A DNA stretch of 64,000 nt from a virus. The notes beneath the pieces are model-generated. The model was not told where the DNA came from. It did not search any database and saw only the letters and a program-made list of their open reading frames with translations. The translations under genes and the position numbers were made by a program. This document shows positions 1 through 64,000 of this stretch, in pieces; the stretch's first letter is position 1; the number at the start of each line of letters is the position of its first letter. The stretch lies in the UHGV virus genome UHGV-0218015. The stretch is one strand, 5' to 3'.

Positions 1-1470
1 ATGGTCATGTCGTCGTTCCGTATTCCTGGCGACTCAAGGCCGATCTCAAGACCGATTAACTTGCCATTCATTCGTCGTGGTGGGTTGATGAACTATTACG
101 GGACAACGTACCACGTTGCGCCTGTTATTCATCAGCCGGGTATCTGTCGTGAGCATGGTGGGGTGTTTGTTAATTTTGACTTTAAACGTAAAGCGTCACT
201 AAAATTCTGTAAGCACCCGGTACGTATTTTAGTGAATGGGAAGAAAGAAGAGTTGTTCTTGCCCGGAACAAACAATTTGTTTAAAGCCAAAAACGCCACA
301 CATCCTGATACGGACGAGAAACCGTTAATGTACTGGTTATTCGGACGTTATGGATTTAAGGAAGCCATCAAACGTTATACTGGTGTGGATGTAGAGATAT
401 ATCCTGCATTCAAAGTACCTGAAATCGATCTCGATAAAAAAGTAGTAATCGGTTCAGGTGAACCTAAGCATAATCGGGCGATTATGTACGTAGTGACGGT
501 TCCTGCAGAGGCTTTACCGAATCTCGATAAAGCGGGATGGGATCAAAACGAACACTTATTACTCGTAGCGATTTCTGCATTCTTTAAAGCAGCGCACTAT
601 TATTGCGGAAAACAAGCGATTAAAAACGGCAACGTTGTTCCTTTACCGCCGTTGTTTACCGCTATTAATGAACTTGCAATGGAGGACGATGTTGTAAACC
701 TGAATTCCTCCGCAATTTGGCGGGAGATTTTGGGGAGAAGTATTGTTGGACTTAAACCGTCTGATATTGAACTGGCACACAGCATGACGAAACACTATAC
801 GGAGTGTGAACGCTACGTTAACTCAACATTCCGTGGCGAGTTAATGATGTCAGATCCCGATATCCCGGACGATATGGATATGTTTGATTTCTTCTGGTAC
901 GCGACGAAGTTGATGGTGAGAACGCGCCTCACGAAACAAGGCGATATTCCGTCAATGTATGGAAAACGTCTGACCGTAACAGATTACCTGTTATTAGGTG
1001 AGCGTGGTTTTACACCTACCATTGCTGCGATTCGTTTTCACTTGGGACAAACGGAGAATAGAACACCGGAGTCTTGTGCGAACATGATACGCAGTGCGTT
1101 GAATAAAGACATTGTAACCAGCCTGGTATTGCGGAACATTACCGGTAACGGCGGTGTAAGTTATTTCAACGCTTCTACAGAGTCTATGGTGCTGGGGGTT
1201 TCAACCCATGCTATCAGCCAGACAGAAACAGAATCAAAACGTAGCAGCAAGGGCGGTAAGACGGTTAACCTTAACGACCGGACAAAACATGCCTCTGCAT
1301 CTCATCTGGAATGTGGTAACGTGTATTACATTCCGAAATCATCACCGTTCAAATCGGGCATTCTCAATCCGTATATGAAGACGAATACCCAACTGGTGAT
1401 GGTACGTAATCCAAAACTCAACGACTTGATCCAAGCAACCGAAGAAGACATTGCGAAGATTGGCCGTTAA
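1..1470 (+). CDS. hypothetical protein (489 aa); ORF starts at window position 1, upstream extension cannot be excluded
   Basis: Long ORF in + strand gene array, followed after 40 nt by next gene with AGGAG RBS; no recognisable motif. Confidence 0.5.
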   Translation: MVMSSFRIPGDSRPISRPINLPFIRRGGLMNYYGTTYHVAPVIHQPGICREHGGVFVNFDFKRKASLKFCKHPVRILVNGKKEELFLPGTNNLFKAKNATHPDTDEKPLMYWLFGRYGFKEAIKRYTGVDVEIYPAFKVPEIDLDKKVVIGSGEPKHNRAIMYVVTVPAEALPNLDKAGWDQNEHLLLVAISAFFKAAHYYCGKQAIKNGNVVPLPPLFTAINELAMEDDVVNLNSSAIWREILGRSIVGLKPSDIELAHSMTKHYTECERYVNSTFRGELMMSDPDIPDDMDMFDFFWYATKLMVRTRLTKQGDIPSMYGKRLTVTDYLLLGERGFTPTIAAIRFHLGQTENRTPESCANMIRSALNKDIVTSLVLRNITGNGGVSYFNASTESMVLGVSTHAISQTETESKRSSKGGKTVNLNDRTKHASASHLECGNVYYIPKSSPFKSGILNPYMKTNTQLVMVRNPKLNDLIQATEEDIAKIGR

Positions 1471-1509
1471 CGAATTAAATTATAGAAAAGACGTAACAGG
1501 AGTATAATA

Positions 1510-3150
1510 ATGGCAACTGTCAATAAAGACGCAATTCGTAACCACATCTATAGCACAATCTCTAGTGGCCGCGACGAACTTTTATCATACCTTTGTAATC
1601 AAGCACGTGCTGCCGGAATGAATGACGACAAATACATGGATAATGCTGTTACCGTCGCCACGTGGTTTGTATACAACCGTCGTCCAGATAACGAAACTGC
1701 ATCGGCGATTCTGGCAACATTTAAATCGACGCTGTATAGTGACTTACTGGGGCGTGGTATGCAGCCATTGGACCCGCGTATTCACAGCCAGCTGGAACAG
1801 GAATTCCGTACGGCGAATCAGTATGCGGTACAAGCTAAACAGCTTATGGGACATTCGAGCTCTTTCGCTGGCCCAACAATGCCCGCTTCGCCGAGCTTAG
1901 CGATGCCCGCGTCTAGCTTTACAGGCAGTGGCCACGGTAGCCCACGACCAGCAACAGCGGTAGAAGGGGGTTCTATCCCAATGTCAACTTACGATCCGCG
2001 CACAGCGGAACAGAAGCAAACAGCGCAACCGCAAGGTAACTTCGGTCAGCCTGCACAACAACCAGTGCAACAGGCACAGCTACAACCGACTGTTTCGCAC
2101 TCTATGGTGGAAGCTAACAAGCCGCGTGAGCTCGACGAGAAAACCATCGAAGAACTTGTCGAACGTTACAATAAACCTATCATCGATCATTTCCGGGTAG
2201 AAATTGTGGAAGACTATTTAGATCACGAACTTAGAGAACAGATTAAGAAAAACATTCTTACGCCAAAAGAACTCAACGAACGCATCAAAAATTCACCGTA
2301 TTCAAGCCACCGCAATTGGTCTGAAAAGGTTGACGAAATCATCGATAATAAAGACATCGATTATTGCGTCTATGATGAAGCGGACGTGATGGTGAAAACC
2401 GAAAGCGAGTATAAATTGTTCCCGATGGTAAGTACGGACTCGAGCAAAACTTACCTTCAAGAATTTTATACCGCCACCCGTCAGGCAATTGATGGTATTG
2501 AAGACATTCGCGATATTGACGATCCGGAAGAGATGCTGAAGAATACTATCGAAATGGTGTTCCACATCCGTAAAATGTCTGAATGCCTACTGCAATATTT
2601 CAATAGCCAGGCTGAGGAGCCAGAAACGTTGAAACAAAGCTGTGTGGAGTTCTGTCAGCAGTTTAACGCAACACTCACTGTTTTGGTTCACAACGCTATT
2701 TCTGTTGCGACAAACTACGGTAAAGGTATCCCAGGTACGAAATTTGTGCAATTCGATTGCAACTTAAGCGATCTCGAATATTTCCGTGACACTCTGTTCC
2801 CGCGCACCATCGGTGAAAATGGCGTAACCACGGCTGCGGATTTCTTCCGCGAACTGTGCTTGCTGGTCGCACGTTCTGTTCGTAAGCTACATTTCCGTCT
2901 GAAATCTAACGATCATGCTATTGAAATTTGCCGCGTAACGTACACCATTCAGCTGCCTGCGGATTATCCGTCTGCGAAAGGACGCAATATCGTAGAGATT
3001 TCCTCATTCGGTAATGCGTTTGAACCTATCGTCGGTATCTATGAAGCAATTAACCAACGCGCACCTGAAGCTATTGTGAAGCTGGCTACGCCGTCGGCAT
3101 CGTACACGCTGCTTAGCAATGGTGAAATTACCGCGCCGGTGCGTTACTAA
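1510..3150 (+). CDS. hypothetical protein (546 aa) with central Ala/Pro/Ser/Gln-rich low-complexity linker
   Basis: ATG preceded by AGGAG RBS (1497-1501); long ORF; disordered segment MPASPSLAMPASS...QPAQQPVQQAQLQ. Confidence 0.6.
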   Translation: MATVNKDAIRNHIYSTISSGRDELLSYLCNQARAAGMNDDKYMDNAVTVATWFVYNRRPDNETASAILATFKSTLYSDLLGRGMQPLDPRIHSQLEQEFRTANQYAVQAKQLMGHSSSFAGPTMPASPSLAMPASSFTGSGHGSPRPATAVEGGSIPMSTYDPRTAEQKQTAQPQGNFGQPAQQPVQQAQLQPTVSHSMVEANKPRELDEKTIEELVERYNKPIIDHFRVEIVEDYLDHELREQIKKNILTPKELNERIKNSPYSSHRNWSEKVDEIIDNKDIDYCVYDEADVMVKTESEYKLFPMVSTDSSKTYLQEFYTATRQAIDGIEDIRDIDDPEEMLKNTIEMVFHIRKMSECLLQYFNSQAEEPETLKQSCVEFCQQFNATLTVLVHNAISVATNYGKGIPGTKFVQFDCNLSDLEYFRDTLFPRTIGENGVTTAADFFRELCLLVARSVRKLHFRLKSNDHAIEICRVTYTIQLPADYPSAKGRNIVEISSFGNAFEPIVGIYEAINQRAPEAIVKLATPSASYTLLSNGEITAPVRY

Positions 3151-3194
3151 GGGGCTTCGTGCCCCCTAATCTATAGACACCACAGGACAGTATC

Positions 3195-3443
3195 ATGGCA
3201 GCCTATGTTGATTATAGTAAAACAAAAATTGAGTTAAAGGAGATTGATACCGCCGCTCGTTTAAAACAACAACTTAATCTGGAGTTATACCAACTCCAAG
3301 TTCGGATACATGAACGCGAACAGCTCATTGAAAAACGCCCAATTTTCATTGACGAACGCCAAGTGAAACTGATCACTGCGGAACTGGAGGTAATGGCCGC
3401 AGAGAAATTGTTGTTAGAAGAACGCATTGCCGCTATTGTTTAA
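3195..3443 (+). CDS. small coiled-coil-like protein (82 aa)
   Basis: ORF ends just before hairpin terminator at 3455-3487; heptad-like Leu/Glu/Lys-rich sequence. Confidence 0.45.
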   Translation: MAAYVDYSKTKIELKEIDTAARLKQQLNLELYQLQVRIHEREQLIEKRPIFIDERQVKLITAELEVMAAEKLLLEERIAAIV

Positions 3444-3454
3444 TCGCCCCCACA

Positions 3455-3487
3455 GGAGAGCTTCGGCTCTCCTCCTTTATTTTTATT
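3455..3487 (+). terminator. rho-independent terminator
   Basis: Stem GGAGAGC / loop TTCG / GCTCTCC followed by TCCTTTATTTTTATT. Confidence 0.7.
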
Positions 3488-3531
3488 CCCCAATTTATTA
3501 TAGCCGCCCACTATAGTGAGGGAATGAGGAA

Positions 3532-3831
3532 ATGATTAAATATGTTGTTATTAATGTAAACTACGAACGTAGTCCACGTTTTCGCTTCGAATTACCTGAA
3601 ACCGAAGCAACCATGGAGTTTAATCGCTATTTATTAGAACATTCAAACACCAAAATCAATCACGGTAGATACTGGCTTATCTACTACAATGCCCGTAATG
3701 AATTACTGAAAGCAGTTGAGAAATCAGGTCAGTCGGAGCTGTTAGCGAAACTGATGGCGTACGATAACGATCCCTTAGCAATAGGAGTTATGTTAGACCT
3801 TGTTATTAAGAAAGATGAAATAGCGTGGTGA
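3532..3831 (+). CDS. hypothetical protein (99 aa)
   Basis: ATG with GAGGAA RBS; ORF ends before bidirectional terminator. Confidence 0.5.
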   Translation: MIKYVVINVNYERSPRFRFELPETEATMEFNRYLLEHSNTKINHGRYWLIYYNARNELLKAVEKSGQSELLAKLMAYDNDPLAIGVMLDLVIKKDEIAW

Positions 3832-3890
3832 AAAAAGAAAAGCTACTCCGACCCCAGAAGGGTCGGAGTAAGCTCGAATTATTTTTTTTT
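3831..3890. terminator. bidirectional terminator between convergent genes
   Basis: Stem CTCCGACCC / loop CAGAA / GGGTCGGAG flanked by an A-run (3830-3845) and a T-run (3882-3890). Confidence 0.7.
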
Positions 3891-3895
3891 GCTAT

Positions 3896-6613
3896 TTAGA
3901 GAGTTTCGTCGGTGTTGTCGTCTGTACCGGTATCCGTCTCGTCCGTGTCTTCAGCAGAAACGTCTTCTTCCGATGTCGTATCGGTTTCCGTCGTTTCTTC
4001 ATCAGACATGTCCAAGTCTTCATCACCACCCAGATCGTCACCACCTAAGTCCTCATCACCACCTAAGCCGCCGTCGTCTTCAGACCCGCCACCAAAGTCG
4101 CTACCCCCGCCGAAGTTATTGGCGTCCTCAGGATTCAAATCAGCCGCTTTTGCTAAGGTTTCAACTTTACCTGTTGCACGCTTAGCTAACTGAATCAACG
4201 TTTTAGATGCTGATGCGATTTCATCAGAAATCATCTTGACGTTTTCGCCACGTTTATCTTCGTCGTAGATCAAATCAAACAGATCGGTTTCTATGCCCTG
4301 ATTGCGTAGCCAGTTACGCGTATAGAACGATTTAATCATCGTCTTGAGATCATCAGGCTGCATTTCGATACCTTCATTCTGAAGCATATTTGAAATGTCG
4401 TCGGTAACAACCAGATCCGCCAGTTTCTCAATGAACTCATAGCGTTTGTCGAACAGATCCGCTTGTGAAGAAGAAGCTGATGTGTCTGGTGGTGGTAAGG
4501 TGACTTTCATGCCATTGATGAACTTCGCCAGATACTCTGACGTTTGCTTGGTCAAGTCTTCACTTGTTACGTTAGGATTTTGATTGCGAATATATTCAAC
4601 GATAATACGAATCAATTCTGCTTGTAACTTAGGAGAGGCTTGCAAACTGTTTGTCACGTAGCGTGTTAACGGCGTAGACAGGATTTCTTGTTTCTTCACG
4701 ATTTGCTGAGTCACCAGCAGTGACTTGGAATAAATCTGCGAAGCAAATTCCAGGTTTTCTGGTGTCAAAACAAGATCCGGGTCTACACACGCGATGTGGC
4801 AAGTACGACGGAGTAAGTTTTCATCGATTTGCTGATCGGGCACTTTATACTCAGGCGTTGTGTCCGAAACTGACACTTTATGACTGGCGTAGTATTCGTT
4901 ACCCGTCACGTTAAATGCAATCCCGGCATTAGCCCCCATTGACCAGGCATCGTTGATATCGCCCCACATCGGTAAACGACGATTATAGGAGTTGAGGATA
5001 TCCGATTTAACTTGGTCAACTGTTTTCTGACCGTTCATATCGTCCGGCGATAACTCAATGTCATATTGCATGTGACGCGCTGAGTTCAACACTGAAGAGT
5101 TCATTGTTGCGAACAACAGCGCCATCCTGACCGTGGAGATGATAAAGGAACGTTCGGTAATAGACACCCCGATACCATCTTCGTTAAAGTCGGTTGCAAA
5201 GTAGCATAAGTTATTAACCGGGATATAGACAACCTGTGTGTGACGTTTTGCGAGGTGACGTGCCAGTAGAATACGACCGAAGGTTTCGGTAATTTTCATG
5301 CTGATTTCGGCACCACCCAACGCTTGACTTAAAGCGCGGGTAAATTCGTTCTCAGCAATCTCGCTGCAACGTGCACTTAAACGGTTGGCGATTTCAGGCG
5401 TTATACGAGAGGTATTACCCAAGCCTAAATTAGAGCGGTTGATAATACTGTCTGTCATGCCGTCGTTATTAAGGTAGTTCATAAAGTTCGCGTCCCCGTA
5501 AAGTGAGGAACGTGAGTTGATGAAGTTACCCATATCGTCAATAATGGTCAGAAACCCAATAGGGTTACGAACGTCGTCACCAATAACCAACGGGGCGGTA
5601 GACTCAGCAGGGAGTAAACATTCGAAATAGTCGATCTGGTTGTTTTCATCCATCGAAATAATCGGGATGTTACCATAAAGCTGAGTTTTTGGTGTACTTT
5701 TGTACGCTTCGTTCAGATCACCTAAGTTGATGAAGCCTTTTTCAGCTGCATCACGCTGACGATCGTTAAACTGTTGATTAACTTCATACGGCGCAGCACC
5801 TGTCGGTGTGGCAGGCTTTTCATATGCGGCTTGCTCTAATTGGCCGTAGAGACCAGTACGAGCGTTCTCATGCGCGATTCGACGATAAGCATGGGGCAGT
5901 AACGTGATACGTGGGTTGTCGGTAATCGAGATGTCCATTTCGAACTTATCTGAGAACATCTTATCATGGTTACTGAAATTGATTTTCAGTGATTGTGGTC
6001 CTTTAACAGGTCCACGGACACGACTCAGAATAGATTCCACACCTACGCGTTGCCCGTCATCTTGCGAGTTGATTGGGCCGAGAATACCGAGTTGTTCTTC
6101 GAAATACGCGGCTTGAGAACGACGCATGGATTCGGTAGCGATTTTGGTGTCTAAACCGAACAGCTGGTCAAATCCATTGTCCGAGATTATCATCACTGGA
6201 CTTGCGCCTTTTGTTTTTAACGCGTCGTAAATCCACTGATATAATTTCTTAGGTAATTGACGTACGTTATCATGATAATCACGCGTTGGTGTCAGTAAGT
6301 CATTACGTAAGTCAATTGGAATGTCTGCGATGTTGTCGTAAATCAACGTGGTGTTGATTAAGTCTTTTGTCGACAGCAAGCTCGAAGTTGCAATGGTAAC
6401 AATCGTTTCGAGTTCAGGTAACGCATCAAAGATACGTTCCGCATTTTTGATAGTACGAATACGCGAACTTACAATTCCTGCAAGTTCCTGACGTGTTGGC
6501 GTAGAACCACCCTCGCTACGCGTACCGCGTTGTTGCTGGGGTGCTGGGCCCGTAGTTTTACGAAGAATTGCAGCTACGGCGGGGTCGCCCGTTAATTTAC
6601 TAATATCGTCCAT
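3896..6613 (-). CDS. large hypothetical protein (905 aa) with highly acidic Gly/Asp/Glu/Thr-rich C-terminal tail; possible virion or portal-like protein
   Basis: Long - strand ORF with GGAGA RBS 5 nt upstream of ATG; C-terminal GGDEDLGGDDLGGDEDL...TDETDTGTDD low-complexity tail. Confidence 0.6.
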   Translation of the reverse strand: MDDISKLTGDPAVAAILRKTTGPAPQQQRGTRSEGGSTPTRQELAGIVSSRIRTIKNAERIFDALPELETIVTIATSSLLSTKDLINTTLIYDNIADIPIDLRNDLLTPTRDYHDNVRQLPKKLYQWIYDALKTKGASPVMIISDNGFDQLFGLDTKIATESMRRSQAAYFEEQLGILGPINSQDDGQRVGVESILSRVRGPVKGPQSLKINFSNHDKMFSDKFEMDISITDNPRITLLPHAYRRIAHENARTGLYGQLEQAAYEKPATPTGAAPYEVNQQFNDRQRDAAEKGFINLGDLNEAYKSTPKTQLYGNIPIISMDENNQIDYFECLLPAESTAPLVIGDDVRNPIGFLTIIDDMGNFINSRSSLYGDANFMNYLNNDGMTDSIINRSNLGLGNTSRITPEIANRLSARCSEIAENEFTRALSQALGGAEISMKITETFGRILLARHLAKRHTQVVYIPVNNLCYFATDFNEDGIGVSITERSFIISTVRMALLFATMNSSVLNSARHMQYDIELSPDDMNGQKTVDQVKSDILNSYNRRLPMWGDINDAWSMGANAGIAFNVTGNEYYASHKVSVSDTTPEYKVPDQQIDENLLRRTCHIACVDPDLVLTPENLEFASQIYSKSLLVTQQIVKKQEILSTPLTRYVTNSLQASPKLQAELIRIIVEYIRNQNPNVTSEDLTKQTSEYLAKFINGMKVTLPPPDTSASSSQADLFDKRYEFIEKLADLVVTDDISNMLQNEGIEMQPDDLKTMIKSFYTRNWLRNQGIETDLFDLIYDEDKRGENVKMISDEIASASKTLIQLAKRATGKVETLAKAADLNPEDANNFGGGSDFGGGSEDDGGLGGDEDLGGDDLGGDEDLDMSDEETTETDTTSEEDVSAEDTDETDTGTDDNTDETL

Positions 6614-6624
6614 TGGGGTCTCCG

Positions 6625-8808
6625 ATGCAGAGATTTAACATATTTCGTGATCAGAACATCACGTTGGCGAAATCGCTGATTATTAAATCAGAATCAATCG
6701 CACAACAGATGAATCTGGCAATAACCGAGAACGGCGGTTTCGTTTCCGATAACCGTAGTACGTGGCGATACTACCTGCATTTAGCAGGACAACGTCACGA
6801 AATGGATAAACCCATTTACATAACGTCGCTCGACACGCAAGAGCAGATAGAATTAACGACAGCCAACCTGTCCCGTCATAAAAAGACCTCTAACGTTTTT
6901 CGTTCGAATGCTGAGTACATCGAGGCGTTGATCGCAAGTTATCCCGAATACGCGATTTATATTCGCGGCGTCTTTACGCCAATCGATTTAAAATACGCTT
7001 TACGTGTAGACGATTGTTCTATTTTGTATTACGACAGCTCGTTAGTAGAATCGCAAGAGACGTCATTGATTAGCCGACTGGAAGCGAGAATTCGTGCGGC
7101 ACATGTCCGTTACATGGCTGAGGGTTGGAAGGTCCACAACGATGCGTTTGTGTTAGCTTTCTATTGCATGTTGTTTCCTCAGTTACCAGGCATAATTGGT
7201 TATATACGTTCTTCTTTACAGCATACGACAGAAACGCACTCTTTCTTCGTTACCGAATTTTTAGCTTCGCATCAGGAACTGCATGAGTTTATGCCGTATC
7301 TGACTCAGAAACAAAAATTCATTCTTTATCGGAATATCCGATACTGGGAACGCAATTCAGGGAAAGAGGAGATCTTCGATTGGCAAATCGATGCGCTATT
7401 GACAGGTTGGGGAATGCCTGCGGTTGGGTATAATGTTGCACAGCAGATTCACGAACCGAAAGATAACGATGATAATTCCTTAACACCGTTACCTATCGGC
7501 TATCAGCAATCTTTAAACTACACAGAGAAAGACTCTGGACGCGATTTGGATATTGTTGCCACTACGGACATAATCCAAAAAGAGGTGGGGTTAGCGTATA
7601 ATAACCCGGCGTACGAACCGGAGTATCAAGAAGACTTAGACACCCGACTGAGTCTGACACAATACCCCAACTTAACGACGAAACTCGTAGAAGTCACCGC
7701 TGTTGACCCAGAAGCTATTGAGCGTTTTGAATACACACATAACCTCTTTAATGAATGGGTGCATTTGGTCGCGAAGGGAAAATACAGCATCTACCACGAG
7801 ATTCTTAACCCGACCAACGGCGACACGTTAAAAATGAGTTCGAAAGAGCTGTTGGCGTTGTTTTTGTACGCGGCGTATAAAGGCTACTCTGATGTCGCTC
7901 TTGAAGAAATCCCGGTATTTAACGTTTTTGATGTTTTGATTAAACGATGGGTTTCGTTCGATGAAATGGAACAACATCTTATCCCGAGTTGGGAACACCG
8001 TTTCGACGCACTGATTAACTACTACACCGATACCCACACCGAGGTAGTCGGAACCATTCTCAGTGCCGATGAACTTTACGATACGGTTAATGAAATTATT
8101 TTGCAGAAGCGCCGTCGTTGGCGTTACAGCCAAAACCGCCGTAAAATTCCCGACCGTGCAGCGGGCCTAATGTTGTTCGATTACCATTATCGCGATTACC
8201 GATGTGATTTAAAGTTAAAGTATCGTAACTACGATGAGTTCTTTAAGACCTTCGGTTTAGACTACACACTGGTCTCCGCAGAGACGTGGCAAGATATCGC
8301 AACTGATGCATTGAACACCGCAACAAACCTCGAAACGCGTGCAACTATTTCGCAATCTGAAATACAGCGTGCGATGGTTCGATTGATGACCAAGCTTTCG
8401 TCGTATACCGTACATTTTGCTGCGCGGATGGGGTCAGATTCTTACGACGTTATGGACCCGCTTTGTCCAATCTTAGGGGATATCCCTATGAGTGGGGAGG
8501 GTACAGTTACCATCATTGAACCTCTCTTAGGCGTACAGTCAGTTACGCGACATCAACACATGACGACGGACAAAGTGCTTCCCGCAGCGCCGGTGATTAA
8601 AGAGCTGTCCATGCCGCAACACATCAAACTACGGATGAACATTTACATGGGTATCCGTGTGAGAGTGAATCAGCAAGTCGTGGTGAATATTAATGAACCG
8701 ACCACCGGGGTTGTTAAGGTCAAGTCTTCACTTGACGACTGGGCGTTAAGCGAACAGGTGAAAATTAACGATCTCGAAGGGTTTACGTTAGACCAGCTAC
8801 CTAAGTGA
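6625..8808 (+). CDS. hypothetical protein (about 727 aa; ORF track start 6613 is TTG, ATG at 6625 preferred)
   Basis: Long ORF; ATG 6625 preceded by GGGG at 6615-6618; start lies within 12 nt of the divergent 905-aa gene start. Confidence 0.55.
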   Translation: MQRFNIFRDQNITLAKSLIIKSESIAQQMNLAITENGGFVSDNRSTWRYYLHLAGQRHEMDKPIYITSLDTQEQIELTTANLSRHKKTSNVFRSNAEYIEALIASYPEYAIYIRGVFTPIDLKYALRVDDCSILYYDSSLVESQETSLISRLEARIRAAHVRYMAEGWKVHNDAFVLAFYCMLFPQLPGIIGYIRSSLQHTTETHSFFVTEFLASHQELHEFMPYLTQKQKFILYRNIRYWERNSGKEEIFDWQIDALLTGWGMPAVGYNVAQQIHEPKDNDDNSLTPLPIGYQQSLNYTEKDSGRDLDIVATTDIIQKEVGLAYNNPAYEPEYQEDLDTRLSLTQYPNLTTKLVEVTAVDPEAIERFEYTHNLFNEWVHLVAKGKYSIYHEILNPTNGDTLKMSSKELLALFLYAAYKGYSDVALEEIPVFNVFDVLIKRWVSFDEMEQHLIPSWEHRFDALINYYTDTHTEVVGTILSADELYDTVNEIILQKRRRWRYSQNRRKIPDRAAGLMLFDYHYRDYRCDLKLKYRNYDEFFKTFGLDYTLVSAETWQDIATDALNTATNLETRATISQSEIQRAMVRLMTKLSSYTVHFAARMGSDSYDVMDPLCPILGDIPMSGEGTVTIIEPLLGVQSVTRHQHMTTDKVLPAAPVIKELSMPQHIKLRMNIYMGIRVRVNQQVVVNINEPTTGVVKVKSSLDDWALSEQVKINDLEGFTLDQLPK

Positions 8809-8815
8809 GAGAACC

Positions 8816-9343
8816 ATGGCATATCGTGTCGATTTAACGAAAGCACCTAAACAAATTTTAGTAGACCGGATTAACTACGTATTTAGTCTATCCTATACTG
8901 CTGATAACATCGAGTTTAACGCAAACGGCGTTCAACCACTAACTTTAGCAGAACGCCAACGTTACGGACTAGAATCAAAGGTTGCTGCCGTCTTCCGTAA
9001 CGGCGTTGTCGGTAACCAGGAATTCATTTTAACTCGCGTTGATTTGGCAACGTTCTTGGCCGATGAACCGGTGAGTGTACCGAAAGGCGCAGTAACGTCC
9101 AGCGAAGAGTTGGCTGATTATATCGTCGCACAAACAGGGCTCGACCTGCGTGCCGACGACATTATGATTGAGCCGATTTCAGAGGAACTGGATTCTTATG
9201 ATGTTCGTCTCGTCCCGAATCATTTGTCTTTTAAAGGAACGATTCCGGTCGTATTTACTGATTCCACTCCACGCAAATTGGCGTCTCTTGTGACGAAATT
9301 GGCGTTGGATGGGTTCCGCCCAGGAGAATTAATCAATGTCTAA
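8816..9343 (+). CDS. hypothetical protein (175 aa)
   Basis: ORF 8 nt after previous stop, same-strand array. Confidence 0.5.
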   Translation: MAYRVDLTKAPKQILVDRINYVFSLSYTADNIEFNANGVQPLTLAERQRYGLESKVAAVFRNGVVGNQEFILTRVDLATFLADEPVSVPKGAVTSSEELADYIVAQTGLDLRADDIMIEPISEELDSYDVRLVPNHLSFKGTIPVVFTDSTPRKLASLVTKLALDGFRPGELINV

Positions 9344-10223
9344 TGTCAAAGTTTACGACGGTAAACTCTCGACGGTAACGCTTAATGCGATGCGTTTAGC
9401 TACCGCATTAATTACCGGTGCTGACGTGCAATACCCACAAAAATCCACACTGAATGAGTTCTATAAACTCATGCAAACGCCAGTGCCGGATGGTAAAGCG
9501 CGTCCTCATTTGCAGTACATGGCAATTGGCAACCGTGGTCATATGGTCGACACCTCTGATGTGGTGGCTGACGTTGTACCTGTAGGTAAAGAACCTATTG
9601 CTTCCGGGATGTTTTCCCGCGTTCCGTTTGTCCTGCGTACAAAAGACAATGATCTGTCTGACGAACAGCGTAAGAAATACGCCTTCCGTACTCTGGAAAC
9701 CATCAATAAACGTCAGTATTGGGCGTATTACTTAAAACGTATCGACATGCGTGCTGTAAAAACGTCAGACTACGATATCAAGCGTGAGAACGGCGTTGAG
9801 ACGGTCGAAGACTTTGTGTACACAGACACGGAATTAAACCCCGTGCCGAAAGTATTGCCGGATTACGATTACGATGACGATGGTACTGTCGCAATTCCAG
9901 ACGGACGTTATGTCGAATCTGGTGCTGACCTGGTTATTCCGTGGACAGACTTTGATGTTCAGGAATACATGCACGTAACGAGCATTATGCGTGGTAGTCC
10001 GCGTAGTTCAATTATCTCTGAACTGGCACTCTGTTCTGGGTTAGACCAGGTAGCGTCCGGGGATTCTGCAGCTGGGTCTAAATTCAGCTATAACGAGGCG
10101 ATTGGGGTCCAGGCGCTGTACTATATTTCGATGTTTACCAACCTGGCACAGACGAATGACAAACTGTCTTTGACCATTCGCATCGGACAACCTGCGCCGT
10201 TCTTCCTGGGGACAGCTAACTGA
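9336..10223 (+). CDS. hypothetical protein (295 aa)
   Basis: ORF overlaps upstream stop by 8 nt (translational coupling). Confidence 0.5.
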   Translation: MSNVKVYDGKLSTVTLNAMRLATALITGADVQYPQKSTLNEFYKLMQTPVPDGKARPHLQYMAIGNRGHMVDTSDVVADVVPVGKEPIASGMFSRVPFVLRTKDNDLSDEQRKKYAFRTLETINKRQYWAYYLKRIDMRAVKTSDYDIKRENGVETVEDFVYTDTELNPVPKVLPDYDYDDDGTVAIPDGRYVESGADLVIPWTDFDVQEYMHVTSIMRGSPRSSIISELALCSGLDQVASGDSAAGSKFSYNEAIGVQALYYISMFTNLAQTNDKLSLTIRIGQPAPFFLGTAN

Positions 10224-10867
10224 TGTTGATACCCGAGCCGAGACTTCCAGATAAGATGGTAAGAATCGCGGCAATAGACCCCGGTACGAGCCATCTTGGT
10301 ATGGCAGTATTGGATTGGGAATACGGCAGCGATCAAGCCGAAGTGGTTTGGGCTGATACCATGCATGTATTAGACCCAACGCATCCAAATGCGTTCGCAG
10401 AGTGTGTCGGTAAACGTGACGATCGTTTAGTTAAGCTCGAAGCTTGTTACCGTGAATTTCTTCGGATTGCCTGCCCAACTTTCGTTGCAACTGAGACACC
10501 GTTCATGCGGAGAGCAAAACTCTCCGCTTATGAATCTGGCGTCGAACTACAATTAATGTTGCGACGTACTTTGTGGGATATTTACCCGGAGAAAATTTTA
10601 CACGGCTTCAATCCTATCATTGTAAAATCATTCGTTGGGGTGGAGGCGAAGGGGACGGATAAAACCGATATGTTTCGGGCCGTGACCAAGCTCTACCATG
10701 ATCATGCTTTGTTTGATATTACAACGTTAGATGAGCACAGCATTGATGCTGTGGCGGTGGGAAATATTTTCGTCAGGGTAAATCTGTTAAACTTAAACAG
10801 CTTGCTACCGCCTAAACAAAAGTCGACTAAGACCTCCAGGCGGAGAAGGCGTCGGAGAAAACGTTAA
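10223..10867 (+). CDS. putative RuvC-like Holliday junction resolvase (RNase H fold) with poly-Arg C-terminus
   Basis: RIAAIDPGTSHLGMAV matches the RuvC N-terminal catalytic Asp motif (IDPG); internal ATE and C-terminal DEHSIDAVAVG motifs; tail SRRRRRRRKR. Confidence 0.5.
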   Translation: MLIPEPRLPDKMVRIAAIDPGTSHLGMAVLDWEYGSDQAEVVWADTMHVLDPTHPNAFAECVGKRDDRLVKLEACYREFLRIACPTFVATETPFMRRAKLSAYESGVELQLMLRRTLWDIYPEKILHGFNPIIVKSFVGVEAKGTDKTDMFRAVTKLYHDHALFDITTLDEHSIDAVAVGNIFVRVNLLNLNSLLPPKQKSTKTSRRRRRRRKR

Positions 10868-11445
10868 TGGAACCAAGCACACAAGCACTACCCACTGAAA
10901 TACTTGACTTGCTGATTCAAGCTGGAAACAAAAAGTTAAGTAAAGAACAATCTGAACAGTTAACGAAACTCTTGAAAGCGGCGTATGGGGATGAAGTCGA
11001 TGTTGACGTTACCCGTTCGGGAACAAAGATTCTTTCCGACTTACGACCGACGTTAATTGATAATTTAGGCAAACTATCAGAACAATTCCATCAGCAGGCA
11101 ACTGATGCTGTGGAATCTCTCGGGGATGAGGTTAGTAAAGAAACCATGCTAACCTTATGGCCGAAATTAGCCGCTTCCCAGAAGTTCATTATTGCCATTC
11201 TGACGTTGGCGACGGTTATTGTAACGGGGTTCCTGGGTTACGACACACATCAGCATTTTCCAGAAGACAGTCTAGATGTTCTGATTGTGACGTTGGTACC
11301 GTTCTTTGCATTGGTTGTTTTTGCGACTTGGCCGATTAAAACGTTGGCTTATAAGTCTCTTGAGATAGCCACAAAAGTTGTTGAGAAGAAGCTTGAGAAA
11401 TCAGGCCAGCTTAAGTCGAAGACAGAAAGCCCAACAACGAAATAA
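10867..11445 (+). CDS. putative membrane protein (192 aa)
   Basis: Two hydrophobic segments (FIIAILTLATVIVTGFLGY, LIVTLVPFFALVVFATW). Confidence 0.5.
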   Translation: MEPSTQALPTEILDLLIQAGNKKLSKEQSEQLTKLLKAAYGDEVDVDVTRSGTKILSDLRPTLIDNLGKLSEQFHQQATDAVESLGDEVSKETMLTLWPKLAASQKFIIAILTLATVIVTGFLGYDTHQHFPEDSLDVLIVTLVPFFALVVFATWPIKTLAYKSLEIATKVVEKKLEKSGQLKSKTESPTTK

Positions 11446-11450
11446 TATTA

Positions 11451-11489
11451 ACCTCTACCTTCGGGTAGAGGTTACTTCTTTTTATTTTT
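11451..11489 (+). terminator. rho-independent terminator
   Basis: Stem ACCTCTACC / TTCG / GGTAGAGGT followed by TACTTCTTTTTATTTTT. Confidence 0.75.
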
Positions 11490-11526
11490 ACAATTTTTAA
11501 ACATAGTGTGAGACTTAAAAGAAGGA

Positions 11527-12189
11527 GTGTTAATTGTGGAACCGTTACGCTTAATGACCAGAACGTTGCTGATACCTATTCAGGAGCTGAAGGTTGGACC
11601 GTTGGTCGCCTCTAATGGGGAAATTGTTGATTTCGTTAAAGACGAAAAAATTGTTACGACCGCTTTTCAAGAGACGGTCCATCGCTATTATCGTGCAGTG
11701 CCTTTATCCGGCAGTTTAGATTGTCCGGGTGTGGAGGGGAGTACGTCTGCGTTAATAGCGGAGCACTTAGAAAAGAAAGGGTTTGGGGTTGGGAAGGGAC
11801 AGGTTTTTGTAGACGCTGTCGAATTGAACGAGTATCAGAACGACCTAAGACTTCAGATAAGGAGATTACTCACCCGCTATGGTATTTTCTCGATTAATTG
11901 TAAGTTTGACGACGTTCGGATGTTAGACCACGGTTTTACTACCGCCCTTAAAATCTGTCGCGGTAAAAGATTCATTCAGTTTGTTTGGTGGGTGCCGACC
12001 CTACGTGGTGAGAGAAAAACGGTGGAAGGGTTGTACGGTTGGGCTTTATGGAGCGAAGTTCCAGTAACGAAACTCGATGCAATTATTCCACAACATCGAA
12101 ACGTCCCACTTAGCAGTTTATTTACTTCTGGTGGGAACACCACGTGGGATGAATTTGTTAAAAATGTTTTATCGATAGGGGAACAATAA
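11527..12189 (+). CDS. hypothetical protein (about 217-220 aa; likely GTG start at 11536 after AAGGAG)
   Basis: ORF after terminator; AAGGAG at 11517-11522. Confidence 0.45.
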   Translation: MLIVEPLRLMTRTLLIPIQELKVGPLVASNGEIVDFVKDEKIVTTAFQETVHRYYRAVPLSGSLDCPGVEGSTSALIAEHLEKKGFGVGKGQVFVDAVELNEYQNDLRLQIRRLLTRYGIFSINCKFDDVRMLDHGFTTALKICRGKRFIQFVWWVPTLRGERKTVEGLYGWALWSEVPVTKLDAIIPQHRNVPLSSLFTSGGNTTWDEFVKNVLSIGEQ

Positions 12190-12665
12190 TGCAACCGTTA
12201 AATATTACCGAAGACAAAATCTCTGCTAAATTTCCTGAATTGTGCGAATATGTGAAAGACTTAAATTCGATTCGTGAAACGCCGGTTAGAATCACTTTGG
12301 CCGTTGAAGACGATATTACACATGGGGTTGCAATCTGGGAACCGGGGAATCTTATTTATCTGGTGGTGGCCGAGGGTTCTCGTCGCAGTGGTGTAGGTTC
12401 CTTTTTACTGAAATATGTTCAACTCAATTCAGATCGTCAAATGGTGATGTGTCGTGTTCATCCCTCAAACATCGACGGTCTATGTTTCTTTTCCAAAAAA
12501 GGCTTCCAAATAGACCGATGGTTTATTGCCAGTGACTCCCGTCGGTATTTTCGTATGACGAACAGTAACATTGATTCGTCATACACCCCGCCAGAAGAAG
12601 GATATTTGGTGGATTTTATTGAAAACACCCCCATCTTTCTCTCTGTTGCGGATAAGATTTATTAG
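12189..12665 (+). CDS. hypothetical protein, possible GNAT-like acetyltransferase (158 aa)
   Basis: Segment VVAEGSRRSGVGSFLL resembles the GNAT motif A acetyl-CoA loop (R-x-x-G-x-G); weak. Confidence 0.35.
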   Translation: MQPLNITEDKISAKFPELCEYVKDLNSIRETPVRITLAVEDDITHGVAIWEPGNLIYLVVAEGSRRSGVGSFLLKYVQLNSDRQMVMCRVHPSNIDGLCFFSKKGFQIDRWFIASDSRRYFRMTNSNIDSSYTPPEEGYLVDFIENTPIFLSVADKIY

Positions 12666-12684
12666 AAATGGTTGAGAGCCCAAA

Positions 12685-13161
12685 ATGATTCGTGTCGAAT
12701 ATGAGACGCGGTGCTTGGAAGGCAATAAAGCAAAAGTGTTACGTTGCGTTGAAGTTATCCCCGCTCACGAGATTGACTTGCGTACAGGTCGTGTTCGGGG
12801 TGTTCCTGTAACGATAATAGAACATAATCCTTGTTCGCAATTTAAAGAGAAGGCAACTCCAGTAGTACGTTCTCGGCGACGAGAGGACTTTTCTGATCTC
12901 CGCAAATCTTTTACACGGCACTACCGACGTAGTAAATGGAAAGCGCTGGTATTAATTTTAGTGGATGATTTTATTAAAGACTTGGTTTGGGAGGAGGTGC
13001 TAAAAGAGCGCGGTTTTACACCCAAGCCATTCTCGTATCACTGGGAACGTTTCAAAAAGAAATATCGCGAAGCGTTATGGTTTTCGCCGAACACGCGGAA
13101 CATGATTCCGCGCTTAGAGTCGAAACCATGGCTACGCGAACATCTTGATGAGGTATACTGA
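12685..13161 (+). CDS. hypothetical protein (158 aa)
   Basis: ORF in compact array. Confidence 0.45.
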   Translation: MIRVEYETRCLEGNKAKVLRCVEVIPAHEIDLRTGRVRGVPVTIIEHNPCSQFKEKATPVVRSRRREDFSDLRKSFTRHYRRSKWKALVLILVDDFIKDLVWEEVLKERGFTPKPFSYHWERFKKKYREALWFSPNTRNMIPRLESKPWLREHLDEVY

Positions 13162-13553
13162 TGAAAAGATCTGTTATTACCCTTTTTCTAACGTTACTTT
13201 CATTTTCCGCGATAGCGGAATTTAAACCGCACGATATTAGTCGTTTTGAACCTACGGTGCCAGGGGATAAACCTGTCGTATTTAAATCTACCGACCAACC
13301 AGTCGTTGCGGTTCAAAACGATGAGTTTGCCACGGTAAATTATGGCAAAACCGAACTGTGCCCAGCGGGTGGCTACTATTTGGTAAATATCAAACGACGT
13401 ACATATCAGTTTGTTGATCCTGGAAGCTGTTCTGCCGGTGTAAAGGTAATGTTAGAAACTGTACCCTATGTAAATAAAAGTATTAAAATACAACGTTTAA
13501 CTTTTTATGTCGGTGATGAGATCACCGCACGCTACCCGTTATACGGGTATTAG
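13161..13553 (+). CDS. putative secreted protein with N-terminal signal peptide (130 aa)
   Basis: MKRSVITLFLTLLSFSAIAEF: basic N-region, hydrophobic core, AIA-E cleavage-like site. Confidence 0.5.
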   Translation: MKRSVITLFLTLLSFSAIAEFKPHDISRFEPTVPGDKPVVFKSTDQPVVAVQNDEFATVNYGKTELCPAGGYYLVNIKRRTYQFVDPGSCSAGVKVMLETVPYVNKSIKIQRLTFYVGDEITARYPLYGY

Positions 13554-13576
13554 TGATTAACCCCCGCGGAGTTTGT

Positions 13577-14215
13577 ATGTCTTTTGTAATTGATTTTGAA
13601 GTTGGTCATAGACAGAACTTACTCAACCTCGTCAGCTACTGTAATAACGGCAGTGTACGTAAAAAGCTTTCGGCTGAGAAAGTGGATGTTTCTTTAATGG
13701 GTGCACCCACACCGGAAGGTCGGTATCGGGTAAAGTTAACTAACCGCAACGATATTAACGACGCGGTGATGGTATCTTACACAAAACTTCAACTAAACGA
13801 CTTTCTTGAGATTCCCGGTAAGTATCTGGATTGGTTCGATTTCGAAAACGGCCAACCGAAAAATTACGATAAATGGGCAAAGTCCGCGAAAGCGTCAGTA
13901 GAGAAGATGTGTCAAGATCGTGGTATGATTTTGTCACGTGCATGGGACACTGGCTCGCAGTGCCATGTTGAGTATGATGACGATCTTGAGCGCTATGCGG
14001 TAGTTTACGAATGTGATTCGTTTATTTATAGCGCACGAAATCGTTTTATTCTACCGCTTCATATTGGGCAAATTATTACGAATAAAACCCTTGACGGACT
14101 TAACTACAACAACGAACTGGATAAGCGCCCTTTAGCTGACTTAGATGGTGAGTTGGATGTCTGGATGGGTAAAGCGTTACTCGAAACTGCCGTTTTAAGT
14201 AGTTTAGAAGAGTGA
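13577..14215 (+). CDS. hypothetical protein (about 212 aa; ATG 13577 preferred over track start 13553)
   Basis: GCGGAG RBS 6 nt upstream of ATG at 13577; ORF ends before terminator. Confidence 0.45.
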   Translation: MSFVIDFEVGHRQNLLNLVSYCNNGSVRKKLSAEKVDVSLMGAPTPEGRYRVKLTNRNDINDAVMVSYTKLQLNDFLEIPGKYLDWFDFENGQPKNYDKWAKSAKASVEKMCQDRGMILSRAWDTGSQCHVEYDDDLERYAVVYECDSFIYSARNRFILPLHIGQIITNKTLDGLNYNNELDKRPLADLDGELDVWMGKALLETAVLSSLEE

Positions 14216-14228
14216 TATCGTCAACGAT

Positions 14229-14272
14229 AGGAGAGAACCTTTTCGGGGTTCTCTCCTGCTTTCTTTTTTTTT
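14229..14272 (+). terminator. rho-independent terminator
   Basis: Stem AGGAGAGAACC / loop / GGTTCTCTCCT followed by GCTTTCTTTTTTTTT. Confidence 0.75.
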
Positions 14273-14302
14273 CACTTCACAACTTCAGTATGGAGGTGAC
14301 AA

Positions 14303-14851
14303 ATGTATAAAATCGCTATTATTGGTTCTCGAGAAACGCCCGAAGACACGATGCAAGAAATGTTGGACGTGTTGCAACGCGGGTTCAAAATTCTTCGTAA
14401 TAAACAGCACAAAATCGAAACCCGTTCGGGTGGTTGTTATAAAGGGCCAGACCAATTACAGTTTATGTTAGCGCGTACTGAACCAGGTCCACATATTTGC
14501 TATTTGCCCGACGATCGTAAGTTGTGGTTACGTAAGTTACATCCGAATGTTGACTTTCGCGTTATCCCTCAAGACATTCGTTATCGTGGGATTGTGGCAT
14601 CGCTTCACCCTAATCCCGATAAGCTATCGGATATAGCTTGGGCTTTGCATGGACGAAACTTAAATATTGTATCCGGTGACGCTTTAGACAACCCCGTAGA
14701 TGCGGTCTATTATTACGCTGAACACGATAAAAAGGGAAATCCAAAAGGTGGTACAGCAATGGGTGTCCGCTATGCGCAGTCACTGAACATCCCTTGCTAT
14801 TATCATGTTACGGATGCATCTAAGTGGTTAGAAGACCTACGCTTATTATGA
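14303..14851 (+). CDS. hypothetical protein (182 aa), possible Rossmann-like SLOG/DprA-type domain
   Basis: N-terminal KIAIIGSRETP resembles the GSR nucleotide-binding loop of DprA/SLOG folds; weak. Confidence 0.35.
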   Translation: MYKIAIIGSRETPEDTMQEMLDVLQRGFKILRNKQHKIETRSGGCYKGPDQLQFMLARTEPGPHICYLPDDRKLWLRKLHPNVDFRVIPQDIRYRGIVASLHPNPDKLSDIAWALHGRNLNIVSGDALDNPVDAVYYYAEHDKKGNPKGGTAMGVRYAQSLNIPCYYHVTDASKWLEDLRLL

Positions 14852-14901
14852 AGTTAGTCAGGGCGGGCTTCTCCCCGCTTTAGCTTAAAATGGGGTAAAG
14901 G

Positions 14902-16035
14902 ATGTCAACATTAGATTCCGATTTAGAAGTCCTTTGCGATGACTACGATCGATTGGTCGCGTTAGAGTCGCTTAATGTTAAAGACAATTATCCGGCGATT
15001 GTCGCTATCCGAAAACGGTGGGTTTTAGACGATGTGCAGGTTGCGCTAGAGTCTGCAGCGATGATGGAACGCGCGCAATTTGTTGCGGACACTGAGCCTT
15101 ACGCAGGAGTAGGTAAAGCGGTCGCACGCGCGACCGGCAGAGCGGTTAAAGGGGCTAGTCGTGTTGCTGGAAAGGCAGCGGTAGCGGGGGCTAAGGCAAC
15201 TGGAAACTTCGCAGGTAAGCATTCTAAGCAACTTGCGTTACGTTTTGTCGACTTCGCGGAAGCCGCCGGTAAAGAAGTCATAAAGGAATTAAAAGAAGCG
15301 ACGTCTAAAGCGACGACTTTAGAACGCAAACTGCAAAAGTTAACCGCAAAGCTAAGTTTACTCGGCATCAAGGACACGTTAAAGCCTGTCGACTGCGACA
15401 CGGGAAGTTGGACAACCAAAGTTTGTTTAGAAGACAAGCCTAACGTAAAAGCATGTATTGAATTCAGTAAGAACCTGAGCGCAATGGATGCGATGGTCAA
15501 CGAGTATACCGTTAAAACACGCACTATTATCGGTAAGAGCAAGAAAGTTACCGAGAGCGGTTTGGAGAAAGTGGGTCGGTCGACGAACTGGGCGATTAAA
15601 CGAAGCGCAGGACTGTTCGGTATTATTGATCCGTTTAAAACGGTGAAAGCGTATCCGTGGCCTGGTAACGTGGTGGTCGTTGAACACGACAACGGTAAGA
15701 TTGAGTGGGCGATTGCCCGCGATGGTGATTTTGGCCACACAATCAAATCTCTGAACTTGCACGAAATCGGTTCAGCTCTAGACGCTGTTAGAAACATTAT
15801 CCGAGCGTTACGTCAGCGTGGTACGAAACGACGTAGTGTTGGTTATACCGGTATTTACGATGAAGTTCAGCGAATGAAAAAAGAGCTGAAATCGTTAGAT
15901 GGCCGTGAGTTACGCGATGCTACTGTCCGGTATAAAAACGCGCTGCGTTTAGAAGATGCCTTTACTACTTCGTTGGTGCGTGTTGCGGAGGGCTTACTGG
16001 AATGGTGCAGGTTGTCGCTGATTGAGGTTAAATAA
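14902..16035 (+). CDS. hypothetical protein (377 aa) with Ala/Lys/Gly-rich segment
   Basis: Long ORF; GGTAAAGGATG context. Confidence 0.5.
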   Translation: MSTLDSDLEVLCDDYDRLVALESLNVKDNYPAIVAIRKRWVLDDVQVALESAAMMERAQFVADTEPYAGVGKAVARATGRAVKGASRVAGKAAVAGAKATGNFAGKHSKQLALRFVDFAEAAGKEVIKELKEATSKATTLERKLQKLTAKLSLLGIKDTLKPVDCDTGSWTTKVCLEDKPNVKACIEFSKNLSAMDAMVNEYTVKTRTIIGKSKKVTESGLEKVGRSTNWAIKRSAGLFGIIDPFKTVKAYPWPGNVVVVEHDNGKIEWAIARDGDFGHTIKSLNLHEIGSALDAVRNIIRALRQRGTKRRSVGYTGIYDEVQRMKKELKSLDGRELRDATVRYKNALRLEDAFTTSLVRVAEGLLEWCRLSLIEVK

Positions 16036-16502
16036 TGCGTATTACTATTATTCTCAAACCCGACAGTAAATACGGAAAGTTATACGGCGACCAGGTACTC
16101 AAACTGCACAACATGCTGTTCGCAGAAGAGAAAGTGCGTATTAGTCAGTTAACCGGACGTGACACGTTCAACCCCATCGAACGTTTAGAAGAGATTTGGC
16201 CTCAAGATTATCTCTGTGCGTGTGCGGTGGACGACAACGAACAGCTTCTGGGATTTATGACGTTCTCAATGGGTTCTTGCTCAAAGGACACGTTTGTTTA
16301 CATCGGGAATTACTATGTGGTTCCTGAAGCACGCTCTCAAGGGGTAGGCCGTGCGCTTATGGACAAAGTCCGTGAATACGGAAAGTCCAAAGGCTGTGGT
16401 TGGATGAGTCTGGATGTGTTAGACAACAACGTTAAAGCTATCTCCTTGTATGAGAAGATGGGATTCCGTACCGAATGCAGGGAAATGATAAAGGAAATCT
16501 AA
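16035..16502 (+). CDS. GNAT family N-acetyltransferase (155 aa)
   Basis: VVPEARSQGVGRALM (motif A R/Q-x-x-G-x-G/A) and LYEKMGF (motif B) typical of GNAT. Confidence 0.6.
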   Translation: MRITIILKPDSKYGKLYGDQVLKLHNMLFAEEKVRISQLTGRDTFNPIERLEEIWPQDYLCACAVDDNEQLLGFMTFSMGSCSKDTFVYIGNYYVVPEARSQGVGRALMDKVREYGKSKGCGWMSLDVLDNNVKAISLYEKMGFRTECREMIKEI

Positions 16503-16503
16503 A

Positions 16504-17136
16504 ATGGCTGCAAGATTAGTACCGTTTCATGACGGGTCTAGATATACTTTTGGTGTAGAGCGTTACGCTGTGGGTTTTCGTCCTGGTTGGAGAGTGGTAC
16601 GAATCGATAAAGCGTGTTGGTGTTTACCGACCGGCATTTTTGATTACTTTACACCTGAAGCTTTAACGCGGTTTGTTTCTCTGGGTTCACCCACTCAACG
16701 TGCGGCGTGGGAAAAGAATATTCGTTGTCGTTATTTGGGTAAAACACGAAACGCGACAGTCCGTGGCGTTTATCACGTAAGAAGTCGTTGGTTACACGTC
16801 GAGCCGACACACCCACGATGTGCAGTCACACCCTTTAATGGGGAGTATAAAGGTCAGGTATACACAGGATTGCATTTTGCTTTTCCAGACAACCCCGATC
16901 TTAATTACTTTTTAGCCACCCAGAAAAACGTTACGTTGTCTACGTTCTATAAATACCTTTTGTTCTATCCTGCGTATGTCGTTGCAGAATATGAACACAA
17001 AGCATTTCCCCTACCTTACGGTAGAGACAGGAGATTAGCAGGATGTTCTATCGAGAACTTCAGCAATACACCGACGCTCTCCGAAAAGCGACCATCGATG
17101 CAGACAACAACCTCAGAGATGTCGTTAGCGCTATAG
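16504..17136 (+). CDS. hypothetical protein (210 aa); 3' end overlaps next ORF
   Basis: ORF 1 nt after previous stop; the last 94 nt overlap ORF 17043..17414 in another frame. Confidence 0.4.
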   Translation: MAARLVPFHDGSRYTFGVERYAVGFRPGWRVVRIDKACWCLPTGIFDYFTPEALTRFVSLGSPTQRAAWEKNIRCRYLGKTRNATVRGVYHVRSRWLHVEPTHPRCAVTPFNGEYKGQVYTGLHFAFPDNPDLNYFLATQKNVTLSTFYKYLLFYPAYVVAEYEHKAFPLPYGRDRRLAGCSIENFSNTPTLSEKRPSMQTTTSEMSLAL

Positions 17137-17414
17137 AACAGTGTTCGGATGTATTGTATGCGGAAACGATTGAATCGCCAACTCACGACGGTGTGAAATC
17201 GCTCCAGCTACACGTTTGTAGTAAACACGGTAGTCTGTCGTTAAACTTCCGTGTAGGTTTAGATTATTACATGGTTCGTAAGAGCTATTTAAGTTGTGAT
17301 GGCGACCTCTATCCGGTTGTCTGGAACAACGATTATTCTAAGTTTGTTTATCCGCTTGAAGAACACCGACGCACGGTTTACGAATTTGTGAAAGCTGTTC
17401 TTGAGGGGTTCTAA
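17043..17414 (+). CDS. hypothetical protein (123 aa)
   Basis: ATG preceded by GGAGATTAGCAGG; ORF ends 14 nt before next gene. Confidence 0.45.
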   Translation: MFYRELQQYTDALRKATIDADNNLRDVVSAIEQCSDVLYAETIESPTHDGVKSLQLHVCSKHGSLSLNFRVGLDYYMVRKSYLSCDGDLYPVVWNNDYSKFVYPLEEHRRTVYEFVKAVLEGF

Positions 17415-17428
17415 GAGAGGGCCTTGTA

Positions 17429-18034
17429 ATGTCAGAGATGATTCTCGATTCATTACTATTGATTACAGTATCGTATATCAACAAAACAGGCAAGTTGCCT
17501 AAACGTGGCGTTACTATCGAACGTGACGGGTTTAAACACCGCTATCCCTTAACGAAAATTTTGGATTTAGCTGCACGTTTAGCCAAGATGCGTCGACCGA
17601 ATAGCGAAGCGGCTCCGAAATACGTATTGCTGGTTTTACAACGCGCGATTTCTGAGGTGCGACGTAAACGTCGCCGTGCTGCGTTTCGATTTTATCCAAA
17701 CTCGACGCAACAAGTGGTGGGGGAATACAGCAATATGGTCGTTGATCTTCGTGCAGGTCGGAGTAATGTAACTGGGTTGGCGTATAACCGCCTTAAACGC
17801 ATTCTGGACGACAGTGATGCTTTAACCACACCGCAAGAGGGGCAAGCAGCTCTAACGCTTCTACGTGACGCTGAGCTCGTTATTGTGGACACCGCCGTGC
17901 AGGCAGCAAGAATGCAACATTATCTTGCTAAACAAGGGTTAGTCTTGCTGTGCGTAACTTCTGCACAGGCTGCTAACCTCACCTCACCGGAAACGTCAGA
18001 AGTGTGGAGTGGTCCGATTGTTGACCACCAATAA
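17429..18034 (+). CDS. hypothetical protein (201 aa)
   Basis: ORF followed by terminator hairpin 18042-18078. Confidence 0.5.
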   Translation: MSEMILDSLLLITVSYINKTGKLPKRGVTIERDGFKHRYPLTKILDLAARLAKMRRPNSEAAPKYVLLVLQRAISEVRRKRRRAAFRFYPNSTQQVVGEYSNMVVDLRAGRSNVTGLAYNRLKRILDDSDALTTPQEGQAALTLLRDAELVIVDTAVQAARMQHYLAKQGLVLLCVTSAQAANLTSPETSEVWSGPIVDHQ

Positions 18035-18041
18035 AACCTTA

Positions 18042-18078
18042 CCCCTACTTAACGGTAGGGGCGGGTTTCTTTTTTATT
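18042..18078 (+). terminator. rho-independent terminator
   Basis: Stem CCCCTAC / TTAACG / GTAGGGG followed by CGGGTTTCTTTTTTATT. Confidence 0.7.
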
Positions 18079-18083
18079 GTAAA

Positions 18084-18126
18084 TTATTACAACTGTTACC
18101 CTCATTGTGAGAAGTTTCACTTAACG
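18084..18126 (+). promoter_or_regulatory. degenerate copy of the conserved promoter-like motif plus hairpin
   Basis: ATTATTACAACTGTTACCCTCATTGTGAGAAGTTTCACTTAACG shares TTAC...GTGAGA...CACTTAACG with the 42262 copy. Confidence 0.3.
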
Positions 18127-18148
18127 TGCGTAAAAAGGTAAAACTATA

Positions 18149-18772
18149 ATGCTTAAGACAGTGTCTATTGATGGTCCTGACTTTTCTGGGAAATCAACGT
18201 TGTGTAAAATGGTAAAAGCGATGTTGGAATCCGCCGGATTAAAAGTTTGCGTTCGGAACCATCCGACATCTGAAACCGAGGCGGGCATTCGTGCACGCAG
18301 TTTGGTTGTACAGTCTGCTTCGAATACAAAAATTGCTGAAGCGATGTGTGATGATTTCCTTCACACGTTGGACCACGTTGTTGATGAATACGATGTTGTT
18401 ATTTTCGATCGCTTCTGTCCTTCAACGATTGTTTATCAGGGGACAGATGGTAAGGACGTGGTTTTCCAACGTAAGCTAACTCGTCATTTCCACACTCCTG
18501 ACCTTTATGTTTGGACAGATGTTGATTACCCAACAGCGTTAGCGCGATTTAAGAAACGTGTAGAAGAACAAGGTAAGAATTGGGATGATGAGGTACTTAC
18601 AGTTAAGTATCTAAAGGACAACCAATGTTGGGATGGTTTACGTGACCATTATCGATTCGCGCACCACATCCTAACAGAAGGCGGTTGTCTTCACACGTTA
18701 TTACCGGTAACGCAGAATGACGATTACCGTTTGAAAGCCGCAGAGATTGTTACGCACATTTTAGCGAACTAA
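18149..18772 (+). CDS. thymidylate kinase-like dNMP kinase (P-loop)
   Basis: Walker A SIDGPDFSGKST; DRFCPSTIVYQG and PDLYVWTDVD...ARFKKR parallel Tmk DRH..S..AYQG and lid regions (recalled alignment, not computed). Confidence 0.6.
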   Translation: MLKTVSIDGPDFSGKSTLCKMVKAMLESAGLKVCVRNHPTSETEAGIRARSLVVQSASNTKIAEAMCDDFLHTLDHVVDEYDVVIFDRFCPSTIVYQGTDGKDVVFQRKLTRHFHTPDLYVWTDVDYPTALARFKKRVEEQGKNWDDEVLTVKYLKDNQCWDGLRDHYRFAHHILTEGGCLHTLLPVTQNDDYRLKAAEIVTHILAN

Positions 18773-18779
18773 CCGCTTA

Positions 18780-18816
18780 GGTACCACCCAACGGTGGTAC
18801 CTATATTTTATTTTTT
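18780..18816 (+). terminator. rho-independent terminator
   Basis: Stem GGTACCACC / CAAC / GGTGGTACC followed by TATATTTTATTTTTT. Confidence 0.8.
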
Positions 18817-18860
18817 CTCAGATATATATTACTTAGGTGAGAGTTACAATTAACTCTTTA
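18815..18860 (+). promoter_or_regulatory. conserved phage promoter-like motif with downstream hairpin (copy 1)
   Basis: TTTTCTCAGATATATATTACTTAGGTGAGAG followed by hairpin GAGAGTTA-CAAT-TAACTCTT; near-identical motif at 37886 and 42258. Confidence 0.55.
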
Positions 18861-18891
18861 CACCGACTTGTTAACCTAAAGGAGTATTACC

Positions 18892-19251
18892 GTGGCTTAC
18901 AATCACAATTCCATCGTTCTGGCAAAACGTAAATTTGGCCTTCATTTGTCTTACGTAGTTTGTCATTTGACCACGAAAGACATTACCCAGCGTGAGCTTG
19001 CCCAGCTTGCGAAAGTTTCACAACCCGTTATCTCATCTATTAAGAACGAACGCGTAGAACGTTTAAGCTTGCCGATTATGATGAAAGTTGCTGATGCGAT
19101 TCGTCTGAAATATCAGATTAGTTTTAATTCCGTTAAGGGTCGTTGCTCAGTAACCGTTCACGTAGAGTCCGCATTGGACTACGTTGCAAACACGTCCATT
19201 AAACGTACCAAGAAGAATGTGCGTTTTATCACTAACACTGTAACACACTAA
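18892..19251 (+). CDS. helix-turn-helix (XRE/Cro-like) transcriptional regulator (119 aa), GTG start
   Basis: ITQRELAQLAKVSQPVISSIKN matches the HTH_XRE pattern; GGAGTATTACC-GTG RBS context. Confidence 0.5.
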   Translation: MAYNHNSIVLAKRKFGLHLSYVVCHLTTKDITQRELAQLAKVSQPVISSIKNERVERLSLPIMMKVADAIRLKYQISFNSVKGRCSVTVHVESALDYVANTSIKRTKKNVRFITNTVTH

Positions 19252-19272
19252 TCAACCTGAAGGAGTAATATC

Positions 19273-19929
19273 ATGGCACCGAAAACTAAAGAAACTGTAA
19301 AGAACGAGACTAAAGCCAACGAAGTTCAACCGGCTGCGAAGGTTGAACTTTTACCCTGCGTTAATGAAATAATTGGGGTGAAATTCTTAACTTTTAATCC
19401 GTATACTGACCTGGTTTTCGATTTTTATCAAGACCAGCCTTTCAACTTATTCACACTTGTCTGCACTTATAATGGCGACATTTTGGCGGTTGCGCCTGGC
19501 CTTAATAGAGACAAGTTACTTACAGGTACGGTTATTACTGAAATTCTCCTGCGGTTAATGCATAAGTTTGAAGGGCCTGAACTTGACAAAATCGGTGTTA
19601 AGTTAGCTGACCTACTAGTCAATGCTGCCGACTGGTTGAGTTTTAACCCTTCTATCTATTTCCATTTCAATACAAATATTCTTCACGCCGTAACAGACGA
19701 TGGTAAAAAGTATCGCATCTTAATTAAGGGTGGGGTGCAACAACCTTTGTTCTCTAGACAAAACTGCCATATTAAGTTTTCGCCTGACTTGGTAGAAGTT
19801 TACGGCCAGCGAGTAGCGACTGGCCACTACGAGGTCCATCTCAGATTTTTCAATTACCTGTATGAAAAATTAGGGAAAGCTGGCATGACACCCAATCTTG
19901 CTTTCACAAGCTCTGCCCCTTTTGCGTGA
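19273..19929 (+). CDS. hypothetical protein (218 aa)
   Basis: GAAGGAGTAATATC-ATG RBS; ORF followed by terminator. Confidence 0.5.
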   Translation: MAPKTKETVKNETKANEVQPAAKVELLPCVNEIIGVKFLTFNPYTDLVFDFYQDQPFNLFTLVCTYNGDILAVAPGLNRDKLLTGTVITEILLRLMHKFEGPELDKIGVKLADLLVNAADWLSFNPSIYFHFNTNILHAVTDDGKKYRILIKGGVQQPLFSRQNCHIKFSPDLVEVYGQRVATGHYEVHLRFFNYLYEKLGKAGMTPNLAFTSSAPFA

Positions 19930-19941
19930 TGTTTAATAATT

Positions 19942-19975
19942 GGGGAACTTCGGTTCCCCTTTCTTTTTTGTTTTT
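19942..19975 (+). terminator. rho-independent terminator
   Basis: Stem GGGGAAC / TTCG / GTTCCCC followed by TTTCTTTTTTGTTTTT. Confidence 0.8.
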
Positions 19976-20023
19976 ACAGCTTTAGCGTATTGTTTTGAGA
20001 CGACCTTTTAAGGAGTAATTAAC

Positions 20024-21022
20024 ATGGCTTTTAGGAAGACTATAGAACGTACCGCCACGGATTTAACAGTAGGTCGGTTAGCACGTAGAGATATTCGCAA
20101 CCCTCAACTTCAGGCTTGTTTATCTGGCCCTAACGGTGCGGTGATTCGTGAGGCGTTGTGCAATAGTGAACTGAATACGTTCTCTTTACAAAAAGGAAAA
20201 ACAATTCAAGGGTTTATCATCACAAAACACATTTACGGCGATCCAACGTTACACTGCTTGTATATGCATGAAATTGTACCAGGTTGTTTGAACAAACTGA
20301 ACCTACTACTGGTACTCGACTACACCGGTTTTACGTATCTTAATCGAATCGCCAGTGGTGTAGAAGAAATCTCTGAGCTTAATGACTTAGGATTTAGACA
20401 CACCCACACCACATACCGTTTAGGTACACGCTCGTTATTGGATATCGCTCTACCAACGAACGTGAAGAACATCTCTGGTGATTTTTATAAAGAGTTAACC
20501 GCTGCACAACGAGAACAGCTTATGTTGCTTTTAGGCGCGAGCGTAGTTGAAAACATCAACGCTGACCCTGTGGGCCGCTCACGACAAATCATGCCACAAG
20601 TCGAAACGTTGGTGGAGTTAGTACGTCACGTCAACCACCACACCTATGTTTGGATGGACGGCAACGATGTTGTGGGCGTGGTGCAAGTTAAATTGCGTAA
20701 TCTTAACGAGTGTGAATTAAAAGCCATTGCGGTAAGTGAAACACATCGGGGGCGTGGTATCGGACGGACTTTGTTATACCGTGCTCTGCAGATTGCATCG
20801 ACAACAGCGGCACCATTGGAGATAGGGTGTTTCAATAACAACCCTGCATTTAGACACCTGGTCGTCGAATTATTTAAATTTCGGTCCTACGAGTACGAAT
20901 TTGTTTTAGTGCGCGACGATGACGTCGTCAGTTGGGAGCGTCGGAAAAATCGTGTCGAGCTGGTGTTAGGCGACGAAGTATCATCGTTACAAGGCGGATA
21001 TAATGCGGAAACCAATTATTAA
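20024..21022 (+). CDS. protein with C-terminal GNAT acetyltransferase domain (332 aa)
   Basis: C-terminal IAVSETHRGRGIGRTLLYRAL (GNAT motif A); AAGGAGTAATTAAC-ATG RBS. Confidence 0.5.
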   Translation: MAFRKTIERTATDLTVGRLARRDIRNPQLQACLSGPNGAVIREALCNSELNTFSLQKGKTIQGFIITKHIYGDPTLHCLYMHEIVPGCLNKLNLLLVLDYTGFTYLNRIASGVEEISELNDLGFRHTHTTYRLGTRSLLDIALPTNVKNISGDFYKELTAAQREQLMLLLGASVVENINADPVGRSRQIMPQVETLVELVRHVNHHTYVWMDGNDVVGVVQVKLRNLNECELKAIAVSETHRGRGIGRTLLYRALQIASTTAAPLEIGCFNNNPAFRHLVVELFKFRSYEYEFVLVRDDDVVSWERRKNRVELVLGDEVSSLQGGYNAETNY

Positions 21023-21818
21023 GTGGATGGGTGGGAAAACACGTGTTTTAGGGGAATTACAAAAGGTCTTGCCTAAACGTACAACCTTTGTAGAACCGTT
21101 TGTGGGTGCAGGGTCTGTTTTCCTAAATACGAATTACAGCCGGTATATTTTATCGGATTCTAACCCTGATTTGATACGCTTACTTTGTGTTGCGCGTGAA
21201 CAGCCTGAAGAACTGATCGCTGCGTCGCAGCCGTTGTTCTTAGACGGTAATACTACTGTAAAGTATATGGAGCGTCGTGAGCTGTTTAATAGCGGTAAAT
21301 CGATGTCAGAAGTTGAGCGTGCTGCGATGTTTTTATACTTAATGCGTCACGGTTATAACGGTATGTGTCGCTATAACAGTAGCGGTGGGTTCAATGTTCC
21401 GTTTGGACGTTACCCGAATGGGGTTTATTATCCATTAGAAGAAATTCGTGACTGGGCTAAACGTTGTGCGGAAGTTGATTATCTGGAAATTGTTTGTGAG
21501 GACTTTCGTTCTGTATTAGCACGGACACCTGAGGATGCTGTGATTTATGCTGATCCTCCGTATATTCCGTTATCGGATACTGCGAAACATGCGCAATACC
21601 ACCGTAAAGAATTCTCACAAACGGATCATCGTGAATTGGCCAAGTTACTACAGCAGCAGGTGGAACGTGGCAACAGTGTCGTGTTGTCAAATGCAGACAC
21701 CCTACTCACCCGAGAAATTTATTACGGTTTTGAGTGGCGCAGTATTGAGGTTGGTCGCTATATGGGTGCGTCTGGCGCTACTCGGAAAACGGTGACTGAA
21801 TTACTGGGAGTGCTCTAA
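21003..21818 (+). CDS. dam: DNA adenine methyltransferase (Dam family, GATC N6-adenine MTase)
   Basis: KWMGGK, EPFVGAGSVFLNT (SAM-binding FxGxG), YNGMCRYN, NVPFGRY and DPPY catalytic motif, collinear with E. coli/T4 Dam. Confidence 0.9.
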   Translation: MRKPIIKWMGGKTRVLGELQKVLPKRTTFVEPFVGAGSVFLNTNYSRYILSDSNPDLIRLLCVAREQPEELIAASQPLFLDGNTTVKYMERRELFNSGKSMSEVERAAMFLYLMRHGYNGMCRYNSSGGFNVPFGRYPNGVYYPLEEIRDWAKRCAEVDYLEIVCEDFRSVLARTPEDAVIYADPPYIPLSDTAKHAQYHRKEFSQTDHRELAKLLQQQVERGNSVVLSNADTLLTREIYYGFEWRSIEVGRYMGASGATRKTVTELLGVL

Positions 21819-22591
21819 TGCGTATAGTGGATATTGACGATTATCGTAATGACCATTTAGCAATTGGTGTGGGTGGTAGAATAGTTTCGCTAACCCGTCT
21901 ACGAAAAGGGTTGATAGAAAAAGACATCATTCGCGAATCTGAAGATCCGACCTTTATCATTCTTTCGAACACGAATCAGCTGCAATGTGTCTTCTCCGGT
22001 CGCGCCGATGGTAAGATTTTCTACATGTCGGCAATCGTTGTGTTTGCGAAGAAGAAAATTAATTTCGCACAACTCAAACGTTTGTTAAATGTAGAGGTGT
22101 TTGATGTCACATACCCTGCCAATGACCTAAAACGTCGCGATCAGTTAATGGCGTTCTTGCGTATGCAGCCGTCGTTCATCGATTATGAGCTGACGTTTAC
22201 TGAAAAACCTGAAGTTCGCACCGATTTGCCTGATGTAGATGATATTGAATCTCTAACGTTAGAAGAAACGTTTACGATCACTAAGGTGGTTAATGTCAGC
22301 TTGGATACGCGCTGCCTGGAATTGTTAGCGATTGGTGCAGCAGAAGGTTTGTGCTGCCGTAAAGATGGTAAAGTTGAAGGTATCTTAGTCTATTCGAAAA
22401 TCAACGAAAAGACGTTTGCCACCGAAGGTTTCTTCTATAACGATTGTACTTACGGGAATGCGCTCTTGACCACGTACTACCGTATTGCGTATTTAAAGGG
22501 CGCAACCGTGCGTCTTACTTTTCCATATTCAGCACCTCCATCGATGCCTGGTGTTGAGGCAGAAGCATTAACTGGTCATTTTATCTTTTAA
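21818..22591 (+). CDS. hypothetical protein (257 aa)
   Basis: ATG overlaps dam stop (ATGA coupling). Confidence 0.5.
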   Translation: MRIVDIDDYRNDHLAIGVGGRIVSLTRLRKGLIEKDIIRESEDPTFIILSNTNQLQCVFSGRADGKIFYMSAIVVFAKKKINFAQLKRLLNVEVFDVTYPANDLKRRDQLMAFLRMQPSFIDYELTFTEKPEVRTDLPDVDDIESLTLEETFTITKVVNVSLDTRCLELLAIGAAEGLCCRKDGKVEGILVYSKINEKTFATEGFFYNDCTYGNALLTTYYRIAYLKGATVRLTFPYSAPPSMPGVEAEALTGHFIF

Positions 22592-22600
22592 GGACATTGA

Positions 22601-22828
22601 ATGGAAATCAAACGTATTGTAACCAAAGACAAAAAGATTGCTTATGTTGCAGGTGATAACGAGTTCTCGGCGGTTATTAATGCTGAGAACGTGCTGATTA
22701 TCGGTTATCCAGGTAAAGATATTACTCGCAGTCATCAACGTGTGATTGACAAACTTATCGCCAAAGCAAAAGCGCGTGATGGTGTTGGTTCAGCACAAAC
22801 CCATACCGGGTTAACGTTGGTACTCTAG
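22601..22828 (+). CDS. hypothetical protein (75 aa)
   Basis: Short ORF in array. Confidence 0.4.
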   Translation: MEIKRIVTKDKKIAYVAGDNEFSAVINAENVLIIGYPGKDITRSHQRVIDKLIAKAKARDGVGSAQTHTGLTLVL

Positions 22829-22866
22829 CCAGCAGGTAATATGACCTCTTAACTGGAGACTTAGAG

Positions 22867-23373
22867 ATGAAAGAGACTCTGGATTTTAATCAGCTGGAGC
22901 AGCACGATTTTGATCTCGGTGTTCGCGACTTAGAAGCTGACTACGAAACACGTTGTAAAGAATTCTTTAATCGCTACGGGCAATTGATTACCGGGGCATC
23001 TGAAGACACAGAATTCTCGTTAGACGATTTCGAAAAGATTCTGTCTTGCTTTATCACAGACAGCTTAGCGAAACAGGCATTGCTGGTAGAACAGAACCTG
23101 CAAATGGTGGAGCCTACAGATGCTCACGCTGTGCTAAAAGAATCCATTATTCCGAACGACGAAATTATGGATGCGGTAGCAGGTATTCGTGGTACGTTCG
23201 ACGCAGCCGTGGAAGACTATGCCGAACAGCTTCGTGAGTCTGGGCTAACGTTGTGTGCGCCTGCGGGCGAACAGTTACCTTCTGAAGAAGAAACGGAAGA
23301 AGCACGTAATCGCTTAGCGCGTTATGTGATTACTTCTGTGTTAGTAGACGATCGCGAAGAAAACGTACTGTAA
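22867..23373 (+). CDS. hypothetical acidic protein (168 aa)
   Basis: ORF followed by terminator 23379-23416. Confidence 0.5.
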   Translation: MKETLDFNQLEQHDFDLGVRDLEADYETRCKEFFNRYGQLITGASEDTEFSLDDFEKILSCFITDSLAKQALLVEQNLQMVEPTDAHAVLKESIIPNDEIMDAVAGIRGTFDAAVEDYAEQLRESGLTLCAPAGEQLPSEEETEEARNRLARYVITSVLVDDREENVL

Positions 23374-23378
23374 ACCTT

Positions 23379-23416
23379 CCCTCTCTCCGTTTGGAGAGAG
23401 GGAGTATTTATTTTTA
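23379..23416 (+). terminator. rho-independent terminator
   Basis: Stem CCCTCTCTCC / GTTT / GGAGAGAGGG followed by AGTATTTATTTTT. Confidence 0.8.
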
Positions 23417-23471
23417 CGCTTTCGTGTCTAATTATGCACACGTAAACAAAATTAATTGAGGAACAGCTTAA

Positions 23472-23789
23472 ATGTGGTTAAGTGCGATTCACCGTGATTT
23501 ACCAAAACAAGAAATGGTATTTACCGTTGGGGAACCAGCAACTGTAGTAGGTGTTGCTAAGTTCGAAAGGGTGGAAGAAGGTCAATTCGTCGTAGTAGAC
23601 GACAACGAGAACGAATTCATGTTGTTCCACCCTGAGGTCGATACCTCTGAAATCTGTGAGGGTTCTCTTTTGTTATCCTGGCAAATCCCTGAAACTAAAG
23701 AATGGAAATGGTGTGTTGCTAAACCGACAAATGAAGCCGGAACCGCATACGTGTTTGGGGAAATCTATGTCGAACCAAAACCACACTAA
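23472..23789 (+). CDS. hypothetical protein (105 aa)
   Basis: ORF with GAGGAACAGCTTAA-ATG context. Confidence 0.45.
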   Translation: MWLSAIHRDLPKQEMVFTVGEPATVVGVAKFERVEEGQFVVVDDNENEFMLFHPEVDTSEICEGSLLLSWQIPETKEWKWCVAKPTNEAGTAYVFGEIYVEPKPH

Positions 23790-24075
23790 TACCGACGAAA
23801 CGAATTTACAGCGCTTGCAACGGACACTAACTGCACCGCTAGGTGGTGAGGTTCACGAACGTTGGGTAATTGGGAGGGTGGTAGAAATTGACTATCCTCA
23901 GGATCAGTTACTGTTAAAAAACTGCTCAACGAACGTGCCTTTCACGTTACCGCGCACTGTGTTCCGCCTTACACCCAACGTTGATGAAATACTGACTATT
24001 GACAGGAAACTTCTATCGATAGAACTTCAGCATTTCCCGCTGCCTGGTAAGTCGGTTAATATTGCGCTATGTTAA
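23767..24075 (+). CDS. hypothetical protein (about 102 aa; ATG 23767 preferred over track start 23656)
   Basis: ATG at 23767 overlaps the end of the previous gene; the track ORF from 23656 lies inside the previous gene in another frame. Confidence 0.4.
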   Translation: MSNQNHTNTDETNLQRLQRTLTAPLGGEVHERWVIGRVVEIDYPQDQLLLKNCSTNVPFTLPRTVFRLTPNVDEILTIDRKLLSIELQHFPLPGKSVNIALC

Positions 24076-24089
24076 TGGCTGTCTAAAAA

Positions 24090-24130
24090 ATTTAAGATAT
24101 ATTTCATCTATGTGAGAATTCTCACTTAAC
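24090..24130 (+). promoter_or_regulatory. variant copy of the conserved promoter-like motif plus hairpin
   Basis: AAGATATATTTCATCTATGTGAGAATTCTCACTTAAC: perfect palindrome GTGAGAA/TTCTCAC, 20 nt upstream of gene 24149. Confidence 0.45.
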
Positions 24131-24148
24131 TAAATGGAGTAATCTAAA

Positions 24149-24418
24149 ATGGCTAAGATCTATATTGTTGAAAAACGTGCAGGTAATGTACTTTCTTATT
24201 ACGAAGAAGGTAAACCTGAGAAAATCAAAACACTCAAACTCGACGGTTTCAATGTGAAGAGTTTACGTAAGGGCGTGAAGATTACCTTTAAAGGTCTGGT
24301 TCGCGCAGGTAACTTACAGATTGTTAAGGACGATGGTACGATGGTTGCATTAGCACCTGTCAGTGCTGCGAAAACGACAGCAGGTCGTGGCTGCTACGGT
24401 AGCAGTCGTAAGATTTAA
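24149..24418 (+). CDS. hypothetical basic protein (89 aa)
   Basis: TAAATGGAGTAATCTAAA-ATG; ORF followed by terminator. Confidence 0.5.
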   Translation: MAKIYIVEKRAGNVLSYYEEGKPEKIKTLKLDGFNVKSLRKGVKITFKGLVRAGNLQIVKDDGTMVALAPVSAAKTTAGRGCYGSSRKI

Positions 24419-24426
24419 GCAGTGCC

Positions 24427-24466
24427 CCTCTCTCCTAACGGAGAGAGGGTACTTTTATTTTTCTTC
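24427..24466 (+). terminator. rho-independent terminator (same stem sequence as 23379)
   Basis: Stem CCCTCTCTCC / TAAC / GGAGAGAGGG followed by TACTTTTATTTTTCTT. Confidence 0.8.
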
Positions 24467-24475
24467 GAGGTGTAT

Positions 24476-24965
24476 GATGACAACAGTTTTAGTAACAAAC
24501 GATTACATTTTAGCTGACCGACTTGTGGATTATGGTGGCACGGTTAAAGAATTGCCCAAACTGCACAAACACAAAAACAAGTTTGTTTTCTACACGGGAG
24601 AACTTGTACTGGACACCGAATTTTGGAAAATATCGATTACCGCTGCTATAGAAGAATATTTAGACGAGGATAAACGTCAGAAAGTTGAGCCCTTGCTTGC
24701 AGATCTTTTCGAAAAAGAGCGAATATTCGATCAAATAGTCATTTTTACGGTTAGAGAAACACATTGGCTGACATTAGTGGCAGATAAGTTTAAAACGTTT
24801 GTGATAAATAAAAATGCGGTTTGGGCAACGGGTTCTGGTGGAGGATTTGCGCGGGCTGCTTGGGCAACTGGAATATCAGAAAAGAAAATTATGCCATTGG
24901 TAGGTTCTATTGATCCGTCTAGCTCGACCACTTACGACTTGTTTTACAGGAAGGGTTTACGATGA
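24476..24965 (+). CDS. hypothetical protein (about 163 aa; ATG 24476 preferred because the track ORF from 24363 spans the terminator)
   Basis: ATGATG at 24476 after CGAGGTGT; upstream part of the track ORF overlaps gene 24149..24418 and the terminator. Confidence 0.45.
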
Positions 24966-25483
24966 AGATAAATGCGGTTTTAATCGGCGATGAAATATTC
25001 GTGAATACAAAAACACAATATTTGTATTACGAAGGTATTACCGTAATAGACGATTATTACGGTAAGTACGGTTGGTGGATTCCGTCCCCTAACTCTTTAC
25101 GATTAGAAGATGCATTAACCGCCGAAAAGAACAAATTGGATACCGATTGGACTTATATCAGTTCCGTAATTGACGCCAGTGGCCGAATTAAAGATGTCTA
25201 CTGGACTAAGGAGTCAGGTTGGCGCGTTACGCTACATCATCCCGCACCGGTAAGACTGCTGTACGACCACTCGGACAGTTCTGAATTAGCGTTTACCATT
25301 GAGACGCTCTCGCTACGTAAAGATTTAGATAACGTGGGTAAAGGGAAGTGGTCGATTGAACGTGTAGAGGAAATTCTTAGTCACTTTAAAGCCAACAACA
25401 AATTTAAACGTTGGTGTACATTACCTGAGCTAGTAGAGGAGTTGAAAAAGCGGGACTGCAAGCCGTTACCTTTTAACCCGTAG
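24962..25483 (+). CDS. hypothetical protein (173 aa)
   Basis: ATGA start/stop overlap with upstream gene. Confidence 0.5.
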   Translation: MKINAVLIGDEIFVNTKTQYLYYEGITVIDDYYGKYGWWIPSPNSLRLEDALTAEKNKLDTDWTYISSVIDASGRIKDVYWTKESGWRVTLHHPAPVRLLYDHSDSSELAFTIETLSLRKDLDNVGKGKWSIERVEEILSHFKANNKFKRWCTLPELVEELKKRDCKPLPFNP

Positions 25484-25528
25484 TCTTTTTTACAACTGTG
25501 GCTATTTTAATGATTAGGAGAAAAGAAA

Positions 25529-25993
25529 ATGAAATGTTTTGAATCTAAAGAAATTGTTGAGTTGTTTAAGCAGCGTGAGAAAACCGCTTTCCGTGACCTG
25601 TACGATTCTGACTATCGTCCTCTGTTTGCGGTATTAATGCGACTGGATAAAGAACCCGAAGTCGCGTTAGCAGAAGTCCAACACCACCACGTCAGTTTCG
25701 TATTAACCGAAAACATGAGCCGGTGGGTAGATGCTATGCTGATCCGTATTGGGCTCTTGGAAACGCCACACCGTTGGGAAGTGGTTATTCAGAAATCATT
25801 ATTCCCACGGGAAGACATTTTCAACAAATATCGTCCGAAACAGTATTACAACCACGACGGGTCGCCGAAACGTGCTTTCCTGGCACCGCAACACTTCGTA
25901 ACCTATGTAACGTTGCGTTACAAAGACACCGTGGTGCCGTTTGACACCTACCTGGAGATGCGTGAGATAATTTTAGGGAAGAATCCGATATGA
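25529..25993 (+). CDS. hypothetical protein (154 aa)
   Basis: TAGGAGAAAAGAAA-ATG RBS. Confidence 0.5.
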   Translation: MKCFESKEIVELFKQREKTAFRDLYDSDYRPLFAVLMRLDKEPEVALAEVQHHHVSFVLTENMSRWVDAMLIRIGLLETPHRWEVVIQKSLFPREDIFNKYRPKQYYNHDGSPKRAFLAPQHFVTYVTLRYKDTVVPFDTYLEMREIILGKNPI

Positions 25994-26472
25994 TTCAATT
26001 TTCTGTTGACGCAGAAAGATTGGCGTCATTTAAAGACCGTGCTCAGTTTGCAGTTAAAAACGGCTATATTGAAAAAGGTGTTCGTGATACCTGTAAACTA
26101 ATCAACGACCATCCGCATCTGGCGACAATGTGGAGTTGTGAAGGCCACGGTATGTATTCTAAATCGCCAGGAAACTTGCATATTGTTTTTGCAACAGATG
26201 GTATCGGAAGCCAGCTTCCAATGCAGGTTATGTCCGAACTTGCAAAGTCGGATTTACCTAATTTTTGGAATCTTAGTTTGTGTCGTCTTTATATACCGGA
26301 CGCATACACGGATTTGGTATATCTTGAACCTGATTACGGGCTAAACACCGACGACACGTCTTACTGGTCTTGGAAAATCGGATACATGTGCTTGATTAAT
26401 CGTCCAGTATTAATTGAGGCACGACAGGCTCTTTATAAAGCATTTCACACAGTATTAGTTGAGAATAAATAA
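25990..26472 (+). CDS. hypothetical protein (160 aa)
   Basis: 4-nt start/stop overlap with upstream gene. Confidence 0.5.
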   Translation: MIQFSVDAERLASFKDRAQFAVKNGYIEKGVRDTCKLINDHPHLATMWSCEGHGMYSKSPGNLHIVFATDGIGSQLPMQVMSELAKSDLPNFWNLSLCRLYIPDAYTDLVYLEPDYGLNTDDTSYWSWKIGYMCLINRPVLIEARQALYKAFHTVLVENK

Positions 26473-27164
26473 TGGCTACCAAACAAAAGAAACCTCGTAA
26501 CAAAAAGTATAACCCGAAAGCGGCTGCTAACCGTACCGCGCACACCATTGCTGAAAATGCGTTAAACCGCATTACTTTCGTCGGTAGCTCTATTCGTCCT
26601 ATCGGCCCGTACGCGGGCCGTGGTTTCCAGTTTACAACGTCACCGCGTATGCGCATGGCAGCGACTGATATGTTAATCGGTGGTTTGTTTGACGAACCGC
26701 GTAACTGGAAACTTTGGGTTGCGCATCTGTACGAAACAGATAACGGTGTACAAGCAGAAACCATCGTTGCAACGCTTGACGACTACACGTTAAGTGATTT
26801 CTGCCAACATGGTGACAAAATCATTAAATCGCTACGTGAGACAGAAGAAAACTACTTCGGTTATGCTTTTGTTGCTGCACCTAACGAACGTTATGATTTC
26901 GACCAGGGAGAAGAACGCTTACTGGAAAACTTCATGCATTCTGGGCTGTTAGACAAATCCCTACACCTACCTGAAGAAGAACTGATGGTTACGCGTAAGG
27001 ATATGGTAACGTTGCTGTTAGCCGATCGTGGTCGTTTTGATGTTACCGAATCCCATGTACGTAAAGTGCAGAAACTTGTGGATAAGGTAGACGAAACTGA
27101 TCTGGACACTAACGAAGTCGCAACCCGTATTCAATCGGTGGTCAATCAGGAAGAGGATTACTAA
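26472..27164 (+). CDS. hypothetical protein (230 aa), basic N-terminus
   Basis: ORF coupled to upstream stop. Confidence 0.5.
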   Translation: MATKQKKPRNKKYNPKAAANRTAHTIAENALNRITFVGSSIRPIGPYAGRGFQFTTSPRMRMAATDMLIGGLFDEPRNWKLWVAHLYETDNGVQAETIVATLDDYTLSDFCQHGDKIIKSLRETEENYFGYAFVAAPNERYDFDQGEERLLENFMHSGLLDKSLHLPEEELMVTRKDMVTLLLADRGRFDVTESHVRKVQKLVDKVDETDLDTNEVATRIQSVVNQEEDY

Positions 27165-27166
27165 AC

Positions 27167-27697
27167 GTGATAGCGCGACTTGTGAGTTGGTTTAAGCAAC
27201 GTCGTGCAAAGGCGGTCGAATGGCCGCCTATTACGCATGACGAGAAAGTGGCTCTTTTTTTGGGATATAACAAAGACTTGGGGAGATTAGGCGAGTTAAT
27301 GCACTTAACGGAACGCCAGGTTTTTGCTAAGATTTCGAGCACCGAGTTGCGTAAAGAAGTAATTCCCCACCTATCCTTTTTAGGGCAGGTTTATGCAAAG
27401 ACGACAGAGGAATTTTTATCAACCCAAGGTAGCGAACGGCCACATATTCGGTTTTCCGTCGTAGGTGAACCTGATACGGTAGGTGAAATCGATTTTAAGA
27501 TGCTGTATCGCAGAATAAAAGATGATGGGTTTATACATGTTAAACGATTATCAAAAACTTCTGTGGTGATTTATCATCGCGCTGATCAGGATTTGTTAGG
27601 GTGTGTTATAAGGCTAACAAATTTACATAGTTTTTACGTTGACTTACTTACAGAGTTTTATCCAGAACCTTGGTGTTTTATAGATGAAAATAAATGA
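27167..27697 (+). CDS. hypothetical protein (176 aa), GTG start
   Basis: GTG 2 nt after previous stop. Confidence 0.45.
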   Translation: MIARLVSWFKQRRAKAVEWPPITHDEKVALFLGYNKDLGRLGELMHLTERQVFAKISSTELRKEVIPHLSFLGQVYAKTTEEFLSTQGSERPHIRFSVVGEPDTVGEIDFKMLYRRIKDDGFIHVKRLSKTSVVIYHRADQDLLGCVIRLTNLHSFYVDLLTEFYPEPWCFIDENK

Positions 27698-27896
27698 CGG
27701 ATATATCATATCAGCAATTGTTTCGACTACACTGATTGTAGCGATGTTGATGTTCTACGTTAAGACGTCTGACGAATCACGTAGAGACTCCCTTTATCGT
27801 GAATGTATGTCAGACACTACTGTAGATAATCCACGTTACGCTGAATTAGTAATGGCGTGTACGGAATACGCTAATCGAATGGGAGGAGGGAAATGA
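27684..27896 (+). CDS. small single-pass membrane protein (70 aa), paralog of next gene
   Basis: TM segment IISAIVSTTLIVAMLMFYV; shares Y-x-x-C...A-C pattern with 27893..28090. Confidence 0.45.
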   Translation: MKINDGYIISAIVSTTLIVAMLMFYVKTSDESRRDSLYRECMSDTTVDNPRYAELVMACTEYANRMGGGK

Positions 27897-28090
27897 AAAT
27901 TTGGTTACCGATTCTAGTATTTATCCTTATCGCAGGGGCACTCGCAAGTGCTGAGTTAGACAACCGTACTTTAGAAACGAAACGTGAGTTGTATCAGGAC
28001 TGTATAAAGGATTATACTCCAGGTACAGAGCTTCATGCACAGGCTGTAAGAAGCTGTGCGTTGATGGCTGAAACGCAGACTCGTTCCTAA
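27893..28090 (+). CDS. small single-pass membrane protein (65 aa), paralog of previous gene
   Basis: TM segment IWLPILVFILIAGALASA; YQDCIKD...SCALMAE parallels YRECMSD...ACTEYA. Confidence 0.45.
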   Translation: MKIWLPILVFILIAGALASAELDNRTLETKRELYQDCIKDYTPGTELHAQAVRSCALMAETQTRS

Positions 28091-28464
28091 TGCGTATCTG
28101 GACGCTACAACTCGCTAAGTGGCGGTTAGCTAAGCAGAAAGGATTTCACGCGGTGGATATCACCGTGAAGTCAGGGCGAAAGGAACTCGCCCCCGACTGG
28201 GATTTCCTAATGGCGTATAAAAATTCTGCCCAAGACGCTGCCGCTGAGCGTGAATACACGATAAAGTATTTGTACAAACTCGAACGACTGTTAGATGCCG
28301 ATGCCGAAGTTTTAGTGTCGTTACTCAGACACGAAGACCTGGTTTTGATGTGTTATTGTCCTGCAGGTAAGTTTTGTCATCGTCACCTACTGGCGAACAA
28401 ACTTCAAGAAGTGGGAATGACGTTCGGTATCGATGTTGAGTTATGTGGAGAACTAACGGTCTGA
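28090..28464 (+). CDS. hypothetical protein (124 aa) with C-Y-C...C-H-R motif
   Basis: ORF coupled to upstream stop; MCYCPAGKFCHRHLL Cys/His cluster. Confidence 0.45.
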   Translation: MRIWTLQLAKWRLAKQKGFHAVDITVKSGRKELAPDWDFLMAYKNSAQDAAAEREYTIKYLYKLERLLDADAEVLVSLLRHEDLVLMCYCPAGKFCHRHLLANKLQEVGMTFGIDVELCGELTV

Positions 28465-28490
28465 TTTGATATTTAGCTGTAAAATGACTG

Positions 28491-28538
28491 TCTACCGCCC
28501 GATTCTATGGGCGGTAGATGTTTTTTATTTTTTTTTGA
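28491..28538 (+). terminator. rho-independent terminator
   Basis: Stem TCTACCGCCC / GATTCTAT / GGGCGGTAGA followed by TGTTTTTTATTTTTTTTT. Confidence 0.8.
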
Positions 28539-28552
28539 TCTGGGAGGCTATA

Positions 28553-29113
28553 GTGGCCACATACGTACCTGATTTAAGTCTGTCCTCAGCCGAATTGGTG
28601 GTCGCTTTAATCAACCACGATAACGGTTCACGGTTGTCTCTAAGCGAAATTCGTATTAGCAACACTATGGCAAACCTGTCCCCGACTACGTCGCGTCGTA
28701 ACACACTGACAGAGATTACAAAAATCAGGAAACCTGATGGTGCTTCTGTAGTTGTTTATTACGACCGCTTGGATGCGGACAAAGTGTTAGCGTCCGAACC
28801 TATTTTGATTTCGTTAGATGGTACCGAAGACAACCTTCGTGACATTTTAGGTGTTGTAAATGAATTCTGCGGAACGAACTTACAACCCGAGGATTTACAT
28901 GCTTCAGATATCACTTTAGGTAACGATCCTATTGCTGTCAACGTTGCTGACGATTCTCCAGCGTGGGTGAATGCGTTTATGGTGACGTTATTTGATAAAA
29001 CTGAACGGGCATTAGCAAACGAAGAAGATGCAATCTTCTGTATTGGTGACGATGCTGTTCTTACATTTGAGGTTCCAGATGGAGACTCCGCTGAAGAAAA
29101 CCCGGCTACATGA
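28553..29113 (+). CDS. tail-fibre-associated accessory protein (about 186 aa; GTG start after GGGAGG), paralog of 35204..35716
   Basis: VATYVPDLSLSSAELVVALINHDNG...VVYYDRL parallels MEKFTPDLSLTSLNMVISLVNHD...QIYYNRL; sits directly upstream of the fibre gene. Confidence 0.5.
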   Translation: MATYVPDLSLSSAELVVALINHDNGSRLSLSEIRISNTMANLSPTTSRRNTLTEITKIRKPDGASVVVYYDRLDADKVLASEPILISLDGTEDNLRDILGVVNEFCGTNLQPEDLHASDITLGNDPIAVNVADDSPAWVNAFMVTLFDKTERALANEEDAIFCIGDDAVLTFEVPDGDSAEENPAT

Positions 29114-29318
29114 ACTTGACGGTTTTTCTGGTAATGGAGGCCAAAGCAAACGTTTATCAAGACTTAGTAAACCCAGATCATGAGAACGCGGAGTTGGGCA
29201 TCACTTTCACGTTAGAAGATGATGGATTAAAACCAGTATAATAATCCGCTTATAAAAATGTTGGGGGAGGTGTTTTACCTTCCCAGATCTTTTAGCTCCA
29301 GATAGAGAATTAAATATC

Positions 29319-32300
29319 ATGGCTAAAGCGGTAAAGAAAATACGTTTACACGACTTACATCCGTACACCGGGGATATCGGTGAAGGCGTTTTACTTTTTT
29401 CGAAAGACGAAAAAGATTATAAGTTACCAGTCCGCGAGATCGTTGCGGACATTGACACCGTCAGAAGTGCGGTTGCTGATGCACAAACGGCTGCGGCCAA
29501 ATCACAACAGTCCGCAACAGAAGCTACGAAAGCTAAAGATTTAGCAGAAACAGCGAAGCAACAGACCACCACTTTAGCTTCCACAGTTAATGAGCAAGCG
29601 GGAACCGTCGCCACTAAAACTGCGGAGGTTAACAAAAAACACGCTGAAGTTTTAGCAGCGAAAACTGCCGTAGATACTGTTTCACAATCAGTAAATGAGA
29701 AGGCTCAAGCTGTCGCCGCAAGCGAACAATCTGTGACAGCTGTAGCGGCTGATGTAACTAAGAAAGCAGAAACGGTTACGCAACGGGCCGGACAGGTTCA
29801 ACAGACCGCTACCAGTATCGCAAATACTGCGGCTTCAATTGAGGCCAGTAAGGGCGCGGTGGAGAAGGTTGCTGCGCAGGTTACGAAAGATAAAGAAAGC
29901 TCAGAAGGCGCAGCTACACGCTCGGAGTCAGCCGCTCTGCGTGCGGAGAAAATCGCTGCACAGGGTTTAGTTGACGCTAGTACGACCGGTAAAGGTATCG
30001 TTAAACTTAACAATACCCTGACTAGCGAATCCGTGACGGAGGCTGCCACACCGTCCACGGTTAAACAGCTGAACGACGAATTACAGTTAAAAGCCGATAA
30101 ACATTCGCCGAATTTTACGGGTAACCCGACATCACCAACGCCTCCAAAGGACTCGAATGACACGAGCATCTCCACAACGGCCTGGGTGCGTGCTGCTATC
30201 GCGGAATTGGTTGGTTCTTCACCTGAGACGTTAGATACCTTAGCGGAATTAGCTACGGCGTTAGGTAATGACCCTAACTTCGCAACAACGATTACTGAGA
30301 AACTTGCACAGAAGCAACCTATCAGTCCACTACTTACTGCTATTGCCGCAGTCACAACCGCAGCAAACAAGCTCCCTTATTTCACTGGCACTAATAAAGT
30401 CGGGTTAACTGACTTTACAGAAACCGCCAGAACCTTGTTAGCAAAAGGGACAACTGCGGATATCATCAATTTCTTGGGATTAAAAGCCACTGTAGATAAA
30501 GCGAACTCTGCGTTACAGAAAAACTCTAACGGTGCTGATATCCCCAATAAAGAAACCTTTGCTCGCAATATTGGTCTATCTCCTGATACCTATCTGCGTT
30601 TCCGTGGTGAAATGCCCGCAGATGCTGATATTAACACATTTGCTCCAGATGCCAATTACACAGGAACATGGTCCAAGTCGACATCAACAAACGCATCGAT
30701 AGCAAAACACTTCCCGGAAGACGGTGCGGTAGGTTATCTAGAAGTGTATAAAGCGGGCAACTACAGTGGAGCGCAACGTTTTACCTGCCGTAATGGTAAC
30801 GTGTACAACCGCATGTTGTCAGCCGCGTGGAACGGAACTAATGGCCCGTGGTCACCGTGGAGAATGGTAACTACAGGTGTACGCCCGTTATCTACATCGA
30901 TCGATCTGAACTCCTTAGGCGGCGCTGAGCACATGGGTAACTGGCGTAACTCGTCCAGTTCGTTAGCGGTGTTCGACAGACATTATCCTGAAGAGGGCGG
31001 TAATGCGCAAGGCGTATTAGAAGTCATGGAAGGCGGTCTTTATGGACGTTTACAACGTTACACCACTCGTCGTGGTACGATGTATGTCCGTGGTTTGACT
31101 GCGACTTGGGATTCGTCTAATCCGCAGTGGGAAGATTGGATTCAGGTTGGGTATCAGGTAGACGGTGCCTACTATAAGGGTAGCTTTAACGACTTAACTA
31201 AACCGGGTCGCTTTAGTGTTACCGGCGAGGCTACAGACGGTCCGTTAACAGACTCTGCTGGCGCAACCTTGCTAGGCGTTTGCGAAGTTACCTTACGCTT
31301 AGACGGTTCAGGTGTTGAACAAAATTATACCACATACGGTACAGGCGCAACTTCGAAAGGTCGCAAGTTCCAACGAATTCGTACAGGAAATGCCTGGAGC
31401 GAATGGCGAGAGATTTTCACATCCTATTCACTCCCGTTGGCTTTAGGGATCGGTGGGGTTGCTGCTAAGGTAGATCCGTTAGACTGGCAAACCTTCGACT
31501 TCGTTCCTGGCCAGATGATAAGTACACCATTGAATACCATGAAAAACATTCCTGCGGGAATGGATTGGGGTGTTATCGACGGTAACTTGGTTACTATTCT
31601 TGTAGGGGCGTCGGAGGACACCGGTACTGGCCGGAGTATGTTGGTCTGGCGTGGTACAGTGTCTACTGCTAACTATCGCTTCTTTGCTGTTCGCGTCGCT
31701 GGTGAAAAGGGTAAACGTACTATTACTAGCCGCCAGATGCCCGTATTGAATGCAGCGCATACGTGGGCAGAAAAACAGACCTTTGCAAAAGGGTTATCAG
31801 GTGAGTTAACAGGCAATGCTGCTACGGCAACGAAACTGAAAACAGCCCGTTTAATCGGCGGTGTAAGTTTCGACGGTAGCGGAGACATTAGCCTCCCTGG
31901 TGTAAACCAACAGGGTAATCAAAACACCTCTGGGAACGCGGGAACCGCAACCAAATTACAAACGGCTCGAAACATCAACGGTGTGAAATTTGATGGGTCT
32001 AGAGACATCAATATCAACACGTTGGTAGGACGTGGACGTGTTACTGCACTGACTGGATCAAACAAAGGTACACCCGGTATTCAGATGTACGAAGTTTACA
32101 ATAACGGTTATCCAACCGCTTATGGTAACTTACTGCATTTGGGCGGTTCTGCTGCGCTAGGCGAAGGGGAACTGTTAATCGGATGGTCGGGGACGAGCGG
32201 TGCGCACGCACCCGTTTATATTCGTAGTCGACGTGATACTGCTGATGCGCCGTGGTCAGATTGGGCACAAGTTTATACTGCCCGTGATAGCATTCCTGGT

Positions 32301-33758
32301 GTAAATGCCACAGGTAATCAGGATACTACCGGCAACGCCGCTACCGCGACGAAACTGAAAACCGCTCGCAGGATCGGAGGCGTTAGCTTTGACGGTACAG
32401 GTGATATCAATTTACCGGGCGTTAACCAGCAAGGCAACCAGAATACGACAGGTAATGCAGCGACCGCTACTAAGTTACAAACCGCACGTAAGATCGGCGG
32501 TGTGGTGTTCGATGGGACAAAAGACGTTAATCTTCCTGGTGTAAACCAAACCGGTAACCAATCGACTACGGGGAATGCGGCGACAGCGACTAAGCTACAG
32601 ACTGCTCGAAATATAGGTGGCGTAGCTTTTGATGGTACTAAAGACATCAGTTTACCTGGAGTAAACCAAACAGGGAATCAGTCGACCACCGGAAACGCAG
32701 CCACGGCAACAAAGTTGCAAACCGCAAGAACCATCAATGGTATTGCGTTTGATGGCACTAGAAATATATCGTTAGGGCCAGCCGAAATAGGTTGTCCGGC
32801 ATCACCTAGTGGTTGGTTAGAAACTGGCGCTAATGGCGGTGCAATAACTACAGCACAGCTAGTGACGTTATTGAAAAATAACGGCGCATTTACCACAAGA
32901 TCGTGGGTTGCTCGCTGTGCGTGGGCTTATGCCGCCAGTGCGTCCATACCTCACAGCGAGACGGGTTGTGGTGTCATTCCGTTAGCTGGGGCCGTTATAG
33001 AAGTCATTAGTAACGGCAACAGCACAAACAACTACACGATCCGTATAACGACCGCCACAACGACGAGCGTCGGCGGAGCACTCACTAATGCGGAGTTTAT
33101 CTACGTATTTAACGGCGATGGATACTCACCAGGCTGGCGTCGTGCTTACAATACGAGAAACAAGCCAACTGCTGCGGAAGTGGGCGCGTTACCGTCAGGG
33201 GGCGGTACTGTAGGCGGTGATTTAACCGTTAATGGTAAATTGGCCACTAAATACCCTGATTTTCGAATCGCTTACGGTACCTACGGTTTTATTTTACGTA
33301 ACGACGGTGCCAATACCTATTTCTTAGTAACCGACGCCGGACAAGCCGCAGCGGGTTCCTGGAACGGATTACGCCCGTTGTCTTTTAATAATTCTAACGG
33401 CCAAGTAAACTTTGGACATAACGTTACTGGCAACGGTAACGGTTCGTTTAACGACGTACAGATTCGTTCTGACCGTCGTAACAAACGTAATCTGGTGAAG
33501 CTGGATAAAGCTTTGGATCGGTTAGAGTTACTAACCGGTTATTTGTACGAAATTCAGCATCCTGATGACGGTTGGCAGACTTCTGTAGGTCTAATTGCTC
33601 AGGACGCATTAGAAGCGTTACCTGAACTTGTGTCAGAGGACGACGATGCCATTTCAGGCGAAAAACGTTTACGTCTAAATTACAATGGCGTTATTGCGCT
33701 GTTAGTAGAGGGTATGAAGTCTCTTCGCCGAGAGCTTAAAGAACTCAAGGGGAATTAA
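29319..33758 (+). CDS. long tail fibre protein (1479 aa) with tandem fibre repeats and C-terminal intramolecular chaperone (peptidase S74) domain
   Basis: About six 38-aa repeats GNAATATKLxTAR-IGGV-FDG--DI-LPGVNQ-GNQ; C-terminal SDRRNKRNL...GLIAQDALEALPELV...LNYNGVIALLVEGMKSLRRELKELK matches the S74 autoproteolytic chaperone of endosialidase-type fibres. Confidence 0.85.
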   Translation: MAKAVKKIRLHDLHPYTGDIGEGVLLFSKDEKDYKLPVREIVADIDTVRSAVADAQTAAAKSQQSATEATKAKDLAETAKQQTTTLASTVNEQAGTVATKTAEVNKKHAEVLAAKTAVDTVSQSVNEKAQAVAASEQSVTAVAADVTKKAETVTQRAGQVQQTATSIANTAASIEASKGAVEKVAAQVTKDKESSEGAATRSESAALRAEKIAAQGLVDASTTGKGIVKLNNTLTSESVTEAATPSTVKQLNDELQLKADKHSPNFTGNPTSPTPPKDSNDTSISTTAWVRAAIAELVGSSPETLDTLAELATALGNDPNFATTITEKLAQKQPISPLLTAIAAVTTAANKLPYFTGTNKVGLTDFTETARTLLAKGTTADIINFLGLKATVDKANSALQKNSNGADIPNKETFARNIGLSPDTYLRFRGEMPADADINTFAPDANYTGTWSKSTSTNASIAKHFPEDGAVGYLEVYKAGNYSGAQRFTCRNGNVYNRMLSAAWNGTNGPWSPWRMVTTGVRPLSTSIDLNSLGGAEHMGNWRNSSSSLAVFDRHYPEEGGNAQGVLEVMEGGLYGRLQRYTTRRGTMYVRGLTATWDSSNPQWEDWIQVGYQVDGAYYKGSFNDLTKPGRFSVTGEATDGPLTDSAGATLLGVCEVTLRLDGSGVEQNYTTYGTGATSKGRKFQRIRTGNAWSEWREIFTSYSLPLALGIGGVAAKVDPLDWQTFDFVPGQMISTPLNTMKNIPAGMDWGVIDGNLVTILVGASEDTGTGRSMLVWRGTVSTANYRFFAVRVAGEKGKRTITSRQMPVLNAAHTWAEKQTFAKGLSGELTGNAATATKLKTARLIGGVSFDGSGDISLPGVNQQGNQNTSGNAGTATKLQTARNINGVKFDGSRDININTLVGRGRVTALTGSNKGTPGIQMYEVYNNGYPTAYGNLLHLGGSAALGEGELLIGWSGTSGAHAPVYIRSRRDTADAPWSDWAQVYTARDSIPGVNATGNQDTTGNAATATKLKTARRIGGVSFDGTGDINLPGVNQQGNQNTTGNAATATKLQTARKIGGVVFDGTKDVNLPGVNQTGNQSTTGNAATATKLQTARNIGGVAFDGTKDISLPGVNQTGNQSTTGNAATATKLQTARTINGIAFDGTRNISLGPAEIGCPASPSGWLETGANGGAITTAQLVTLLKNNGAFTTRSWVARCAWAYAASASIPHSETGCGVIPLAGAVIEVISNGNSTNNYTIRITTATTTSVGGALTNAEFIYVFNGDGYSPGWRRAYNTRNKPTAAEVGALPSGGGTVGGDLTVNGKLATKYPDFRIAYGTYGFILRNDGANTYFLVTDAGQAAAGSWNGLRPLSFNNSNGQVNFGHNVTGNGNGSFNDVQIRSDRRNKRNLVKLDKALDRLELLTGYLYEIQHPDDGWQTSVGLIAQDALEALPELVSEDDDAISGEKRLRLNYNGVIALLVEGMKSLRRELKELKGN
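31790..32770 (+). repeat. in-frame tandem coding repeats (about 114 nt units, about 6 copies) inside the tail fibre gene
   Basis: Repeated ACGAAACTGAAAAC/ACTAAGTTACAAACCGC... units encoding NAATATKLQTAR-GGV-FDG. Confidence 0.8.
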
Positions 33759-33762
33759 AGAT

Positions 33763-33790
33763 AGGGGGAGTAATCCCCCTAATTTAGTTT
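33763..33790 (+). terminator. putative terminator hairpin (weak T-run)
   Basis: Stem AGGGGGA / GTAA / TCCCCCT followed by AATTTAGTTT. Confidence 0.4.
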
Positions 33791-33799
33791 GGAGGATTT

Positions 33800-34345
33800 A
33801 TGGGGGTAGCATCCGGCTGGGTTGGAAGCTCAGCAAAGGCAGTAACCGGTCAGGAGTGGATGAGTGTGGCAGGTAATAAGCTTAAACTGAGCACGCCATT
33901 TAACATGTCGCAGATGGTCGGGCGTAGCGTAGAGGATCTTAAACTCGTTGTAGGCCGATCAACCTATGTTGTTTTGGTGCAGGCTACGAACACGCAGTGG
34001 GTTCCTATTACAAATACGTATGGGGGGTATTCGAACAACTCTACAACAACGGGTGCTGGTTCTACAGTATCGAATCGTGTGCAAACACAAAATGCGGCCG
34101 GTTCGGTGTCAGGTTCGATCTTGGGTTGTAGCGTCACACATCTTAGCCAAGTACAAAATACTGGTATTATCTACATGGCCCTAACCAATGGACCAAATCA
34201 GAATATTACGCTTTCGTTTAACGGAACGAAGATTACTTTTCTACCGTACTCCTACAGTAACGGCGTCCGGCGCTATGAGGCTAAGACGGCAACCAACTGG
34301 TTATTTAATCAGAACGGTGCAACAATTTCAATAAGTGTAGTCTAA
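33800..34345 (+). CDS. tail-fibre-module protein (181 aa), paralog of 34599..35105; possible distal adhesin
   Basis: N-terminus MGVASGWVGSSAKAVTGQEWMSVAGNKLKLSTPFNMSQMVGRS shared with the downstream paralog. Confidence 0.5.
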   Translation: MGVASGWVGSSAKAVTGQEWMSVAGNKLKLSTPFNMSQMVGRSVEDLKLVVGRSTYVVLVQATNTQWVPITNTYGGYSNNSTTTGAGSTVSNRVQTQNAAGSVSGSILGCSVTHLSQVQNTGIIYMALTNGPNQNITLSFNGTKITFLPYSYSNGVRRYEAKTATNWLFNQNGATISISVV

Positions 34346-34355
34346 GGACAGAAAG

Positions 34356-34586
34356 ATGTTAAGAAAAGTTTTACTGGGTTTCGCATTGCTTACAGTAAGT
34401 GGATGTCAACAACTACCCGAACCTGTATGTTACGGCACAGCTAAGCTGGGTAATGAAGAGACTACGATCAATATTTTCGACGTAAAAAAGCAGGGCAGAT
34501 ACACACTTTATAAAGCTGATCATCATTATAATTGGCGTTGGGTTGGGCGTGGTGCTTTCGATTCAATAACATGTAGAAAATCTTAA
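34356..34586 (+). CDS. small lipoprotein (76 aa), candidate Llp-like superinfection-exclusion or receptor-blocking lipoprotein
   Basis: Signal peptide with lipobox LTVSGC (MLRKVLLGFALLTVSG-C); located inside the fibre module. Confidence 0.55.
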   Translation: MLRKVLLGFALLTVSGCQQLPEPVCYGTAKLGNEETTINIFDVKKQGRYTLYKADHHYNWRWVGRGAFDSITCRKS

Positions 34587-34598
34587 CAGGAGATCGCG

Positions 34599-35105
34599 AT
34601 GGGGGGGGTAACCGGTTCGTGGGTCGGTTCTTCGGCCAAGAACGAAACGGGCGAACAATGGATGAGCGCTGCTGGTAGTAAATTAGGATTGGGTAGACCT
34701 TTTATGATGAGTCAAATGGTGGGACGATCTATGGGCTGTAAAATTGCAACCGCTGCATATAGCGATTCTTTAGGTAAGAAATGGGGCGCAGTAGGACCAA
34801 GCTGGCCGTTAAACCAGAAAAATCAGGGAACCATTCAAAACGCGGGTAACTGCGGGGTGGGAACTTTAGTAGGTATTGAGTTACAGTTAACGACGATAGT
34901 TGCCAACGCAAAGCCTACTTTAGCGGTTTACTTACAAGGAGGCAGAGCCTCTAACATTACCGTAAATTTAGGTGGTAACACCTGCGCGCTGGCCTATCAG
35001 CAGGTTATTAACGGACAGCATTATTACTGGACTAATAACATCAGCGCTGCGTTCCAAAACGTGATGAAATCGACAGGCGCACTGCGTGATTTGAGAATTA
35101 GCTAA
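34599..35105 (+). CDS. tail-fibre-module protein (168 aa), paralog of 33800..34345; start codon fused to a G8 tract
   Basis: MGGVTGSWVGSSAKNETGEQWMSAAGSKL...MSQMVGRS; ATG followed by GGGGGGG (34601-34608). Confidence 0.5.
   Translation: MGGVTGSWVGSSAKNETGEQWMSAAGSKLGLGRPFMMSQMVGRSMGCKIATAAYSDSLGKKWGAVGPSWPLNQKNQGTIQNAGNCGVGTLVGIELQLTTIVANAKPTLAVYLQGGRASNITVNLGGNTCALAYQQVINGQHYYWTNNISAAFQNVMKSTGALRDLRIS
34601..34608. repeat. G8 homopolymer inside the start of gene 34599
   Basis: ATGGGGGGGGTAACC read directly. Confidence 0.9.
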
Positions 35106-35139
35106 TTATTTTCAACTGAAAGCGGTTGAAAATAATCGT

Positions 35140-35149
35140 GGGGGGGGGG
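35140..35149. repeat. G10 homopolymer in the intergenic region upstream of gene 35204
   Basis: AATCGTGGGGGGGGGGTGAATG read directly. Confidence 0.9.
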
Positions 35150-35203
35150 TGAATGTTTTTTAGTCAATATTTTATGACCCCCAACCGTAGGAGGTAAACA
35201 TAC

Positions 35204-35716
35204 GTGGAAAAATTCACACCAGATTTATCACTAACTTCACTTAACATGGTTATTTCACTGGTTAACCATGACCTCCAACTTGACTTGCAAGAGAACGAGG
35301 TTGAAGTCAGTGACGTAAAAACCAGTGATGAAATGGATCGTGACTCCACTGCCATTGTAAAGATTAAACGTCCTGGAAACAGAACGTTGCAAATCTACTA
35401 CAACCGTTTAACCGCAGAGCGGTGGTTAAACCAACAACCTATTCTGGTAAAAGTAAGAGGTGAAGGGTTTAATGCACACGATCTTATCGAATCCGTCAAT
35501 GCCGTTTGTGGTGCTAACTTACAAACCGACGATTTAACCGACCAGTCGTTCACGGTAGGTAAAGACGCGGTAACGCTTAGCATCGCTCCGAATTCCATCG
35601 CTTATAAAGGACAGTTCTCCGTGGTGGTTTTCGGCCCAGATGAAACACCGTGTGGCATCGGTGATGATTCTGTCGTGTTGACGTTTGACAATAAAATCTT
35701 AACTTTTGGAGAGTAG
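35204..35716 (+). CDS. tail-fibre-associated accessory protein (170 aa, GTG start), paralog of 28553..29113
   Basis: TAGGAGGTAAACATAC-GTG RBS; sequence parallels the 28553 gene; directly upstream of the tailspike gene. Confidence 0.5.
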   Translation: MEKFTPDLSLTSLNMVISLVNHDLQLDLQENEVEVSDVKTSDEMDRDSTAIVKIKRPGNRTLQIYYNRLTAERWLNQQPILVKVRGEGFNAHDLIESVNAVCGANLQTDDLTDQSFTVGKDAVTLSIAPNSIAYKGQFSVVVFGPDETPCGIGDDSVVLTFDNKILTFGE

Positions 35717-35719
35717 TAG

Positions 35720-37840
35720 ATGAGTCAGCCAATTGGAAAGAAACGTATCCATGAACTCGACAATTTCTCTGGCGATCTCAAAGGTGCGTTAGTTCTTCTT
35801 TCTAAGGAAGAAAAAGAATATAAAATTGATATTGCAAAACTTCAGGGCACGACGGAGCCGGAGTATTACTTCGTGATTCCTATAGCCGGGCAATCTAATG
35901 CGATGAGTTATGGTGAAGGGTTGCCTCTACCGGCGACGTTGGACGCTCCCGATCCGCGAATTAAACAGATGGCGCGCCGTGCGAAGGTAACGCCTAATGG
36001 GGCTGATTGTAAATATAACGACGTCATTCCAGCGGATCACTGTCTGCACGACGTGCAAGATATGTCCAAATACTCGCATCCCAATGCCAATTTGAGCAAA
36101 GGTGAATACGGATGTGTGGGTCAAGGTCTACATATCGCGAAGCGTCTTCTCCCGTATATTCCTAAGAACGCCGGTATCTTACTAGTACCCTGCGCACGCG
36201 GCGGTTCTGCTTTCACGGGTGGTGCAGAAGGTACCTTCGATGAAGCCACAGGAGCCACTGAGTCGTCAATGCTATGGGGGGTGGAGAAACCGCTTTATAA
36301 AGATTTAGTTAGCCGGACCAAAAAAGCTCTAGAAGTTAATCCTAAAAATAAACTCTTGGCTGTAGTGTGGATGCAGGGAGAGTATGATCTGACTAAAGTA
36401 CAATACGCACAACAACCAGCGTTATTTAACGCAATGGTAGAGCGTTTCCGAACTGATCTCTCTGACCATCTCTCTCAGATGCCCGAGTACGACACCGCCG
36501 AAGTACCATGGATCTGCGGGGACACTACCTATTATTGGAAGGAAAAATATCCTGCCCAATATGAAACCGTATACGGTAATTATCGTAACAATGAACAAAA
36601 AAATATCTTTTTTGTTCCATTCATGTACGACGATAATGGCCAACGTGTACCGACTAATGATCCCACTGACGATCCTGATATCACTGGTGCGGCCTATTAC
36701 GGTGCTGCCTCCCGTACTGTTAAAAACTGGACGTCTGAAACAAGGAATAGCCATTTCAGTTCTTGGGCACGACGCGGTATTATCTCAGAGAGAATAGCTG
36801 CCGAGATATTATCAAGAACAGCGATTGGTGCAATGTTCCTGACGAAGAACGACACTAAGAGCTCCAAAGACAATAAGAATGTGGTAAGAAGCTATACCCC
36901 ATTAGTAGAGTCTGTGGGTTATAACGGACGTCGTGGGGATGGTTCCCTGAAAGGGCAAGGTTGGAACAATATCGTTGATTGTAACGTAACCGTGCAAGAT
37001 TCTGAGGATGGAAACGGGCATTTCGTCGAATTAAGAAAGGCTGTAAAGATGAAACCTTGGAATGTAACTAAGTCAATGACATCTGCTGCGGACATGATAC
37101 GTTACGGTGGACGTCTGACCGTTACTTTTAGACTAAAAGGTGATTTAGCAGCAGATCGTTTCGGATTAGGACTTTATTGGCGTATTTCCGCGTCCGACCT
37201 ACCTTCTGGTACTACATTTGCTGACGCTGGTGTGGCTGAGACGAACCCGTACCTAATGTCTTTTTTCTTACAGACCGACGCTACGAATCTTAATCTGATG
37301 CATCATAAAAAGCAAAATGCGAAATTAGGAACTTTTGGTGCGTACGATAATAACTGGCATACGCTTGAAATCATTTATCCTGGTGCCAATAAAACCACAG
37401 TCACACCTGTGCTGGACGGTACGAATGGTACTCCATTTGATCTGGCGAACAGTCCAGCTAAGACCGATTTGAACGAATTGGTTCTGACGGATATTACGAA
37501 AGTTACTGCCTATGATATCGATATTTCTAAGTTTGAGATCTCGGTCAATCGTGATTCTGGTAGCATAGTGTTATCTGAGGAAGATGTGTCGTCTTATGTG
37601 TATTTCCCACCCACCAACCGTGGCGGCCAACTTACTATTCCTGATCTAGAATATAGTGTGGGCAGAAATATTCAGATCGTGGCAAATAAGGCTGGTAAGA
37701 TCACCGTTAAACCGGAAAATTCAAACGTTCTCATCACTCCAAAGAGTGGGACAGAAGGTCTTGCCAAACCCATTGATACCAATGAAAGTATTACGCTAAT
37801 GCAGATTGGTTCCGATGGTAAAAGCTGGGTAGTTATTTAA
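35720..37840 (+). CDS. tailspike/tail fibre (706 aa) with putative SASA/SGNH-type carbohydrate esterase domain
   Basis: N-terminus MSQPIGKKRIHELDNFSGDLKGALVLLSKEEKEYK parallels the 1479-aa fibre N-terminus; FVIPIAGQSNAMSYGEG resembles the GQSN(M) active-site motif of sialate O-acetylesterase-like esterases. Confidence 0.6.
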   Translation: MSQPIGKKRIHELDNFSGDLKGALVLLSKEEKEYKIDIAKLQGTTEPEYYFVIPIAGQSNAMSYGEGLPLPATLDAPDPRIKQMARRAKVTPNGADCKYNDVIPADHCLHDVQDMSKYSHPNANLSKGEYGCVGQGLHIAKRLLPYIPKNAGILLVPCARGGSAFTGGAEGTFDEATGATESSMLWGVEKPLYKDLVSRTKKALEVNPKNKLLAVVWMQGEYDLTKVQYAQQPALFNAMVERFRTDLSDHLSQMPEYDTAEVPWICGDTTYYWKEKYPAQYETVYGNYRNNEQKNIFFVPFMYDDNGQRVPTNDPTDDPDITGAAYYGAASRTVKNWTSETRNSHFSSWARRGIISERIAAEILSRTAIGAMFLTKNDTKSSKDNKNVVRSYTPLVESVGYNGRRGDGSLKGQGWNNIVDCNVTVQDSEDGNGHFVELRKAVKMKPWNVTKSMTSAADMIRYGGRLTVTFRLKGDLAADRFGLGLYWRISASDLPSGTTFADAGVAETNPYLMSFFLQTDATNLNLMHHKKQNAKLGTFGAYDNNWHTLEIIYPGANKTTVTPVLDGTNGTPFDLANSPAKTDLNELVLTDITKVTAYDIDISKFEISVNRDSGSIVLSEEDVSSYVYFPPTNRGGQLTIPDLEYSVGRNIQIVANKAGKITVKPENSNVLITPKSGTEGLAKPIDTNESITLMQIGSDGKSWVVI

Positions 37841-37845
37841 TTTAA

Positions 37846-37889
37846 ACCGTAGGATGGACTTAGTCCATCCTACGGTTTTTATATTTTTT
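37846..37889 (+). terminator. rho-independent terminator
   Basis: Long palindromic stem CCGTAGGATGGAC...GTCCATCCTACGG followed by TTTTTATATTTTTT. Confidence 0.85.
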
Positions 37890-37936
37890 CTCAGATATAT
37901 ATTACCTAGGAGAGAGTGAAATTTACGTTCACTCCA
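37886..37936 (+). promoter_or_regulatory. conserved phage promoter-like motif with downstream hairpin (copy 2)
   Basis: TTTTCTCAGATATATATTACCTAGGAGAGAG followed by hairpin GAGTGAA-ATTTACG-TTCACTC (stem differs from copy 1 but pairing is preserved). Confidence 0.55.
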
Positions 37937-37963
37937 TTAGTTATAGCCGAAAAGGAGGATTAG

Positions 37964-38815
37964 ATGTCACACCCGTATTATCTCCCGCGCATTCTAGCAA
38001 ATAGGGACCCCAGTTATTACTACGAACAAACAAAGGGATTTGTTGAACGACTTTATATTCGTGAATTTAATACCGATGAAATGACAGATGGCCAGTATCT
38101 AGAGTATCTAAAAGACCTTTACGCTTTTTCAAAATCGAATAAAGGTAGGTTTGGACGTTACTCAGTCATTAGAGATGATGAATATCGTCATTTAGCTAAG
38201 CCTGTTACTTACCCTATTGTTACACGCGCCTATACATCGGATAGGCAATATATCGCTGAGCTAAAATTTCCATTGCGGATAGACGGGCCCCAAATTAGCG
38301 CTATAGAAGTAGAGATTCAACCAATTGCTGAAGACTATATTGAAGACTACTTCAAGAAAGCTAAAGACGTACTCGAGGAGGGTTTAAGCTACTCTGAAGA
38401 AGGAACGATCTGTCTTCTCTCGTTACTCACGAAGACTTATATCACAGCAAATTTCCGTATCTCCGATTCCAGTAACTACAATACACTTACCCCCTCTAAA
38501 ACAAAACCTGTTTATTGGGACGATCGGCTAGTCGACAGACAACGCTGGCTTACTATCTTAGATAGAGTAAAATTCGAGCCACCTAAACACACCGAAGACG
38601 ATTTTATTTTATTGCACAACTTCGAACCAATTTATATTCCAACGCATTTTGATCAAGCCTTACGTCATCGGTTGAAGTATGTGTTGGAATTACGGTACGG
38701 GAAGATAAATGGGCTGACCTGTTCTGGTGAATTGGGTGAAGAAGAACGCGAGAAGATAAAAATCGTGTATGATAAGTTGGTTGAAGATTACATTAAGAAG
38801 GAAGGGCAATTATGA
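37964..38815 (+). CDS. hypothetical protein (283 aa)
   Basis: AAAAGGAGGATTAG-ATG RBS downstream of promoter motif. Confidence 0.55.
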   Translation: MSHPYYLPRILANRDPSYYYEQTKGFVERLYIREFNTDEMTDGQYLEYLKDLYAFSKSNKGRFGRYSVIRDDEYRHLAKPVTYPIVTRAYTSDRQYIAELKFPLRIDGPQISAIEVEIQPIAEDYIEDYFKKAKDVLEEGLSYSEEGTICLLSLLTKTYITANFRISDSSNYNTLTPSKTKPVYWDDRLVDRQRWLTILDRVKFEPPKHTEDDFILLHNFEPIYIPTHFDQALRHRLKYVLELRYGKINGLTCSGELGEEEREKIKIVYDKLVEDYIKKEGQL

Positions 38816-39255
38816 AACCAAATACTACTAATGGCATTATGTTGCTTTGTGATTCTGAAACGTTAGCAAACCGTATTCGTGGTTTGATGCAAGTACGTTG
38901 GCAGCAGAAAGTTCTCGTGGATTACGATGCACCGTTTGTTCACATTACCTGGTTGCCAGAAGCTAGTGATTTCAAAGAACGTATAACCACGAGAAGAATT
39001 AAAGAATGGTTATCGGCAATCATTAATAAACAGATTACCGTTATCAATTTCCAACTTTTCGGTACCGCTGAAGAACATGAAATCTTGAAACAGTGTTTAA
39101 GAGACTTGGGTCTTTCCTCTTCTGTTCGTGGTAGCTGCTATACGGCTTACTTTATCGGTTCACTTGAACTGTTTAAGAATACACTAATGCTTCAACTAAA
39201 AGACGACTACAAACTTTTAGATAAAATCGATTTCGAATTCCCAGGCATGATTTAA
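38812..39255 (+). CDS. hypothetical protein (147 aa)
   Basis: ATGA overlap coupling. Confidence 0.5.
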   Translation: MKPNTTNGIMLLCDSETLANRIRGLMQVRWQQKVLVDYDAPFVHITWLPEASDFKERITTRRIKEWLSAIINKQITVINFQLFGTAEEHEILKQCLRDLGLSSSVRGSCYTAYFIGSLELFKNTLMLQLKDDYKLLDKIDFEFPGMI

Positions 39256-39266
39256 GGAACTATAAC

Positions 39267-40109
39267 ATGTTACGGTTCGAACTCACCGAAGAAGAAAAAG
39301 TCATCAGCAGGTTTAAGATCTCCCCTATCCCCACTGAAGAACAAATTAAGGAAATCGCTGAGTTACAAAAAACGTACACCTTTTACTATAAAGTTAAATC
39401 GGAATCGTTTAACATTTTCTGGGTAGAAGGTGATGTCGATTTTCCTAACAAACTCATTAGTGCGATTACGGATATTTTAGTACGATCTGTTGAGGTGTCT
39501 AAAGATCCAGAATTACACGATCAAATGACTTGTGGGCTAAAGGACAAGCCAACTACGAAAGGCAACGCTTACTACACAAAGGAGTTCCCACTTACCCCCA
39601 AACAAGCAGATAAAATTGGACCAATACTATACCATTTTTTCAGCGATAAATTCACGTATGTGATTGAAGACAACATGCTTAAAGTGAGCTATGAATATAC
39701 TGCTTATCGATCTCCTATAAATCAACTATTGAAAGATATAGAGGGCGAAAATATTCTGCTATTTACCGTTGAAAACATTACAGAAGCCGGTGCTGATGAG
39801 CTTATCAGTGTTGTGAAAGGTGAATACAAGCTCGCCGAAATAATGATTTATCAAAGCAGATATCTTAAAGGTGACTTGCATCTCCTGATCAAAAACGAAC
39901 CACGACTTCTTAAAACTTTGGAAACCCATGCGAAGAAAATTAAGAGAGACAGTGAATCTTTTAAACACGTTCTCGAGAAATACGAGAAAGAAGTCAGCGA
40001 ACGCCTTTCACGCCACCTTTTTGGGGAGTTCGAAAATCACATTGACAAATACGCCCAGTTGTTTGATAAGTTTTGTAACGAGATGAGAGAAATTCGAAAT
40101 CTCAAATAA
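39267..40109 (+). CDS. hypothetical protein (280 aa)
   Basis: AAGGAACTATAAC-ATG. Confidence 0.5.
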   Translation: MLRFELTEEEKVISRFKISPIPTEEQIKEIAELQKTYTFYYKVKSESFNIFWVEGDVDFPNKLISAITDILVRSVEVSKDPELHDQMTCGLKDKPTTKGNAYYTKEFPLTPKQADKIGPILYHFFSDKFTYVIEDNMLKVSYEYTAYRSPINQLLKDIEGENILLFTVENITEAGADELISVVKGEYKLAEIMIYQSRYLKGDLHLLIKNEPRLLKTLETHAKKIKRDSESFKHVLEKYEKEVSERLSRHLFGEFENHIDKYAQLFDKFCNEMREIRNLK

Positions 40110-40151
40110 CGAAGGCTTAATCACACCACCATTTACCTAAAGGAGCATTAA

Positions 40152-40667
40152 ATGTCAGTAAATATTAACATGAATCTTTATACTAAACGTGAACGTCAGA
40201 TTCTGGCGAATCAACCTGGTGTTACGACTATCGACGGTAAACCTATTGACCGTTTAAAAGTTATCGTTGCGCGAAATTGTCATGAACACGATTGGGACAT
40301 CACTTACTTCCGTTGTTGTTCGGTCGCAAACGCGCTTACTCAACTCTCTAACTACCACTCAGGACCGCTATTAAAAGACTGGGTTTGGTTAGTGCCTAGA
40401 ACACCCTCAGCAATTGAGTATCCCGCTGGACTAGTTTATATTCGACCTGTCGCTTATCCAGAGCGTCTGAAAGAATATCTTGAAGTTATCTGGAACCGTC
40501 CTCGTAAAGAGCTGGTGACGATTATTAATTTACTGCAGCAGATCGAAATCCCTGGCGTTTCGAATTTGAAACTCACGTCTCGCGATATTAACCAGGCTTA
40601 CTGGGAACTGGAGTGGACAGAACCGAAATTCGAAAACACTAACCGTATTTTCTTGCACCGGGGGTAA
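40152..40667 (+). CDS. hypothetical protein (171 aa)
   Basis: CCTAAAGGAGCATTAA-ATG conserved RBS context. Confidence 0.5.
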   Translation: MSVNINMNLYTKRERQILANQPGVTTIDGKPIDRLKVIVARNCHEHDWDITYFRCCSVANALTQLSNYHSGPLLKDWVWLVPRTPSAIEYPAGLVYIRPVAYPERLKEYLEVIWNRPRKELVTIINLLQQIEIPGVSNLKLTSRDINQAYWELEWTEPKFENTNRIFLHRG

Positions 40668-40669
40668 AA

Positions 40670-40951
40670 ATGTTAGATTGGTTGTTGGGTTTAATTAACT
40701 CACGTCAACAGGAGCTTTATAAAGAAAACACGCGATTACGGCAGGAGCTTAGTAACAATCGTCAAACCAAACGACAATTAATTCGGGTGGTAAAACAACA
40801 GGCGCGTTGTATACGTGATATCGATTATCAGTATCACCGTCTGAATACCTTAGACCCAACAACAAAAGCCCTCGGTGGAACAATCGGACACGCACGGAAA
40901 GTCAGTCACGATGCGTTAGTTCGATTAGATACAATAGAAGAGAAACTGTGA
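40670..40951 (+). CDS. hypothetical protein (93 aa)
   Basis: ORF coupled 2 nt after upstream stop. Confidence 0.45.
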   Translation: MLDWLLGLINSRQQELYKENTRLRQELSNNRQTKRQLIRVVKQQARCIRDIDYQYHRLNTLDPTTKALGGTIGHARKVSHDALVRLDTIEEKL

Positions 40952-40957
40952 TTAGCT

Positions 40958-40980
40958 CTCCCTCGGGAACACCGAGGGAG
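40958..40980 (+). promoter_or_regulatory. GC-rich stem-loop without T-run at intergenic junction (possible RNA processing or translational control element)
   Basis: Stem CTCCCTCGG / GAACA / CCGAGGGAG, 5 nt upstream of the GTG start of the next gene. Confidence 0.3.
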
Positions 40981-40985
40981 ATAAG

Positions 40986-41384
40986 GTGATTTACATGATA
41001 CGTTTATTTTACTTAAAAAGGCGTTTGTCATTAAAAGCCCAACTGTTTGTTAACGAGAAAGTTAAAAACTGGCTGTGCGGTAAAAGGGTACAATATGTCG
41101 TTAAAGAAGGCGACTGGTATACGGAGGTTGTGACTTCCCCTAACGGTGAACTTATAAACGTTACTATTCGTGACGTTATGGTTAAGGTTGGTAGGGGTGG
41201 CGGTCGGTTGTTTGAATCGGAAACTATAAGAGTCGCTGCTAAACAATTGAAAGATGGTCGAGTTTTATTCAATGTTACCGCCCAGAAATACTACGACAAT
41301 TTATTCGAGTGTCAACGAGCAATGGACAGAATGACCCGTGAGATGCGAAGAATGCACATTACGGAGATCACAATAGGAGTTTAA
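40986..41384 (+). CDS. hypothetical protein (132 aa)
   Basis: GTG start after AAGG; ATG at 40995 is an alternative. Confidence 0.45.
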   Translation: MIYMIRLFYLKRRLSLKAQLFVNEKVKNWLCGKRVQYVVKEGDWYTEVVTSPNGELINVTIRDVMVKVGRGGGRLFESETIRVAAKQLKDGRVLFNVTAQKYYDNLFECQRAMDRMTREMRRMHITEITIGV

Positions 41385-41695
41385 TGATGGAAAATAAAAT
41401 CGCGAACACATCGGCACCTGAGAACATTGTCAATTATATTCTCAGTGGCGGGTTATTAGAAGACAACAAAGAAACGTGCGATAAACTCGTTTCTCAACTA
41501 CTGCCTATTCGTTCAGAATACTGCGAAATCGTTATCTTAGGTTCCGAGTATTGTGTACGCTCTTACTGCCGACGTTTCGAAGCTTTACGCGTTCCACGTA
41601 CGTTAGGCGGCGTAATACTTTTAGTCTCTAACTTCCACAGTGCACACGTTCGTGTTGCAACCTGGATTGCAAACGGTGGCGATAATGGTTTTTAA
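41384..41695 (+). CDS. hypothetical protein (103 aa)
   Basis: ORF in array. Confidence 0.45.
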   Translation: MMENKIANTSAPENIVNYILSGGLLEDNKETCDKLVSQLLPIRSEYCEIVILGSEYCVRSYCRRFEALRVPRTLGGVILLVSNFHSAHVRVATWIANGGDNGF

Positions 41696-41981
41696 ACTAA
41701 TTCGACTATTTAAACGTAAGAAATGTCCTGTCTGCGAAATTAATGAAAAGATTATTGCTAAGCAAGACGAGCTAATCAAGCAACAAGATAAGTTGCTCAC
41801 TGAAATGGGCGAACGCTATTTTAAACTTTGTGCTATTACCGAACTGATTAGTGAAGGTGTGTTAACGAAAGACGGTGGGTTAGAGTTGGTCAAGAAGGCA
41901 ACGATTCACTGTCGCCCTGAAGTAGAAAAATATAAACTTGAAGTGAAACGTGAAATGTGGGAGATCATTAATGAAGCGTGA
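41685..41981 (+). CDS. hypothetical protein (about 98 aa; ATG 41685 preferred), C-P-V-C motif
   Basis: ATG at 41685 overlaps upstream stop; the track ORF from 41640 overlaps the previous gene by 56 nt. Confidence 0.4.
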   Translation: MVFKLIRLFKRKKCPVCEINEKIIAKQDELIKQQDKLLTEMGERYFKLCAITELISEGVLTKDGGLELVKKATIHCRPEVEKYKLEVKREMWEIINEA

Positions 41982-42252
41982 AACGGTTGTATTTCGTAGT
42001 AATGGTGATGTGGTTTTGTATCGTGGTAAGAAACGTATTCGTACGTTAGAATACCGAGAAGCAAAACGTTTCGTTGAAGAGTGTGCGTGGTTAATGCATT
42101 ACGAAGGGAACTATCGCGCCATCTTAGAAGCACCGCGTTTAGAACGTGCAGTTGCGCAGATGGCAATAGGTAATCCTAAGAACTGTTACCTGGCCCGTAA
42201 GCCCAAATACCTACAGCGTGTCTCGCTAGGCAGTTTTATTGCGGGTTTTTAA
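41950..42252 (+). CDS. hypothetical protein (100 aa)
   Basis: ORF overlapping upstream gene end. Confidence 0.4.
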   Translation: MKCGRSLMKRETVVFRSNGDVVLYRGKKRIRTLEYREAKRFVEECAWLMHYEGNYRAILEAPRLERAVAQMAIGNPKNCYLARKPKYLQRVSLGSFIAGF

Positions 42253-42257
42253 TAAAA

Positions 42258-42310
42258 ATATTTTCAGATATATATTACCTAGGTGAGAGTTCAGTTACTC
42301 TCACTTAACG
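42258..42310 (+). promoter_or_regulatory. conserved phage promoter-like motif with downstream hairpin (copy 3)
   Basis: ATTTTCAGATATATATTACCTAGGTGAGAG followed by hairpin GTGAGAG-TTCAGTTA-CTCTCAC, then CTTAACG. Confidence 0.55.
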
Positions 42311-42333
42311 AAACCATTTTAGGAGAATATACC

Positions 42334-42828
42334 ATGAACTTCACTAGACTTGATTACACTAACGAATTAGTCGACAAAGAAAAATACAAATTCACGATTG
42401 ACTTGGGTTACGGGCTGTGGGACGTAGAAAAAGATATTCTACACAAAGAATTCCGTGAGCAATTCGGTGCATTATTCTGCGCAGGATTCCGTAGAAATTC
42501 TATTGATATCGGTTATGGTGCAACACCGTATAGCGACGAAGAAATGTTTAAGCTGATAACACAGATTATCGGAACTCGTGTGGCTAAACGTTTTAATTAT
42601 TCTAACGAACTTGTTTCGAAAGAACATTACAAGTTCACTGTTAGACTACCTGTTCCTCTCTTTAAAGAAGATAAGAATAGACTCTATAAAGCCCTACAAA
42701 CCGAATTCGGTAAAACGCTCAAAGTAGGGTTCCGCAGTCGTAGTATCGATATCGGAATTAGCGTAGACGTGTGCAGTGACGATGACCTTTACGAATTAGT
42801 TTCGGAAGTTATCGGAAAACACCTCTAA
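42334..42828 (+). CDS. hypothetical protein (about 164 aa) built from an internal tandem duplication of an 80-aa module
   Basis: AGGAGAATATACC-ATG; halves NFTRLDYTNELVDKEKYKFTIDLG...GFRRNSIDIGYG and RFNYSNELVSKEHYKFTVRLP...GFRSRSIDIGIS align; the track start 42283 lies inside the promoter motif. Confidence 0.55.
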   Translation: MNFTRLDYTNELVDKEKYKFTIDLGYGLWDVEKDILHKEFREQFGALFCAGFRRNSIDIGYGATPYSDEEMFKLITQIIGTRVAKRFNYSNELVSKEHYKFTVRLPVPLFKEDKNRLYKALQTEFGKTLKVGFRSRSIDIGISVDVCSDDDLYELVSEVIGKHL

Positions 42829-42872
42829 GCGTAAATTAACGCTTCAGCTTGTAAAACCAAAAGGAAAATAAA

Positions 42873-43649
42873 ATGAAAACTATCGAGTTTAAGAATAGTA
42901 GTCTTTGGGCATACACGCACATCATTACGAGTTTCCTGAAAAACGTTACTCCACATCTTGCTTATCAGATTTATGGGAATGAGCTCACTATCGGTGGTTT
43001 TAACGAGGATGAATTAAAACGAGCAAAAGAGTTCATTGACGATGTTCTTCGTGGTGAAGCAACGTGTTTAGTTGCATGTTACGTTGCTAAAGACAAAGGA
43101 AGATTAAACGTCATGGCAATTTTCAGATCGTTCTCCGAAAAAGTATACGAAGTTGAGAAGATTAGTCATACCGTTTATATTGTTTACTTTAAACGTTCGG
43201 CGGAGAAAAACGCTGATAAAATTCTGGAGTATTTCGACTGTAACCCGGGGGAAGGTATGGATGTCTATACGCTCGGTTACGATGGGGTACCTCACCGGAA
43301 TAACCTTATTCGCATTGACGAACCTTTTTCAGTCAATGACGATTCCTCGCCTATAGAGATGGTTCTGGTACACAAAGATCGATTCGCGCATTACGATTCT
43401 GATACTATTCAACGTGTCCTGAACAACGTTAATATTCAGTTTTCACAAACCGAGCACTTAGTACGTGCATGTCTTAGGTCTAATGGCACAACATCATTTT
43501 TCTTCGAACGTCAAACTGTTTGGCATACTTATCTGGCTCTGATGGAAGAACTTGATAGGATCGAGCCAGTTCAGGTTGGTGCAAATTGCTTATATTGGAT
43601 AAAAACAAAAGGGTTCATGAATGAAAACGCTCAATTCAGATTTGCGTGA
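42873..43649 (+). CDS. hypothetical protein (258 aa)
   Basis: CCAAAAGGAAAATAAA-ATG RBS. Confidence 0.5.
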   Translation: MKTIEFKNSSLWAYTHIITSFLKNVTPHLAYQIYGNELTIGGFNEDELKRAKEFIDDVLRGEATCLVACYVAKDKGRLNVMAIFRSFSEKVYEVEKISHTVYIVYFKRSAEKNADKILEYFDCNPGEGMDVYTLGYDGVPHRNNLIRIDEPFSVNDDSSPIEMVLVHKDRFAHYDSDTIQRVLNNVNIQFSQTEHLVRACLRSNGTTSFFFERQTVWHTYLALMEELDRIEPVQVGANCLYWIKTKGFMNENAQFRFA

Positions 43650-44049
43650 TTACATCCGTCAGTACCCAGCCAGTATTCCTGTACTGGCGTCGCTTACGCT
43701 TTCAGGTACTGACGTTAACATCTTAACGGTGGAACAGTTCCACGAGATAATAAAAACCGCTTATAACTCCATTACCGCAACGTCAGTACGTAAACGTTGC
43801 GATTATCCCGACGGGGATTTCGGCACCGAGATGTTTACAGATTATGCGGTTGCGTTTCTGTTAGGGCGACACTGCCTCGATAAACTTAACACTGCTGTAG
43901 AAGGGGAAACAGTGACGGAAATAGTCAACGCTTGGCAGCAACGTATTCTGAGCGACGCTTACTGCCGACAGGCGTTAAAACGAATGTCCACAACGGCGAT
44001 TACAAACGACCAGCGTGCTTTAGAGTTCTTTAAGCACAATTACAGCTAA
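43621..44049 (+). CDS. hypothetical protein (142 aa), paralog of 44910..45341
   Basis: MKTLNSDLRDYIRQYPASIPVLASL parallels MFFVLNDEIRNYIRNNPIALGVLAGF. Confidence 0.5.
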   Translation: MKTLNSDLRDYIRQYPASIPVLASLTLSGTDVNILTVEQFHEIIKTAYNSITATSVRKRCDYPDGDFGTEMFTDYAVAFLLGRHCLDKLNTAVEGETVTEIVNAWQQRILSDAYCRQALKRMSTTAITNDQRALEFFKHNYS

Positions 44050-44071
44050 TTTACCAAAAGGAAAAAATGAC

Positions 44072-44833
44072 ATGTTTAATATCGAAATTACCCCGCTCGT
44101 TAAAACTGAAATCCGTCCGGTTCCTGAAGCACAGTTACTCGATCAACTTTATCGCATATTCCTGGATAAAGGTGTACATTTCCGTGTAGAGCAGGTCAAC
44201 GATGAAAGCATCGTATTCTACTGGACTCACTGCAACGATTATCTTTGCGACACTATTGCGAAAGAAATCGGTGAGTTACTCAACTCAGCAGAAGGTACCA
44301 CGAACACTCGGGTGGAAACGACCGAGACTGAACAACCGAAAGTAGAAGAACAGCAGAAAGACGAACCACACGTCCTCTGGTACGAAGGTAAGAAGATTAA
44401 GGAAATTAAAGAAGCGTTAGAGACCCTCTATCCCGACGATTTAGGCATTTATTCGGATAACGATAAGATCGTCGTTCGATTGAAGAAAGACGATCGTAAT
44501 CTCATGGAAGAAATTAGTTCTATCGCTGAGCTGATCGATAACGATGCCGTTCGACTTATTTCGATTCACGGTATCGGAAAAGATACCGCTGATGAACTCA
44601 TGCGTGTGGCTGTGCACGAACACAAGGAGAAAATTCGTCAATCCGTTTACAAAGGTGAAACACTCACCGTTTTGATCGACAACGATGTTGAGGTTTTCAA
44701 ATCATTAACGAACTTTTTGCGAATTGTTTCAACGGATTCTTATATCGAAAAAGCACGTGCCTTGGTTCTCGAAAAGCTTTTTAATATTTACAACAAAGAT
44801 TGCGATTGTCCTAATTGTCAAAAACGTCGTTAA
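44072..44833 (+). CDS. hypothetical protein (253 aa) with C-terminal CDCPNC zinc-ribbon-like motif
   Basis: ACCAAAAGGAAAAA-ATG; C-terminus NKDCDCPNCQKRR. Confidence 0.5.
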   Translation: MFNIEITPLVKTEIRPVPEAQLLDQLYRIFLDKGVHFRVEQVNDESIVFYWTHCNDYLCDTIAKEIGELLNSAEGTTNTRVETTETEQPKVEEQQKDEPHVLWYEGKKIKEIKEALETLYPDDLGIYSDNDKIVVRLKKDDRNLMEEISSIAELIDNDAVRLISIHGIGKDTADELMRVAVHEHKEKIRQSVYKGETLTVLIDNDVEVFKSLTNFLRIVSTDSYIEKARALVLEKLFNIYNKDCDCPNCQKRR

Positions 44834-44858
44834 TTAACGATATTCTAAATTCAACCAA

Positions 44859-44891
44859 GGGGTGGATTACCACCCCTCTATTATTGTATTT
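44859..44891 (+). terminator. rho-independent terminator
   Basis: Stem GGGGTGG / ATTA / CCACCCC followed by TCTATTATTGTATTT. Confidence 0.6.
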
Positions 44892-44909
44892 ACCTAAAGG
44901 AGTATTAAA

Positions 44910-45341
44910 ATGTTTTTCGTATTAAATGATGAAATCCGTAACTACATTCGTAACAATCCGATTGCTTTGGGCGTTCTAGCAGGTTTCTGTCGTCCAAATA
45001 CTGACTTCGATTTAGTTAAGTTAGAAGAATATCAGGAAATTGTGAATACTAACTACATGCACATCTGTAGCTGGGGTAAACGTCCTCGCGAAGAGTACCC
45101 TGTAGGTGAGTTAGGTGACACTATGCATCGTGACCAGAATCTGATGCACGAATTCGTTGAATACACACTGGAAAATCTTAACTATCCGCTTCTTGTCGAC
45201 ACTGTACCAGAAATGGTTGACGAATGGTTAAGTCGTGTTTACAATGACCCTACTGCCAACAAGTTACTGAGTCAGATGTCACAAACTTCTCGTGACATCG
45301 ACACTCGTACGCTGATGTACTTAGCACACAACGTTCGCTAA
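44910..45341 (+). CDS. hypothetical protein (143 aa), paralog of 43621..44049
   Basis: CCTAAAGGAGTATTAAA-ATG; paralogous N-terminus. Confidence 0.5.
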   Translation: MFFVLNDEIRNYIRNNPIALGVLAGFCRPNTDFDLVKLEEYQEIVNTNYMHICSWGKRPREEYPVGELGDTMHRDQNLMHEFVEYTLENLNYPLLVDTVPEMVDEWLSRVYNDPTANKLLSQMSQTSRDIDTRTLMYLAHNVR

Positions 45342-45348
45342 CCTTACT

Positions 45349-45402
45349 CCGCTATAGGCTTCGGTCTATAGCGGAATTAATTTTCTTTCCCTTTTCTTTT
45401 TT
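45349..45402 (+). terminator. rho-independent terminator
   Basis: Stem CCGCTATAG / GCTTCGGT / CTATAGCGG followed by a T-rich tract. Confidence 0.75.
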
Positions 45403-45508
45403 GTTATTTTGACGCTGCTTTACTTACCTTCTACTCGACTATTCCTATGCTGGCTGAGGGATGTAAAACGACCTCTTAAACCTTTTTTACTTATTGTGAG
45501 TTAACGCG

Positions 45509-46357
45509 ATGTCTCTTACGTCAAAACAGAAACTGCTAAAACTCATCAACACTGAAAACAATATTGTTCCGCCATTGACCTTCAGTGATGTTGATATCGG
45601 CGAACCTACTGGTACTGGGGTTGATACCCAGGTGGTTCTGACTTCTAAACTCAAAGGCGATGAGTCTACTACTTTAACGGTGACTTACCATCGTCGTAAT
45701 TTGCCCGAATACCTAACAGGTGAGTTGGTATTCGGTAACGACGGTGTTGTAACCGCCTCAGATTTGCTTAACGCAATCAACGCAAAATACGATTTAAATA
45801 TTCTGCCATCGGATATCGTTGATGCGAAAGTTGAAGGTAAAACCCACCAACTTACCGCTAACGAGAAATCTTACGAGTGGTGTGGCGAAGTGACGCTTAC
45901 GCTACGCGATCCTATTGATCTGGCTAAATTGCTACCTGTTACTCAATTAGAAAACCTGGTAGAGTATCCGTCCACTAAGAAAGGTAACGCTGCGGTTTAT
46001 TCTTACCCAATTGACTTCACCGCAGAAAAAGATTACCTTGATCCAATTACCATCAACGGCACCGTAGACTTAGTAGAGTTAGCTACTAAACTGACTAACG
46101 TTGTTGATGAGAAATGGGTAAGCGTACCTAAGAACGCTGCTAATAACTTGTTCGGTGCTAAGGTTATCTACGATGGCCCTACCGCAGGTTTCGAAGGCGC
46201 AAATGCGAAGTACACGCGTGTGCTGGTACTCGCCCTAAGCGGTATGTGTTCTAACCTGACCGGTAAACTGTTAATTCACTTTAACGGAACCGATCGTCCG
46301 AAGTCGAAGATTGAATTAGCCAAGACTAATTCGGTCTTACCGGGATTCTTAGATTAA
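45509..46357 (+). CDS. member 1 of a four-gene paralog family (282 aa), unknown function, possibly virion-associated
   Basis: N-terminus SKQKLLKLINTEN...LTFSDVDIGEPTG parallels 46371, 49515 and 50113 products. Confidence 0.55.
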   Translation: MSLTSKQKLLKLINTENNIVPPLTFSDVDIGEPTGTGVDTQVVLTSKLKGDESTTLTVTYHRRNLPEYLTGELVFGNDGVVTASDLLNAINAKYDLNILPSDIVDAKVEGKTHQLTANEKSYEWCGEVTLTLRDPIDLAKLLPVTQLENLVEYPSTKKGNAAVYSYPIDFTAEKDYLDPITINGTVDLVELATKLTNVVDEKWVSVPKNAANNLFGAKVIYDGPTAGFEGANAKYTRVLVLALSGMCSNLTGKLLIHFNGTDRPKSKIELAKTNSVLPGFLD

Positions 46358-46370
46358 GAGGATTACAGTA

Positions 46371-46847
46371 ATGACCAGTCAAGAAACTATTTTCGACCTT
46401 ATTAAAAAGGCTAACCCAGACGCCGAGCTCGACACCGCCAAAGTCACATTGGGTGAGCCCGTCGTAAGTACCGGTACGTACAACACCGAAATTACGGTTG
46501 TGCCGGTTAAAAATCTCGGTTATGTTAATAAGCAAACGTTCCAGTATAACCGCATTGATGCAGGTTTGTATTTCCTCAACGTATTGCCGAAACTGTTAGT
46601 TGAGACAGCAACCACGACTGCGGACCTGCTGCCTGTAATTAACGAGCAGTATGGCTTAACCCTTACCGAAGACGATGTGTGGGTAGAGCAGGTTGGTGCG
46701 TTGCCGCTAGACGGCAGTGCAATCGAGCACGGTATTTTCTTCCGCCCCGAGTGTCTAACCTGGGTCGGTGGTTTTACAGTGCGTGTTGCGCGTAAACCGT
46801 CTGTCGAGACACCGCCAGCTAAGCCATCGCGCGCTAAGAAGAAATAA
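46371..46847 (+). CDS. member 2 of paralog family (158 aa)
   Basis: TIFDLIKKANPDAELDTAKVTLGEPVV parallels family N-termini; GAGGATTACAGTA-ATG. Confidence 0.55.
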   Translation: MTSQETIFDLIKKANPDAELDTAKVTLGEPVVSTGTYNTEITVVPVKNLGYVNKQTFQYNRIDAGLYFLNVLPKLLVETATTTADLLPVINEQYGLTLTEDDVWVEQVGALPLDGSAIEHGIFFRPECLTWVGGFTVRVARKPSVETPPAKPSRAKKK

Positions 46848-46852
46848 CTACA

Positions 46853-46886
46853 GGGTGGGGTAATCCCACCCTCTTTTCTTTTTTTG
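46853..46886 (+). terminator. rho-independent terminator
   Basis: Stem GGGTGGG / GTAA / TCCCACCC followed by TCTTTTCTTTTTTT. Confidence 0.8.
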
Positions 46887-46909
46887 TGTAAAAAGAGGAG
46901 TTAAAGAAA

Positions 46910-47500
46910 ATGGCCGAACGTTGGACTAAAGAAGGTATTATTGAATCAAAAACAGATTTAGAGGGTGGGTACGTCAATGACCCTGACGATAAAGGTGGGG
47001 AAACCTGTCACGGGGTAACACTGACAACTGCACGCGAATACGGGTACAAAGGAAGAATGAAAGATCTGACCCGTGCGCAAGCGTTTGATATTTACGATCG
47101 TGGTTGGTGGAAGAAACTTAAACTCGATGAGATTTTCGCTATCTCGCCGATACTCGCCGACAGGATGTTTGATTTTGGTATTAACTCTGGTCGTGTTAAC
47201 TGTGTGAAATCGTTACAACGTATTCTCAACGTTTTAAATAACGAAGGGAAACTTTACGCAGATATTGACACCGATGGTGGTATGGGACCTAAAACACTAG
47301 GTGCTCTGAATGCTTATCTGAATTACCGTAAAGGCGAGGGATTAGGCATCTTAATCTTTGCGTTAATCTCACATCAGGTAACCTACTACACGGAAATCTC
47401 CGAAAAGCGTAAGAAGAATGAAAAATTCGCTTACGGCTGGTACGGACGCGTGTACAGGGAAATGCCGGATTATGTAGTGAAGGCGGGGTTAGTAAAATGA
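46910..47500 (+). CDS. endolysin, glycoside hydrolase family 108 (lysozyme-like) with C-terminal peptidoglycan-binding domain
   Basis: LEGGYVNDPDDKGGETCHGVT matches the GH108 catalytic-site signature; AGAGGAGTTAAAGAAA-ATG RBS. Confidence 0.8.
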   Translation: MAERWTKEGIIESKTDLEGGYVNDPDDKGGETCHGVTLTTAREYGYKGRMKDLTRAQAFDIYDRGWWKKLKLDEIFAISPILADRMFDFGINSGRVNCVKSLQRILNVLNNEGKLYADIDTDGGMGPKTLGALNAYLNYRKGEGLGILIFALISHQVTYYTEISEKRKKNEKFAYGWYGRVYREMPDYVVKAGLVK

Positions 47501-47601
47501 ATTGGTTTGCTAAACTCTTAGCACTATTGTGGAAAGCGTTAACGTCTGGACGGAAACGTAAAGACGAAAAGCGTGGGTACGAATTTTTCTGGTTTCTATA
47601 A
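47497..47601 (+). CDS. small hydrophobic peptide (34 aa), candidate lysis accessory (holin-like or spanin-like) protein; not in ORF track
   Basis: ATG overlaps endolysin stop (ATGA); MNWFAKLLALLWKALTSGRKRKDEKRGYEFFWFL, amphipathic N-terminus and basic C-terminus. Confidence 0.3.
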   Translation: MNWFAKLLALLWKALTSGRKRKDEKRGYEFFWFL

Positions 47602-47616
47602 GGGAAGGTGTGGGTA

Positions 47617-48282
47617 ATGGAGAAGCTTCAATATAAACGTTTAGACAATAAGTGGTTTGTATTAACGGAGGATTACCATTATCCGTTTACGTTACGCGAG
47701 ATTTATCACGACCACGTACACTTAGACCGTGCGGTTTATTTAACGGGTGTATTGCCTGACACGCAACTGTGGTTAACAGCACCGAAAGGGTTCGTTACCG
47801 ATTTAGCGTCAATTCCTGATCACCTCCAGGGAATTTTCCATCCTGACGGACCGTGGGCACCTGCGGCCTGTATTCACGACTTACTCTATCAAAAATGCAA
47901 CACGGAGCGTAGCTATCCCATGACACCGGGTGGTAACGTTTCGCGTTTCATCGATAAAGAGTTCTCTGACTTAACTTTCCTGCGTATTATGCAGTCGTTG
48001 GAAATCTCGCCTTATATCTGCCAAACATTTTATAAGGCCGTTGTTGAATTCGGCTGGGATGCCTACGTAGATCCTAATGCAAAGCCATCCTACAGCACTA
48101 ACGCGTTTCGTACGTTAGATTACAATCGAAACTATTTATTCGTTCGCGAGTTTAAGGAACCTGCAATCCCTGACCACGAACGTATTGATATCACCACAGA
48201 TTGTCCCGTTAATGTCAAATACCTGAACATCAAACGGGCTTTTCTGTCTGGGAGGGAAGATGTTTCATCCAAATCCGAGTAA
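47617..48282 (+). CDS. hypothetical protein (about 221 aa; ATG 47617 preferred over track start 47608)
   Basis: AGGGAAGG RBS before ATG 47617. Confidence 0.5.
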   Translation: MEKLQYKRLDNKWFVLTEDYHYPFTLREIYHDHVHLDRAVYLTGVLPDTQLWLTAPKGFVTDLASIPDHLQGIFHPDGPWAPAACIHDLLYQKCNTERSYPMTPGGNVSRFIDKEFSDLTFLRIMQSLEISPYICQTFYKAVVEFGWDAYVDPNAKPSYSTNAFRTLDYNRNYLFVREFKEPAIPDHERIDITTDCPVNVKYLNIKRAFLSGREDVSSKSE

Positions 48283-48775
48283 CTTTAAACTCAGAGAGTT
48301 AGTACCACAGTCCTATATTGCCAAATACGGCGATTCCGCAATTCGGTTTATGAATCCGTTGTTAATGATCTCCCTACAACAGATTCGTAATCGTTTCGGC
48401 AGAATGGTGATTAACTCAACTGCCGCACAACAGCGCGGACTAAGAACCTTAGATTTCTTTATTAATCAAGAAAAGCCTAAGGGTGGTAGTTATAAACAAC
48501 GTGCGTTGCAGCTTTACGCCGATTCAGGAAGTCAACACAAATTCGGTAACGCCATTGATGCAACGTTGTTGGATAGCACCGTAAAACAGGTTCACGACTA
48601 TATCGCTGCTAACCCTGACGAGTTTCCGTTCATTCACTTTATTGAATGTGACATCAGTTGGTTGCACATTGACGTTCGTAACCAGCCTAACATTACTTTC
48701 TGGTCACCAAATCGTGGTACTGTGAAAGTTGTTAAGCAAAAACCAATCGATTGGAGCGCCTTAGTCGAGATTTAA
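48260..48775 (+). CDS. putative peptidase M15-family cell-wall hydrolase (171 aa)
   Basis: SQHKFGNAIDA (H-x-x-G-x-A-x-D zinc-binding motif) and downstream WLHID histidine typical of M15 peptidases. Confidence 0.5.
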   Translation: MFHPNPSNFKLRELVPQSYIAKYGDSAIRFMNPLLMISLQQIRNRFGRMVINSTAAQQRGLRTLDFFINQEKPKGGSYKQRALQLYADSGSQHKFGNAIDATLLDSTVKQVHDYIAANPDEFPFIHFIECDISWLHIDVRNQPNITFWSPNRGTVKVVKQKPIDWSALVEI

Positions 48776-48860
48776 CTATTTCTAAGGTGTTTATACCTTA
48801 TTTTGTATAAAGACGCTCAGAATGCGTTTTACGCACGATTTGGCGGTTAAAATGAATATA

Positions 48861-48895
48861 CCCTACTCCCGATAAGGAGTAGGGTAGTTTTTATT
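48861..48895. terminator. terminator hairpin between convergent genes
   Basis: Stem CCCTACTCC / CGATAA / GGAGTAGGG followed by TAGTTTTTATT. Confidence 0.7.
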
Positions 48896-49382
48896 GTTCC
48901 GCAGGATGGAGCATTGTTCCAGTGTCAGACGCTACACCTTCTTTACAGTGGAAGAAAGTAATGCCTTTACCATCACCCGTTTTATATTCTAAAGTAGAAT
49001 ACGCAAACGTTGGCGTTTTTGAAAGTAAGCCATTTACACGATAGTAACGTTGTCCTGTGATAGGATCAATATTCCCATTAACTTTACCTAATAAATCTTT
49101 ATAAAGTTGCGGCGACTCAATCTTGCCGTTTGGCCAAGTGGCTACCCAGTTAGCACCAGTATCGAGTACAGTTACTGACCCTAGCATTATATTAGTCGAG
49201 CTGACGACAGGTTTGTAATTTGCAAAATCTTGCTCTGCACCCATACAGGTGTAAATAACCATATCATGTGGCTCCACCGGCACAGTCGAGAATTGGCCGT
49301 TACCATTCGGTTGTAAGGCACATCCTGCCAATGAAAAAACACCAACCATAACGATAAGAAAACGTTTTATCATACTCTTCAC
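48891..49382 (-). CDS. lipoprotein (163 aa), isolated - strand gene in a + strand region (moron-like)
   Basis: Signal peptide plus lipobox: MKSMIKRFLIVMVGVFSLAG-C; own upstream intergenic region (49383-49514) and downstream terminator. Confidence 0.7.
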   Translation of the reverse strand: MKSMIKRFLIVMVGVFSLAGCALQPNGNGQFSTVPVEPHDMVIYTCMGAEQDFANYKPVVSSTNIMLGSVTVLDTGANWVATWPNGKIESPQLYKDLLGKVNGNIDPITGQRYYRVNGLLSKTPTFAYSTLEYKTGDGKGITFFHCKEGVASDTGTMLHPAEQ

Positions 49383-49514
49383 CTTTTATAAAAAAGTTAA
49401 AGTTAATTAATTTTACAAGCAACCCTTCTGCCGCCTGTCATAACTATTAACACCGCTTCTATAATCCGAACAATACTATGCAAACCACCCATACTACTTA
49501 CGAGGTAAAAAACA

Positions 49515-50045
49515 ATGGCTAAAACTTTTCAACAGCAGCTTATCGAACTTATTAACACTAAAAACAGCTCTCTGAGCTCCGCTCTCACCGTAGCTGATGT
49601 TGACTTTAGTGCTGTCGCTGACTTCACCGGAGAAGCTGGCCGCAACACTAAAATTACTCTGACCGCCAAGGCAGAAAGCCAGAACTTCAAAGGCGAGAAA
49701 GAATTCCACTATACTCGTCTTTCCTGCGACATCGTTGGTGAAGTTGAAGTAACTGCACCTACTACCGATTTCGATTCACCAACGAAAATCCTGGCAAAAG
49801 TTAACGCAGCCATGGCTGAGAAAGGGTACACCGATGACGAGTTCGGTGAAAACGACCTGCAAACTATTTCCCGTGAAGAAGAAGGCAAAACCATTTACGT
49901 AGTAACTGTTGTGGCTGGACACCTGAAGTTCCTGCCAGGTACTGTTGCAACGTATAAAGTTACTCCTCCGGCTATTGAGAAAGTAGTATTGAACGGTTTG
50001 GAAGGTGAACTGGATGGCTTCACCGCACCAGCGCCTAAAGAGTAA
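49515..50045 (+). CDS. member 3 of paralog family (176 aa)
   Basis: FQQQLIELINTKNSSLSSALTVADVDF...NTKITLTAKAESQNFKGEKEFHYTRL parallels 50113 product. Confidence 0.55.
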   Translation: MAKTFQQQLIELINTKNSSLSSALTVADVDFSAVADFTGEAGRNTKITLTAKAESQNFKGEKEFHYTRLSCDIVGEVEVTAPTTDFDSPTKILAKVNAAMAEKGYTDDEFGENDLQTISREEEGKTIYVVTVVAGHLKFLPGTVATYKVTPPAIEKVVLNGLEGELDGFTAPAPKE

Positions 50046-50052
50046 TTGATTC

Positions 50053-50090
50053 GGGGGGGGGTGGTAACCTCCCCCGATATTTCTTTAACT
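50053..50090 (+). terminator. terminator-like hairpin containing a G9 tract
   Basis: GGGGGGGGGTGGTAACCTCCCCC hairpin followed by GATATTTCTTTAACTTTCATTTT. Confidence 0.5.
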
Positions 50091-50112
50091 TTCATTTTAA
50101 GGATTTAAGATA

Positions 50113-50643
50113 ATGGCAGCTACTAACCAGATGATGTTAGTTGCGCTTTATAATGCTGCTAACACAGAGCTACCGCATCAGGTCACTGATAAAGAGGTAA
50201 CTTTTGGTCAACCTGTCGCTCTTGAAAAGGGCGATAAAAATACCAAAGTTACCATGACCGCACGTACAGAGTCTGAAAATTTTAAAGGCGCAATCGAACT
50301 GCATTACGATCGTCTGGAACCTGGCGTTATCGGACGCATTGAGGTAACGGACGATTTGGCTCTCTGGACTGGAGAAAACGAACTACGCGACCGATTACAG
50401 TTCTACATCAATAAAGTAAAACCTGACGACTCTATCGCGCCTGGTGACGTTGAGTACACCACCGAAGACCAGAAAGACGAACACGATAGCGTCACTCTGC
50501 GTACGGTAACTTGTACCGTTACTGAAAAGAACCTCCGTTATAAACCGGGTGTAATGGCAACTTTCGTAATTACGCCGAAAGTTGTTGATAATCGTATTGA
50601 CCTGGCCACCACCGACGGTGAACTTGACGGCTTTACTGCTTAA
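50113..50643 (+). CDS. member 4 of paralog family (176 aa)
   Basis: NQMMLVALYNAANTELPHQVTDKEVTF...NTKVTMTARTESENFKGAIELHYDRL. Confidence 0.55.
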   Translation: MAATNQMMLVALYNAANTELPHQVTDKEVTFGQPVALEKGDKNTKVTMTARTESENFKGAIELHYDRLEPGVIGRIEVTDDLALWTGENELRDRLQFYINKVKPDDSIAPGDVEYTTEDQKDEHDSVTLRTVTCTVTEKNLRYKPGVMATFVITPKVVDNRIDLATTDGELDGFTA

Positions 50644-50667
50644 TCGCTAAGTCAACTACTACAACAA

Positions 50668-50720
50668 AAAATAATAAGTTTACCTACCTCCTTTACGGAG
50701 GTAGGTACTTTTTTATTTTA
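50668..50720. terminator. bidirectional terminator between convergent + and - gene blocks
   Basis: Stem TACCTACCTCC / TTTAC / GGAGGTAGGTA flanked by an A-run upstream and TTTTTTATTTTA downstream. Confidence 0.8.
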
Positions 50721-51387
50721 TCCCCATTTCCAAAGCGTACGCTCGGATGGTATCATAATCACGCCGCTCGGCTAAAAGCCGAAGCTCTTTTTTCTGCTCG
50801 GTTTTCTGCCCATGCAATTTCTGATCACGTTTCACAATCGCTGCCATCAGTTCTTTGCATTGTTCCAACGTGAACGGTTCTATTCGTGCATTCGACGTAT
50901 CCAACCAATATTCCGGGGCGGTTTCAGACTGAATATACTGACTTAACATCTGTCGCGATGCGTCGTCTGTTTGGAAATAACACCCATTTAACTTAATGGG
51001 TGCATAACGCTGTTCCTCATAAAGACGTTCCATCTCTATCATGATTTTCTGAACATCTTGATAGATATAACGTGCAGTTGATCGAACGTTGTTTCGTATT
51101 TCTTCTAAATCAATCTCAAGAACATCAGCGATAAATTCTTTCGCTTTCTGTAGAGTGAAATTAGCCTCAATCTCCGACATATCGTAACTACGCATCTGTT
51201 CGATTGCGGCCTTATCTTCCAACCCATCGATTAATTTGTAGTGTAGAAGCGCACAAAAACCCGCACGACCACGATCCTCGTTGCCAATTCGTTCCATGTA
51301 ATTACCGTGGCGATCGATTGGAAGCCCTCGTGAGAAATAACGTTGACGTATTTCCTCTTTCGTTAAGCCTTCGTCAATAACAGACAT
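50713..51387 (-). CDS. hypothetical protein (224 aa), last gene of the rSAM/Cys-rich operon
   Basis: - strand ORF overlapping upstream gene by 25 nt; ends at bidirectional terminator. Confidence 0.5.
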   Translation of the reverse strand: MSVIDEGLTKEEIRQRYFSRGLPIDRHGNYMERIGNEDRGRAGFCALLHYKLIDGLEDKAAIEQMRSYDMSEIEANFTLQKAKEFIADVLEIDLEEIRNNVRSTARYIYQDVQKIMIEMERLYEEQRYAPIKLNGCYFQTDDASRQMLSQYIQSETAPEYWLDTSNARIEPFTLEQCKELMAAIVKRDQKLHGQKTEQKKELRLLAERRDYDTIRAYALEMGIK

Positions 51388-51935
51388 TCATCTTCTCCTT
51401 TAACTAAACCTAGCTCAATTAACAATTCAAAATCGATTTGGCGAAATTTGTTATCAAAACCAGAATCCCAATCGATGTGTAATCCTTGTCGTTCTTCATC
51501 GGTAAGTTCAGGATAAATTAAATCATGGAACGCTTCACGTTCCTCGTAAAATCCATCGATAGTAGAATCTGGATTCCGCATTGCGTAAATCGTGATGCCC
51601 GGAAAGGATAATCCTAATGCTGTTATAGATTCGACGCTTGGTTCTTGCAAGGCCCTGCGTAATAGCACGATTTTATGTCGTGGAAAATCTAGTACACGTT
51701 GTTCAAACCCAGGATTCCGTTTCTCAATTTCTGTAACTGAAAGATCGGTGAGTTCTGTGCAATACATTGGGATAACTACAGTTACTCCGTGGCGAATTAA
51801 TAATCGTTTAACATCGTCAGTGAAGTCTTCACCATTAATTTGCACATAACAACCAAACAATTTTGTAGTTTCTAAAAATTTTTCCAGAAAACGGAATTTA
51901 CGCTTCGTAATATTGTGGATCAGAATTGGCTTCAT
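51363..51935 (-). CDS. hypothetical protein (190 aa) in rSAM/Cys-rich operon
   Basis: - strand ORF overlapping the SPASM rSAM gene end by 38 nt. Confidence 0.5.
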   Translation of the reverse strand: MKPILIHNITKRKFRFLEKFLETTKLFGCYVQINGEDFTDDVKRLLIRHGVTVVIPMYCTELTDLSVTEIEKRNPGFEQRVLDFPRHKIVLLRRALQEPSVESITALGLSFPGITIYAMRNPDSTIDGFYEEREAFHDLIYPELTDEERQGLHIDWDSGFDNKFRQIDFELLIELGLVKGEDECLLLTKA

Positions 51936-53220
51936 CTTTGGTTTCTCTCAATTGTTTTTCTTTCTGGGTACGTTCACGTACGCAACGAGGGCAATAACAC
52001 ATGCTATTGTCATGAAAATCTTTCACTGACGTCGTGCCCATTTTCTGTTTCCAATATTCCGCAACCATCAACTTTGCAGTTGTCCAGCCGCATTGACGGC
52101 GTTCAGCGTGATAAGCTTTGCGATCTTCTAGCGTCCCTTCTCCATTCTCGTAAGATGCAGCCGCACAACTACCACAAGCGTGCTTCATTGGACAACCTAA
52201 ACAGGTTTCAGGATAGTTGGTGTATTGCGTCTGAATCTCTTCCAGCAATTTCCCGTCATCTAAGCTAACGAATTCCCGGCCAACTAATTCAAATACGGCA
52301 GAACGTGATGTTACGGTTGACATGAAACGGTTACAACCGAAGATCTTACGATCAAATCCTAAGCAGGTCATGTGTGTTAACGTACCGCAGAACGGGCGTA
52401 AACGTTCTGGATTCAAACGTACAGTATCGTTATACAATAACTGATCACGCCAGTTTGGTTCCCAGATAGTATCAAAATCTAACCCGTCTGGAATGATGTG
52501 CGACAAAGTGTTACGTGGGTTGGTGTGTAAGCCCTTCTCAACCCAATAATCAACCACGTCCATCATCTGCAATGCGATTGAAGTAGCCATGCTCCGTGGC
52601 ATAATGTCTTCGAAGGTTACGTTGCCAGAAATAGTTCCGCCGCCAGTAATATCAATTAATGATTTCATTCCAGCAGCATAGAACGGTAACGTTTCCAACG
52701 TAAAGGTCGCTTTTACACCAAGTTCTGCAATACCGACTTCTTTTAAGTAGTTATAGCCCCGCACAGCGGCCTCGTAAGATCCTTCACGAGTTGTTGTAAA
52801 AATCCGGTACTTATCGTGCGATTCGGGCAATCCATCAATAGACACGCCGATAGAAAGCCTGTCTTTCCAACGTTCAATAATTTCTCTATTCAAAGGTCTA
52901 TCTAACAACGTTCCGTTAGTAGAGATGCTAAACATAAACGGCCGATTATGTTTTTCGCATAACTCTTCTGCGGTTTCAAATGCCGCCTTTAATAGTTTAG
53001 GCTGCATAAACGGCTCACCACCGATGATATCGATAACGACCTCGATGTTTGTCAGATCTTTATCTCGTTCAAAACAAGCGTGTAGAAAATCAACAATATC
53101 CGCCGCTTTGTTATTACGGGGATACTTACGTTCGTAACAATACTCACAGTCCAAGTTACACGATAAATTTGTAACAATTTGATAAGTCAGTTGTTTTGGA
53201 TAACTATTTTCTTGACTCAT
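51898..53220 (-). CDS. radical SAM enzyme with C-terminal SPASM-like auxiliary Cys cluster domain (440 aa), putative peptide-modifying maturase
   Basis: N-terminal CNLDCEYC (C-x3-C-x2-C), GGEP SAM-binding motif, C-terminal CGTLTHMTC...GC and CLGCPMKHACGSC (C-x2-C-x5-C-x2-C) clusters. Confidence 0.8.
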   Translation of the reverse strand: MSQENSYPKQLTYQIVTNLSCNLDCEYCYERKYPRNNKAADIVDFLHACFERDKDLTNIEVVIDIIGGEPFMQPKLLKAAFETAEELCEKHNRPFMFSISTNGTLLDRPLNREIIERWKDRLSIGVSIDGLPESHDKYRIFTTTREGSYEAAVRGYNYLKEVGIAELGVKATFTLETLPFYAAGMKSLIDITGGGTISGNVTFEDIMPRSMATSIALQMMDVVDYWVEKGLHTNPRNTLSHIIPDGLDFDTIWEPNWRDQLLYNDTVRLNPERLRPFCGTLTHMTCLGFDRKIFGCNRFMSTVTSRSAVFELVGREFVSLDDGKLLEEIQTQYTNYPETCLGCPMKHACGSCAAASYENGEGTLEDRKAYHAERRQCGWTTAKLMVAEYWKQKMGTTSVKDFHDNSMCYCPRCVRERTQKEKQLRETKDEANSDPQYYEA

Positions 53221-54142
53221 TTTCCGCCCCTCTATTACGCTCTGCCATCACTACACGACGAATGTACTCGTAAGCTTCTACACCTATTGAGGAGGCTAGT
53301 TGGTTACACCCTGCTTTTGTAGTTATTGGTACATTTTTAAGTTGGTTTTCTTCCCCGTCCGCGTCTATCCTGAGACTTTCGCTACAGACATTACAAGCAT
53401 GATCGAAGAATCTGTTTACAATAAAACCGCAGTCTCTAGAATTTAGAACGTTTAATCTTTCTATATTCTCCTGAATTCTAAAATACCCGTAAATAAAGTT
53501 CATAACGTGATCGGGAGATAACGGTTTTGGCATGTTTTTATCTAGTAATAAGGACATGGAACGAAAACCGTAATGATAGATAGCAGTATGTAATTGAATG
53601 ATATCTTCATGCCATCTTTTGTTGGATAAATTCTCCCTCGTAACAACAGCCCAAGTGTTAACATTATTCAAGCTGTAAATTACTTCTAACGCTTCATGAC
53701 AATTATCATCAATAAAGCGCTTAAAAGGCCGTTCGGAAAGATTAAACCCATCGATGCTAACATATATAGCATCGAATTGTTTTAACAACGGTAGATGCGA
53801 TTTACGCATTTTTAAACCGTTCGTGAACATCTGGTGTTTGAGTTCAGGACGGATCGTTTTTAATTCGTCGACAAACGCCTCAATCTTTCGAGTTGCCAGT
53901 AGCGGTTCACCGCCAGTCCACTGAATTTCAGTAATGGTTGGGTTAGACGCCAACGCTTTCAAAATTCGTTCACGTTGAAACTCTCGCGGAGAATCTTCAC
54001 GATGCATGTAATAGGCTCCGCCGCAGAAGCTACAGTCCAGATTACATTTGGATGTAGCAACTACGGACAATACGGTGGGTTTATTGTATAAACGATTCGA
54101 TAACCTTGGCTCTACGTCGGTTGTCATTGCAGGTGAGTCCAT
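53204..54142 (-). CDS. radical SAM enzyme (312 aa), paralog of 56177..57091
   Basis: SKCNLDCSFCGG (C-x3-C-x2-C), QWTGGEPLL; C-terminal C-x12-C-x2-C; three nucleotide-identical patches with the paralog. Confidence 0.8.
   Translation of the reverse strand: MDSPAMTTDVEPRLSNRLYNKPTVLSVVATSKCNLDCSFCGGAYYMHREDSPREFQRERILKALASNPTITEIQWTGGEPLLATRKIEAFVDELKTIRPELKHQMFTNGLKMRKSHLPLLKQFDAIYVSIDGFNLSERPFKRFIDDNCHEALEVIYSLNNVNTWAVVTRENLSNKRWHEDIIQLHTAIYHYGFRSMSLLLDKNMPKPLSPDHVMNFIYGYFRIQENIERLNVLNSRDCGFIVNRFFDHACNVCSESLRIDADGEENQLKNVPITTKAGCNQLASSIGVEAYEYIRRVVMAERNRGAENESRK
53457..53539. repeat. 83-nt patch 100% identical to 56421..56503 (between radical SAM paralogs)
   Basis: CTTTCTATATTCTCCTGAATTCTAAAATACCCGTAAATAAAGTTCATAACGTGATCGGGAGATAACGGTTTTGGCATGTTTTT present in both genes; further identical patches 53782..53818 = 56747..56783 and 54002..54055 = 56966..57019. 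Confidence 0.85.
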
Positions 54143-54149
54143 CTATTTT

Positions 54150-55037
54150 TTAAATATAGCCAATGGATAACAAAGGATCGTCGTAAGCGTTAACTCCAGG
54201 TTTTAATACAAACGGTGAATTGTAAGCCTCAATAATACGATTAAGGTCTTTATAACGCACGTTTAAACGTTCTAGATCCGCTAACGTTACGTTACGTTCC
54301 AATACCGCCGACACTGCCGCTTTTTCTTCATCAGTTAACGTGACTTTCGTCATTAAGAAACTAACAAGTTTCGCTAAATCTGCTTCCGATGACGGATGTT
54401 CACCAATACGTGTTTGAATTAAATGCTGCATCCATGGTTTACGAATACGTTTTGTGATTTCATGTTCATCTGTAAGGGCAACCCATACTGAACGTTCACG
54501 ATCCCACATAAATTTGTAACTGTACGCCATCAGATCTGCTAAACAGTTGATGCCAAGTTCCTCGTAACCTTCTATTTCAATATACGGTTCAGTATCAACA
54601 TAGTTTTTTGTTTCTACAGGAACCAGGGCATAAAAGTACGGGAATGAACCAAGATAGTCTGGAGACCACCAACGTCGTGCTACAGGCTTCGCATTCAACT
54701 CTTTAAATGGCGTAAAGAACAATTCCAAATCTACAGAATTATTCAGAATACCGTCACTAAAGAAATATTTACCGTCAACCAATTTACCGCGTAAATCTGA
54801 ATCACCGGTAAACACCACTACGCTTTCTGCTGTCAGATCGCGTATTTTAAAAGTGTTTTCTACTGAATAGTTATTGCGATCGGTAAAAAAACGACCACGC
54901 ACTTTGGGCCATTCGCCAGGTAACTGGGTTAACAAACGAACTTTATCTTCCAAATGAGCGCGTATTGAATCGGGGGAAGAAATATGAAGTGGGTGGTTGA
55001 AAATTGTTTTATAGGCTAAATGCAAATCGTTTTTCAT
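54150..55037 (-). CDS. hypothetical protein (295 aa) in rSAM/Cys-rich operon
   Basis: - strand ORF, 7 nt downstream gap to rSAM gene. Confidence 0.5.
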   Translation of the reverse strand: MKNDLHLAYKTIFNHPLHISSPDSIRAHLEDKVRLLTQLPGEWPKVRGRFFTDRNNYSVENTFKIRDLTAESVVVFTGDSDLRGKLVDGKYFFSDGILNNSVDLELFFTPFKELNAKPVARRWWSPDYLGSFPYFYALVPVETKNYVDTEPYIEIEGYEELGINCLADLMAYSYKFMWDRERSVWVALTDEHEITKRIRKPWMQHLIQTRIGEHPSSEADLAKLVSFLMTKVTLTDEEKAAVSAVLERNVTLADLERLNVRYKDLNRIIEAYNSPFVLKPGVNAYDDPLLSIGYI

Positions 55038-55049
55038 TGATTACTCCAA

Positions 55050-55568
55050 TTATTTTACGGTCAATCTGACGTTCAAGGTATAGAACCCGCCACGCCATTG
55101 CCTGCCGGTAACTTCAAATTCTGCAGTAAAGCCGTTTGATTTACTCGGTTGCTGCTTAATCGCCATGCTTCCGCCGGAATTACTTAATACTTCTAATGAG
55201 ATAGAAGCAGAAGATGCATTACCGATAGAGTCTATCTTAAAACTAGCCGCGTCTGTAAAATTAACAGTGATACCATTACCCATTGCAACTTGAGGGTAGG
55301 CGTAGGACTTTCCAGACAGTAACGATTTAAAGACCCTTATCGGTTTCTCTCTACCGGTTGACGTTACGCATTGAATAAAGACAGCCCCAGTAGAGAAATT
55401 GATACGAACAGTATCTTTAGCGTGTAGCTTAGACTCAACATAAACAACGGCTTTGTTGTCGTAGGTTGGTCTTGAAGGGGTTGGCGTAGAACCACCGCTA
55501 GAGGGCTTACTTACCCCCCCCCGCCCCCTTACTACAGCTACCGCTGCACGACCAACTACATCCGCCAT
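55050..55568 (-). CDS. hypothetical protein (172 aa) with Gly/Ser/Pro-rich N-terminal linker; 5' end overlaps Cys-rich peptide gene C across a G-homopolymer
   Basis: Only in-frame ATG is at 55568, 62 nt inside gene C; N-terminal codons span GGGGGCGGGGGGGGG (C9-G-C5 on + strand, 55514-55528). Confidence 0.4.
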   Translation of the reverse strand: MADVVGRAAVAVVRGRGGVSKPSSGGSTPTPSRPTYDNKAVVYVESKLHAKDTVRINFSTGAVFIQCVTSTGREKPIRVFKSLLSGKSYAYPQVAMGNGITVNFTDAASFKIDSIGNASSASISLEVLSNSGGSMAIKQQPSKSNGFTAEFEVTGRQWRGGFYTLNVRLTVK

Positions 55569-55716
55569 TACAATTATAATGACTTAAAGGTAATCCTGCG
55601 AGATTGTTGGTTGAGGAAACCGTTCCTTGGTTTGCAATATAGTTGTTTGCATTAGCGGTGGTGATATATCCCTCCGCCGTTACTAATCTGTCGCGTATGT
55701 TTTTAAGACTTATCAT
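55507..55716 (-). CDS. Cys-rich peptide C (69 aa): conserved leader plus short C-x-x-x repeat core; putative RiPP precursor
   Basis: MISLKNIRDRL leader; core HYNCNGGCSWSCSGSCSK parallels peptides A and B; starts 3 nt after the stop of peptide B. Confidence 0.55.
   Translation of the reverse strand: MISLKNIRDRLVTAEGYITTANANNYIANQGTVSSTNNLAGLPLSHYNCNGGCSWSCSGSCSKGAGGGK
55514..55528. repeat. homopolymeric tract C9-G-C5 (+ strand) at the junction of peptide C and the 172-aa ORF
   Basis: TTACCCCCCCCCGCCCCCTT read directly from sequence. Confidence 0.9.
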
Positions 55717-55719
55717 TTC

Positions 55720-56118
55720 TTATCTTCCAGTACACGATTGCTGACATCCGCCTCGACATGAACCTGAACATGTTCCGGTGCAACTACTTGAACAACCGCC
55801 CGAGCAATTACCTGTGCACCCTCCTGAGCAGGTACTGCTACAACCTGTGCAACCTGTACTACATCCTGAAACACAGTTCGCTGAACAGGAAGAACCGCAG
55901 CCGCCGGAGGCGTTGCCGGTACAGCCGCCCGAACAACTTGAGCACGTCCAGCTACAGCTACCTCCACAGTCATAGTGATTTCTCGGCTGTCCTCCAAACA
56001 GATCGCTATTATTAGTGGCTTTACCACGAATATAGTTCTGCACCGCACCTGTATTTTTTAATGCAGTAGAGTCTATGTTATCTAGCCGGGCCTTTAAAGA
56101 AGATAAACCAATCGCCAT
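55720..56118 (-). CDS. Cys-rich peptide B (132 aa): about 50-aa leader plus (C-x-x-x)n core with about 21 Cys; putative RiPP precursor
   Basis: Leader LSSLKARLDNID...; core DCGGSCSWTCSSCSGGCTGN...CSGGCSSSCTGTCSGSCRGGCQQSCTGR with Cys at nearly every fourth position. Confidence 0.65.
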   Translation of the reverse strand: MAIGLSSLKARLDNIDSTALKNTGAVQNYIRGKATNNSDLFGGQPRNHYDCGGSCSWTCSSCSGGCTGNASGGCGSSCSANCVSGCSTGCTGCSSTCSGGCTGNCSGGCSSSCTGTCSGSCRGGCQQSCTGR

Positions 56119-56176
56119 TTTAATACCTACTGGTTTAGTGCCCCCTAGGACACATTATAATTCACTTTCTGTAAAA

Positions 56177-57091
56177 TTATCGTAGTTTTTCTGAGACTCT
56201 ATTCTTAGCCCCTACCACACGACGTATATAGTCGTAAGCATCTAATCCAACCTTTCTGGCCAAGTCACTACAGCCGTGTTGCGTTACGATTTCAACGTTC
56301 TTTACTTGGTTCTGGGCACCGTCAGACTCAATGCGAAAACAACGACTACATGTGTTACAGGGTTCATCAAATAACGCATTTAGCGTAAACGCACATTCAC
56401 TTCGATTGGACGAATTCAGTCTTTCTATATTCTCCTGAATTCTAAAATACCCGTAAATAAAGTTCATAACGTGATCGGGAGATAACGGTTTTGGCATGTT
56501 TTTGTCCAAAACCAGCGACATCTCACAAAAACCATAATGGTAAATGTGGTTATGTAACGCAATTATATCTTCGTACCAACGTTTATCCCCAATACGCTCG
56601 CGTGTCAAAACCGCCCAAGTACGAATATTTTTCAATTCGTAAATTGTCTCCAAAACCTCGTATTGTTTTTCTTCGATAATCCGCATGAACGGACGCTCTG
56701 ATTCTTTGAATCCATCCATGCTAAAAAAGATACTATCAAAACCCTTTAACAACGGTAGATGCGATTTACGCATTTTTAAACCATTGGTATACAGGTAATG
56801 TTCGCAACGAGGATACTTCTCCCTTATCTCTTCTATAAGGGTATCAATTTTACGCGTGGCAAGTAATGGTTCGCCCCCTGACCATTGGATATTTGTGATA
56901 GTCGGGTTATTTTCCAGCGCCTCGATAATACTTTCCTTTTGTACTTCTGCGGTTGTATCCTCTCTATGCATGTAATAGGCTCCGCCGCAGAAGCTACAGT
57001 CCAGATTACATTTGGATGTTGTAATCACGTTTAACGTTCTCGGATTACTGTAAAGCTTATCGGATACCGTCGGTCTAGTAAGTTCTTCCAT
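56177..57091 (-). CDS. radical SAM enzyme (304 aa), paralog of 53204..54142
   Basis: SKCNLDCSFCGG, QWSGGEPLL; shares identical nucleotide patches and PKPLSPDHVMNFIYGYFRIQENIERLN with the paralog. Confidence 0.8.
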   Translation of the reverse strand: MEELTRPTVSDKLYSNPRTLNVITTSKCNLDCSFCGGAYYMHREDTTAEVQKESIIEALENNPTITNIQWSGGEPLLATRKIDTLIEEIREKYPRCEHYLYTNGLKMRKSHLPLLKGFDSIFFSMDGFKESERPFMRIIEEKQYEVLETIYELKNIRTWAVLTRERIGDKRWYEDIIALHNHIYHYGFCEMSLVLDKNMPKPLSPDHVMNFIYGYFRIQENIERLNSSNRSECAFTLNALFDEPCNTCSRCFRIESDGAQNQVKNVEIVTQHGCSDLARKVGLDAYDYIRRVVGAKNRVSEKLR

Positions 57092-57110
57092 TCGAATTGA
57101 TCCTTATTTT

Positions 57111-57506
57111 TTATGGGTTAGAACAACCACCTGCACAAGAACCACTACACCCCGAGGAACAACGTCCAGCACATCCCCCACTACAAGTCCCACTACATCC
57201 TGAACAACCACCCGAACACGTTCCGCTACAACCACTGCATTGATTACCACACGCAGAGGAACAGCTTCCTACGCACACCGATGTACATGTACCTGAACAA
57301 CTCGTACAACCATGCGTACAACCGTTTGAGCATGTCCAGCTACAGCTACCTCCACAATCTAATCGACCGGGTGTCCAACCTGAAAATGAATCAGCAGCGT
57401 TATGTGCTTTCGACGCAACTTGCGGATCAACACGTGGGCCAGTTGCCATTTGGTTCTCTACGTTGGTGATTCGGTCACGCACATTTTTAACACTGATCGC
57501 CATCAC
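57111..57506 (-). CDS. Cys-rich peptide A (131 aa; ATG at 57503 likely start): leader plus (C-x-x-x)n core with about 23 Cys; putative RiPP precursor
   Basis: Leader MAISVKNVRDRITNVENQ; core DCGGSCSWTCSNGCTHGCTSCSGTC...CSGGCAGRCSSGCSGSCAGGCSNP; AAGGA RBS. Confidence 0.65.
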   Translation of the reverse strand: MMAISVKNVRDRITNVENQMATGPRVDPQVASKAHNAADSFSGWTPGRLDCGGSCSWTCSNGCTHGCTSCSGTCTSVCVGSCSSACGNQCSGCSGTCSGGCSGCSGTCSGGCAGRCSSGCSGSCAGGCSNP

Positions 57507-57515
57507 GTATCCTTA

Positions 57516-57560
57516 AAATAAAAAAGAATGGAGGACTACGTCCATAAACATAGTTCCTCC
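57516..57560 (-). terminator. putative rho-independent terminator or attenuator (- strand) between fibre genes and the Cys-rich/rSAM cluster
   Basis: On - strand: GGAGGAACT...AGTCCTCC hairpin followed by ATTCTTTTTTATTTT. Confidence 0.5.
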
Positions 57561-57570
57561 TGTAATTAAA

Positions 57571-58770
57571 TTATTTCGTACCTGCTTCTGCCTGAACGTC
57601 ATCACGGGACGTCAGGTTAGCGTTAACGTGTACTGAAGCCTGAACCACACCACCGTATTTCTTGTGGAGATAACCTGTGTGTGGGTTATCTGCCGCAATA
57701 TGGTTTTGTAGGTTCTGATTCGCCTGACTGATTGCGTTCGTGTTATTCGCAACCTGTTGTTTAAGCGCATCCAAGTTTTGTTGCAGATTATCAATTTTCT
57801 GATCGGTCTCATTACCCCGCTGTTCTAACGCAGCAATGCGCTGAATCGCTTGGTTGAGTTTGGTGTTCAGATCGTTGATATTTTTCTGTAACTGTAACAC
57901 TAACGAGTTTAGGTTCGCCAGCGCCAGTGCCATTTTCTGATAGTTTTGTGCAACGACGTTAAGTTGGTCGTTCCACGCTTCCAGAGATTTGACAACAGCA
58001 TCAATACGTTTTCCTAACGCTTCGTCCGCTTTCTTCAATGCATTGATATCGGCAATCGTTGCATCAATGGCTGTCTGAACACTGCGAATTAAAGCGCGGA
58101 TCTCCGTTTCCGTTAACCCGTTAACCTGATGAATATCCAGATGGTGGACATTACCAGTAGAGTTAATGTGCGCGTTCAGCGCGTCCAGGAAATCGTTTTT
58201 CAGGCTATCGAGAATCGCTTTGATGTTCTCAAGCTGTACAGCATCACCCGCAGTTATCGCATCTTTAATGCCAGCGAGCACTGTAATGATATATTCGAAG
58301 CCGTAAATATCACCGACGTCTTTATACGTTGGTGCTGAAGGAAACGTGTCCGGCACATTTCGCAAGTCTTTAAAGCCAACAGTTCGATTATCGAGTTTCA
58401 ACTCGGCAATCGCTTGCTCAATCGCGGTCACATTTGCAGACTGAGGACCACCAACTACTTGCGCCGATACCGTGATATCGGTCGGAATCGCGGTGTTCGT
58501 TACAACAACCGCCATTACCACTTCCCGGTTCTTCGTCAATTTCTCATAAGCCGGGTGTGCAAAAATCAGTTCATAGTCCGTTCCACGCTCATATGTCGCT
58601 CCAGGTCGATTGGCAACCCGCAAGCGGAACGTATCGGCATAAAACGGACCATCAGGGAAAGCAAACGCACGGTTAACTTTGCCTGTACCTAACGTAATCT
58701 GACGCTCCACGGCGTTAGAGGTTAGGGTTCCCGTTAAATCTAAAGGGTATTGGTATACAATGGAGGCCAT
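57571..58770 (-). CDS. fibre-like structural protein with long C-terminal coiled coil (about 399 aa from ATG 58770; track ORF extends to 58896)
   Basis: AAGGAGAG RBS 6 nt upstream of ATG 58770; N-terminal FPDGPFY motif shared with the 1728-aa protein; heptad-rich region (LEQRGNETDQKIDNLQQNLDALKQQV). Confidence 0.6.
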   Translation of the reverse strand: MASIVYQYPLDLTGTLTSNAVERQITLGTGKVNRAFAFPDGPFYADTFRLRVANRPGATYERGTDYELIFAHPAYEKLTKNREVVMAVVVTNTAIPTDITVSAQVVGGPQSANVTAIEQAIAELKLDNRTVGFKDLRNVPDTFPSAPTYKDVGDIYGFEYIITVLAGIKDAITAGDAVQLENIKAILDSLKNDFLDALNAHINSTGNVHHLDIHQVNGLTETEIRALIRSVQTAIDATIADINALKKADEALGKRIDAVVKSLEAWNDQLNVVAQNYQKMALALANLNSLVLQLQKNINDLNTKLNQAIQRIAALEQRGNETDQKIDNLQQNLDALKQQVANNTNAISQANQNLQNHIAADNPHTGYLHKKYGGVVQASVHVNANLTSRDDVQAEAGTK

Positions 58771-58810
58771 GGCCACTCTCCTTAATCCGAGACGTCCTTG
58801 TCTCGTGGCG

Positions 58811-61800
58811 TTAAGATGTAAACATAAGATTGAACTGGAGTTTATCGATATCGCGAGTTTGTGCTGGGTTAACCGCATCGTACGTGGTTGCCACATAGAC
58901 CGTTAACGTGCCGTCAGAATACGCGGTTTTCACCGGTGGTGTAGTCCCTGTCTGTCCATCAGTTACAATGACGACAGGTTGAGCCGGGAGTTGACGAAAC
59001 TGACTCTTAACCGCTTTATAGACCAAACCAGATTGTGCCGCTTGCTCTGTGGCGGTGTACACGATAAACGGTGTGTCGATATCTGTCTGTTTAATGACAG
59101 TGTTCGTCTCAACGTCAATCAGCTGAACAGCACCAAATTTGGTCCGGTAACTATCGTATTCATTTTTTGGAATGACAAACGTAGCATGAAGGCGGACTTC
59201 GGCGGCTGGCTTAAATCCCGCGTGTTCTTTTTCCAGGTAACTGTTAGCAGTTAGCGTTACTGTCTGTTCAGTCATCGTACCGCCAGACTGATTTAGCCCG
59301 TAACGAACTTGAGTTATACCTGTCGGGGCCGCAAGCCTGATTTTCAGTCTACGATTAGCAGTACCAGGATCGCCAGGTACTTTAACACGCAGACTCAATG
59401 CCAGATATGCATACTCGCCAGTAGTCGGTTTCGTATACGCGCCCAACCACTTCATGTTCGCGGTTGCTGCTTGTTTGTTCTCAGAAGCAGTAGCCGCTGC
59501 AACGTTCGCAGCAACCGCTTTCTGCCAGAACTGGTCAGCGCAGTTCTCATACGCCACCCTGCTGATACTTTTATAACCTGAATAGGTTTCCTGTACCGGC
59601 AACCTGGAACGTGTTGTAATCCCGGACAACGTATTCCATTTCTGACCATCGACATACCCAGCACCCTTGCTCGCAGATGCTGTAACGACTTTAACGGGTT
59701 TATTAACCAGCGTTAATAGTGGGCCAGTTTTCCTGTCGAATGCCTGCGCCACATCGTGTTGATCAACAATCGATGCATGATTTTCCAGCTCTTTTACGCG
59801 ACCTAACCGTTTTACTTTATCGATACTGATATCCGTAATACGGTTCGAATCAGTGGTTACAGTCCCAACAAACAGTCTCGACGAGGTATCAGCTAACTGC
59901 TCTAAACCGATGCGGTATTGGGCAGTAGAACCGACCACTTCAGCATAAACGTAGAACGTCTGGTTAGCATGATTAGTCGGGAATTCATCGCTTAAATCAA
60001 CGGACCATCTTGGAACGGTATATCTTTTATTTCCAAAACTTAACTCGGTTTCCTCCGTCAGATAGAAATTCCAACCGCTCTGTGTTTGTACGCCGCCAAT
60101 AATAATCTTATCGATAACAGTATATTTTTTGTTAAACAAATCAGAGATTCTATACTGTTCGCCACCGAGATACAACTCGTTTAAATCTTCCGAGTTACAA
60201 GTCAATAGCGCGATGCCCGAGAGATCGGGTATATAGACTTCAGATGTATTATTCAGCTTATACGTATAGCCCCACGCCCGATGAATTTCGCCGGTAAACC
60301 ATTCGCCTTTTTTAGTCAAGTTTATCCCAAAAGCAAAAGAAATCTCTGATCCTACAAGATTCCCACCAACCAGGTTATGTATTGAGAATCTGAACTTTTG
60401 TCCGTCTTGCGAATAAAGGAAAACTTGACCGGAGCGTTGTTTAAGTTCACCATTAAAAGCTGTGGGTGAGAGATTAATGGCGTTACTGGCCACTTTTTCC
60501 CTGAACGTCATCATTCTCGCTTCCGAACTAACGAACCTTATGACCCCGTTGGTTATAGTCGGTTTTACCTGAAAGAAGTAAAAAGCAAACTTATTTACCC
60601 CGTCAGTGTCTTTATAGATAAGACTCACTATCGCGATACAAAGCGGACCACCAGACATCGTTTGACCAAGCACCCAAAAGGACAAACTGTAGTTGTTCTT
60701 TTTGGTCTTAGCTACGCTAATCCGCTCATAGGCGTTGCCGTTAGATGCCCCGGAGAACTGGCTGGACTGAACAATATTAGTCAGCTTCGCCCATTCTGCC
60801 GCATCGATAGACAACCGATCACTACCCACCGTAGTGGTACCGTAAACAACTGTACACGGTTTACTTTCGGCACCGATAAAATAAGCCCCTTCTAGTAGGC
60901 CGTTCGGTATTTCTGGCGTAACAACCAGCGGTATATTTGTCAATATGCCGTATTCGTTCGCTGTTTTTTCAACACGGCGGGATGTTGGTCCAAAACCACC
61001 GTATCCAGGATAACCATAGGTCGTATTTTTATCATATTCGGCTTCAATGAAATAAGCCGATTTTTGATGTTTAAGCCATACTTTGTTTGTTCCTGGGAAG
61101 AACAATGGGAAGGTCATAGACGGTTTCCACACCGAACCCACCACAGGGTTTATCCGATTTTCAAACGTAGATTGCCCCTCATACCCCACACTCAACTTAA
61201 CATAGTCCAGATAACTAACTCCTTCTGGGAGTTTCTGGTAATGGAGAGATGGTGCGAGTTGTTTTTCTGTCGAACAGCAGCAAGAATAAACCATATCACC
61301 GACACAGATTCTATTGTCGGCCATATAGCCAGAACTTCGAGTAGCCCATTTCCATTTCAGCTCTATTTTTGTTCCGTCTTTTAAGTAACAACCTGTAGTA
61401 TCGATTTTGATTGGGAAGACGTTAGTTGTCTCTAACCCAACCTCCCCGGTTAATAGGTCAAGACGATAAGCACCATTCCATGGCCCGAATGTGGTACCTT
61501 TCGTTGAAGAAAAACCAAGACAAACACCAGACACGCCGACGGTTAACAAGTGACCGTCCTTAACAACGGGCGTTATCCATCTTGACGACCCTCTAGTTAA
61601 TTGTAAGTTCACTGTCCACAACGCTTTGCCTTCCGCAGTGAAGTAGGCAAGACGCTTCGTATTCGGATTATCTACATCGAACGCGCCAGGTTCAACCAAA
61701 TCGGCACACTTACCGATTTTTCGTGTAGACCTTAAATCAACCTGTTCAAACCGATCGGTTTTATTAAGCCGCAATAAGCCAACACGGAACATGGGTTGTG

Positions 61801-63997
61801 GGGTATCCTTAATGTAGTCCACCAGAGTATTGTTTTTCAGATCGGCCATTAGCATCGTACGCAAAACATAGACGCCGTTATCGGCTATGACCACACGATC
61901 CATGAACATATTCGGCACAAATTCCCATGTTGTTTCTGAAACAAATTCTGAGAAAGTTACCAACCTGACATCGGTATGTTTGGTGTAATCCATTGAACCG
62001 TTCAGTTTAACTAAATAATAATTATTGTCGCTGCCCTTCGCTATAAATGCTTCGGTACCAGTAACGGTAATTTCTTTTAGTTCCACCCCCGGATAATTCG
62101 TCTCTAACCCTTTCGGCTTATAACGGAAAGTTGTTTTGTAAATTTCACCGAGACTTTTGTCGTTTTTTAACCCAGCAACAGCGTAATAAATACCCTCAGT
62201 TCCCGGAAGGGCGGATTTAGAGCTAATTAAAGCATAAAGCTTACCTTGTTGTACCCCTATAACCATCTGGAGCGCATCCATGTTTTTACCATAACCTTCG
62301 TAATTACCCATCGACAAGATCGGCAATATCGAATTGTTGGTATATTTGCTCCCGGCCGTTGTCCATGAGGGCAAGAGGGTATTCAGTTTATCAGAGACCT
62401 TCTTAATCTCTTTTGCGAACAGCCACCCTTGGCGTGATGTGACGGCTTTATCATTCGTGGTATCAATCGCATCCCACAGCTGTAAGATACCGTCCACTGT
62501 TGCGCTACCAATCGGGACATTATCCAAATCAGCGGTAGTGTGCGTGTGTACCTTCAAACTTTTATTTTTCAGCACGTTCGCTAATGCTTTTGTTACCGGT
62601 TTAGCGATGGGTGTGGTGTTATTCATCTTATCGATACCGAAATCGGCCTTCGTTAAGGTTAACACCATGTTGTCGCCTGTCTTAACAAACCCTTTACCGT
62701 TAACCGTGTAGTCGTCGTCAACGTACAAGTCCAACCGGTTTTTTAACTCGGTCACAGCCTTTTGGGAAATAGCAGTGCCTAGCGCTACAGAGGTTGCGAT
62801 ATTCGTAATCGAAAACACCCCATAAACCGACTCGGTTGCTGTGGGAATATTCGCGTTCAACGTTAGTGGGTTAGACTGCTTCGCTGTACCGTACGGTTTT
62901 ACGGTATCTGACGATTTGAAATAGGCATTCGCTTCAAGTAACGTTACAGACGTCAGGTACATGTTCACCATTTCTGGTGTAACGAGATACACAGAGTTAT
63001 AGACCGGTGCTAATACATCCTGTTCTGACCCAGAGTGTACCCAAAGCGTATTCAGACCCGCACTGAACTCAACCGCTAAACCGGATTCGTTGTTGTCCTG
63101 GTCTGCTTTAATCACTAACGGCTGCGGTGAGGTAATTAACCACTTATCACCACGGATGCTGATGATGTGTCCGCCCGGCGTTTTAAACGTTAATTCATTA
63201 CCGTTCGTGGTGCCCCAACGACCGTAAACGGTACCGAGGGCTTCACCCATTAGCTGTTCAACGTCTGATTGCTCAATGCCCGCCGAACCCATCAGCGTAG
63301 CCAGTTGGTCAATTGTCAACCCAAACGCTTTTGTAGCGTCAACAGCACGTCCTAAAACCGGAAGGGCCCCAACGTCATTGGTCGTATACTGGTGAGCGTT
63401 AGGATTAAGGTGGTGTTGGTATAGTTCTTCATCGAAAATCTTTTTACCGTTCTCGTAAATCAGGTTAGTGACTTCGGTGAAGGCCGCATCTAACTCTGTT
63501 GAACGCTGAACGATTTTCTTACGGATATCGTTCAACGCTTTAACGACCTCGTCCCTCAGAATAGCTTCTTCTAAGTTAGCAGGGGGGTCGATTGGTTGAA
63601 TAACCGGCGCGTACGCCATTAACTCCGACCAGTCCACGTTACGCGGGTCTTTCAGGTCAGTACGAACTAAGAACTTCCCGATTTCAGATTGCGGTACACG
63701 ATACTGCCGTGCTACCCCTAAAATCTCATATTCGATTTCTGTTGCAGTAAGCAACATAAACCCGCCATAAATCTGATCTTGTTCAGCTTCTGCGAGTTCT
63801 TTAAAGTAATAGCCTAAATAGTAGTCCAACCCCTCAATCAGAGTACGACGTCCGTTAGGCGCGGTATCGTCGGCTACTGTGAGTTTTAATCCGATACGAT
63901 AAAAAGGTCCTTCAGGCGGAATGACCACGTTAAATCGGTTAGGGTACGTCGTTGTGCTTAGCGTACCGTTAAACTGCGCCGCGTCTTCTCTCGGCAT
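58811..63997 (-). CDS. very large tail fibre or baseplate-like structural protein (1728 aa); start is 3 nt from window edge so N-terminus may be incomplete
   Basis: 5.2-kb ORF, Gly/Thr/Tyr/Asn-rich; N-terminal PPEGPFY...GLDYYLGYYFKEL parallels the N-terminus of the 57571 protein. Confidence 0.6.
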   Translation of the reverse strand: MPREDAAQFNGTLSTTTYPNRFNVVIPPEGPFYRIGLKLTVADDTAPNGRRTLIEGLDYYLGYYFKELAEAEQDQIYGGFMLLTATEIEYEILGVARQYRVPQSEIGKFLVRTDLKDPRNVDWSELMAYAPVIQPIDPPANLEEAILRDEVVKALNDIRKKIVQRSTELDAAFTEVTNLIYENGKKIFDEELYQHHLNPNAHQYTTNDVGALPVLGRAVDATKAFGLTIDQLATLMGSAGIEQSDVEQLMGEALGTVYGRWGTTNGNELTFKTPGGHIISIRGDKWLITSPQPLVIKADQDNNESGLAVEFSAGLNTLWVHSGSEQDVLAPVYNSVYLVTPEMVNMYLTSVTLLEANAYFKSSDTVKPYGTAKQSNPLTLNANIPTATESVYGVFSITNIATSVALGTAISQKAVTELKNRLDLYVDDDYTVNGKGFVKTGDNMVLTLTKADFGIDKMNNTTPIAKPVTKALANVLKNKSLKVHTHTTADLDNVPIGSATVDGILQLWDAIDTTNDKAVTSRQGWLFAKEIKKVSDKLNTLLPSWTTAGSKYTNNSILPILSMGNYEGYGKNMDALQMVIGVQQGKLYALISSKSALPGTEGIYYAVAGLKNDKSLGEIYKTTFRYKPKGLETNYPGVELKEITVTGTEAFIAKGSDNNYYLVKLNGSMDYTKHTDVRLVTFSEFVSETTWEFVPNMFMDRVVIADNGVYVLRTMLMADLKNNTLVDYIKDTPQPMFRVGLLRLNKTDRFEQVDLRSTRKIGKCADLVEPGAFDVDNPNTKRLAYFTAEGKALWTVNLQLTRGSSRWITPVVKDGHLLTVGVSGVCLGFSSTKGTTFGPWNGAYRLDLLTGEVGLETTNVFPIKIDTTGCYLKDGTKIELKWKWATRSSGYMADNRICVGDMVYSCCCSTEKQLAPSLHYQKLPEGVSYLDYVKLSVGYEGQSTFENRINPVVGSVWKPSMTFPLFFPGTNKVWLKHQKSAYFIEAEYDKNTTYGYPGYGGFGPTSRRVEKTANEYGILTNIPLVVTPEIPNGLLEGAYFIGAESKPCTVVYGTTTVGSDRLSIDAAEWAKLTNIVQSSQFSGASNGNAYERISVAKTKKNNYSLSFWVLGQTMSGGPLCIAIVSLIYKDTDGVNKFAFYFFQVKPTITNGVIRFVSSEARMMTFREKVASNAINLSPTAFNGELKQRSGQVFLYSQDGQKFRFSIHNLVGGNLVGSEISFAFGINLTKKGEWFTGEIHRAWGYTYKLNNTSEVYIPDLSGIALLTCNSEDLNELYLGGEQYRISDLFNKKYTVIDKIIIGGVQTQSGWNFYLTEETELSFGNKRYTVPRWSVDLSDEFPTNHANQTFYVYAEVVGSTAQYRIGLEQLADTSSRLFVGTVTTDSNRITDISIDKVKRLGRVKELENHASIVDQHDVAQAFDRKTGPLLTLVNKPVKVVTASASKGAGYVDGQKWNTLSGITTRSRLPVQETYSGYKSISRVAYENCADQFWQKAVAANVAAATASENKQAATANMKWLGAYTKPTTGEYAYLALSLRVKVPGDPGTANRRLKIRLAAPTGITQVRYGLNQSGGTMTEQTVTLTANSYLEKEHAGFKPAAEVRLHATFVIPKNEYDSYRTKFGAVQLIDVETNTVIKQTDIDTPFIVYTATEQAAQSGLVYKAVKSQFRQLPAQPVVIVTDGQTGTTPPVKTAYSDGTLTVYVATTYDAVNPAQTRDIDKLQFNLMFTS

Positions 63998-64000
63998 CGT

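What the first reader, a model, noticed from the sequence alone, without database searches (positions are those of the whole stretch)
6590..6640. Divergent genes with start codons 11 nt apart and overlapping ribosome-binding sites
The 905-aa - strand gene starts at 6613 (ATG, GGAGA RBS = reverse complement of + strand 6619..6623) and the 727-aa + strand gene most likely starts at ATG 6625 (RBS GGGG 6615..6618). The two translation-initiation regions occupy the same 25 bp on opposite strands, so each gene's promoter and 5' UTR must lie inside the other's coding sequence, giving obligatory antisense overlap with potential for mutual regulation.
Basis: seen in the sequence. Interest (0 to 1): 0.4.

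Follow-up and report, generated by a model that had tools for sequence, protein, structure and literature searches.

The report
Back-to-back portal and baseplate genes
Two essential virion genes of a giant SPN3US-like phage (head portal and tail baseplate wedge) start 11 bases apart on opposite strands, a real arrangement conserved across the family that puts each gene's transcription signals at least partly inside its neighbour, but it is a compact version of something already present in annotated relatives.

Summary
The minus-strand ATG is at 6613 and the plus-strand ATG at 6625. The spacer TGGGGTCTCCG holds two abutting Shine-Dalgarno sequences of ordinary strength.

The window is an SPN3US/phiEaH2-like jumbo phage. 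The minus gene is the portal (phiKZ gp129, SPN3US gp81). The plus gene is the baseplate wedge protein (phiKZ gp128, SPN3US gp82).

The head-to-head pairing occurs in all 88 related loci examined. Spacers run 11-68 nt (median 34), and SPN3US and phiEaH2 carry the identical 11-nt spacer. Both starts are backed by N-terminal homology, and the portal start also by SPN3US mass spectrometry.

Published phiKZ TSS mapping places the portal's late promoter (TATG) 70 nt inside gp128. No TSS is known for gp128.

In this clade one antisense TATG is position-conserved in each gene: minus strand 6880-6877 and plus strand 5823-5826. Both sit on unusually fixed non-preferred codons. A TTAC-box/ATTG element (6593-6615) is a rival site for the wedge gene.

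Mutual regulation is untested. I rate this a new member of a known kind, of modest interest.

The parts
3896..6613 (-). Portal protein gene (905 aa), homolog of phiKZ gp129 and SPN3US gp81
   Evidence: PDB 9xpe_M PHIKZ129 E=1.8e-41. phrog_3004, head and packaging, E=1e-303, covering residues 2-903. Annotated 'portal protein' in Proteus phage 7. AXE protease motifs align with SPN3US ATE-161 and AQE-254.
6625..8808 (+). Baseplate wedge protein gene (727 aa), homolog of phiKZ gp128 and SPN3US gp82
   Evidence: PDB 9xqs_C PHIKZ128 E=2.6e-82, query 4-636 aligned to chain 9-631. phrog_3222 E=2e-281 covering residues 1-725. phiKZ gp128 is the wedge subunit in the cryo-EM atlas PMC13250141. SPN3US gp82 is a tail protein by mass spectrometry.
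6614..6624 (.). 11-nt non-coding spacer TGGGGTCTCCG between the two start codons
   Evidence: Identical in SPN3US, phiEaH2, Proteus phage 7 and IMG/VR relatives. The core GGGGTCTCC is kept in the 12-15 nt variants.
6615..6619 (+). Shine-Dalgarno sequence of the wedge gene (GGGGU)
   Evidence: Duplex with the 16S 3' end is -6.4 kcal/mol, rank 36 of 67 genes.
6619..6623 (-). Shine-Dalgarno sequence of the portal gene (GGAGA on the minus strand)
   Evidence: Duplex is -6.6 kcal/mol, rank 32 of 67.
6877..6880 (-). Candidate late promoter/TSS of the portal gene. TATG on the minus strand, G(+1) = 6877, leader 264 nt, inside wedge codons 85-86 (CAT AAA).
   Evidence: It is the only antisense TATG in the wedge gene conserved in 12/12 clade genomes and is present in 22 loci. 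His85 is CAT in all genomes although CAC is preferred. It is 1 of only 2 T-ending fixed codons among 239 invariant two-fold columns. T-rich upstream sequence resembles phiKZ late promoters. Inferred, not mapped.
6639..6642 (-). Second, lineage-specific minus-strand TATG (G(+1) = 6639, 26-nt portal leader)
   Evidence: Present in this phage, its close IMG/VR relatives and the phiEaH2 lineage. Absent from SPN3US and more distant relatives.
5823..5826 (+). Candidate plus-strand late promoter/TSS inside portal codons 263-264 (palindrome CATATG 5821-5826), 799 nt upstream of the wedge ATG
   Evidence: It is the only antisense TATG in the portal gene conserved in 12/12 genomes and occurs in 18 loci, all of this clade. 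GCA/TCA and TAT are fixed at synonymous sites. 10-codon windows starting at portal codons 256-262 score 0.70-0.73, among the 25 highest of 2443 windows. No plus-strand terminator-like site lies between it and 6625. Inferred, not mapped.
6593..6615 (+). Alternative wedge-gene promoter candidate: TAATTTAC box (6593-6600), 11 nt, then ATTG (6612-6615, overlapping the portal start codon)
   Evidence: It has the same build as putative middle promoters of this clade: TTAC, then N12-13, then T(A)nTG (window 11485-11508, 18083-18107, 23411-23436). It lies in portal codons 1-10, whose synonymous identity is 0.75 against 0.49 gene-wide, rank 6 of 2443 windows. The spacing is 2 nt shorter than in the other examples. 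It is not conserved in L018, L020 or L022.
6584..6613 (-). Portal codons 1-10 under synonymous constraint
   Evidence: The first windows of five control genes score 0.39-0.62.
3843..3871 (.). 13-bp GC-rich hairpin flanked by A/T runs: the terminator of the portal transcript, probably bidirectional
   Evidence: Positionally equivalent to the mapped bidirectional terminators T059/T060 between phiKZ gp129 and gp130.

Best explanation
This is the conserved head-to-head junction between the portal gene and the baseplate-wedge gene of an SPN3US/phiEaH2-like, phiKZ-related jumbo phage, compressed to about the smallest workable size.

Shown:
- Both ATGs are the true starts.
- The 11-nt spacer is non-coding. 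It carries two ordinary Shine-Dalgarno sequences arranged so that each one is the SD-to-start spacer of the other.

Inferred:
- These phages transcribe middle and late genes with their own non-virion RNA polymerase. Its late promoters are little more than a TATG at the start site and need no upstream intergenic DNA. A promoter can therefore sit inside a neighbouring gene.
- The portal mRNA most likely starts inside the wedge gene. The best candidate is the conserved minus-strand TATG with G(+1) at 6877. A lineage-specific one has G(+1) at 6639.
- The portal mRNA then runs antisense over the wedge gene's 5' end and ends at the hairpin 3843-3871.
- The wedge-operon mRNA starts on the plus strand. 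It begins either at the conserved TATG at 5826 inside the portal gene, or at a TTAC-box/ATTG element at 6593-6615.
- If this is right, the two primary transcripts overlap head to head. Any regulatory consequence of that overlap is unproven.
For: Starts:
- Annotated identically in RefSeq SPN3US and phiEaH2.
- PHROG profiles and PDB chains align from residues 1-10.
- The SPN3US gp81 N-terminal Met was observed and gp82 was detected in tails.
- There is no alternative in-frame start.

Conservation:
- 88/88 loci have the divergent pair.
- 66 distinct junctions have spacers of 11-68 nt, median 34, after correcting three mis-picks.
- A distant clade (L078) independently reached 12 nt.

Promoter-in-neighbour:
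- phiKZ P070 is a late promoter ending ...AAATTTTATGA with its TSS at 130258. PHIKZ129 starts at 130364 and PHIKZ128 occupies 128154-130328 on the opposite strand.
- phiKZ nvRNAP needs TATG but not specific upstream sequence.

This clade:
- Exactly one antisense TATG per gene is conserved in 12/12 genomes.
- Both coincide with the only two T-ending fixed codons among 239 invariant two-fold columns.
- Synonymous constraint peaks at portal codons 1-10 and about 256-271.

Read-through looks unlikely:
- A strong hairpin lies at 3843-3871.
- The phiKZ gp130 transcript stops at T059, with read-through only to 132946.
Against: - No transcript data exist for this phage or any SPN3US-like phage in the searched literature.
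- TATG is not enriched in non-coding DNA of the window: 2.4 per kb against 2.8 per kb in coding sequence. The motif alone therefore proves nothing.
- Conserved CATA also occurs at invariant His codons in other clades. One example is wedge nt 612 in phiKZ, where no TSS was reported.
- Leaders of 264 and 799 nt are longer than the 44-106 nt computed for three neighbouring phiKZ genes.
- phiKZ cappable-seq detected no TSS at all for gp128.
- Synonymous constraint in portal codons 1-10 could instead serve the portal's own translation initiation, since those codons are AT-rich.
- No predicted RNA structure is better than shuffles.
Confidence: 0.6

Rival explanations
1. Short-leader model. The wedge gene's TSS lies at the edge of or inside the 11-nt spacer (about 6615-6617). 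It is driven by a middle-type promoter whose TTAC box sits in portal codons 5-7. The wedge mRNA then has an 8-10 nt leader that begins with its SD. It overlaps the portal transcript by only about 10 nt plus whatever the portal leader covers.
For: - TAATTTAC at 6593-6600, then 11 nt, then ATTG at 6612-6615 has the same architecture as conserved putative middle promoters of this clade. It also resembles phiKZ middle promoters such as P082, which carries AAAATTAC and ends ...AATTG.
- Synonymous identity of portal codons 1-10 is 0.75, rank 6 of 2443 windows.
- Some virion genes of 201phi2-1 use middle promoters.
- Gene 14303 in this window has TATG followed immediately by GGAGG, 11 nt before its ATG.
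Against: - The spacing from C to G(+1) is 15 nt, against a constant 17 in ten orthologous examples.
- The TTAC and ATTG elements are lost in L018/L019, L020/L021 and L022, although those phages keep the same junction.
- An SD at the extreme 5' end of an mRNA is a poor ribosome-binding context (general knowledge).
- The pattern is low in information and could arise by chance.
Confidence: 0.3
2. Read-through model. The wedge gene has no promoter of its own. It is expressed from transcripts that start upstream of 3843 in the plus-strand gene block and run antisense through the whole portal gene.
For: - All genes flanking the portal are on the plus strand, so the portal is a single inverted gene.
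- No canonical TATG lies within 400 nt upstream of the wedge ATG.
Against: - A 13-bp GC-rich hairpin with flanking T-runs at 3843-3871 separates the convergent genes.
- In phiKZ the equivalent site holds mapped bidirectional terminators. The gp130 transcript reads through only about 120 nt.
- A 2.7-kb antisense read-through would collide head-on with portal transcription.
Confidence: 0.07
3. Annotation artefact. One of the two genes really starts further downstream, so the initiation regions are not 11 nt apart.
For: Nothing specific. This is only the generic uncertainty of start-codon calls. The portal N-terminus is later removed as a propeptide of about 250 aa, so it is absent from most mature virion protein.
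Against: - There is no in-frame alternative start within 12 codons of either ATG.
- The N-terminal residues MDDISKLTGDP and MQRFNIFRDQ are conserved.
- Profile and structure alignments begin at residues 1-10.
- The SPN3US gp81 N-terminus was observed with Met retained and P1' = E, which matches the annotated ATG.
Confidence: 0.03

Closest known systems
phiKZ PHIKZ128/PHIKZ129 locus with late promoter P070 (Putzeys et al., ONT-cappable-seq; bioRxiv 10.1101/2023.10.13.562163 supplement)
   Same: - Orthologous gene pair (wedge and portal) in the same divergent orientation.
- The portal is a monocistronic unit ending at a bidirectional terminator.
- The portal promoter is embedded in the wedge gene's coding sequence, so the portal leader is antisense to the wedge 5' end.
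   Different: - The phiKZ spacer is 35 nt with uncrossed SDs. Here it is 11 nt with interleaved SDs.
- The phiKZ TSS is 70 nt into gp128. The conserved TATG here is 253 nt in and is not at the homologous codon.
- No TSS data exist for this clade.
SPN3US gp81/gp82 and phiEaH2 gp005/gp006 (annotated RefSeq genomes)
   Same: Identical 11-nt spacer TGGGGTCTCCG, the same starts and about 71-82% protein identity. In SPN3US both proteins are verified in virions by mass spectrometry.
   Different: This is a different species, with about 73-76% nucleotide identity over the aligned part. In the papers searched and read here, the junction itself was not discussed.
Head-to-head overlapping divergent transcription units ('excludon'-type loci of Listeria and other bacteria; from my own knowledge, Sesto et al. 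2013)
   Same: Divergent genes in which the long 5' leader of one is antisense to the other gene's 5' region.
   Different: - In an excludon the antisense leader demonstrably represses the opposite gene, and the two genes have opposing functions.
- Here both are virion assembly genes needed together.
- No reciprocal effect has been tested.
- Transcription is by a phage multisubunit RNAP with initiator-type promoters.
phiKZ P072/P073 face-to-face TSS pair between gp130 and gp131
   Same: Divergent late-region genes in the same genome family whose mapped TSSs cross each other. The plus TSS is at 134420 and the minus TSS at 134428, giving a 9-nt 5' overlap.
   Different: That pair lies in a 97-nt intergenic spacer. 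Here the spacer itself is only 11 nt.

Membership tests
Jumbo-phage portal protein (phiKZ gp129 / SPN3US gp81 family) | Sequence homology to a structurally solved portal over most of its length | tested here: met
   9xpe_M PHIKZ129 E=1.8e-41; 11ed_J 'Portal Protein gp36' E=1.2e-25. phrog_3004 E=1e-303.
Jumbo-phage portal protein (phiKZ gp129 / SPN3US gp81 family) | Long N-terminal propeptide with AXE prohead-protease sites | tested here: met
   ATE aligns with SPN3US ATE-161 and AHE aligns with AQE-254. The SPN3US sites come from PMC10052503. Cleavage itself was not tested.
Jumbo-phage portal protein (phiKZ gp129 / SPN3US gp81 family) | Dodecameric ring at one capsid vertex | not testable with these tools
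   Known only for phiKZ gp129.
phiKZ gp128-type baseplate wedge protein | Homology to gp128 including the N-terminal helix that forms the wedge three-helix bundle | tested here: met
   9xqs_C E=2.6e-82, query 4-636 aligned to chain 9-631. phrog_3222 covers residues 1-725. Role taken from PMC13250141.
phiKZ gp128-type baseplate wedge protein | Located in the tail, not the head | not testable with these tools
   Shown for the SPN3US ortholog gp82: 461 PSMs in whole virions against 6 in tailless heads.
phiKZ-type late (nvRNAP) promoter | TATG with the G as transcription start | tested here: inconclusive
   TATG motifs at 6880-6877 (-), 6642-6639 (-) and 5823-5826 (+) are present. Two of them are conserved at synonymous sites. 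No TSS data exist, and the 4-mer is not enriched in non-coding DNA.
Head-to-head overlapping (excludon-like) transcription units | At least one TSS lies beyond the start codon of the divergent partner | tested here: inconclusive
   Required by geometry for promoter DNA. Shown for the phiKZ ortholog. Only inferred here.
Head-to-head overlapping (excludon-like) transcription units | Expression of one unit reduces expression of the other | not testable with these tools
   No data. The folding of both initiation regions is unremarkable.
Classical bidirectional intergenic promoter region | Both promoters and both 5' UTRs fit in the intergenic DNA | tested here: not met
   The 11 nt are fully occupied by two SDs and their spacing.

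The most novel reading that the evidence does not exclude
The two conserved antisense TATGs are both real late promoters: plus strand at 5826 and minus strand at 6877. The portal and wedge-operon primary transcripts would then overlap head to head over about 1 kb (5826-6877). This conserved overlap would act as an excludon-like or RNase III-dependent device that couples or limits expression of the two low-copy assembly initiators, the portal (12 per virion) and the baseplate wedge (6 per virion). That would explain why the head-to-head pairing is kept in every phiKZ-related locus examined.
Probability: 0.12. Interest if true: 0.55.

Novelty: new member of a known kind. Interest (0 to 1): 0.25.

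Why it matters
The junction shows how far a phage with its own initiator-type RNA polymerase can compress divergent genes. Two full translation-initiation regions fit in 11 nt, and the promoters move into coding sequence.

In practice it warns annotators and phage engineers. 'Silent' recoding, deletions or insertions in the first roughly 90 codons of the wedge gene, or the first roughly 270 codons of the portal gene, may destroy the neighbour's promoter or leader. That matters for SPN3US amber-mutant genetics, Tn-seq polarity calls and synthetic jumbo-phage design.

It also gives two cheap, testable promoter predictions for a clade that has no transcript map.

Tried and rejected
- **Sigma-70 promoter scan.** It found 15 sites against 12.8 expected. 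It is also irrelevant, because phiKZ, the best-studied member of this phage family, transcribes independently of host RNAP.
- **TATG enrichment in non-coding DNA.** There was none, so the motif cannot locate promoters on its own.
- **GTGAG motif as a promoter element.** It mostly behaves as an SD-like sequence or as the 5' hairpin arm of early transcripts.
- **RNA structure at both initiation regions.** z-scores were 0.2-1.0, so nothing stood out.
- **A 5' hairpin just downstream of the 6877 TATG (GACAG...CTGTC).** It is not kept in SPN3US, L018 or L020, so it was dropped without a covariation test.
- **An overlapping plus-strand ORF inside the putative 799-nt leader (5904..6116).** Stop-free stretches differ in frame, position and length among 12 genomes, so there is no evidence for a gene.
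- **Supplementary tables of the published phiKZ and 201phi2-1 cappable-seq papers.** They are not held as text. The bioRxiv version supplied the phiKZ tables.
- **Literature search for an SPN3US-like transcriptome.** Nothing was found.
- **Pfam.** No family matched either protein.
Full report
**1. The observation**

The sequence reads ...atcgtcCAT TGGGGTCTCCG ATGcagaga.... CAT at 6611-6613 is the first codon of a 905-aa minus-strand ORF (3896..6613). ATG at 6625 opens a 727-aa plus-strand ORF ending at 8808. The 11 nt between them contain GGGG(T) at 6615-6619 and the complement of GGAGA at 6619-6623.

Pairing energies with the 16S rRNA 3' end are -6.4 and -6.6 kcal/mol. That equals the median of 67 genes in the window. 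The two SDs abut rather than overlap, and each fills the 5-6 nt gap that the other gene needs between its SD and its start codon. SD plus spacing comes to about 10-11 nt per gene. So 11 nt is close to the smallest spacer in which two divergent genes can each keep a canonical SD. The mechanical TTG 'start' at 6613 has no SD and is not conserved.

**2. What the genes are**

The window is a phiKZ-related jumbo phage. It is closest to Erwinia phage phiEaH2 and Salmonella phage SPN3US, with about 73-76% nucleotide identity across the junction.

- The minus-strand protein matches the solved phiKZ portal gp129 (9xpe_M, E=1.8e-41) and two other solved jumbo-phage portal-family chains. It also matches phrog_3004, 'head and packaging'.
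- It keeps AXE motifs aligned with the two SPN3US prohead-protease sites ATE-161 and AQE-254.
- The plus-strand protein matches phiKZ gp128 (9xqs_C, E=2.6e-82) and phrog_3222.
- In the phiKZ cryo-EM atlas, gp128 plus two gp87 form each baseplate wedge, and gp129 is the dodecameric portal (PMC13250141).
- Both are scored essential in phiKZ Tn-seq.

**3. Are the starts right?**

- RefSeq annotators placed the same two ATGs 11 nt apart in SPN3US and phiEaH2.
- The spacer TGGGGTCTCCG is identical in those genomes, in Proteus phage 7 and in four IMG/VR contigs.
- Relatives have 12, 14 or 15 nt, so the spacer is not coding in any frame.
- Neither gene has another in-frame start within 12 codons.
- Profile and structure alignments begin at residues 1-10.
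[quoted passage not shown] That matches Met-Glu encoded at the annotated ATG. gp82 is abundant in whole virions and nearly absent from tailless heads (PMC10052503 supplement).

**4. Conservation beyond the clade**

I fetched 80 IMG/VR loci with a gp128-family alignment and added reference phages. All 88 loci had the portal gene on the opposite strand immediately upstream of the gp128 homolog.

After start-codon assignment, 66 distinct junctions had spacers of 11-68 nt with a median of 34. Three automatic mis-picks were corrected by hand. The phiKZ-like phage PA7 and 201phi2-1 have 35 nt, Goslar 27 and OBP 28.

- In the longer spacers the two SDs are uncrossed (CAT-N5-9-CTCC...GGAG-N5-9-ATG).
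- In the SPN3US clade (11-15 nt), and independently in the distant locus L078 (12 nt), they are crossed.

The finding is therefore the extreme of a family-wide, ancient arrangement. The portal is a single inverted gene inside a block of plus-strand genes. It converges on a 13-bp GC-rich hairpin with flanking T/A runs at 3843-3871.

**5. Where transcription starts: experimental analogue**

phiKZ transcribes without host RNAP. Its non-virion RNAP recognises late promoters that consist essentially of TATG with the G as +1. Upstream sequence is dispensable (PMC7598289, PMC4666361).

The cappable-seq tables for phiKZ list the following:

- Late promoter P070, ending ...CAAATTTTATGA, has its TSS at 130258 on the plus strand.
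- It drives a 2841-nt monocistronic unit (TU100) that contains only PHIKZ129.
- That unit ends at T060, which is paired with T059 on the other strand.

With PHIKZ129 at 130364-133054 and PHIKZ128 at 128154-130328 on the minus strand, the portal TSS lies 106 nt upstream of its ATG and 70 nt inside the wedge gene.

No transcription unit or TSS is listed for PHIKZ128 or PHIKZ127. No wedge-sense TSS is listed between 119075 and 134428. The wedge promoter is therefore unknown even in phiKZ. The gp130 transcript reads through its terminator by only about 120 nt, which argues against read-through across the portal gene.

**6. Where transcription starts: sequence evidence in this clade**

TATG by itself is uninformative here: 2.4 per kb in non-coding sequence against 2.8 per kb in coding sequence. 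I therefore used conservation in codon alignments of 12 genomes with 51-93% protein identity.

An unbiased scan for antisense TATGs conserved in at least 9 of 12 genomes returned exactly one site per gene.

- **Wedge gene, nt 253 (CATA, His85-Lys86).** This is the minus-strand TATG 6880-6877.
  - His85 is CAT in all genomes, although CAC is the commoner His codon in 10 of the 13 genomes compared (CAT as low as 18%).
- **Portal gene, nt 788 (GCA TAT, palindrome CATATG).** This is the plus-strand TATG 5823-5826.
  - Ala/Ser263 is always xCA and Tyr264 is always TAT.
  - It lies in one of the four strongest clusters of synonymous constraint among 2443 ten-codon windows.

Among 239 invariant two-fold-degenerate codon columns, only two are fixed for a T-ending codon. 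They are exactly these two positions.

Both TATGs are preceded by T-rich sequence (cTTTTTATG and cTTTTCATATG), as in many phiKZ late promoters. A second minus-strand TATG at 6642-6639 would give a 26-nt leader. It is confined to this phage's and phiEaH2's lineages.

Cautions:
- Conserved CATA also occurs at invariant His codons in other clades where no TSS was reported.
- The implied leaders of 264 and 799 nt are long.

**7. A competing site for the wedge gene**

Portal codons 1-10 show synonymous-codon identity of 0.75 against 0.49 gene-wide. That ranks 6 of 2443 windows, and the first windows of five control genes score 0.39-0.62. The wedge gene's first codons show no excess (0.51 against 0.46).

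On the plus strand this stretch reads TAATTTAC-N11-ATTG, and the ATTG overlaps the portal start codon. The same build appears elsewhere:

- TTAC, 12-13 nt, then T(A)nTG is conserved in ten orthologous intergenic regions after gene 10867..11445.
- It recurs at 18083-18107 and 23411-23436.
- It resembles phiKZ middle promoters.

If it is used, the wedge mRNA would start at about 6615 with an 8-10 nt leader.

Against it, the spacing is 2 nt short, and the box is lost in three sub-lineages that keep the junction. AT-rich early codons may simply help portal translation. I give this model about 0.3.

**8. What was not found**

- No RNA structure at either initiation region is better than shuffles.
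- There is no conserved antisense ORF in the putative leader.
- There is no conserved 5' hairpin after the 6877 TATG.
- There is no evidence for or against mutual regulation.

**9. Verdict**

It is backed by experiment only for the portal side, and only in phiKZ. The functional part (mutual antisense regulation) is untested.

The arrangement is already present in annotated genomes, and the principle is known. Compact phage genomes, initiator-type promoters and head-to-head overlapping units have all been described. So this is a new member of a known kind, of modest interest.

Two things are new here: the family-wide survey, and two specific, falsifiable promoter predictions marked by fixed non-preferred codons.

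Noticed in passing
window 18824-18845, 37897-37918, 42270-42291: Three copies of ATATATTAC + CTAGG(T/A)GAGAG, each just downstream of a hairpin and T-run. The core matches phiKZ early promoters (TATATTAC-N4-RTG). The GTG 'start' of ORF 42283..42828 lies inside this motif, so that start is probably mis-called.
   Followed up: partly
window 11485-11508 (also 18083-18107 and 23411-23436): TTAC box, then 12-15 nt, then T(A)nTG. At the 11485 site, the ten orthologous intergenic regions in ten genomes always have the final G exactly 17 nt after the C of TTAC. This looks like the clade's middle-promoter architecture.
   Followed up: partly
window 3495-3503: TTATTATAG lies about 30 nt upstream of gene 3532..3831. 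It is conserved as ATTATTATAG in 8 genomes although the surrounding intergenic sequence diverges. It may be a promoter of another class.
   Followed up: no
window 5821-5826: The palindrome CATATG in portal codons 263-265 carries TATG on both strands. The sense-strand TATG is kept in 10/12 genomes and the antisense one in 12/12. phiKZ has a mapped internal sense late promoter (P071) in its portal gene, at a different codon.
   Followed up: partly
window ~5000-5040 and ~5460-5500 (portal codons ~524-536 and ~371-384); ~9660-9715 (gene 9336..10223, codons ~109-126): Further 10-codon windows have synonymous-codon identity of 0.70-0.79, as strong as at the junction. The cause is unknown. Embedded signals or strongly preferred codons in conserved segments are both possible.
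   Followed up: no
window 34601-34608, 35140-35147, 50053-50060: Runs of 8 or more G. One lies at the start of ORF 34599 (ATGGGGGGG) and two lie in intergenic hairpin-like contexts.
   Followed up: no
L078:3982-3995 (IMG/VR contig 3300031600_000013): A distant relative (about 33% identity) has independently compressed the same junction to 12 nt (GGGTGACTCCTT), again with crossed SDs.
   Followed up: no
window 3843-3871: A 13-bp perfect hairpin has an A-run upstream and a T-run downstream, between convergent genes. It is positionally equivalent to the phiKZ bidirectional terminators T059/T060.
   Followed up: partly

What the first reader, a model, noticed from the sequence alone, without database searches (positions are those of the whole stretch)
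18084..42310. Conserved 20-25-nt promoter-like motif followed by a hairpin whose stem sequence varies but pairing is preserved
TTTTCTCAGATATATATTAC(C/T)TAGG occurs at 18819, 37889 and 42261, in two cases right after a strong terminator, and each is followed by a stem-loop: GAGAGTTA/TAACTCTT, GAGTGAA/TTCACTC and GTGAGAG/CTCTCAC. A variant at 24094 (AGATATATTTCATCTATGTGAGAATTCTCAC) and a degenerate copy at 18084 share the GTGAGA...CACTTAACG part. Conservation of the upstream motif with compensatory changes in the stem argues for a phage-specific promoter (possibly for a phage sigma factor or RNAP) with a structured 5' transcript end acting in stability, antitermination or RNase processing.
Basis: seen in the sequence. 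Interest (0 to 1): 0.7.

Follow-up and report, generated by a model that had tools for sequence, protein, structure and literature searches.

The report
Jumbo-phage early promoters with 5′ hairpins
The repeated motif is the early promoter of a giant (phiKZ/SPN3US-like) phage, read by the RNA polymerase that the phage carries in its virion. In this phage group each copy is followed by a small hairpin that sits at the predicted first base of the messenger RNA; the promoter class is known, but I found no description of the hairpin.

Summary
TTTTCTCAGATATATATTACYTAGG occurs at 18813, 37886 and 42259 (0 expected by chance). All three copies are intergenic and co-oriented with the downstream genes, and two lie directly after strong terminators.

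The window is a new SPN3US/phiEaH2-like jumbo phage; its RNAP β-like protein is 74–78% identical to theirs. The core AGATATATATTAC-(6N)-G matches the experimentally mapped virion-RNAP early promoters of AR9 (AAATATATATTAT-(6N)-G+1) and the TATATTAC-(6N)-G sites of phiKZ. So these are early promoters of a known class, with predicted start sites at G18839, G37912 and G42285.

The hairpin is real. In 38 copies from SPN3US, Erwinia phages and metagenomic relatives, 92% of stem cells pair (74% in shuffles). Six of 8 stem pairs show changes on both sides. G:U outnumbers A·C 33 to 4, so the sense strand folds.

The hairpin is specific to this clade: absent at 9 of 9 AR9 early starts tested, present at only 2–3 of 8 phiKZ sites. 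It is therefore not needed for promoter recognition in general. Its most likely role is protecting early mRNAs from 5′-end-dependent decay, which is inferred, not shown.

The copy at 24094 is a diverged relative. The one at 18084 shares only the hairpin and TCACTTAAC part.

The parts
18778..18803 (+). Intrinsic-terminator-like hairpin (11 bp, 6 G-C pairs) with a T-run. It ends the thymidylate-kinase gene and lies directly upstream of promoter P1.
   Evidence: thymidylate kinase assignment
18804..18838 (+). Early promoter P1, positions -35 to -1. AT/T-rich upstream part plus core AGATATATATTAC-TTAGGT.
   Evidence: position-weight matrix 57 bits; covariance model 67 bits, E = 2.7e-13. Orthologous to the SPN3US site upstream of gp101.
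18839..18858 (+). Predicted start site G18839 and 5'-terminal hairpin H1: GAGAGTTA-CAAT-TAACTCTT, 8 bp including a terminal G:U.
   Evidence: start site inferred from the AR9/phiKZ spacing
18859..18891 (+). Unpaired leader with a Shine-Dalgarno sequence (ACACCGACTTGTTAACCTAAAGGAGTATTACC). It is conserved with the SPN3US gp101 leader. GTG start at 18892.
18892..19929 (+). P1 transcription unit: an HTH DNA-binding protein (18892-19251) and a 218-aa protein with no family match (19273-19929). A terminator at 19942-19959 closes the unit.
37844..37878 (+). Strong terminator-like hairpin (16 bp, 8 G-C pairs) with a T-run, directly upstream of promoter P2.
37877..37911 (+). Early promoter P2, positions -35 to -1. 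The 25-mer is 37886-37910.
   Evidence: 52 bits; 40 bits, E = 8e-7
37912..37935 (+). Predicted start site G37912 and hairpin H2: stem GAGTGAA/TTCACTC at 37914-37934, plus the G37912-C37935 pair.
37964..42252 (+). P2 operon of small genes of unknown function. The first gene (37964-38815, 283 aa) is an ORFan that the closest metagenomic relative lacks.
42250..42284 (+). Early promoter P3, positions -35 to -1. The 25-mer is 42259-42283, with 2 mismatches in the T-rich part. No upstream terminator was detected.
   Evidence: 65 bits; 49.5 bits
42280..42307 (+). Predicted start site G42285 and hairpin H3. GAGAGT-TCAGTT-ACTCTC is at 42285-42302. The pairing extends to 11 bp, TAGGTGAGAGT/ACTCTCACTTA, which crosses the predicted start site.
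   Evidence: -15.3 kcal/mol, z = -5.8
42334..45341 (+). P3 operon of genes of unknown function. The first is ATG 42334-42828, 164 aa, with no PHROG match.
24090..24131 (+). Diverged copy: AAGATATATTTCATCTATGT-GAGAATTCTCAC. It matches the core at 19 of 23 positions. The aligned +1 is G24114 and the palindrome GTGAGAATTCTCAC is at 24112-24125. It contains TATG. It sits upstream of an 89-aa gene (24149-24418) that is closed by a terminator at 24426-24449.
   Evidence: 22 bits; 19 bits, E = 0.095
18104..18125 (+). Relic or partial relative: ATTGTGAGAAGTTTCACTTAAC upstream of the thymidylate-kinase gene. It shares the start-proximal part, the hairpin and TCACTTAAC, but has no AT-rich core at the right spacing. 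It is not detected by the matrix or the covariance model.
   Evidence: fold not better than shuffles
1..1470 (+). 3' part of a phiKZ-type multisubunit RNAP beta-like subunit gene. This identifies the genome as one that encodes its own RNA polymerases.
   Evidence: 77.7% aa identity to phiEaH2; annotated 'putative RNA polymerase beta subunit' in Asesino and Wellington

Best explanation
The three strong copies are early promoters of a new SPN3US/phiEaH2-like jumbo phage.

**Proposed mechanism.**
- The multisubunit RNA polymerase injected with the DNA (vRNAP) recognises an element of about 41 bp. This consists of an AT/T-rich upstream part plus the core AGATATATATTAC centred near -13.
- Transcription starts at the invariant G seven bases after ATTAC: G18839, G37912 and G42285.
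- The promoters drive short operons of an HTH regulator and small proteins of unknown function.
- The transcript begins GAGAG... and its first 18-24 nt fold into a 6-9 bp stem-loop with no, or at most two, unpaired 5' nucleotides.
- A leader of about 30 nt and a Shine-Dalgarno sequence follow; the 5' UTR is 49-53 nt.

**Proposed role of the hairpin.** It most likely makes the triphosphorylated 5' end inaccessible to RppH and to the RNase E 5' sensor. That would prolong the life of the first phage mRNAs in an enterobacterial host.

**Shown.** The motif, its spacing, its intergenic and oriented placement, its homology to mapped vRNAP promoters, the conservation and covariation of the hairpin, and its sense-strand bias.

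**Inferred.** The exact start site, the early timing, the use of vRNAP, and the stabilising role. My probabilities are roughly 0.85 for 'vRNAP early promoter', 0.75 for 'the hairpin acts in RNA', and 0.45 for 'its role is mRNA stabilisation'.
For: **Genome identity**
- The window is syntenic with SPN3US (thymidylate kinase followed by an HTH regulator).
- Its RNAP beta-like protein is 74-78% identical to those of SPN3US-like and phiEaH2-like phages.
- SPN3US carries five annotated RNAP beta/beta' fragments.

**Promoter identity**
- AR9 early promoters with dRNA-seq and primer-extension start sites read aaatatatattat-(6N)-G (Table S2 of PMC5312081; text).
- phiKZ has TATATTAC-(6N)-G in front of early genes, including gp54. 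That site carries a mapped early primary start site according to PMC8244752.
- The review PMC7598289 states that every RNAP-encoding jumbo phage has such an AT-rich motif centred near -10 upstream of early operons, and that it proved to be the early promoter wherever transcripts were profiled.
- In an 8-kb query, the cassette is the only DNA that matches other phages at the nucleotide level (33 records).

**Census**
- The window has 4 matrix hits, all intergenic and on the + strand.
- SPN3US has 6 strong and 3 weak sites. All are intergenic and on the + strand. Eight are about 50-135 nt, and one about 230 nt, upstream of a start codon. Two weak ones precede RNAP-subunit-like genes.

**Hairpin**
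- The anchored stem averages 6.2 bp against 3.95 bp in shuffles.
- Summed folding energy gives z = -10.3.
- 92.3% of cells pair, 6 of 8 pairs change on both sides, and 0 of 500 shuffles reach the observed values.
- The sense strand is more stable than the antisense strand in 32 of 35 copies, P = 3e-6.
- G:U 33 against A·C 4.
- An orthologous compensatory change is seen: GAGAG/CTCTT against GAGCG/ACGCT.
- 5'-terminal stem-loops are established stabilisers in E. coli (ompA, papA; references 92-95 in PMC3997798).
Against: - No start-site or expression data exist for this phage or for any SPN3US-like phage in the literature I could search.
- In 8 of 22 copies the pairing continues 4-6 bp upstream of the predicted +1 into the invariant TTAGGT (null 1.25). 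This includes P3. It cannot form in a transcript that starts at that G. The start may therefore be heterogeneous, or a read-through RNA or DNA strand may be what folds.
- AR9 early transcripts lack the hairpin (0 of 9), as do most phiKZ ones. A stabilising hairpin is thus not a general need of vRNAP transcripts, although Pseudomonas also has RNase E.
- The individual window hairpins are weak (-6.5 to -8.4 kcal/mol; leader z = -1.7 to -2.2).
- Many copies in the covariation set are orthologues, and the alignment was fitted to the structure, so the statistics are inflated to some degree.
Confidence: 0.7

Rival explanations
1. The inverted repeat acts in DNA as part of the promoter. This could resemble the hairpin promoters of the phage N4 virion RNAP, or it could be a non-template-strand hairpin or cruciform that overlaps the start site and controls opening or shut-off of the promoter.
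For: In 8 of 22 copies the pairing crosses the predicted start site into -6..-1. The extended P3 stem is very stable (-15.3 kcal/mol, z = -5.8). A virion RNAP that uses DNA hairpins has a precedent in N4 (own knowledge; cited).
Against: Homologous vRNAP promoters in AR9 (0 of 9) and most in phiKZ work without any such repeat. The repeat lies downstream of the recognition core, not upstream of the start as in N4. G:U outnumbers A·C 33 to 4; this excludes the template strand and a double-stranded palindrome, though not the non-template DNA strand. Loop lengths vary from 3 to 12 nt.
Confidence: 0.1
2. The terminator-promoter-hairpin-leader cassette also serves as a patch of homology for modular gene shuffling, as PeSL cassettes do in T4-type phages. 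This would be in addition to its promoter role, not instead of it.
For: The cassette is an island of about 80-90% nucleotide identity between otherwise non-alignable flanks. In the closest relative (locus L043) the 830-bp ORFan directly after the P2 leader is missing, and the upstream terminator and upstream gene differ. Paralogous cassettes cross-match in BLAST. The downstream genes are ORFans. PeSLs are described in PMC2839356 and PMC4122927.
Against: Only one indel junction was examined. Conservation of the cassette is expected from promoter function alone. There is no evidence of exchange between cassettes or of circular excision products.
Confidence: 0.25
3. The hairpin followed by U residues is a promoter-proximal attenuator, or it defines very short RNAs.
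For: In the copies whose stem stops at +1, the 3' arm is always followed by T, often TT or TTT. One SPN3US copy (start site 165706) has a genuine G-C-rich terminator 25 nt after the start. 5'UTR-derived small RNAs made by premature termination are reported in phage 201phi2-1 (PMC11512511).
Against: The stems are short and AT-rich, and the U-runs are only 2-4 nt. Every copy is followed at a fixed distance by a Shine-Dalgarno sequence and a gene. An obligatory terminator at +20 of all early operons would defeat their purpose.
Confidence: 0.07
4. The motif is a host sigma-70 promoter, or an operator for the HTH protein encoded downstream of P1, rather than a phage-RNAP promoter.
For: TATATT resembles a -10 hexamer, and P3 gives a 9 of 12 sigma-70-like match. 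ACCTAGGT in the C-variant is a palindrome. An HTH gene follows P1.
Against: P1 and P2 have no -35 match. Sigma-70-like hits in these regions are no more frequent than in shuffles. Conservation extends over about 41 bp with a fixed +1 G, as in mapped vRNAP promoters. The T-variant (ACTTAGGT) breaks the palindrome. phiKZ-type phages transcribe independently of host RNAP (PMC7598289).
Confidence: 0.04

Closest known systems
Virion-RNAP early promoters of phiKZ-related jumbo phages (phiKZ, AR9, phiR1-37, 201phi2-1)
   Same: - The AT-rich core is highly conserved: TATATTAC in phiKZ, AAATATATATTAT in AR9, AGATATATATTAC here.
- The spacing is the same: 6 N, then a G start.
- The upstream region is T/AT-rich.
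- The sites are intergenic, upstream of operons of small hypothetical genes.
- The genome encodes split beta/beta' RNAP subunits.

   Different: - The start-proximal sequence YTAGGT-GAGAG is also nearly invariant.
- Nearly every copy is followed by a hairpin anchored at the predicted +1. AR9 lacks this (0 of 9) and phiKZ mostly lacks it (2-3 of 8).
- There are far fewer copies per genome: 6-9 in SPN3US, against 28-32 in phiKZ and 41 in AR9.
- No start site or timing data exist for this clade.
5'-terminal stabilising stem-loops of E. coli mRNAs (ompA, papA; Emory, Bouvet and Belasco)
   Same: A simple hairpin lies at the very 5' end of the mRNA with 0-2 unpaired nucleotides. The stem sequence is free to vary. 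The Shine-Dalgarno sequence is left unpaired downstream (PMC3997798).
   Different: The function has not been tested here. The stems are short and AT-rich. In a third of the copies the pairing runs upstream of the predicted 5' end.
PeSL (promoter-early stem-loop) cassettes of T4-type phages
   Same: Both are composite intergenic cassettes that combine a terminator hairpin with a conserved early promoter. Both are repeated through the genome, lie next to ORFans, and sit at indel boundaries between close relatives.
   Different: PeSL promoters are sigma-70-type and are read by host RNAP. The PeSL stem-loop is the upstream terminator, whereas the distinctive hairpin here is downstream of the start. 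Recombination at the cassettes has not been shown here.
Hairpin promoters of the coliphage N4 virion RNAP
   Same: In both, an injected virion RNA polymerase transcribes early genes, and an inverted repeat is associated with each promoter (own knowledge; reference seen).
   Different: The N4 vRNAP is a single-subunit enzyme. It recognises a DNA hairpin (5-7 bp stem, 3-nt loop) upstream of the start. Here the recognition core is a linear AT-rich sequence, and the repeat lies at or after the start with loops of 3-12 nt.

Membership tests
phiKZ-type jumbo-phage vRNAP early promoter | The genome encodes phiKZ-type split multisubunit RNAP beta/beta' homologues. | tested here: met
   Window ORF 1-1470 is 77.7% identical to the phiEaH2 protein and 77.3% to the Asesino protein annotated as RNAP beta subunit. 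The syntenic SPN3US genome carries five annotated RNAP fragments.
phiKZ-type jumbo-phage vRNAP early promoter | A highly conserved AT-rich element of about 10-13 nt lies near -10, related to TATATTAC / ATATATTAT. | tested here: met
   AGATATATATTAC is invariant in the 3 strong copies. It matches the AR9 consensus at 11 of 13 positions and contains the phiKZ TATATTAC.
phiKZ-type jumbo-phage vRNAP early promoter | Transcription starts at a conserved purine (G) 6 N downstream of the element. | not testable with these tools
   An invariant G is present at exactly that spacing in all 35 aligned copies. No RNA 5'-end data exist for this clade.
phiKZ-type jumbo-phage vRNAP early promoter | The sites are intergenic, co-oriented with and upstream of early operons (small hypothetical genes, nvRNAP subunits). 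| tested here: met
   4 of 4 window sites and 9 of 9 SPN3US sites are intergenic and co-oriented. Downstream genes are an HTH protein and proteins of unknown function. Weak SPN3US sites precede gp22-23 and gp76-77, which are RNAP-like.
phiKZ-type jumbo-phage vRNAP early promoter | Transcription begins immediately after infection and is independent of host RNAP and of new protein synthesis. | not testable with these tools
   This requires infection experiments with rifampicin and chloramphenicol.
5'-terminal stabilising stem-loop (ompA type) | The hairpin begins within about 0-2 nt of the mRNA 5' end. | tested here: inconclusive
   If the start is the predicted G, the criterion is met. With the stem start restricted to +1..+3, it begins at +1 in 27 of 35 copies, +2 in 2 and +3 in 6. 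However, the start site is inferred, and 8 of 22 stems extend upstream of it.
5'-terminal stabilising stem-loop (ompA type) | The hairpin lengthens mRNA half-life in an RNase E / RppH-dependent way. | not testable with these tools
   This requires half-life measurements on stem mutants.
PeSL cassette (T4-type phages) | A near-consensus sigma-70 early promoter. | tested here: not met
   P1 and P2 give no sigma-70-like match, and P3 gives only 9 of 12. Hit counts equal those in shuffles.
PeSL cassette (T4-type phages) | An adjacent stem-loop acts as terminator for upstream transcription. | tested here: met
   Present at P1 and P2 in the window. Terminator hairpins or their T-runs lie upstream of most copies in relatives. 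Absent at P3.
PeSL cassette (T4-type phages) | The cassettes flank ORFan indels between close relatives and recombine with each other. | tested here: inconclusive
   One clear case: the 830-bp ORFan after P2 is absent in L043, and the flanks differ on both sides. No systematic test was done.
N4-type hairpin promoter | A DNA hairpin with a 3-nt loop upstream of the start site is the recognition element. | tested here: not met
   The repeat lies at or downstream of the predicted start. Loops are 3-12 nt. Homologous promoters in AR9 lack any repeat.
Any curated RNA family (Rfam 15) | A match at gathering score. | tested here: not met
   0 matches in the whole window.

The most novel reading that the evidence does not exclude
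The hairpin at the start site may be an obligatory, clade-specific cis element of SPN3US-like early transcription units whose role goes beyond passive stabilisation. Two possibilities are not excluded. It could be a tag by which the first mRNAs, made by vRNAP inside the early infection vesicle, are handed to the cytoplasm or to ribosomes. Or, given the copies in which pairing crosses the start site, it could be a DNA or nascent-RNA switch that shuts early promoters off at the early-to-middle transition.
Probability: 0.1. Interest if true: 0.6.

Novelty: new variant of a known kind. Interest (0 to 1): 0.38.

Why it matters
**Immediate use.** The result gives a ready annotation rule for a large, poorly annotated group of jumbo phages that infect Salmonella, Erwinia, E. 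coli, Proteus and related hosts. A roughly 41-bp early-promoter model plus the hairpin marks the early operons and predicts their 5' ends to the base.

**Open question it touches.** The virion RNA polymerase of phiKZ-like phages has no sigma factor, and how it recognises promoters is still unknown. This clade conserves the initially transcribed GAGAG as well, and couples it to a hairpin. It therefore offers a compact, naturally varied set of templates for in vitro work.

**If the hairpin stabilises mRNA.** It would show how a phage protects its very first mRNAs before any phage-made inhibitor of host RNases exists.

**Caveat.** The promoter class itself is already established, so this is a refinement rather than a new system.

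Tried and rejected
1. **IMG/VR scan with AGATATATATTACNTAGG.** About 90 of roughly 120 hits have N = G. They lie inside a conserved coding gene of unrelated small viral contigs (...YTEDPNFEDIYYVGE...). This is coincidence and I discarded them.
2. **Is the hairpin a general feature of vRNAP early transcripts?** No. AR9 shows 0 of 9 at experimentally mapped starts. phiKZ shows 2-3 of 8.
3. **Do stems that cross the start site occur where no upstream terminator exists, so that read-through RNA would fold?** There is no such correlation; several have upstream terminators.
4. **Host sigma-70 promoter.** Scan hits are at shuffle level.
5. **Rfam.** Nothing found.
6. **Is the 18084 site a promoter copy?** Neither the matrix nor the covariance model detects it, and its fold is no better than shuffles. 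I keep it only as a partial relative.
7. **Literature.**
   - A full-text search for TATATTAC was swamped by unrelated papers.
   - Searches for SPN3US with promoter, hairpin or start site found no description of these promoters or the hairpin.
   - Ceyssens 2014 (phiKZ transcription) was not held. Lavysh 2016, which predicted the motifs per phage, I did not try to retrieve.
   - I therefore cannot rule out that the hairpin has been noted somewhere.
8. **RNase III processing site.** Rejected because the stems are only 6-9 bp, or 15 bp at most.

Full report
**1. Observation**

The 25-mer TTTTCTCAGATATATATTACYTAGG occurs exactly at 18813-18837 and 37886-37910, and with two mismatches at 42259-42283. 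All three are on the + strand, and none of 100 shuffles gave a match.

The three copies lie between genes in a window that is 92% coding. Two follow strong terminator-like hairpins with T-runs, at 18778-18803 and 37844-37878. Each copy is followed by a stem-loop whose 5' arm starts in the conserved GAGAG.

A position-weight matrix built from related copies finds exactly four sites in the window:
- The three strong ones score 52-65 bits.
- The diverged site reported at 24094 scores 22 bits. The best score in 100 simulated windows was 1.1 bits.

The site at 18084 is not detected. It shares only ATTGTGAGAA...TCACTTAAC with the copies at 24094 and 42285.

**2. What the genome is**

Megablast of 8 kb around the first copy against 50,697 phage records matched nothing except the cassette itself, window 18810-18888. 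That stretch hit 33 jumbo phages of Salmonella, Erwinia, E. coli and Proteus, SPN3US and its relatives among them.

In SPN3US the match lies between the thymidylate kinase gene (gp100) and a transcriptional regulator (gp101). The window has the same neighbours.

The truncated first ORF of the window is a phiKZ-type RNAP beta-like subunit. It is 77.7% identical to the phiEaH2 protein and 74% to those of SPN3US-like phages. [quoted passage not shown]

**3. What the motif is**

The review PMC7598289 makes two statements:
- Every RNAP-encoding jumbo phage has a conserved AT-rich motif of about 10 nt, centred near -10, upstream of early operons.
- Wherever transcripts were profiled, this motif proved to be the early promoter used by the virion RNAP.

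The AR9 study gives the consensus AAATATATATTAT-(6N)-G(+1). It lists 39 start sites mapped by dRNA-seq, a subset checked by primer extension. It also notes a conserved start 6 nt downstream of the element in phiKZ and phiR1-37.

In the first 50 kb of phiKZ I found eight TATATTA[C/T]-(6N)-G sites, seven of them with TATATTAC. One lies in front of gp54, for which an early primary start site is reported.

The window's AGATATATATTAC-(YTAGGW)-G has the same core, spacing and G. I therefore predict starts at G18839, G37912 and G42285, giving 5' UTRs of 53, 52 and 49 nt.

A whole-genome census of SPN3US finds six strong and three weak sites. All are intergenic and on the + strand; most are about 50 nt upstream of a start codon, and the weak ones lie further away (135 and 233 nt). 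They precede gp5, gp22, gp55, gp66, gp76, gp101, gp135, gp180 and gp249.

The genes behind the window's promoters are an HTH protein and small proteins without known function. This matches what is reported for early promoters of phage 201phi2-1.

**4. The hairpin**

An exact-pattern scan of IMG/VR returned two classes of hits. One is a coding-sequence coincidence, which I discarded. The other is about 32 distinct jumbo-phage copies. They come from:
- SPN3US and phiEaH2;
- Erwinia phages of 229-245 kb;
- three metagenomic contigs that are close relatives of the window.

Results across these copies:
- Folding +1..+40 gives a hairpin that starts at position 1 in most of them.
- Against shuffles of the downstream part, the anchored stem averages 6.2 bp versus 3.95 bp, and 60% of copies reach P ≤ 0.05.
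- Over 32 copies that are less than 75% identical to each other, the summed folding energy is -193.9 versus -85.7 ± 10.5 kcal/mol (z = -10.3).
- A covariance model aligned 38 copies. On that alignment 92.3% of stem cells pair, against 74.4% in shuffles and 40-55% with slid partners.
- Six of eight pairs have changes on both sides, and 0 of 500 shuffles reach any observed measure. The caveats are that the alignment is fitted to the structure and that many rows are orthologues.
- The sense strand folds better than the antisense strand in 32 of 35 copies (P = 3e-6).
- G:U cells outnumber A·C cells 33 to 4.

What is conserved is therefore a structure of the transcript-sense strand. It is not a double-stranded palindrome or a structure of the template strand.

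**5. Limits on the hairpin's role**

- At nine experimentally mapped AR9 early starts there is no 5' hairpin at all.
- Of eight phiKZ sites, only two or three have one. The gp54 promoter is among them.

The hairpin is thus an addition specific to the SPN3US-like clade, not a requirement for vRNAP promoter recognition.

Its position at the very 5' end, its variable stem sequence and the unpaired Shine-Dalgarno sequence downstream fit the classical 5'-terminal stabilising stem-loops of E. coli mRNAs. Those block 5'-end-dependent decay (references 92-95 in PMC3997798). I consider this the most likely function, at about 0.45. It is inference only.

**6. An unexplained complication**

- In 12 of 22 well-formed copies the stem stops exactly at the predicted +1. 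The next 3' base is always T, opposite T at -1.
- In 8 of 22 copies, representing about five or six independent lineages, pairing continues 4-6 bp into the invariant TTAGGT at -6..-1. The null expectation is 1.25 copies (P < 0.0005).
- P3 in the window is one of these. Its 11-bp stem at 42280-42307 folds at -15.3 kcal/mol (z = -5.8).
- This explains the shared TCACTTAAC: it is the G:U-tolerant complement of TTAGGTGA.

Such pairs cannot form in an RNA that starts at +1. Either starts are heterogeneous, or read-through RNA or the non-template DNA strand folds. I found no link with the absence of an upstream terminator.

**7. The cassette as a unit**

Most copies in relatives have a terminator or its T-run upstream and a semi-conserved leader downstream. 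The unit is therefore terminator, promoter, hairpin, leader, Shine-Dalgarno sequence.

Compared with the closest metagenomic relative (locus L043), P2 is an island of 86% identity:
- The upstream terminator and the upstream gene differ.
- The 830 bp right after the leader (window 37951-38779), which hold the 283-aa ORFan, are absent from the relative.

This resembles the behaviour of PeSL terminator/promoter cassettes of T4-type phages. Those carry sigma-70 promoters, however, and I examined only one junction.

**8. Comparison and verdict**

The promoter belongs to a known, experimentally established class. The defining sequence, context and genome features are met; start site and timing are not testable here.

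The hairpin at the start site is consistent across the clade and covaries. I found no description of it in the literature available to me, although key papers (Ceyssens 2014; Lavysh 2016, which I did not try to retrieve) could not be read. Rfam has no matching family.

I rate the finding as a new variant of a known kind, of moderate interest.

Noticed in passing
window 37951-38779 (compared with locus L043 2572-2671): The 283-aa ORFan directly behind promoter P2, with its own Shine-Dalgarno sequence, is an ~830-bp insertion or deletion relative to the closest metagenomic relative. In that relative the same leader is joined directly to the homologue of the gene at 38812. The upstream terminator and upstream gene also differ.
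   Followed up: partly
SPN3US (JN641803.1) 165706-165760; locus L125 15982-16057: One SPN3US early promoter is followed, after its 5' hairpin, by a G-C-rich intrinsic terminator (GGCTACCTTCGGGTAGCC plus a T-run) about 25 nt from the predicted start, ahead of gp180. This is a candidate ~50-nt small RNA or an attenuator.
   Followed up: no
SPN3US 4446, 15633, 72505 and 72679-72717; loci L022 2571-2617 and L023 2611-2656: There is a weaker promoter subclass with AGATAGATATTAY or AGATTGATATTAT in place of AGATATATATTAC. Two SPN3US sites of this subclass precede RNAP-subunit-like genes (gp22-23, gp76-77). The window's 24094 variant and SPN3US site 15633 both contain TATG, the phiKZ late-promoter start motif.
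   Followed up: partly
IMG/VR loci L010-L020, L031-L038, L044-L062 and others: The 18-mer AGATATATATTACGTAGG occurs in about 90 small viral contigs inside a conserved coding sequence (...YTEDPNFEDIYYVGEVK...). These are unrelated to jumbo-phage promoters. It is a reminder that exact-pattern scans need a context check.
   Followed up: partly
window 35106-35203: The intergenic region holds an AT-rich inverted repeat (TTATTTTCAAC...GTTGAAAATAA), then a run of ten G (35140-35149) and a CCCCC further on, upstream of the GTG start at 35204. The homopolymer could be a slippage-prone tract.
   Followed up: no
window 51898-57091, minus strand: Three paralogous radical-SAM proteins lie in a row (440, 312 and 304 aa, all PHROG 1802). 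They match the radical-SAM cluster of SPN3US (gp163-164).
   Followed up: no
window 38000-46000: The operons behind P2 and P3 are markedly more AT-rich (G+C 0.38-0.42) than the structural-gene region at 28-34 kb (0.46-0.49).
   Followed up: no
phiKZ (NC_004629.1) 45568-45610: The phiKZ early promoter in front of the nuclear-shell gene gp54 is followed by a hairpin anchored at +1 (-8.8 kcal/mol; 0 of 300 shuffles as stable). Most other phiKZ early sites in the first 50 kb have none.
   Followed up: partly

What the first reader, a model, noticed from the sequence alone, without database searches (positions are those of the whole stretch)
20024..21818. Dam methyltransferase overlapping a GNAT-domain gene
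A high-confidence Dam homolog (21003..21818) overlaps by 20 nt the end of a 332-aa protein whose C-terminus is a GNAT acetyltransferase. Two more GNAT-like genes lie at 16035..16502 and 12189..12665. Phage Dam enzymes protect against GATC-directed restriction, and multiple acetyltransferases in an early region suggest host-takeover or anti-defence roles.
Basis: partly seen in the sequence, partly recalled or inferred. Interest (0 to 1): 0.35.

Follow-up and report, generated by a model that had tools for sequence, protein, structure and literature searches.

The report
Jumbo-phage Dam flanked by double-GNAT genes
This is the already-annotated acetyltransferase–Dam methylase gene module of SPN3US-like giant phages of enteric bacteria; it is ordinary, apart from a hidden second acetyltransferase-like domain and the fact that these Dam-carrying phages still avoid the Dam target site GATC.

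Summary
ORFs 20024..21022 (332 aa) and 21003..21818 (271 aa) exist and overlap by 20 nt. The second is an EcoDam-like GATC N6-adenine methyltransferase. The genes at 16035..16502 and 12189..12665 are GNATs.

The window is a distant relative of Salmonella phage SPN3US. All four genes are syntenic orthologs of SPN3US gp104, gp105, gp95 and gp88, which GenBank and RefSeq already annotate this way.

New details:
- The 332-aa protein is a tandem GNAT. Its N-terminal GNAT-like domain lacks the cofactor motif; its C-terminal domain keeps it.
- The gene coupled to Dam's stop codon (21818..22591) is a degenerate paralog of that tandem GNAT.
- The 155-aa GNAT is orthologous to phage enzymes shown to form N-acetylspermidine.
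- SPN3US gp88 has a solved structure (PDB 7DQG).

The "early region" claim is not supported. An early-type promoter element lies 1.2 kb upstream, but a conserved terminator separates it from the module, which has no such element of its own. Erskineviruses keep Dam without the GNAT, so the two are not obligately linked. The 20-nt overlap is ordinary.

The one real oddity is that GATC is the most depleted tetranucleotide here (O/E 0.62), and it is more depleted still in relatives. Interest is low.

The parts
20024..21022 (+). Tandem (double) GNAT protein, 332 aa; ortholog of SPN3US gp104
   Evidence: ORF. Pfam GNAT at residues 198-278 and whole-length phrog_8663 at 6e-47. AF2 model pLDDT 78.6, pTM 0.73, shows the GNAT topology twice. 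Foldseek top hits are all full-length tandem GNATs: VipF, CBG, MAB_4324, MshD. About 31% identical to SPN3US gp104 at the syntenic position.
20063..20422 (+). N-terminal GNAT-like domain (residues ~14-133) lacking the acetyl-CoA P-loop motif; probably non-catalytic
   Evidence: Secondary structure E-H-H-H-E-E-E-H-E-H-E. The beta4-alpha3 loop reads IVPGCLN, with no R/QxxGxG/A (sequence). No Pfam hit. Only 5 clusters among 1.84 billion representatives match this domain.
20462..20911 (+). C-terminal GNAT domain (residues ~147-296)
   Evidence: Pfam Acetyltransf_1, _7 and _10. The family profile's best PDB sequence hit is the VipF C-terminal domain, 1.4e-7.
20747..20764 (+). GNAT motif A, the acetyl-CoA pyrophosphate-binding loop R242-G-R-G-I-G247
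   Evidence: Read from the translation and alignment A1. G247 is invariant. Position 4 is R in two Erwinia-phage orthologs.
20991..20998 (+). Shine-Dalgarno-like AAGGCGGA for Dam, inside the GNAT coding sequence
   Evidence: Sequence read; it lies 4 nt before the ATG at 21003.
21003..21022 (+). 20-nt overlap of the GNAT 3' end with the Dam 5' end
   Evidence: The GNAT tail it encodes (residues 316-332) is predicted disordered. The overlap is 8 nt in the E. coli episome relative, because the GNAT stop codon sits at a different place.
21003..21818 (+). Orphan EcoDam-like DNA N6-adenine methyltransferase, predicted GATC-specific; ortholog of SPN3US gp105
   Evidence: Pfam PF02086 at 2.7e-57. TIGR00571 at 254.5 bits, above the 114.85 cutoff. 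E. coli Dam 2G1P at 9e-66, aligned colinearly over residues 3-269. The best PADLOC model is an orphan methyltransferase, 2.3e-86. 67-72% identical to the Dam of SPN3US, Asesino and phiEaH2.
21099..21116 (+). SAM-binding motif I (FVGAGS, residues 33-38)
21552..21563 (+). Catalytic motif IV (DPPY, residues 184-187)
21818..22591 (+). 257-aa gene whose start shares one base with Dam's stop; divergent, cofactor-motif-degenerate paralog of the tandem GNAT; ortholog of SPN3US gp106
   Evidence: ORF. phrog_9941, no Pfam hit. 24% identical to SPN3US gp106. hhalign against the tandem-GNAT family gives probability 84-93% over 175-209 colinear columns, scores 46.8 and 55.7, against shuffled nulls of 14-16 +/- 2.7 with a maximum of 25. 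AF2 failed at pLDDT 33, so the fold is unconfirmed.
22601..23373 (+). Two small genes of unknown function (75 and 168 aa) that complete the apparent operon
   Evidence: ORFs. No Pfam or PADLOC hits. The same order is seen in SPN3US and in the E. coli episome relative.
23377..23404 (+). Strong terminator-like hairpin (12 pairs) with a T-run; probable end of the operon
19942..19969 (+). Terminator-like hairpin GGGGAAC-TTCG-GTTCCCC followed by TTTCTTTTTT, between the upstream operon and the GNAT
   Evidence: SPN3US has an equivalent hairpin between gp103 and gp104 (L001 7904-7927).
18813..18844 (+). phiKZ-type early (virion RNA polymerase) promoter-like element TTTCTCAGATATATATTACTTAGGTGAGAG, upstream of the HTH gene
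   Evidence: The exact 15-mer occurs 3 times in the window, within a conserved ~30-nt block. The same 15-mer precedes the SPN3US HTH gene. It matches the published consensus TATATTAC (PMC7058600; PMC7598289).
18892..19929 (+). Upstream two-gene unit: an XRE/HTH protein (18892..19251) and a 218-aa hypothetical (19273..19929); orthologs of SPN3US gp101 and gp103
16035..16502 (+). Single-domain 155-aa GNAT; ortholog of SPN3US gp95 and phiEaH2 YP_007237670; candidate spermidine/polyamine N-acetyltransferase
   Evidence: Pfam E 2.6e-19. phrog_3810 at 1.6e-44. 49.7% identical to phiEaH2, 45.2% to Caitlin and 47.7% to SPN3US, at the syntenic position after the internal head protein. The phiEaH2 and Caitlin proteins made N-acetylspermidine in E. 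coli lacking speG, and the SPN3US protein did not (PMC9992855). The best PDB hits are diamine and polyamine acetyltransferases.
12189..12665 (+). Single-domain 158-aa GNAT-like protein; ortholog of SPN3US gp88, whose structure is solved (PDB 7DQG)
   Evidence: phrog_7861 at 1.3e-69. Pfam is below its cutoff. PDB 7DQG matches at E 1e-62, and 7DQG is 100% identical to SPN3US gp88. The motif A-like RRSGVGSFLL is present.

Best explanation
The finding is the conserved gp104-gp105-gp106 module of SPN3US-like giant phages of Enterobacterales. SPN3US itself encodes the nuclear-shell protein chimallin. A distant member of this lineage carries the module here; closer relatives occur as ~222-kb episomes in E. 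coli and Enterobacter assemblies.

Three tightly packed genes sit behind a terminator and are probably co-transcribed and translationally coupled.

1. A tandem GNAT. The N-terminal GNAT-like domain has lost the acetyl-CoA loop and most likely serves substrate binding or scaffolding. The C-terminal domain keeps the R-x-x-G-x-G loop and most likely transfers an acetyl or acyl group to an unknown amine substrate.
2. An orphan EcoDam-like methyltransferase that methylates N6 of adenine in GATC.
3. A degenerate tandem-GNAT-like paralog that is probably non-catalytic.

The most likely role of Dam is to keep the fast-replicating phage DNA fully methylated at its few remaining GATC sites. That would stop the DNA being cut as unmethylated or hemimethylated GATC, either by MutH-type nicking or by DpnII/MboI-type restriction. 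The clade-wide depletion of GATC would be a second layer of the same avoidance.

GNAT and Dam are neighbours by conserved gene order, not demonstrably partners. The other two GNATs are separate conserved genes, and one belongs to a family with demonstrated spermidine N-acetyltransferase members.

Shown: gene identities, folds, motifs, synteny, GATC depletion and the promoter/terminator layout. Inferred: enzymatic activity, substrates, expression timing and biological role.
For: Dam identity and GATC-contact residues:
- establish the family; the residue roles come from PMC4417163.

Tandem GNAT:
- The AF2 model has pLDDT 78.6 with two GNAT topologies.
- Foldseek returns full-length tandem GNATs at E ~1e-13.
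- The family profile hits the VipF C-terminal domain.
- Motif A is present only in the C-terminal domain.

Paralogy of the downstream gene:
- hhalign probability 84-93%, with scores about 11-15 sd above shuffled controls.

Synteny and conservation:
- Gene-for-gene correspondence with SPN3US.
- The GNAT-Dam adjacency recurs in Seoulvirus, Machinavirus and Wellingtonvirus, and in the E. coli episome relative.

Operon boundaries:
- Terminators lie at 19942 and 23377, with the upstream one conserved in SPN3US.
- The genes overlap by 20 nt and by 1 nt.

GATC depletion:
- 171 sites observed against 274 expected, z -8.3, rank 1 of 256 tetranucleotides.
- A synonymous-codon shuffle expects 222 +/- 11, z -4.7.
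- O/E is 0.18-0.40 in six loci from relatives.
- Counter-selection of GATC in enterobacteriophages through MutH is documented (PMC5014478, citing McClelland 1984 and Deschavanne & Radman 1991).

Small GNATs:
-.
Against: - No methylation, acetylation or expression data exist for this phage or for SPN3US gp104-gp106; the literature searches found nothing.
- If Dam protected GATC sites fully, strong GATC avoidance would not be expected.
- SPN3US encodes a nuclear-shell protein, chimallin (PMC9365700). In related phages that shell excludes host nucleases, which weakens the self-protection argument.
- The expected catalytic Tyr position in the GNAT alpha4 region is V here, and F or Y in orthologs. 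Motif A is degenerate in two Erwinia-phage orthologs. Some family members may therefore be inactive.
- AF2 could not confirm the fold of the downstream paralog.
- Foldseek TM-scores for the tandem GNAT are only 0.45-0.5, because the orientation between the two domains differs.
Confidence: 0.6

Rival explanations
1. The GNATs and Dam are early host-takeover or anti-defence genes: Dam shields phage DNA from GATC-directed restriction, and the acetyltransferases modify host proteins (for example RNA polymerase or ribosomal proteins, as with phiKMV Rac) at the start of infection.
For: - An early-type promoter element lies 1.2 kb upstream on the same strand. Read-through of the 19942 hairpin cannot be excluded.
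- Reviews propose Rac-like roles for jumbo-phage GNATs (PMC7824862; PMC13282480).
- The closest structural analog, VipF, is a secreted effector of Legionella.
Against: - No early motif lies directly upstream of the GNAT, and a terminator conserved in SPN3US intervenes.
- The neighbourhood contains an internal head protein and other non-early functions.
- No PADLOC or anti-defence signal was found.
- The only tested orthologs of any of these GNATs act on spermidine, not on host proteins.
- GATC avoidance argues that methylation alone is not relied on.
Confidence: 0.2
2. Dam has a regulatory or packaging role rather than a protective one. With GATC reduced to a small set of sites, methylation state at particular sites would time replication, transcription or packaging, as at the P1 pac site or the Mu mom promoter. 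Alternatively it keeps phage DNA invisible to SeqA and MutH.
For: - GATC is the most depleted tetranucleotide, yet 171 sites remain.
- Dam is kept across the clade, even where the GNAT is lost.
- A nuclear shell would reduce the need for anti-restriction.
Against: - The remaining GATC sites are not concentrated in intergenic or regulatory DNA: 7 of 171 lie in 4640 non-coding bases, where about 12 would be expected by density.
- No GATC cluster sits near the early-promoter elements or the terminators examined.
- The idea is purely inferential.
Confidence: 0.12
3. The tandem GNAT, and its paralog after Dam, are non-enzymatic. They would be GNAT-fold scaffolds or binding proteins, much as chimallin has a catalytically dead GNAT-like domain.
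For: - The N-terminal domain and the whole downstream paralog lack the cofactor loop.
- Motif A position 4 and the alpha4 Tyr position vary among orthologs.
- The family evolves fast and is restricted to this clade.
- Chimallin's C-terminal domain is a dead GNAT fold (PMC9365700).
Against: - The window protein and most orthologs keep an intact R-x-x-G-x-G loop, and N273 is invariant.
- Pfam GNAT scores are well above the cutoff.
Confidence: 0.15
4. GNAT and Dam act together on DNA. In a Mom-like scheme, the GNAT would acylate adenine N6 or another base, and Dam would mark or regulate the target.
For: - The two genes are tightly coupled, and the adjacency is conserved in several genera.
- GNAT-superfamily DNA modifiers exist in other jumbo phages (PMC7824862).
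Against: - No Pfam hit to Mom or to any DNA-modifying GNAT family at E <= 0.1.
- Erskineviruses keep Dam without the GNAT.
- The structural neighbours act on small molecules or proteins.
Confidence: 0.03

Closest known systems
Salmonella phage SPN3US gp104 (putative GCN5-related N-acetyltransferase), gp105 (putative DNA adenine methylase) and gp106 (hypothetical)
   Same: Same gene order, orientation and surrounding genes: DprA-like, internal head protein, small GNAT, thymidylate kinase, HTH, then this module. The same early-promoter 15-mer precedes the HTH gene and the same terminator precedes the GNAT. Dam is 67% identical.
   Different: The tandem GNAT is only ~31% identical and the gp106-like gene ~24%. 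The window lacks the second paralog, gp107. GNAT and Dam overlap here, whereas SPN3US has a 13-30 nt gap. GATC depletion is milder here (O/E 0.62 against 0.40).
E. coli Dam (PDB 2G1P) and the Dam family TIGR00571
   Same: Colinear alignment over the full length at about 43% identity. FxGxG and DPPY are present, and so are the DNA-contact residues K9, Y119, N120, R124, P134 and Y138.
   Different: L122 is M. The score is below NCBI's enterobacterial Dam equivalog cutoff (258 against 441 bits). The gene is phage-borne and sits in a GATC-depleted genome.
Tandem-GNAT proteins: Legionella VipF, M. tuberculosis MshD, clavulanate-pathway CBG (ORF14), M. abscessus MAB_4324
   Same: Two GNAT folds in one chain of ~300-330 residues, with full-length Foldseek matches at E 1e-13 to 1e-9. 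The C-terminal domain carries the cofactor loop, and the best sequence hit is the VipF C-terminal domain.
   Different: 10-15% identity. TM-scores of only 0.45-0.5, because the domains are oriented differently. The N-terminal domain has no detectable sequence relatives outside this phage clade. The substrate is unknown.
Phage spermidine N-acetyltransferases of Erwinia phages phiEaH2 (YP_007237670) and Caitlin (YP_009292176)
   Same: The window's 155-aa GNAT (16035..16502) is 45-50% identical over its full length and sits at the same position after the internal head protein. Those proteins produced N-acetylspermidine in E. coli lacking speG (PMC9992855).
   Different: The equally similar SPN3US ortholog (47.7%) was inactive in the same assay, so activity cannot be transferred by homology. 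This gene is not part of the GNAT-Dam operon.
T4, T2 and P1 phage Dam methyltransferases
   Same: Phage-encoded orphan GATC adenine methylases in phages of Dam-positive enteric hosts. The classical explanation is protection and full methylation of rapidly replicating DNA (established knowledge).
   Different: The sequence is much closer to cellular EcoDam (E 9e-66) than to T4 Dam (E 1e-10). In this clade the enzyme coexists with strong GATC avoidance.

Membership tests
Dam family N6-adenine DNA methyltransferase (Pfam PF02086, NCBIfam TIGR00571) | Score above the curated family cutoffs | tested here: met
   PF02086 at 194.8 bits against 22. TIGR00571 at 254.5 against 114.85. The narrower enterobacterial equivalog NF008152 is not reached (258.5 against 441).
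Dam family N6-adenine DNA methyltransferase (Pfam PF02086, NCBIfam TIGR00571) | SAM-binding motif I (FxGxG) and catalytic motif IV (DPPY), in alpha-class order | tested here: met
   FVGAGS at residues 33-38 and DPPY at 184-187, colinear with EcoDam.
Dam family N6-adenine DNA methyltransferase (Pfam PF02086, NCBIfam TIGR00571) | GATC-reading residues of EcoDam: K9, Y119, N120, L122, R124, P134, Y138 | tested here: met
   K7, Y118, N119, M121, R123, P133 and Y137 in the alignment, with one conservative change (L to M). Residue roles are from PMC4417163.
Dam family N6-adenine DNA methylransferase (Pfam PF02086, NCBIfam TIGR00571) | Actual N6-methylation of adenine in GATC | not testable with these tools
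   Needs DpnI, MboI and Sau3AI digests or m6A calling on virion DNA.
Orphan (solitary) methyltransferase, as opposed to a restriction-modification system | No cognate restriction endonuclease next to the methylase | tested here: inconclusive
   The best PADLOC model is an orphan methyltransferase (2.3e-86). The six neighbouring proteins have no PADLOC hit and no nuclease Pfam domain. A novel nuclease among the unknown small ORFs cannot be excluded.
GNAT (GCN5-related N-acetyltransferase) superfamily: 332-aa protein, C-terminal domain | Pfam score above cutoff, the GNAT fold, and the motif A loop Q/R-x-x-G-x-G/A | tested here: met
   Acetyltransf_1 at 47.5 bits against 20.7. The fold appears in the AF2 model. 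R242-G-R-G-I-G247 is present.
GNAT superfamily: 332-aa protein, N-terminal domain | GNAT fold | tested here: met
   AF2 secondary-structure order beta-alpha-alpha-beta-beta-beta-alpha-beta-alpha-beta over residues 14-133. Foldseek alignments of 300-347 columns to tandem GNATs cover both halves.
GNAT superfamily: 332-aa protein, N-terminal domain | Motif A cofactor loop | tested here: not met
   The loop after beta4 reads IVPGCLN, and no Pfam GNAT hit covers residues 1-190. It has the fold but is probably not an enzyme.
Tandem-GNAT architecture (MshD, VipF, CBG, Eis type) | Two GNAT folds in one polypeptide, matched over the full length to solved tandem GNATs | tested here: met
   Foldseek against PDB: 7wx7 and 6wqb (VipF) E 2.6e-13, 2wpw E 2.7e-13, 7q3a, 1ozp and 2c27, all at probability 1.00. 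TM-scores are a modest 0.43-0.51.
GNAT superfamily (all the GNAT genes) | Acyl-CoA-dependent acyl transfer to an amine | not testable with these tools
   Needs biochemistry.
Phage spermidine N-acetyltransferase (phiEaH2/Caitlin type): gene 16035..16502 | Orthology, meaning full-length similarity plus synteny, to the experimentally active proteins | tested here: met
   49.7% identical to phiEaH2 and 45.2% to Caitlin over 155 aa, in the same position after the internal head protein. Activity data are in PMC9992855.
Phage spermidine N-acetyltransferase (phiEaH2/Caitlin type): gene 16035..16502 | Formation of N-acetylspermidine | not testable with these tools
   The SPN3US ortholog, at 47.7% identity, was negative in the published assay, so activity is uncertain here.
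Mom-type DNA-modifying GNAT | Sequence match to the Mom family or other DNA-base acyltransferase families | tested here: not met
   No such Pfam or PHROG hit at E <= 0.1 or 0.01.
Early gene class of phiKZ-like phages (transcribed by the virion RNA polymerase) | Conserved AT-rich early-promoter element (TATATTAC type) directly upstream of the operon | tested here: not met
   The element occurs at 18818, 37891 and 42264 only. The 94-nt region between 19930 and 20023 holds a terminator hairpin and no such element. Read-through from 18818 remains possible.
Tandem-GNAT-like paralog: gene 21818..22591 | Homology to the gp104-type tandem GNAT family | tested here: met
   hhalign probability 83.8% (A1) and 92.9% (A2), scores 46.8 and 55.7, against shuffled controls of 14-16 +/- 2.7 with a maximum of 25.
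Tandem-GNAT-like paralog: gene 21818..22591 | GNAT fold confirmed by a structure model, and a cofactor loop | tested here: inconclusive
   AF2 gave pLDDT 33 with a shallow alignment. No conserved G-x-G/A appears at the aligned position across orthologs.

The most novel reading that the evidence does not exclude
In this clade of giant phages (SPN3US encodes the nuclear-shell protein chimallin), Dam does not shield the genome. The genomes have purged most GATC sites, yet every one keeps an EcoDam-like enzyme, and most place it between an active tandem GNAT and one or two dead tandem-GNAT paralogs. On this reading the module would be a dedicated epigenetic or chromatin-like system. Dam would mark the few retained GATC sites, or host DNA. 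The GNAT pair would acetylate, and its dead paralog bind, a DNA-associated protein or polyamine inside the phage compartment. The effect would be to control replication, packaging or mismatch-repair evasion.
Probability: 0.06. Interest if true: 0.6.

Novelty: new member of a known kind. Interest (0 to 1): 0.25.

Why it matters
The finding mostly matters as a correction, because the locus is a conserved and already annotated module of SPN3US-like giant phages rather than a new system.

Three points could still be useful to phage biologists.

1. The gp104 family is a tandem GNAT with a clade-specific pseudo-GNAT N-terminal domain. The gene after Dam is a dead paralog of it. That gives a structural hypothesis for two 'hypothetical' or half-annotated gene families.
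2. Every Dam-encoding relative examined strongly avoids GATC. This contradicts the simple reading that a phage Dam means its GATC sites are protected. It can be tested directly with methylation-sensitive digests and Dam knock-downs in a genetically tractable model, SPN3US.
3. The small GNAT links this phage to the recently described viral spermidine-acetylation enzymes.

Tried and rejected
- Megablast of the locus against GenBank phages found nothing. Protein-level searches were needed.
- The sigma-70 promoter scan showed no enrichment (23 found against 24.9 expected). This is irrelevant for a phage with its own RNA polymerases.
- I suspected a second upstream motif, TATWGTGAG, before several genes including the GNAT. 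It is not enriched (20 matches against 23.8 expected), so I dropped it.
- AF2 of the 257-aa downstream gene failed (pLDDT 33). Only near-identical homologs were eligible for the alignment, so I ran no fold search on it.
- Literature searches for SPN3US gp88, gp95, gp104 and gp105, and look-ups in the SPN3US proteome papers, gave nothing on these genes apart from the spermidine paper. No paper in the library cites PDB 7DQG in the relevant sense.
- PADLOC found no defence-system relation for any neighbour.
- Profile-sequence searches for further GNAT paralogs in the window found none. A weak hit to 10867..11445 (12-13 bits) was judged spurious, since that protein looks to be low-complexity and membrane-associated.
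- Direct BLASTP between the two halves of the 332-aa protein, and among the GNATs, shows no significant similarity. They are not recent duplicates.
- A Mom-like DNA-acylation role was considered and rejected for lack of any family match.
- I looked for GATC clustering in non-coding or regulatory DNA and found none (7 of 171 sites).


Full report
**1. The observation**

- The 332-aa product of 20024..21022 has a Pfam GNAT domain at residues 198-278 (Acetyltransf_1, E 2.5e-12, above the curated cutoff).
- The 271-aa product of 21003..21818 is a D12-class N6-adenine methyltransferase (E 2.7e-57). It passes NCBIfam's Dam-family model and aligns end to end with E. coli Dam (PDB 2G1P, E 9e-66).
- The GNAT frame ends with TAA at 21020-21022 and the Dam ATG is at 21003, so the overlap is 20 nt.

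An internal ATG at 21027 would remove the overlap, so I checked the Dam start. The 21003 start is preceded by AAGGCGGA plus 4 nt. It also encodes K7-W8, which align with K9-W10 of EcoDam. The same (I/L)(I/L)KWMGGK peptide is encoded upstream of the annotated starts in SPN3US and Asesino, whose RefSeq Dam starts therefore look truncated.

The overlap is real but unremarkable.
- 20 of 69 co-directional neighbour pairs in this window overlap, 7 of them by 8 nt or more.
- The overlap is 8 nt in a close relative, because the GNAT stop codon sits elsewhere.
- The overlapped GNAT tail (residues 316-332) is predicted to be disordered.

The gene at 16035..16502 is a strong GNAT. The gene at 12189..12665 is below Pfam's cutoff. 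It matches a PHROG 'acetyltransferase' family at 1e-69 and PDB 7DQG at 1e-62.

**2. What the window is**

There is no near-identical phage in GenBank. At protein level the locus is gene-for-gene syntenic with Salmonella phage SPN3US and the related Erwinia jumbo phages. The shared order is:
- DprA-like protein
- internal head protein
- 155-aa GNAT
- three or four unknown genes
- thymidylate kinase
- HTH protein
- one or two unknown genes
- 332-aa GNAT
- Dam
- unknown genes

The window's four genes correspond to SPN3US gp88, gp95, gp104 and gp105. GenBank already calls these putative acetyltransferases and a putative DNA adenine methylase.

Relatives at 81-82% nucleotide identity are deposited as ~222-kb circular 'plasmids' of E. 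coli strain 98232 and Enterobacter ludwigii. PGAP annotates the same pair there. Homologs also occur in E. coli and Shigella sonnei assemblies. The host range is therefore Enterobacterales. SPN3US encodes the nuclear-shell protein chimallin (PMC9365700).

**3. Dam**

Motif I (FVGAGS) and motif IV (DPPY) are present. The EcoDam residues that read GATC have the following roles according to PMC4417163:
- R124 contacts the guanine of the fourth base pair.
- Y119 intercalates.
- N120 makes a base hydrogen bond.
- L122 and P134 contact the inner base pairs.
- K9 and Y138 recognise the first base pair.

All are conserved here, as K7, Y118, N119, M121, R123, P133 and Y137. The only change is L to M. 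The enzyme is far closer to cellular Dam than to T4 Dam (E 1e-10). The best PADLOC model is an orphan methyltransferase, and none of the neighbours matches a defence or nuclease model. GATC specificity is thus well supported by sequence. Actual methylation is untested.

**4. The 332-aa protein is a tandem GNAT**

I built a nine-sequence family alignment and ran AlphaFold2 on it. The model has pLDDT 78.6 and pTM 0.73. The beta-alpha-alpha-beta-beta-beta-alpha-beta-alpha-beta GNAT topology appears twice, at residues ~14-133 and ~147-296.

Foldseek against the PDB returns only full-length tandem GNATs at the top:
- Legionella VipF
- the clavulanate-pathway tandem GNAT
- MAB_4324
- MshD
- a clostridial glucosamine N-acetyltransferase
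- Eis-like proteins

These hits have E 1e-13 to 1e-9 over 300-347 aligned columns. TM-scores are modest (0.43-0.51), which I attribute to domain orientation. The family profile's best PDB sequence hit is the VipF C-terminal domain.

Only the C-terminal domain carries the acetyl-CoA loop (R242-G-R-G-I-G247). The equivalent loop in the N-terminal domain is IVPGCLN. The N-terminal domain is nonetheless conserved within the family and is extremely restricted: an exhaustive HMMER scan of 1.84 billion representatives finds five clusters. In GenBank phages the family occurs only in 48 SPN3US-like records.

**5. The gene after Dam**

The start of 21818..22591 shares a base with Dam's stop codon. This gene stays next to Dam even in Asesino, where the tandem GNAT is absent. 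It is the ortholog of SPN3US gp106.

Profile-profile comparison aligns its family colinearly with the tandem-GNAT family:
- probability 84-93% over 175-209 columns;
- scores of 46.8 and 55.7, against column- and block-shuffled controls of 14-16 +/- 2.7 with a maximum of 25.

The cofactor loop is not conserved in this family. AlphaFold2 failed because only near-identical homologs were eligible for the alignment. I call it a probable degenerate tandem-GNAT paralog, with the fold unconfirmed.

**6. The other two GNATs**

The 155-aa protein is 49.7% identical to phiEaH2 YP_007237670 and 45.2% identical to the Caitlin protein, at the syntenic position. Both of those produced N-acetylspermidine in E. 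coli lacking speG. The SPN3US ortholog (47.7% identical to the window protein) did not (PMC9992855). Its best PDB sequence hits are diamine and polyamine acetyltransferases.

The 158-aa protein is the ortholog of SPN3US gp88, whose crystal structure is PDB 7DQG. I found no publication describing it.

**7. Is this an 'early region'?**

The exact 15-mer TCAGATATATATTAC occurs three times in the window, always on the + strand (18818, 37891, 42264). It lies inside a ~30-nt conserved block. It matches the published early (virion RNA polymerase) promoter consensus of phiKZ-group phages: TATATTAC for phiKZ, and TTTRARR_BTATATTACDWHDGTG for 201phi2-1 (PMC7058600; PMC7598289).

- The copy at 18818 precedes the HTH gene.
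- Between that two-gene unit and the GNAT lies a terminator-like hairpin with a T-run (19942-19969).
- SPN3US has the identical 15-mer before its HTH gene and a hairpin between gp103 and gp104.
- The GNAT-Dam unit has no early element of its own. It runs to a strong terminator at 23377.

Its temporal class cannot be read from sequence. Middle and late promoters of these phages have almost no consensus. The evidence does not support calling it early, although read-through remains possible.

**8.

- GATC is the most under-represented of all 256 tetranucleotides in the window: 171 observed against 273.9 expected under a maximal-order Markov model, z -8.3.
- It is also depleted against a synonymous-codon shuffle (222 +/- 11, z -4.7).
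- In the loci fetched from relatives, all of which encode this Dam, the depletion is stronger: O/E is 0.40 and 0.39 for SPN3US, 0.21 for Asesino, 0.21 for Parshik, 0.18 for pEa_SNUABM_11 and 0.30 for pEa_SNUABM_29.
- The remaining sites are not concentrated in non-coding DNA.

GATC avoidance in enterobacteriophages is long known. It has been attributed to MutH and mismatch-repair action on under-methylated phage DNA (PMC5014478, citing McClelland 1984 and Deschavanne & Radman 1991). Finding it together with a phage Dam is not what the simple 'Dam protects GATC' model predicts.

My preferred reading is a double safeguard: few sites, and fast complete methylation of those that remain. The data equally allow a regulatory role, or selection by methyl-dependent nucleases.

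**9. Linkage of GNAT and Dam**

The adjacency is conserved in Seoulvirus, Machinavirus and Wellingtonvirus, and in the E. coli episome relative. Asesino, phiEaH2 and Stratton keep Dam at 71-72% identity and have no tandem GNAT anywhere detectable. The two genes are therefore not obligate partners. No match to Mom-type DNA-modifying GNATs was found.

**10. Verdict**

The locus is a new, divergent member of a known, annotated module. The added value is:
- the tandem-GNAT architecture;
- the degenerate paralog after Dam;
- the link of the small GNAT to viral spermidine acetylation;
- the promoter and terminator layout;
- the clade-wide coexistence of Dam with GATC avoidance.

Interest is low to modest (0.25).

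Noticed in passing
Whole window; also loci L001-L006 (SPN3US, Asesino, Parshik, pEa_SNUABM_11, pEa_SNUABM_29): GATC is the most depleted tetranucleotide (171 observed against 274 expected, z -8.3; codon-shuffle z -4.7), even though the phage encodes a GATC Dam. Depletion is stronger still (O/E 0.18-0.40) in all Dam-carrying relatives sampled.
   Followed up: partly
window 18813-18844, 37886-37917, 42259-42290 (+ strand): Three copies of a ~30-nt element with an identical 15-mer core, TCAGATATATATTAC. It matches the phiKZ-group early (virion RNA polymerase) promoter consensus. The same 15-mer precedes the HTH gene in SPN3US.
   Followed up: yes
Whole window: TATG (z -6.8) and its reverse complement CATA (z -5.1) are among the most depleted tetranucleotides, and TATG is also low in relatives' loci. 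TATG is the only conserved core of phiKZ late promoters (PMC7598289), so this may reflect avoidance of spurious late starts.
   Followed up: no
Whole window: Against a synonymous-codon shuffle, ACGT is strongly over-represented (420 against 340, z +6.0) and AATT under-represented (380 against 482, z -6.9). CTAG is depleted, as is usual in enterics.
   Followed up: no
L007 (NZ_CP173450.1, E. coli strain 98232) and NZ_CP134650.1 (Enterobacter ludwigii): Relatives of this phage at 81-82% nucleotide identity are deposited as ~222-kb circular 'plasmids' in complete bacterial genomes. A homolog also sits in a Shigella sonnei assembly. These could be jumbo-phage episomes, a carrier state, or contaminating phage DNA.
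   Followed up: partly
L001 9019 (SPN3US gp105/ACQ60_gp161) and L002 9088 (Asesino gp121): The RefSeq Dam start codons look too far downstream. The ORFs stay open upstream and encode the conserved (I/L)LKWMGGK loop, including the DNA-contact Lys. In SPN3US a GTG start is available.
   Followed up: partly
window 21818-22591, compared with L001 9823-11448: SPN3US and the Erwinia phages have two successive ~265-aa genes after Dam (gp106 and gp107, both with a Y-x-R-x-G-F GNAT-motif-B-like signature). The window and its close relatives have only the gp106-type gene.
   Followed up: partly
window 12189-12665: The ortholog of this gene, SPN3US gp88, has a deposited crystal structure (PDB 7DQG, 'putative acetyltransferase'). 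No paper about it was found in the searchable library.
   Followed up: partly
window 51898-53220 (- strand): A 440-aa radical-SAM domain protein (phrog_1802, 6e-115) lies in the minus-strand block.
   Followed up: no
window 29319-33758 (+ strand): A 1479-aa tail-fibre protein matches more than 50 PHROG tail-fibre families in several repeated stretches, so it is a mosaic, repeat-rich receptor-binding protein. A GATC lies in its upstream intergenic region.
   Followed up: no
window 14303-14851 and 14902-16035: A DprA-like recombination-mediator protein (phrog_768, 1e-44) is followed by a phiKZ-type internal head protein (Pfam phiKZ_IP; phrog_2497, 2e-73). The small GNAT therefore abuts a virion-protein gene.
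   Followed up: no
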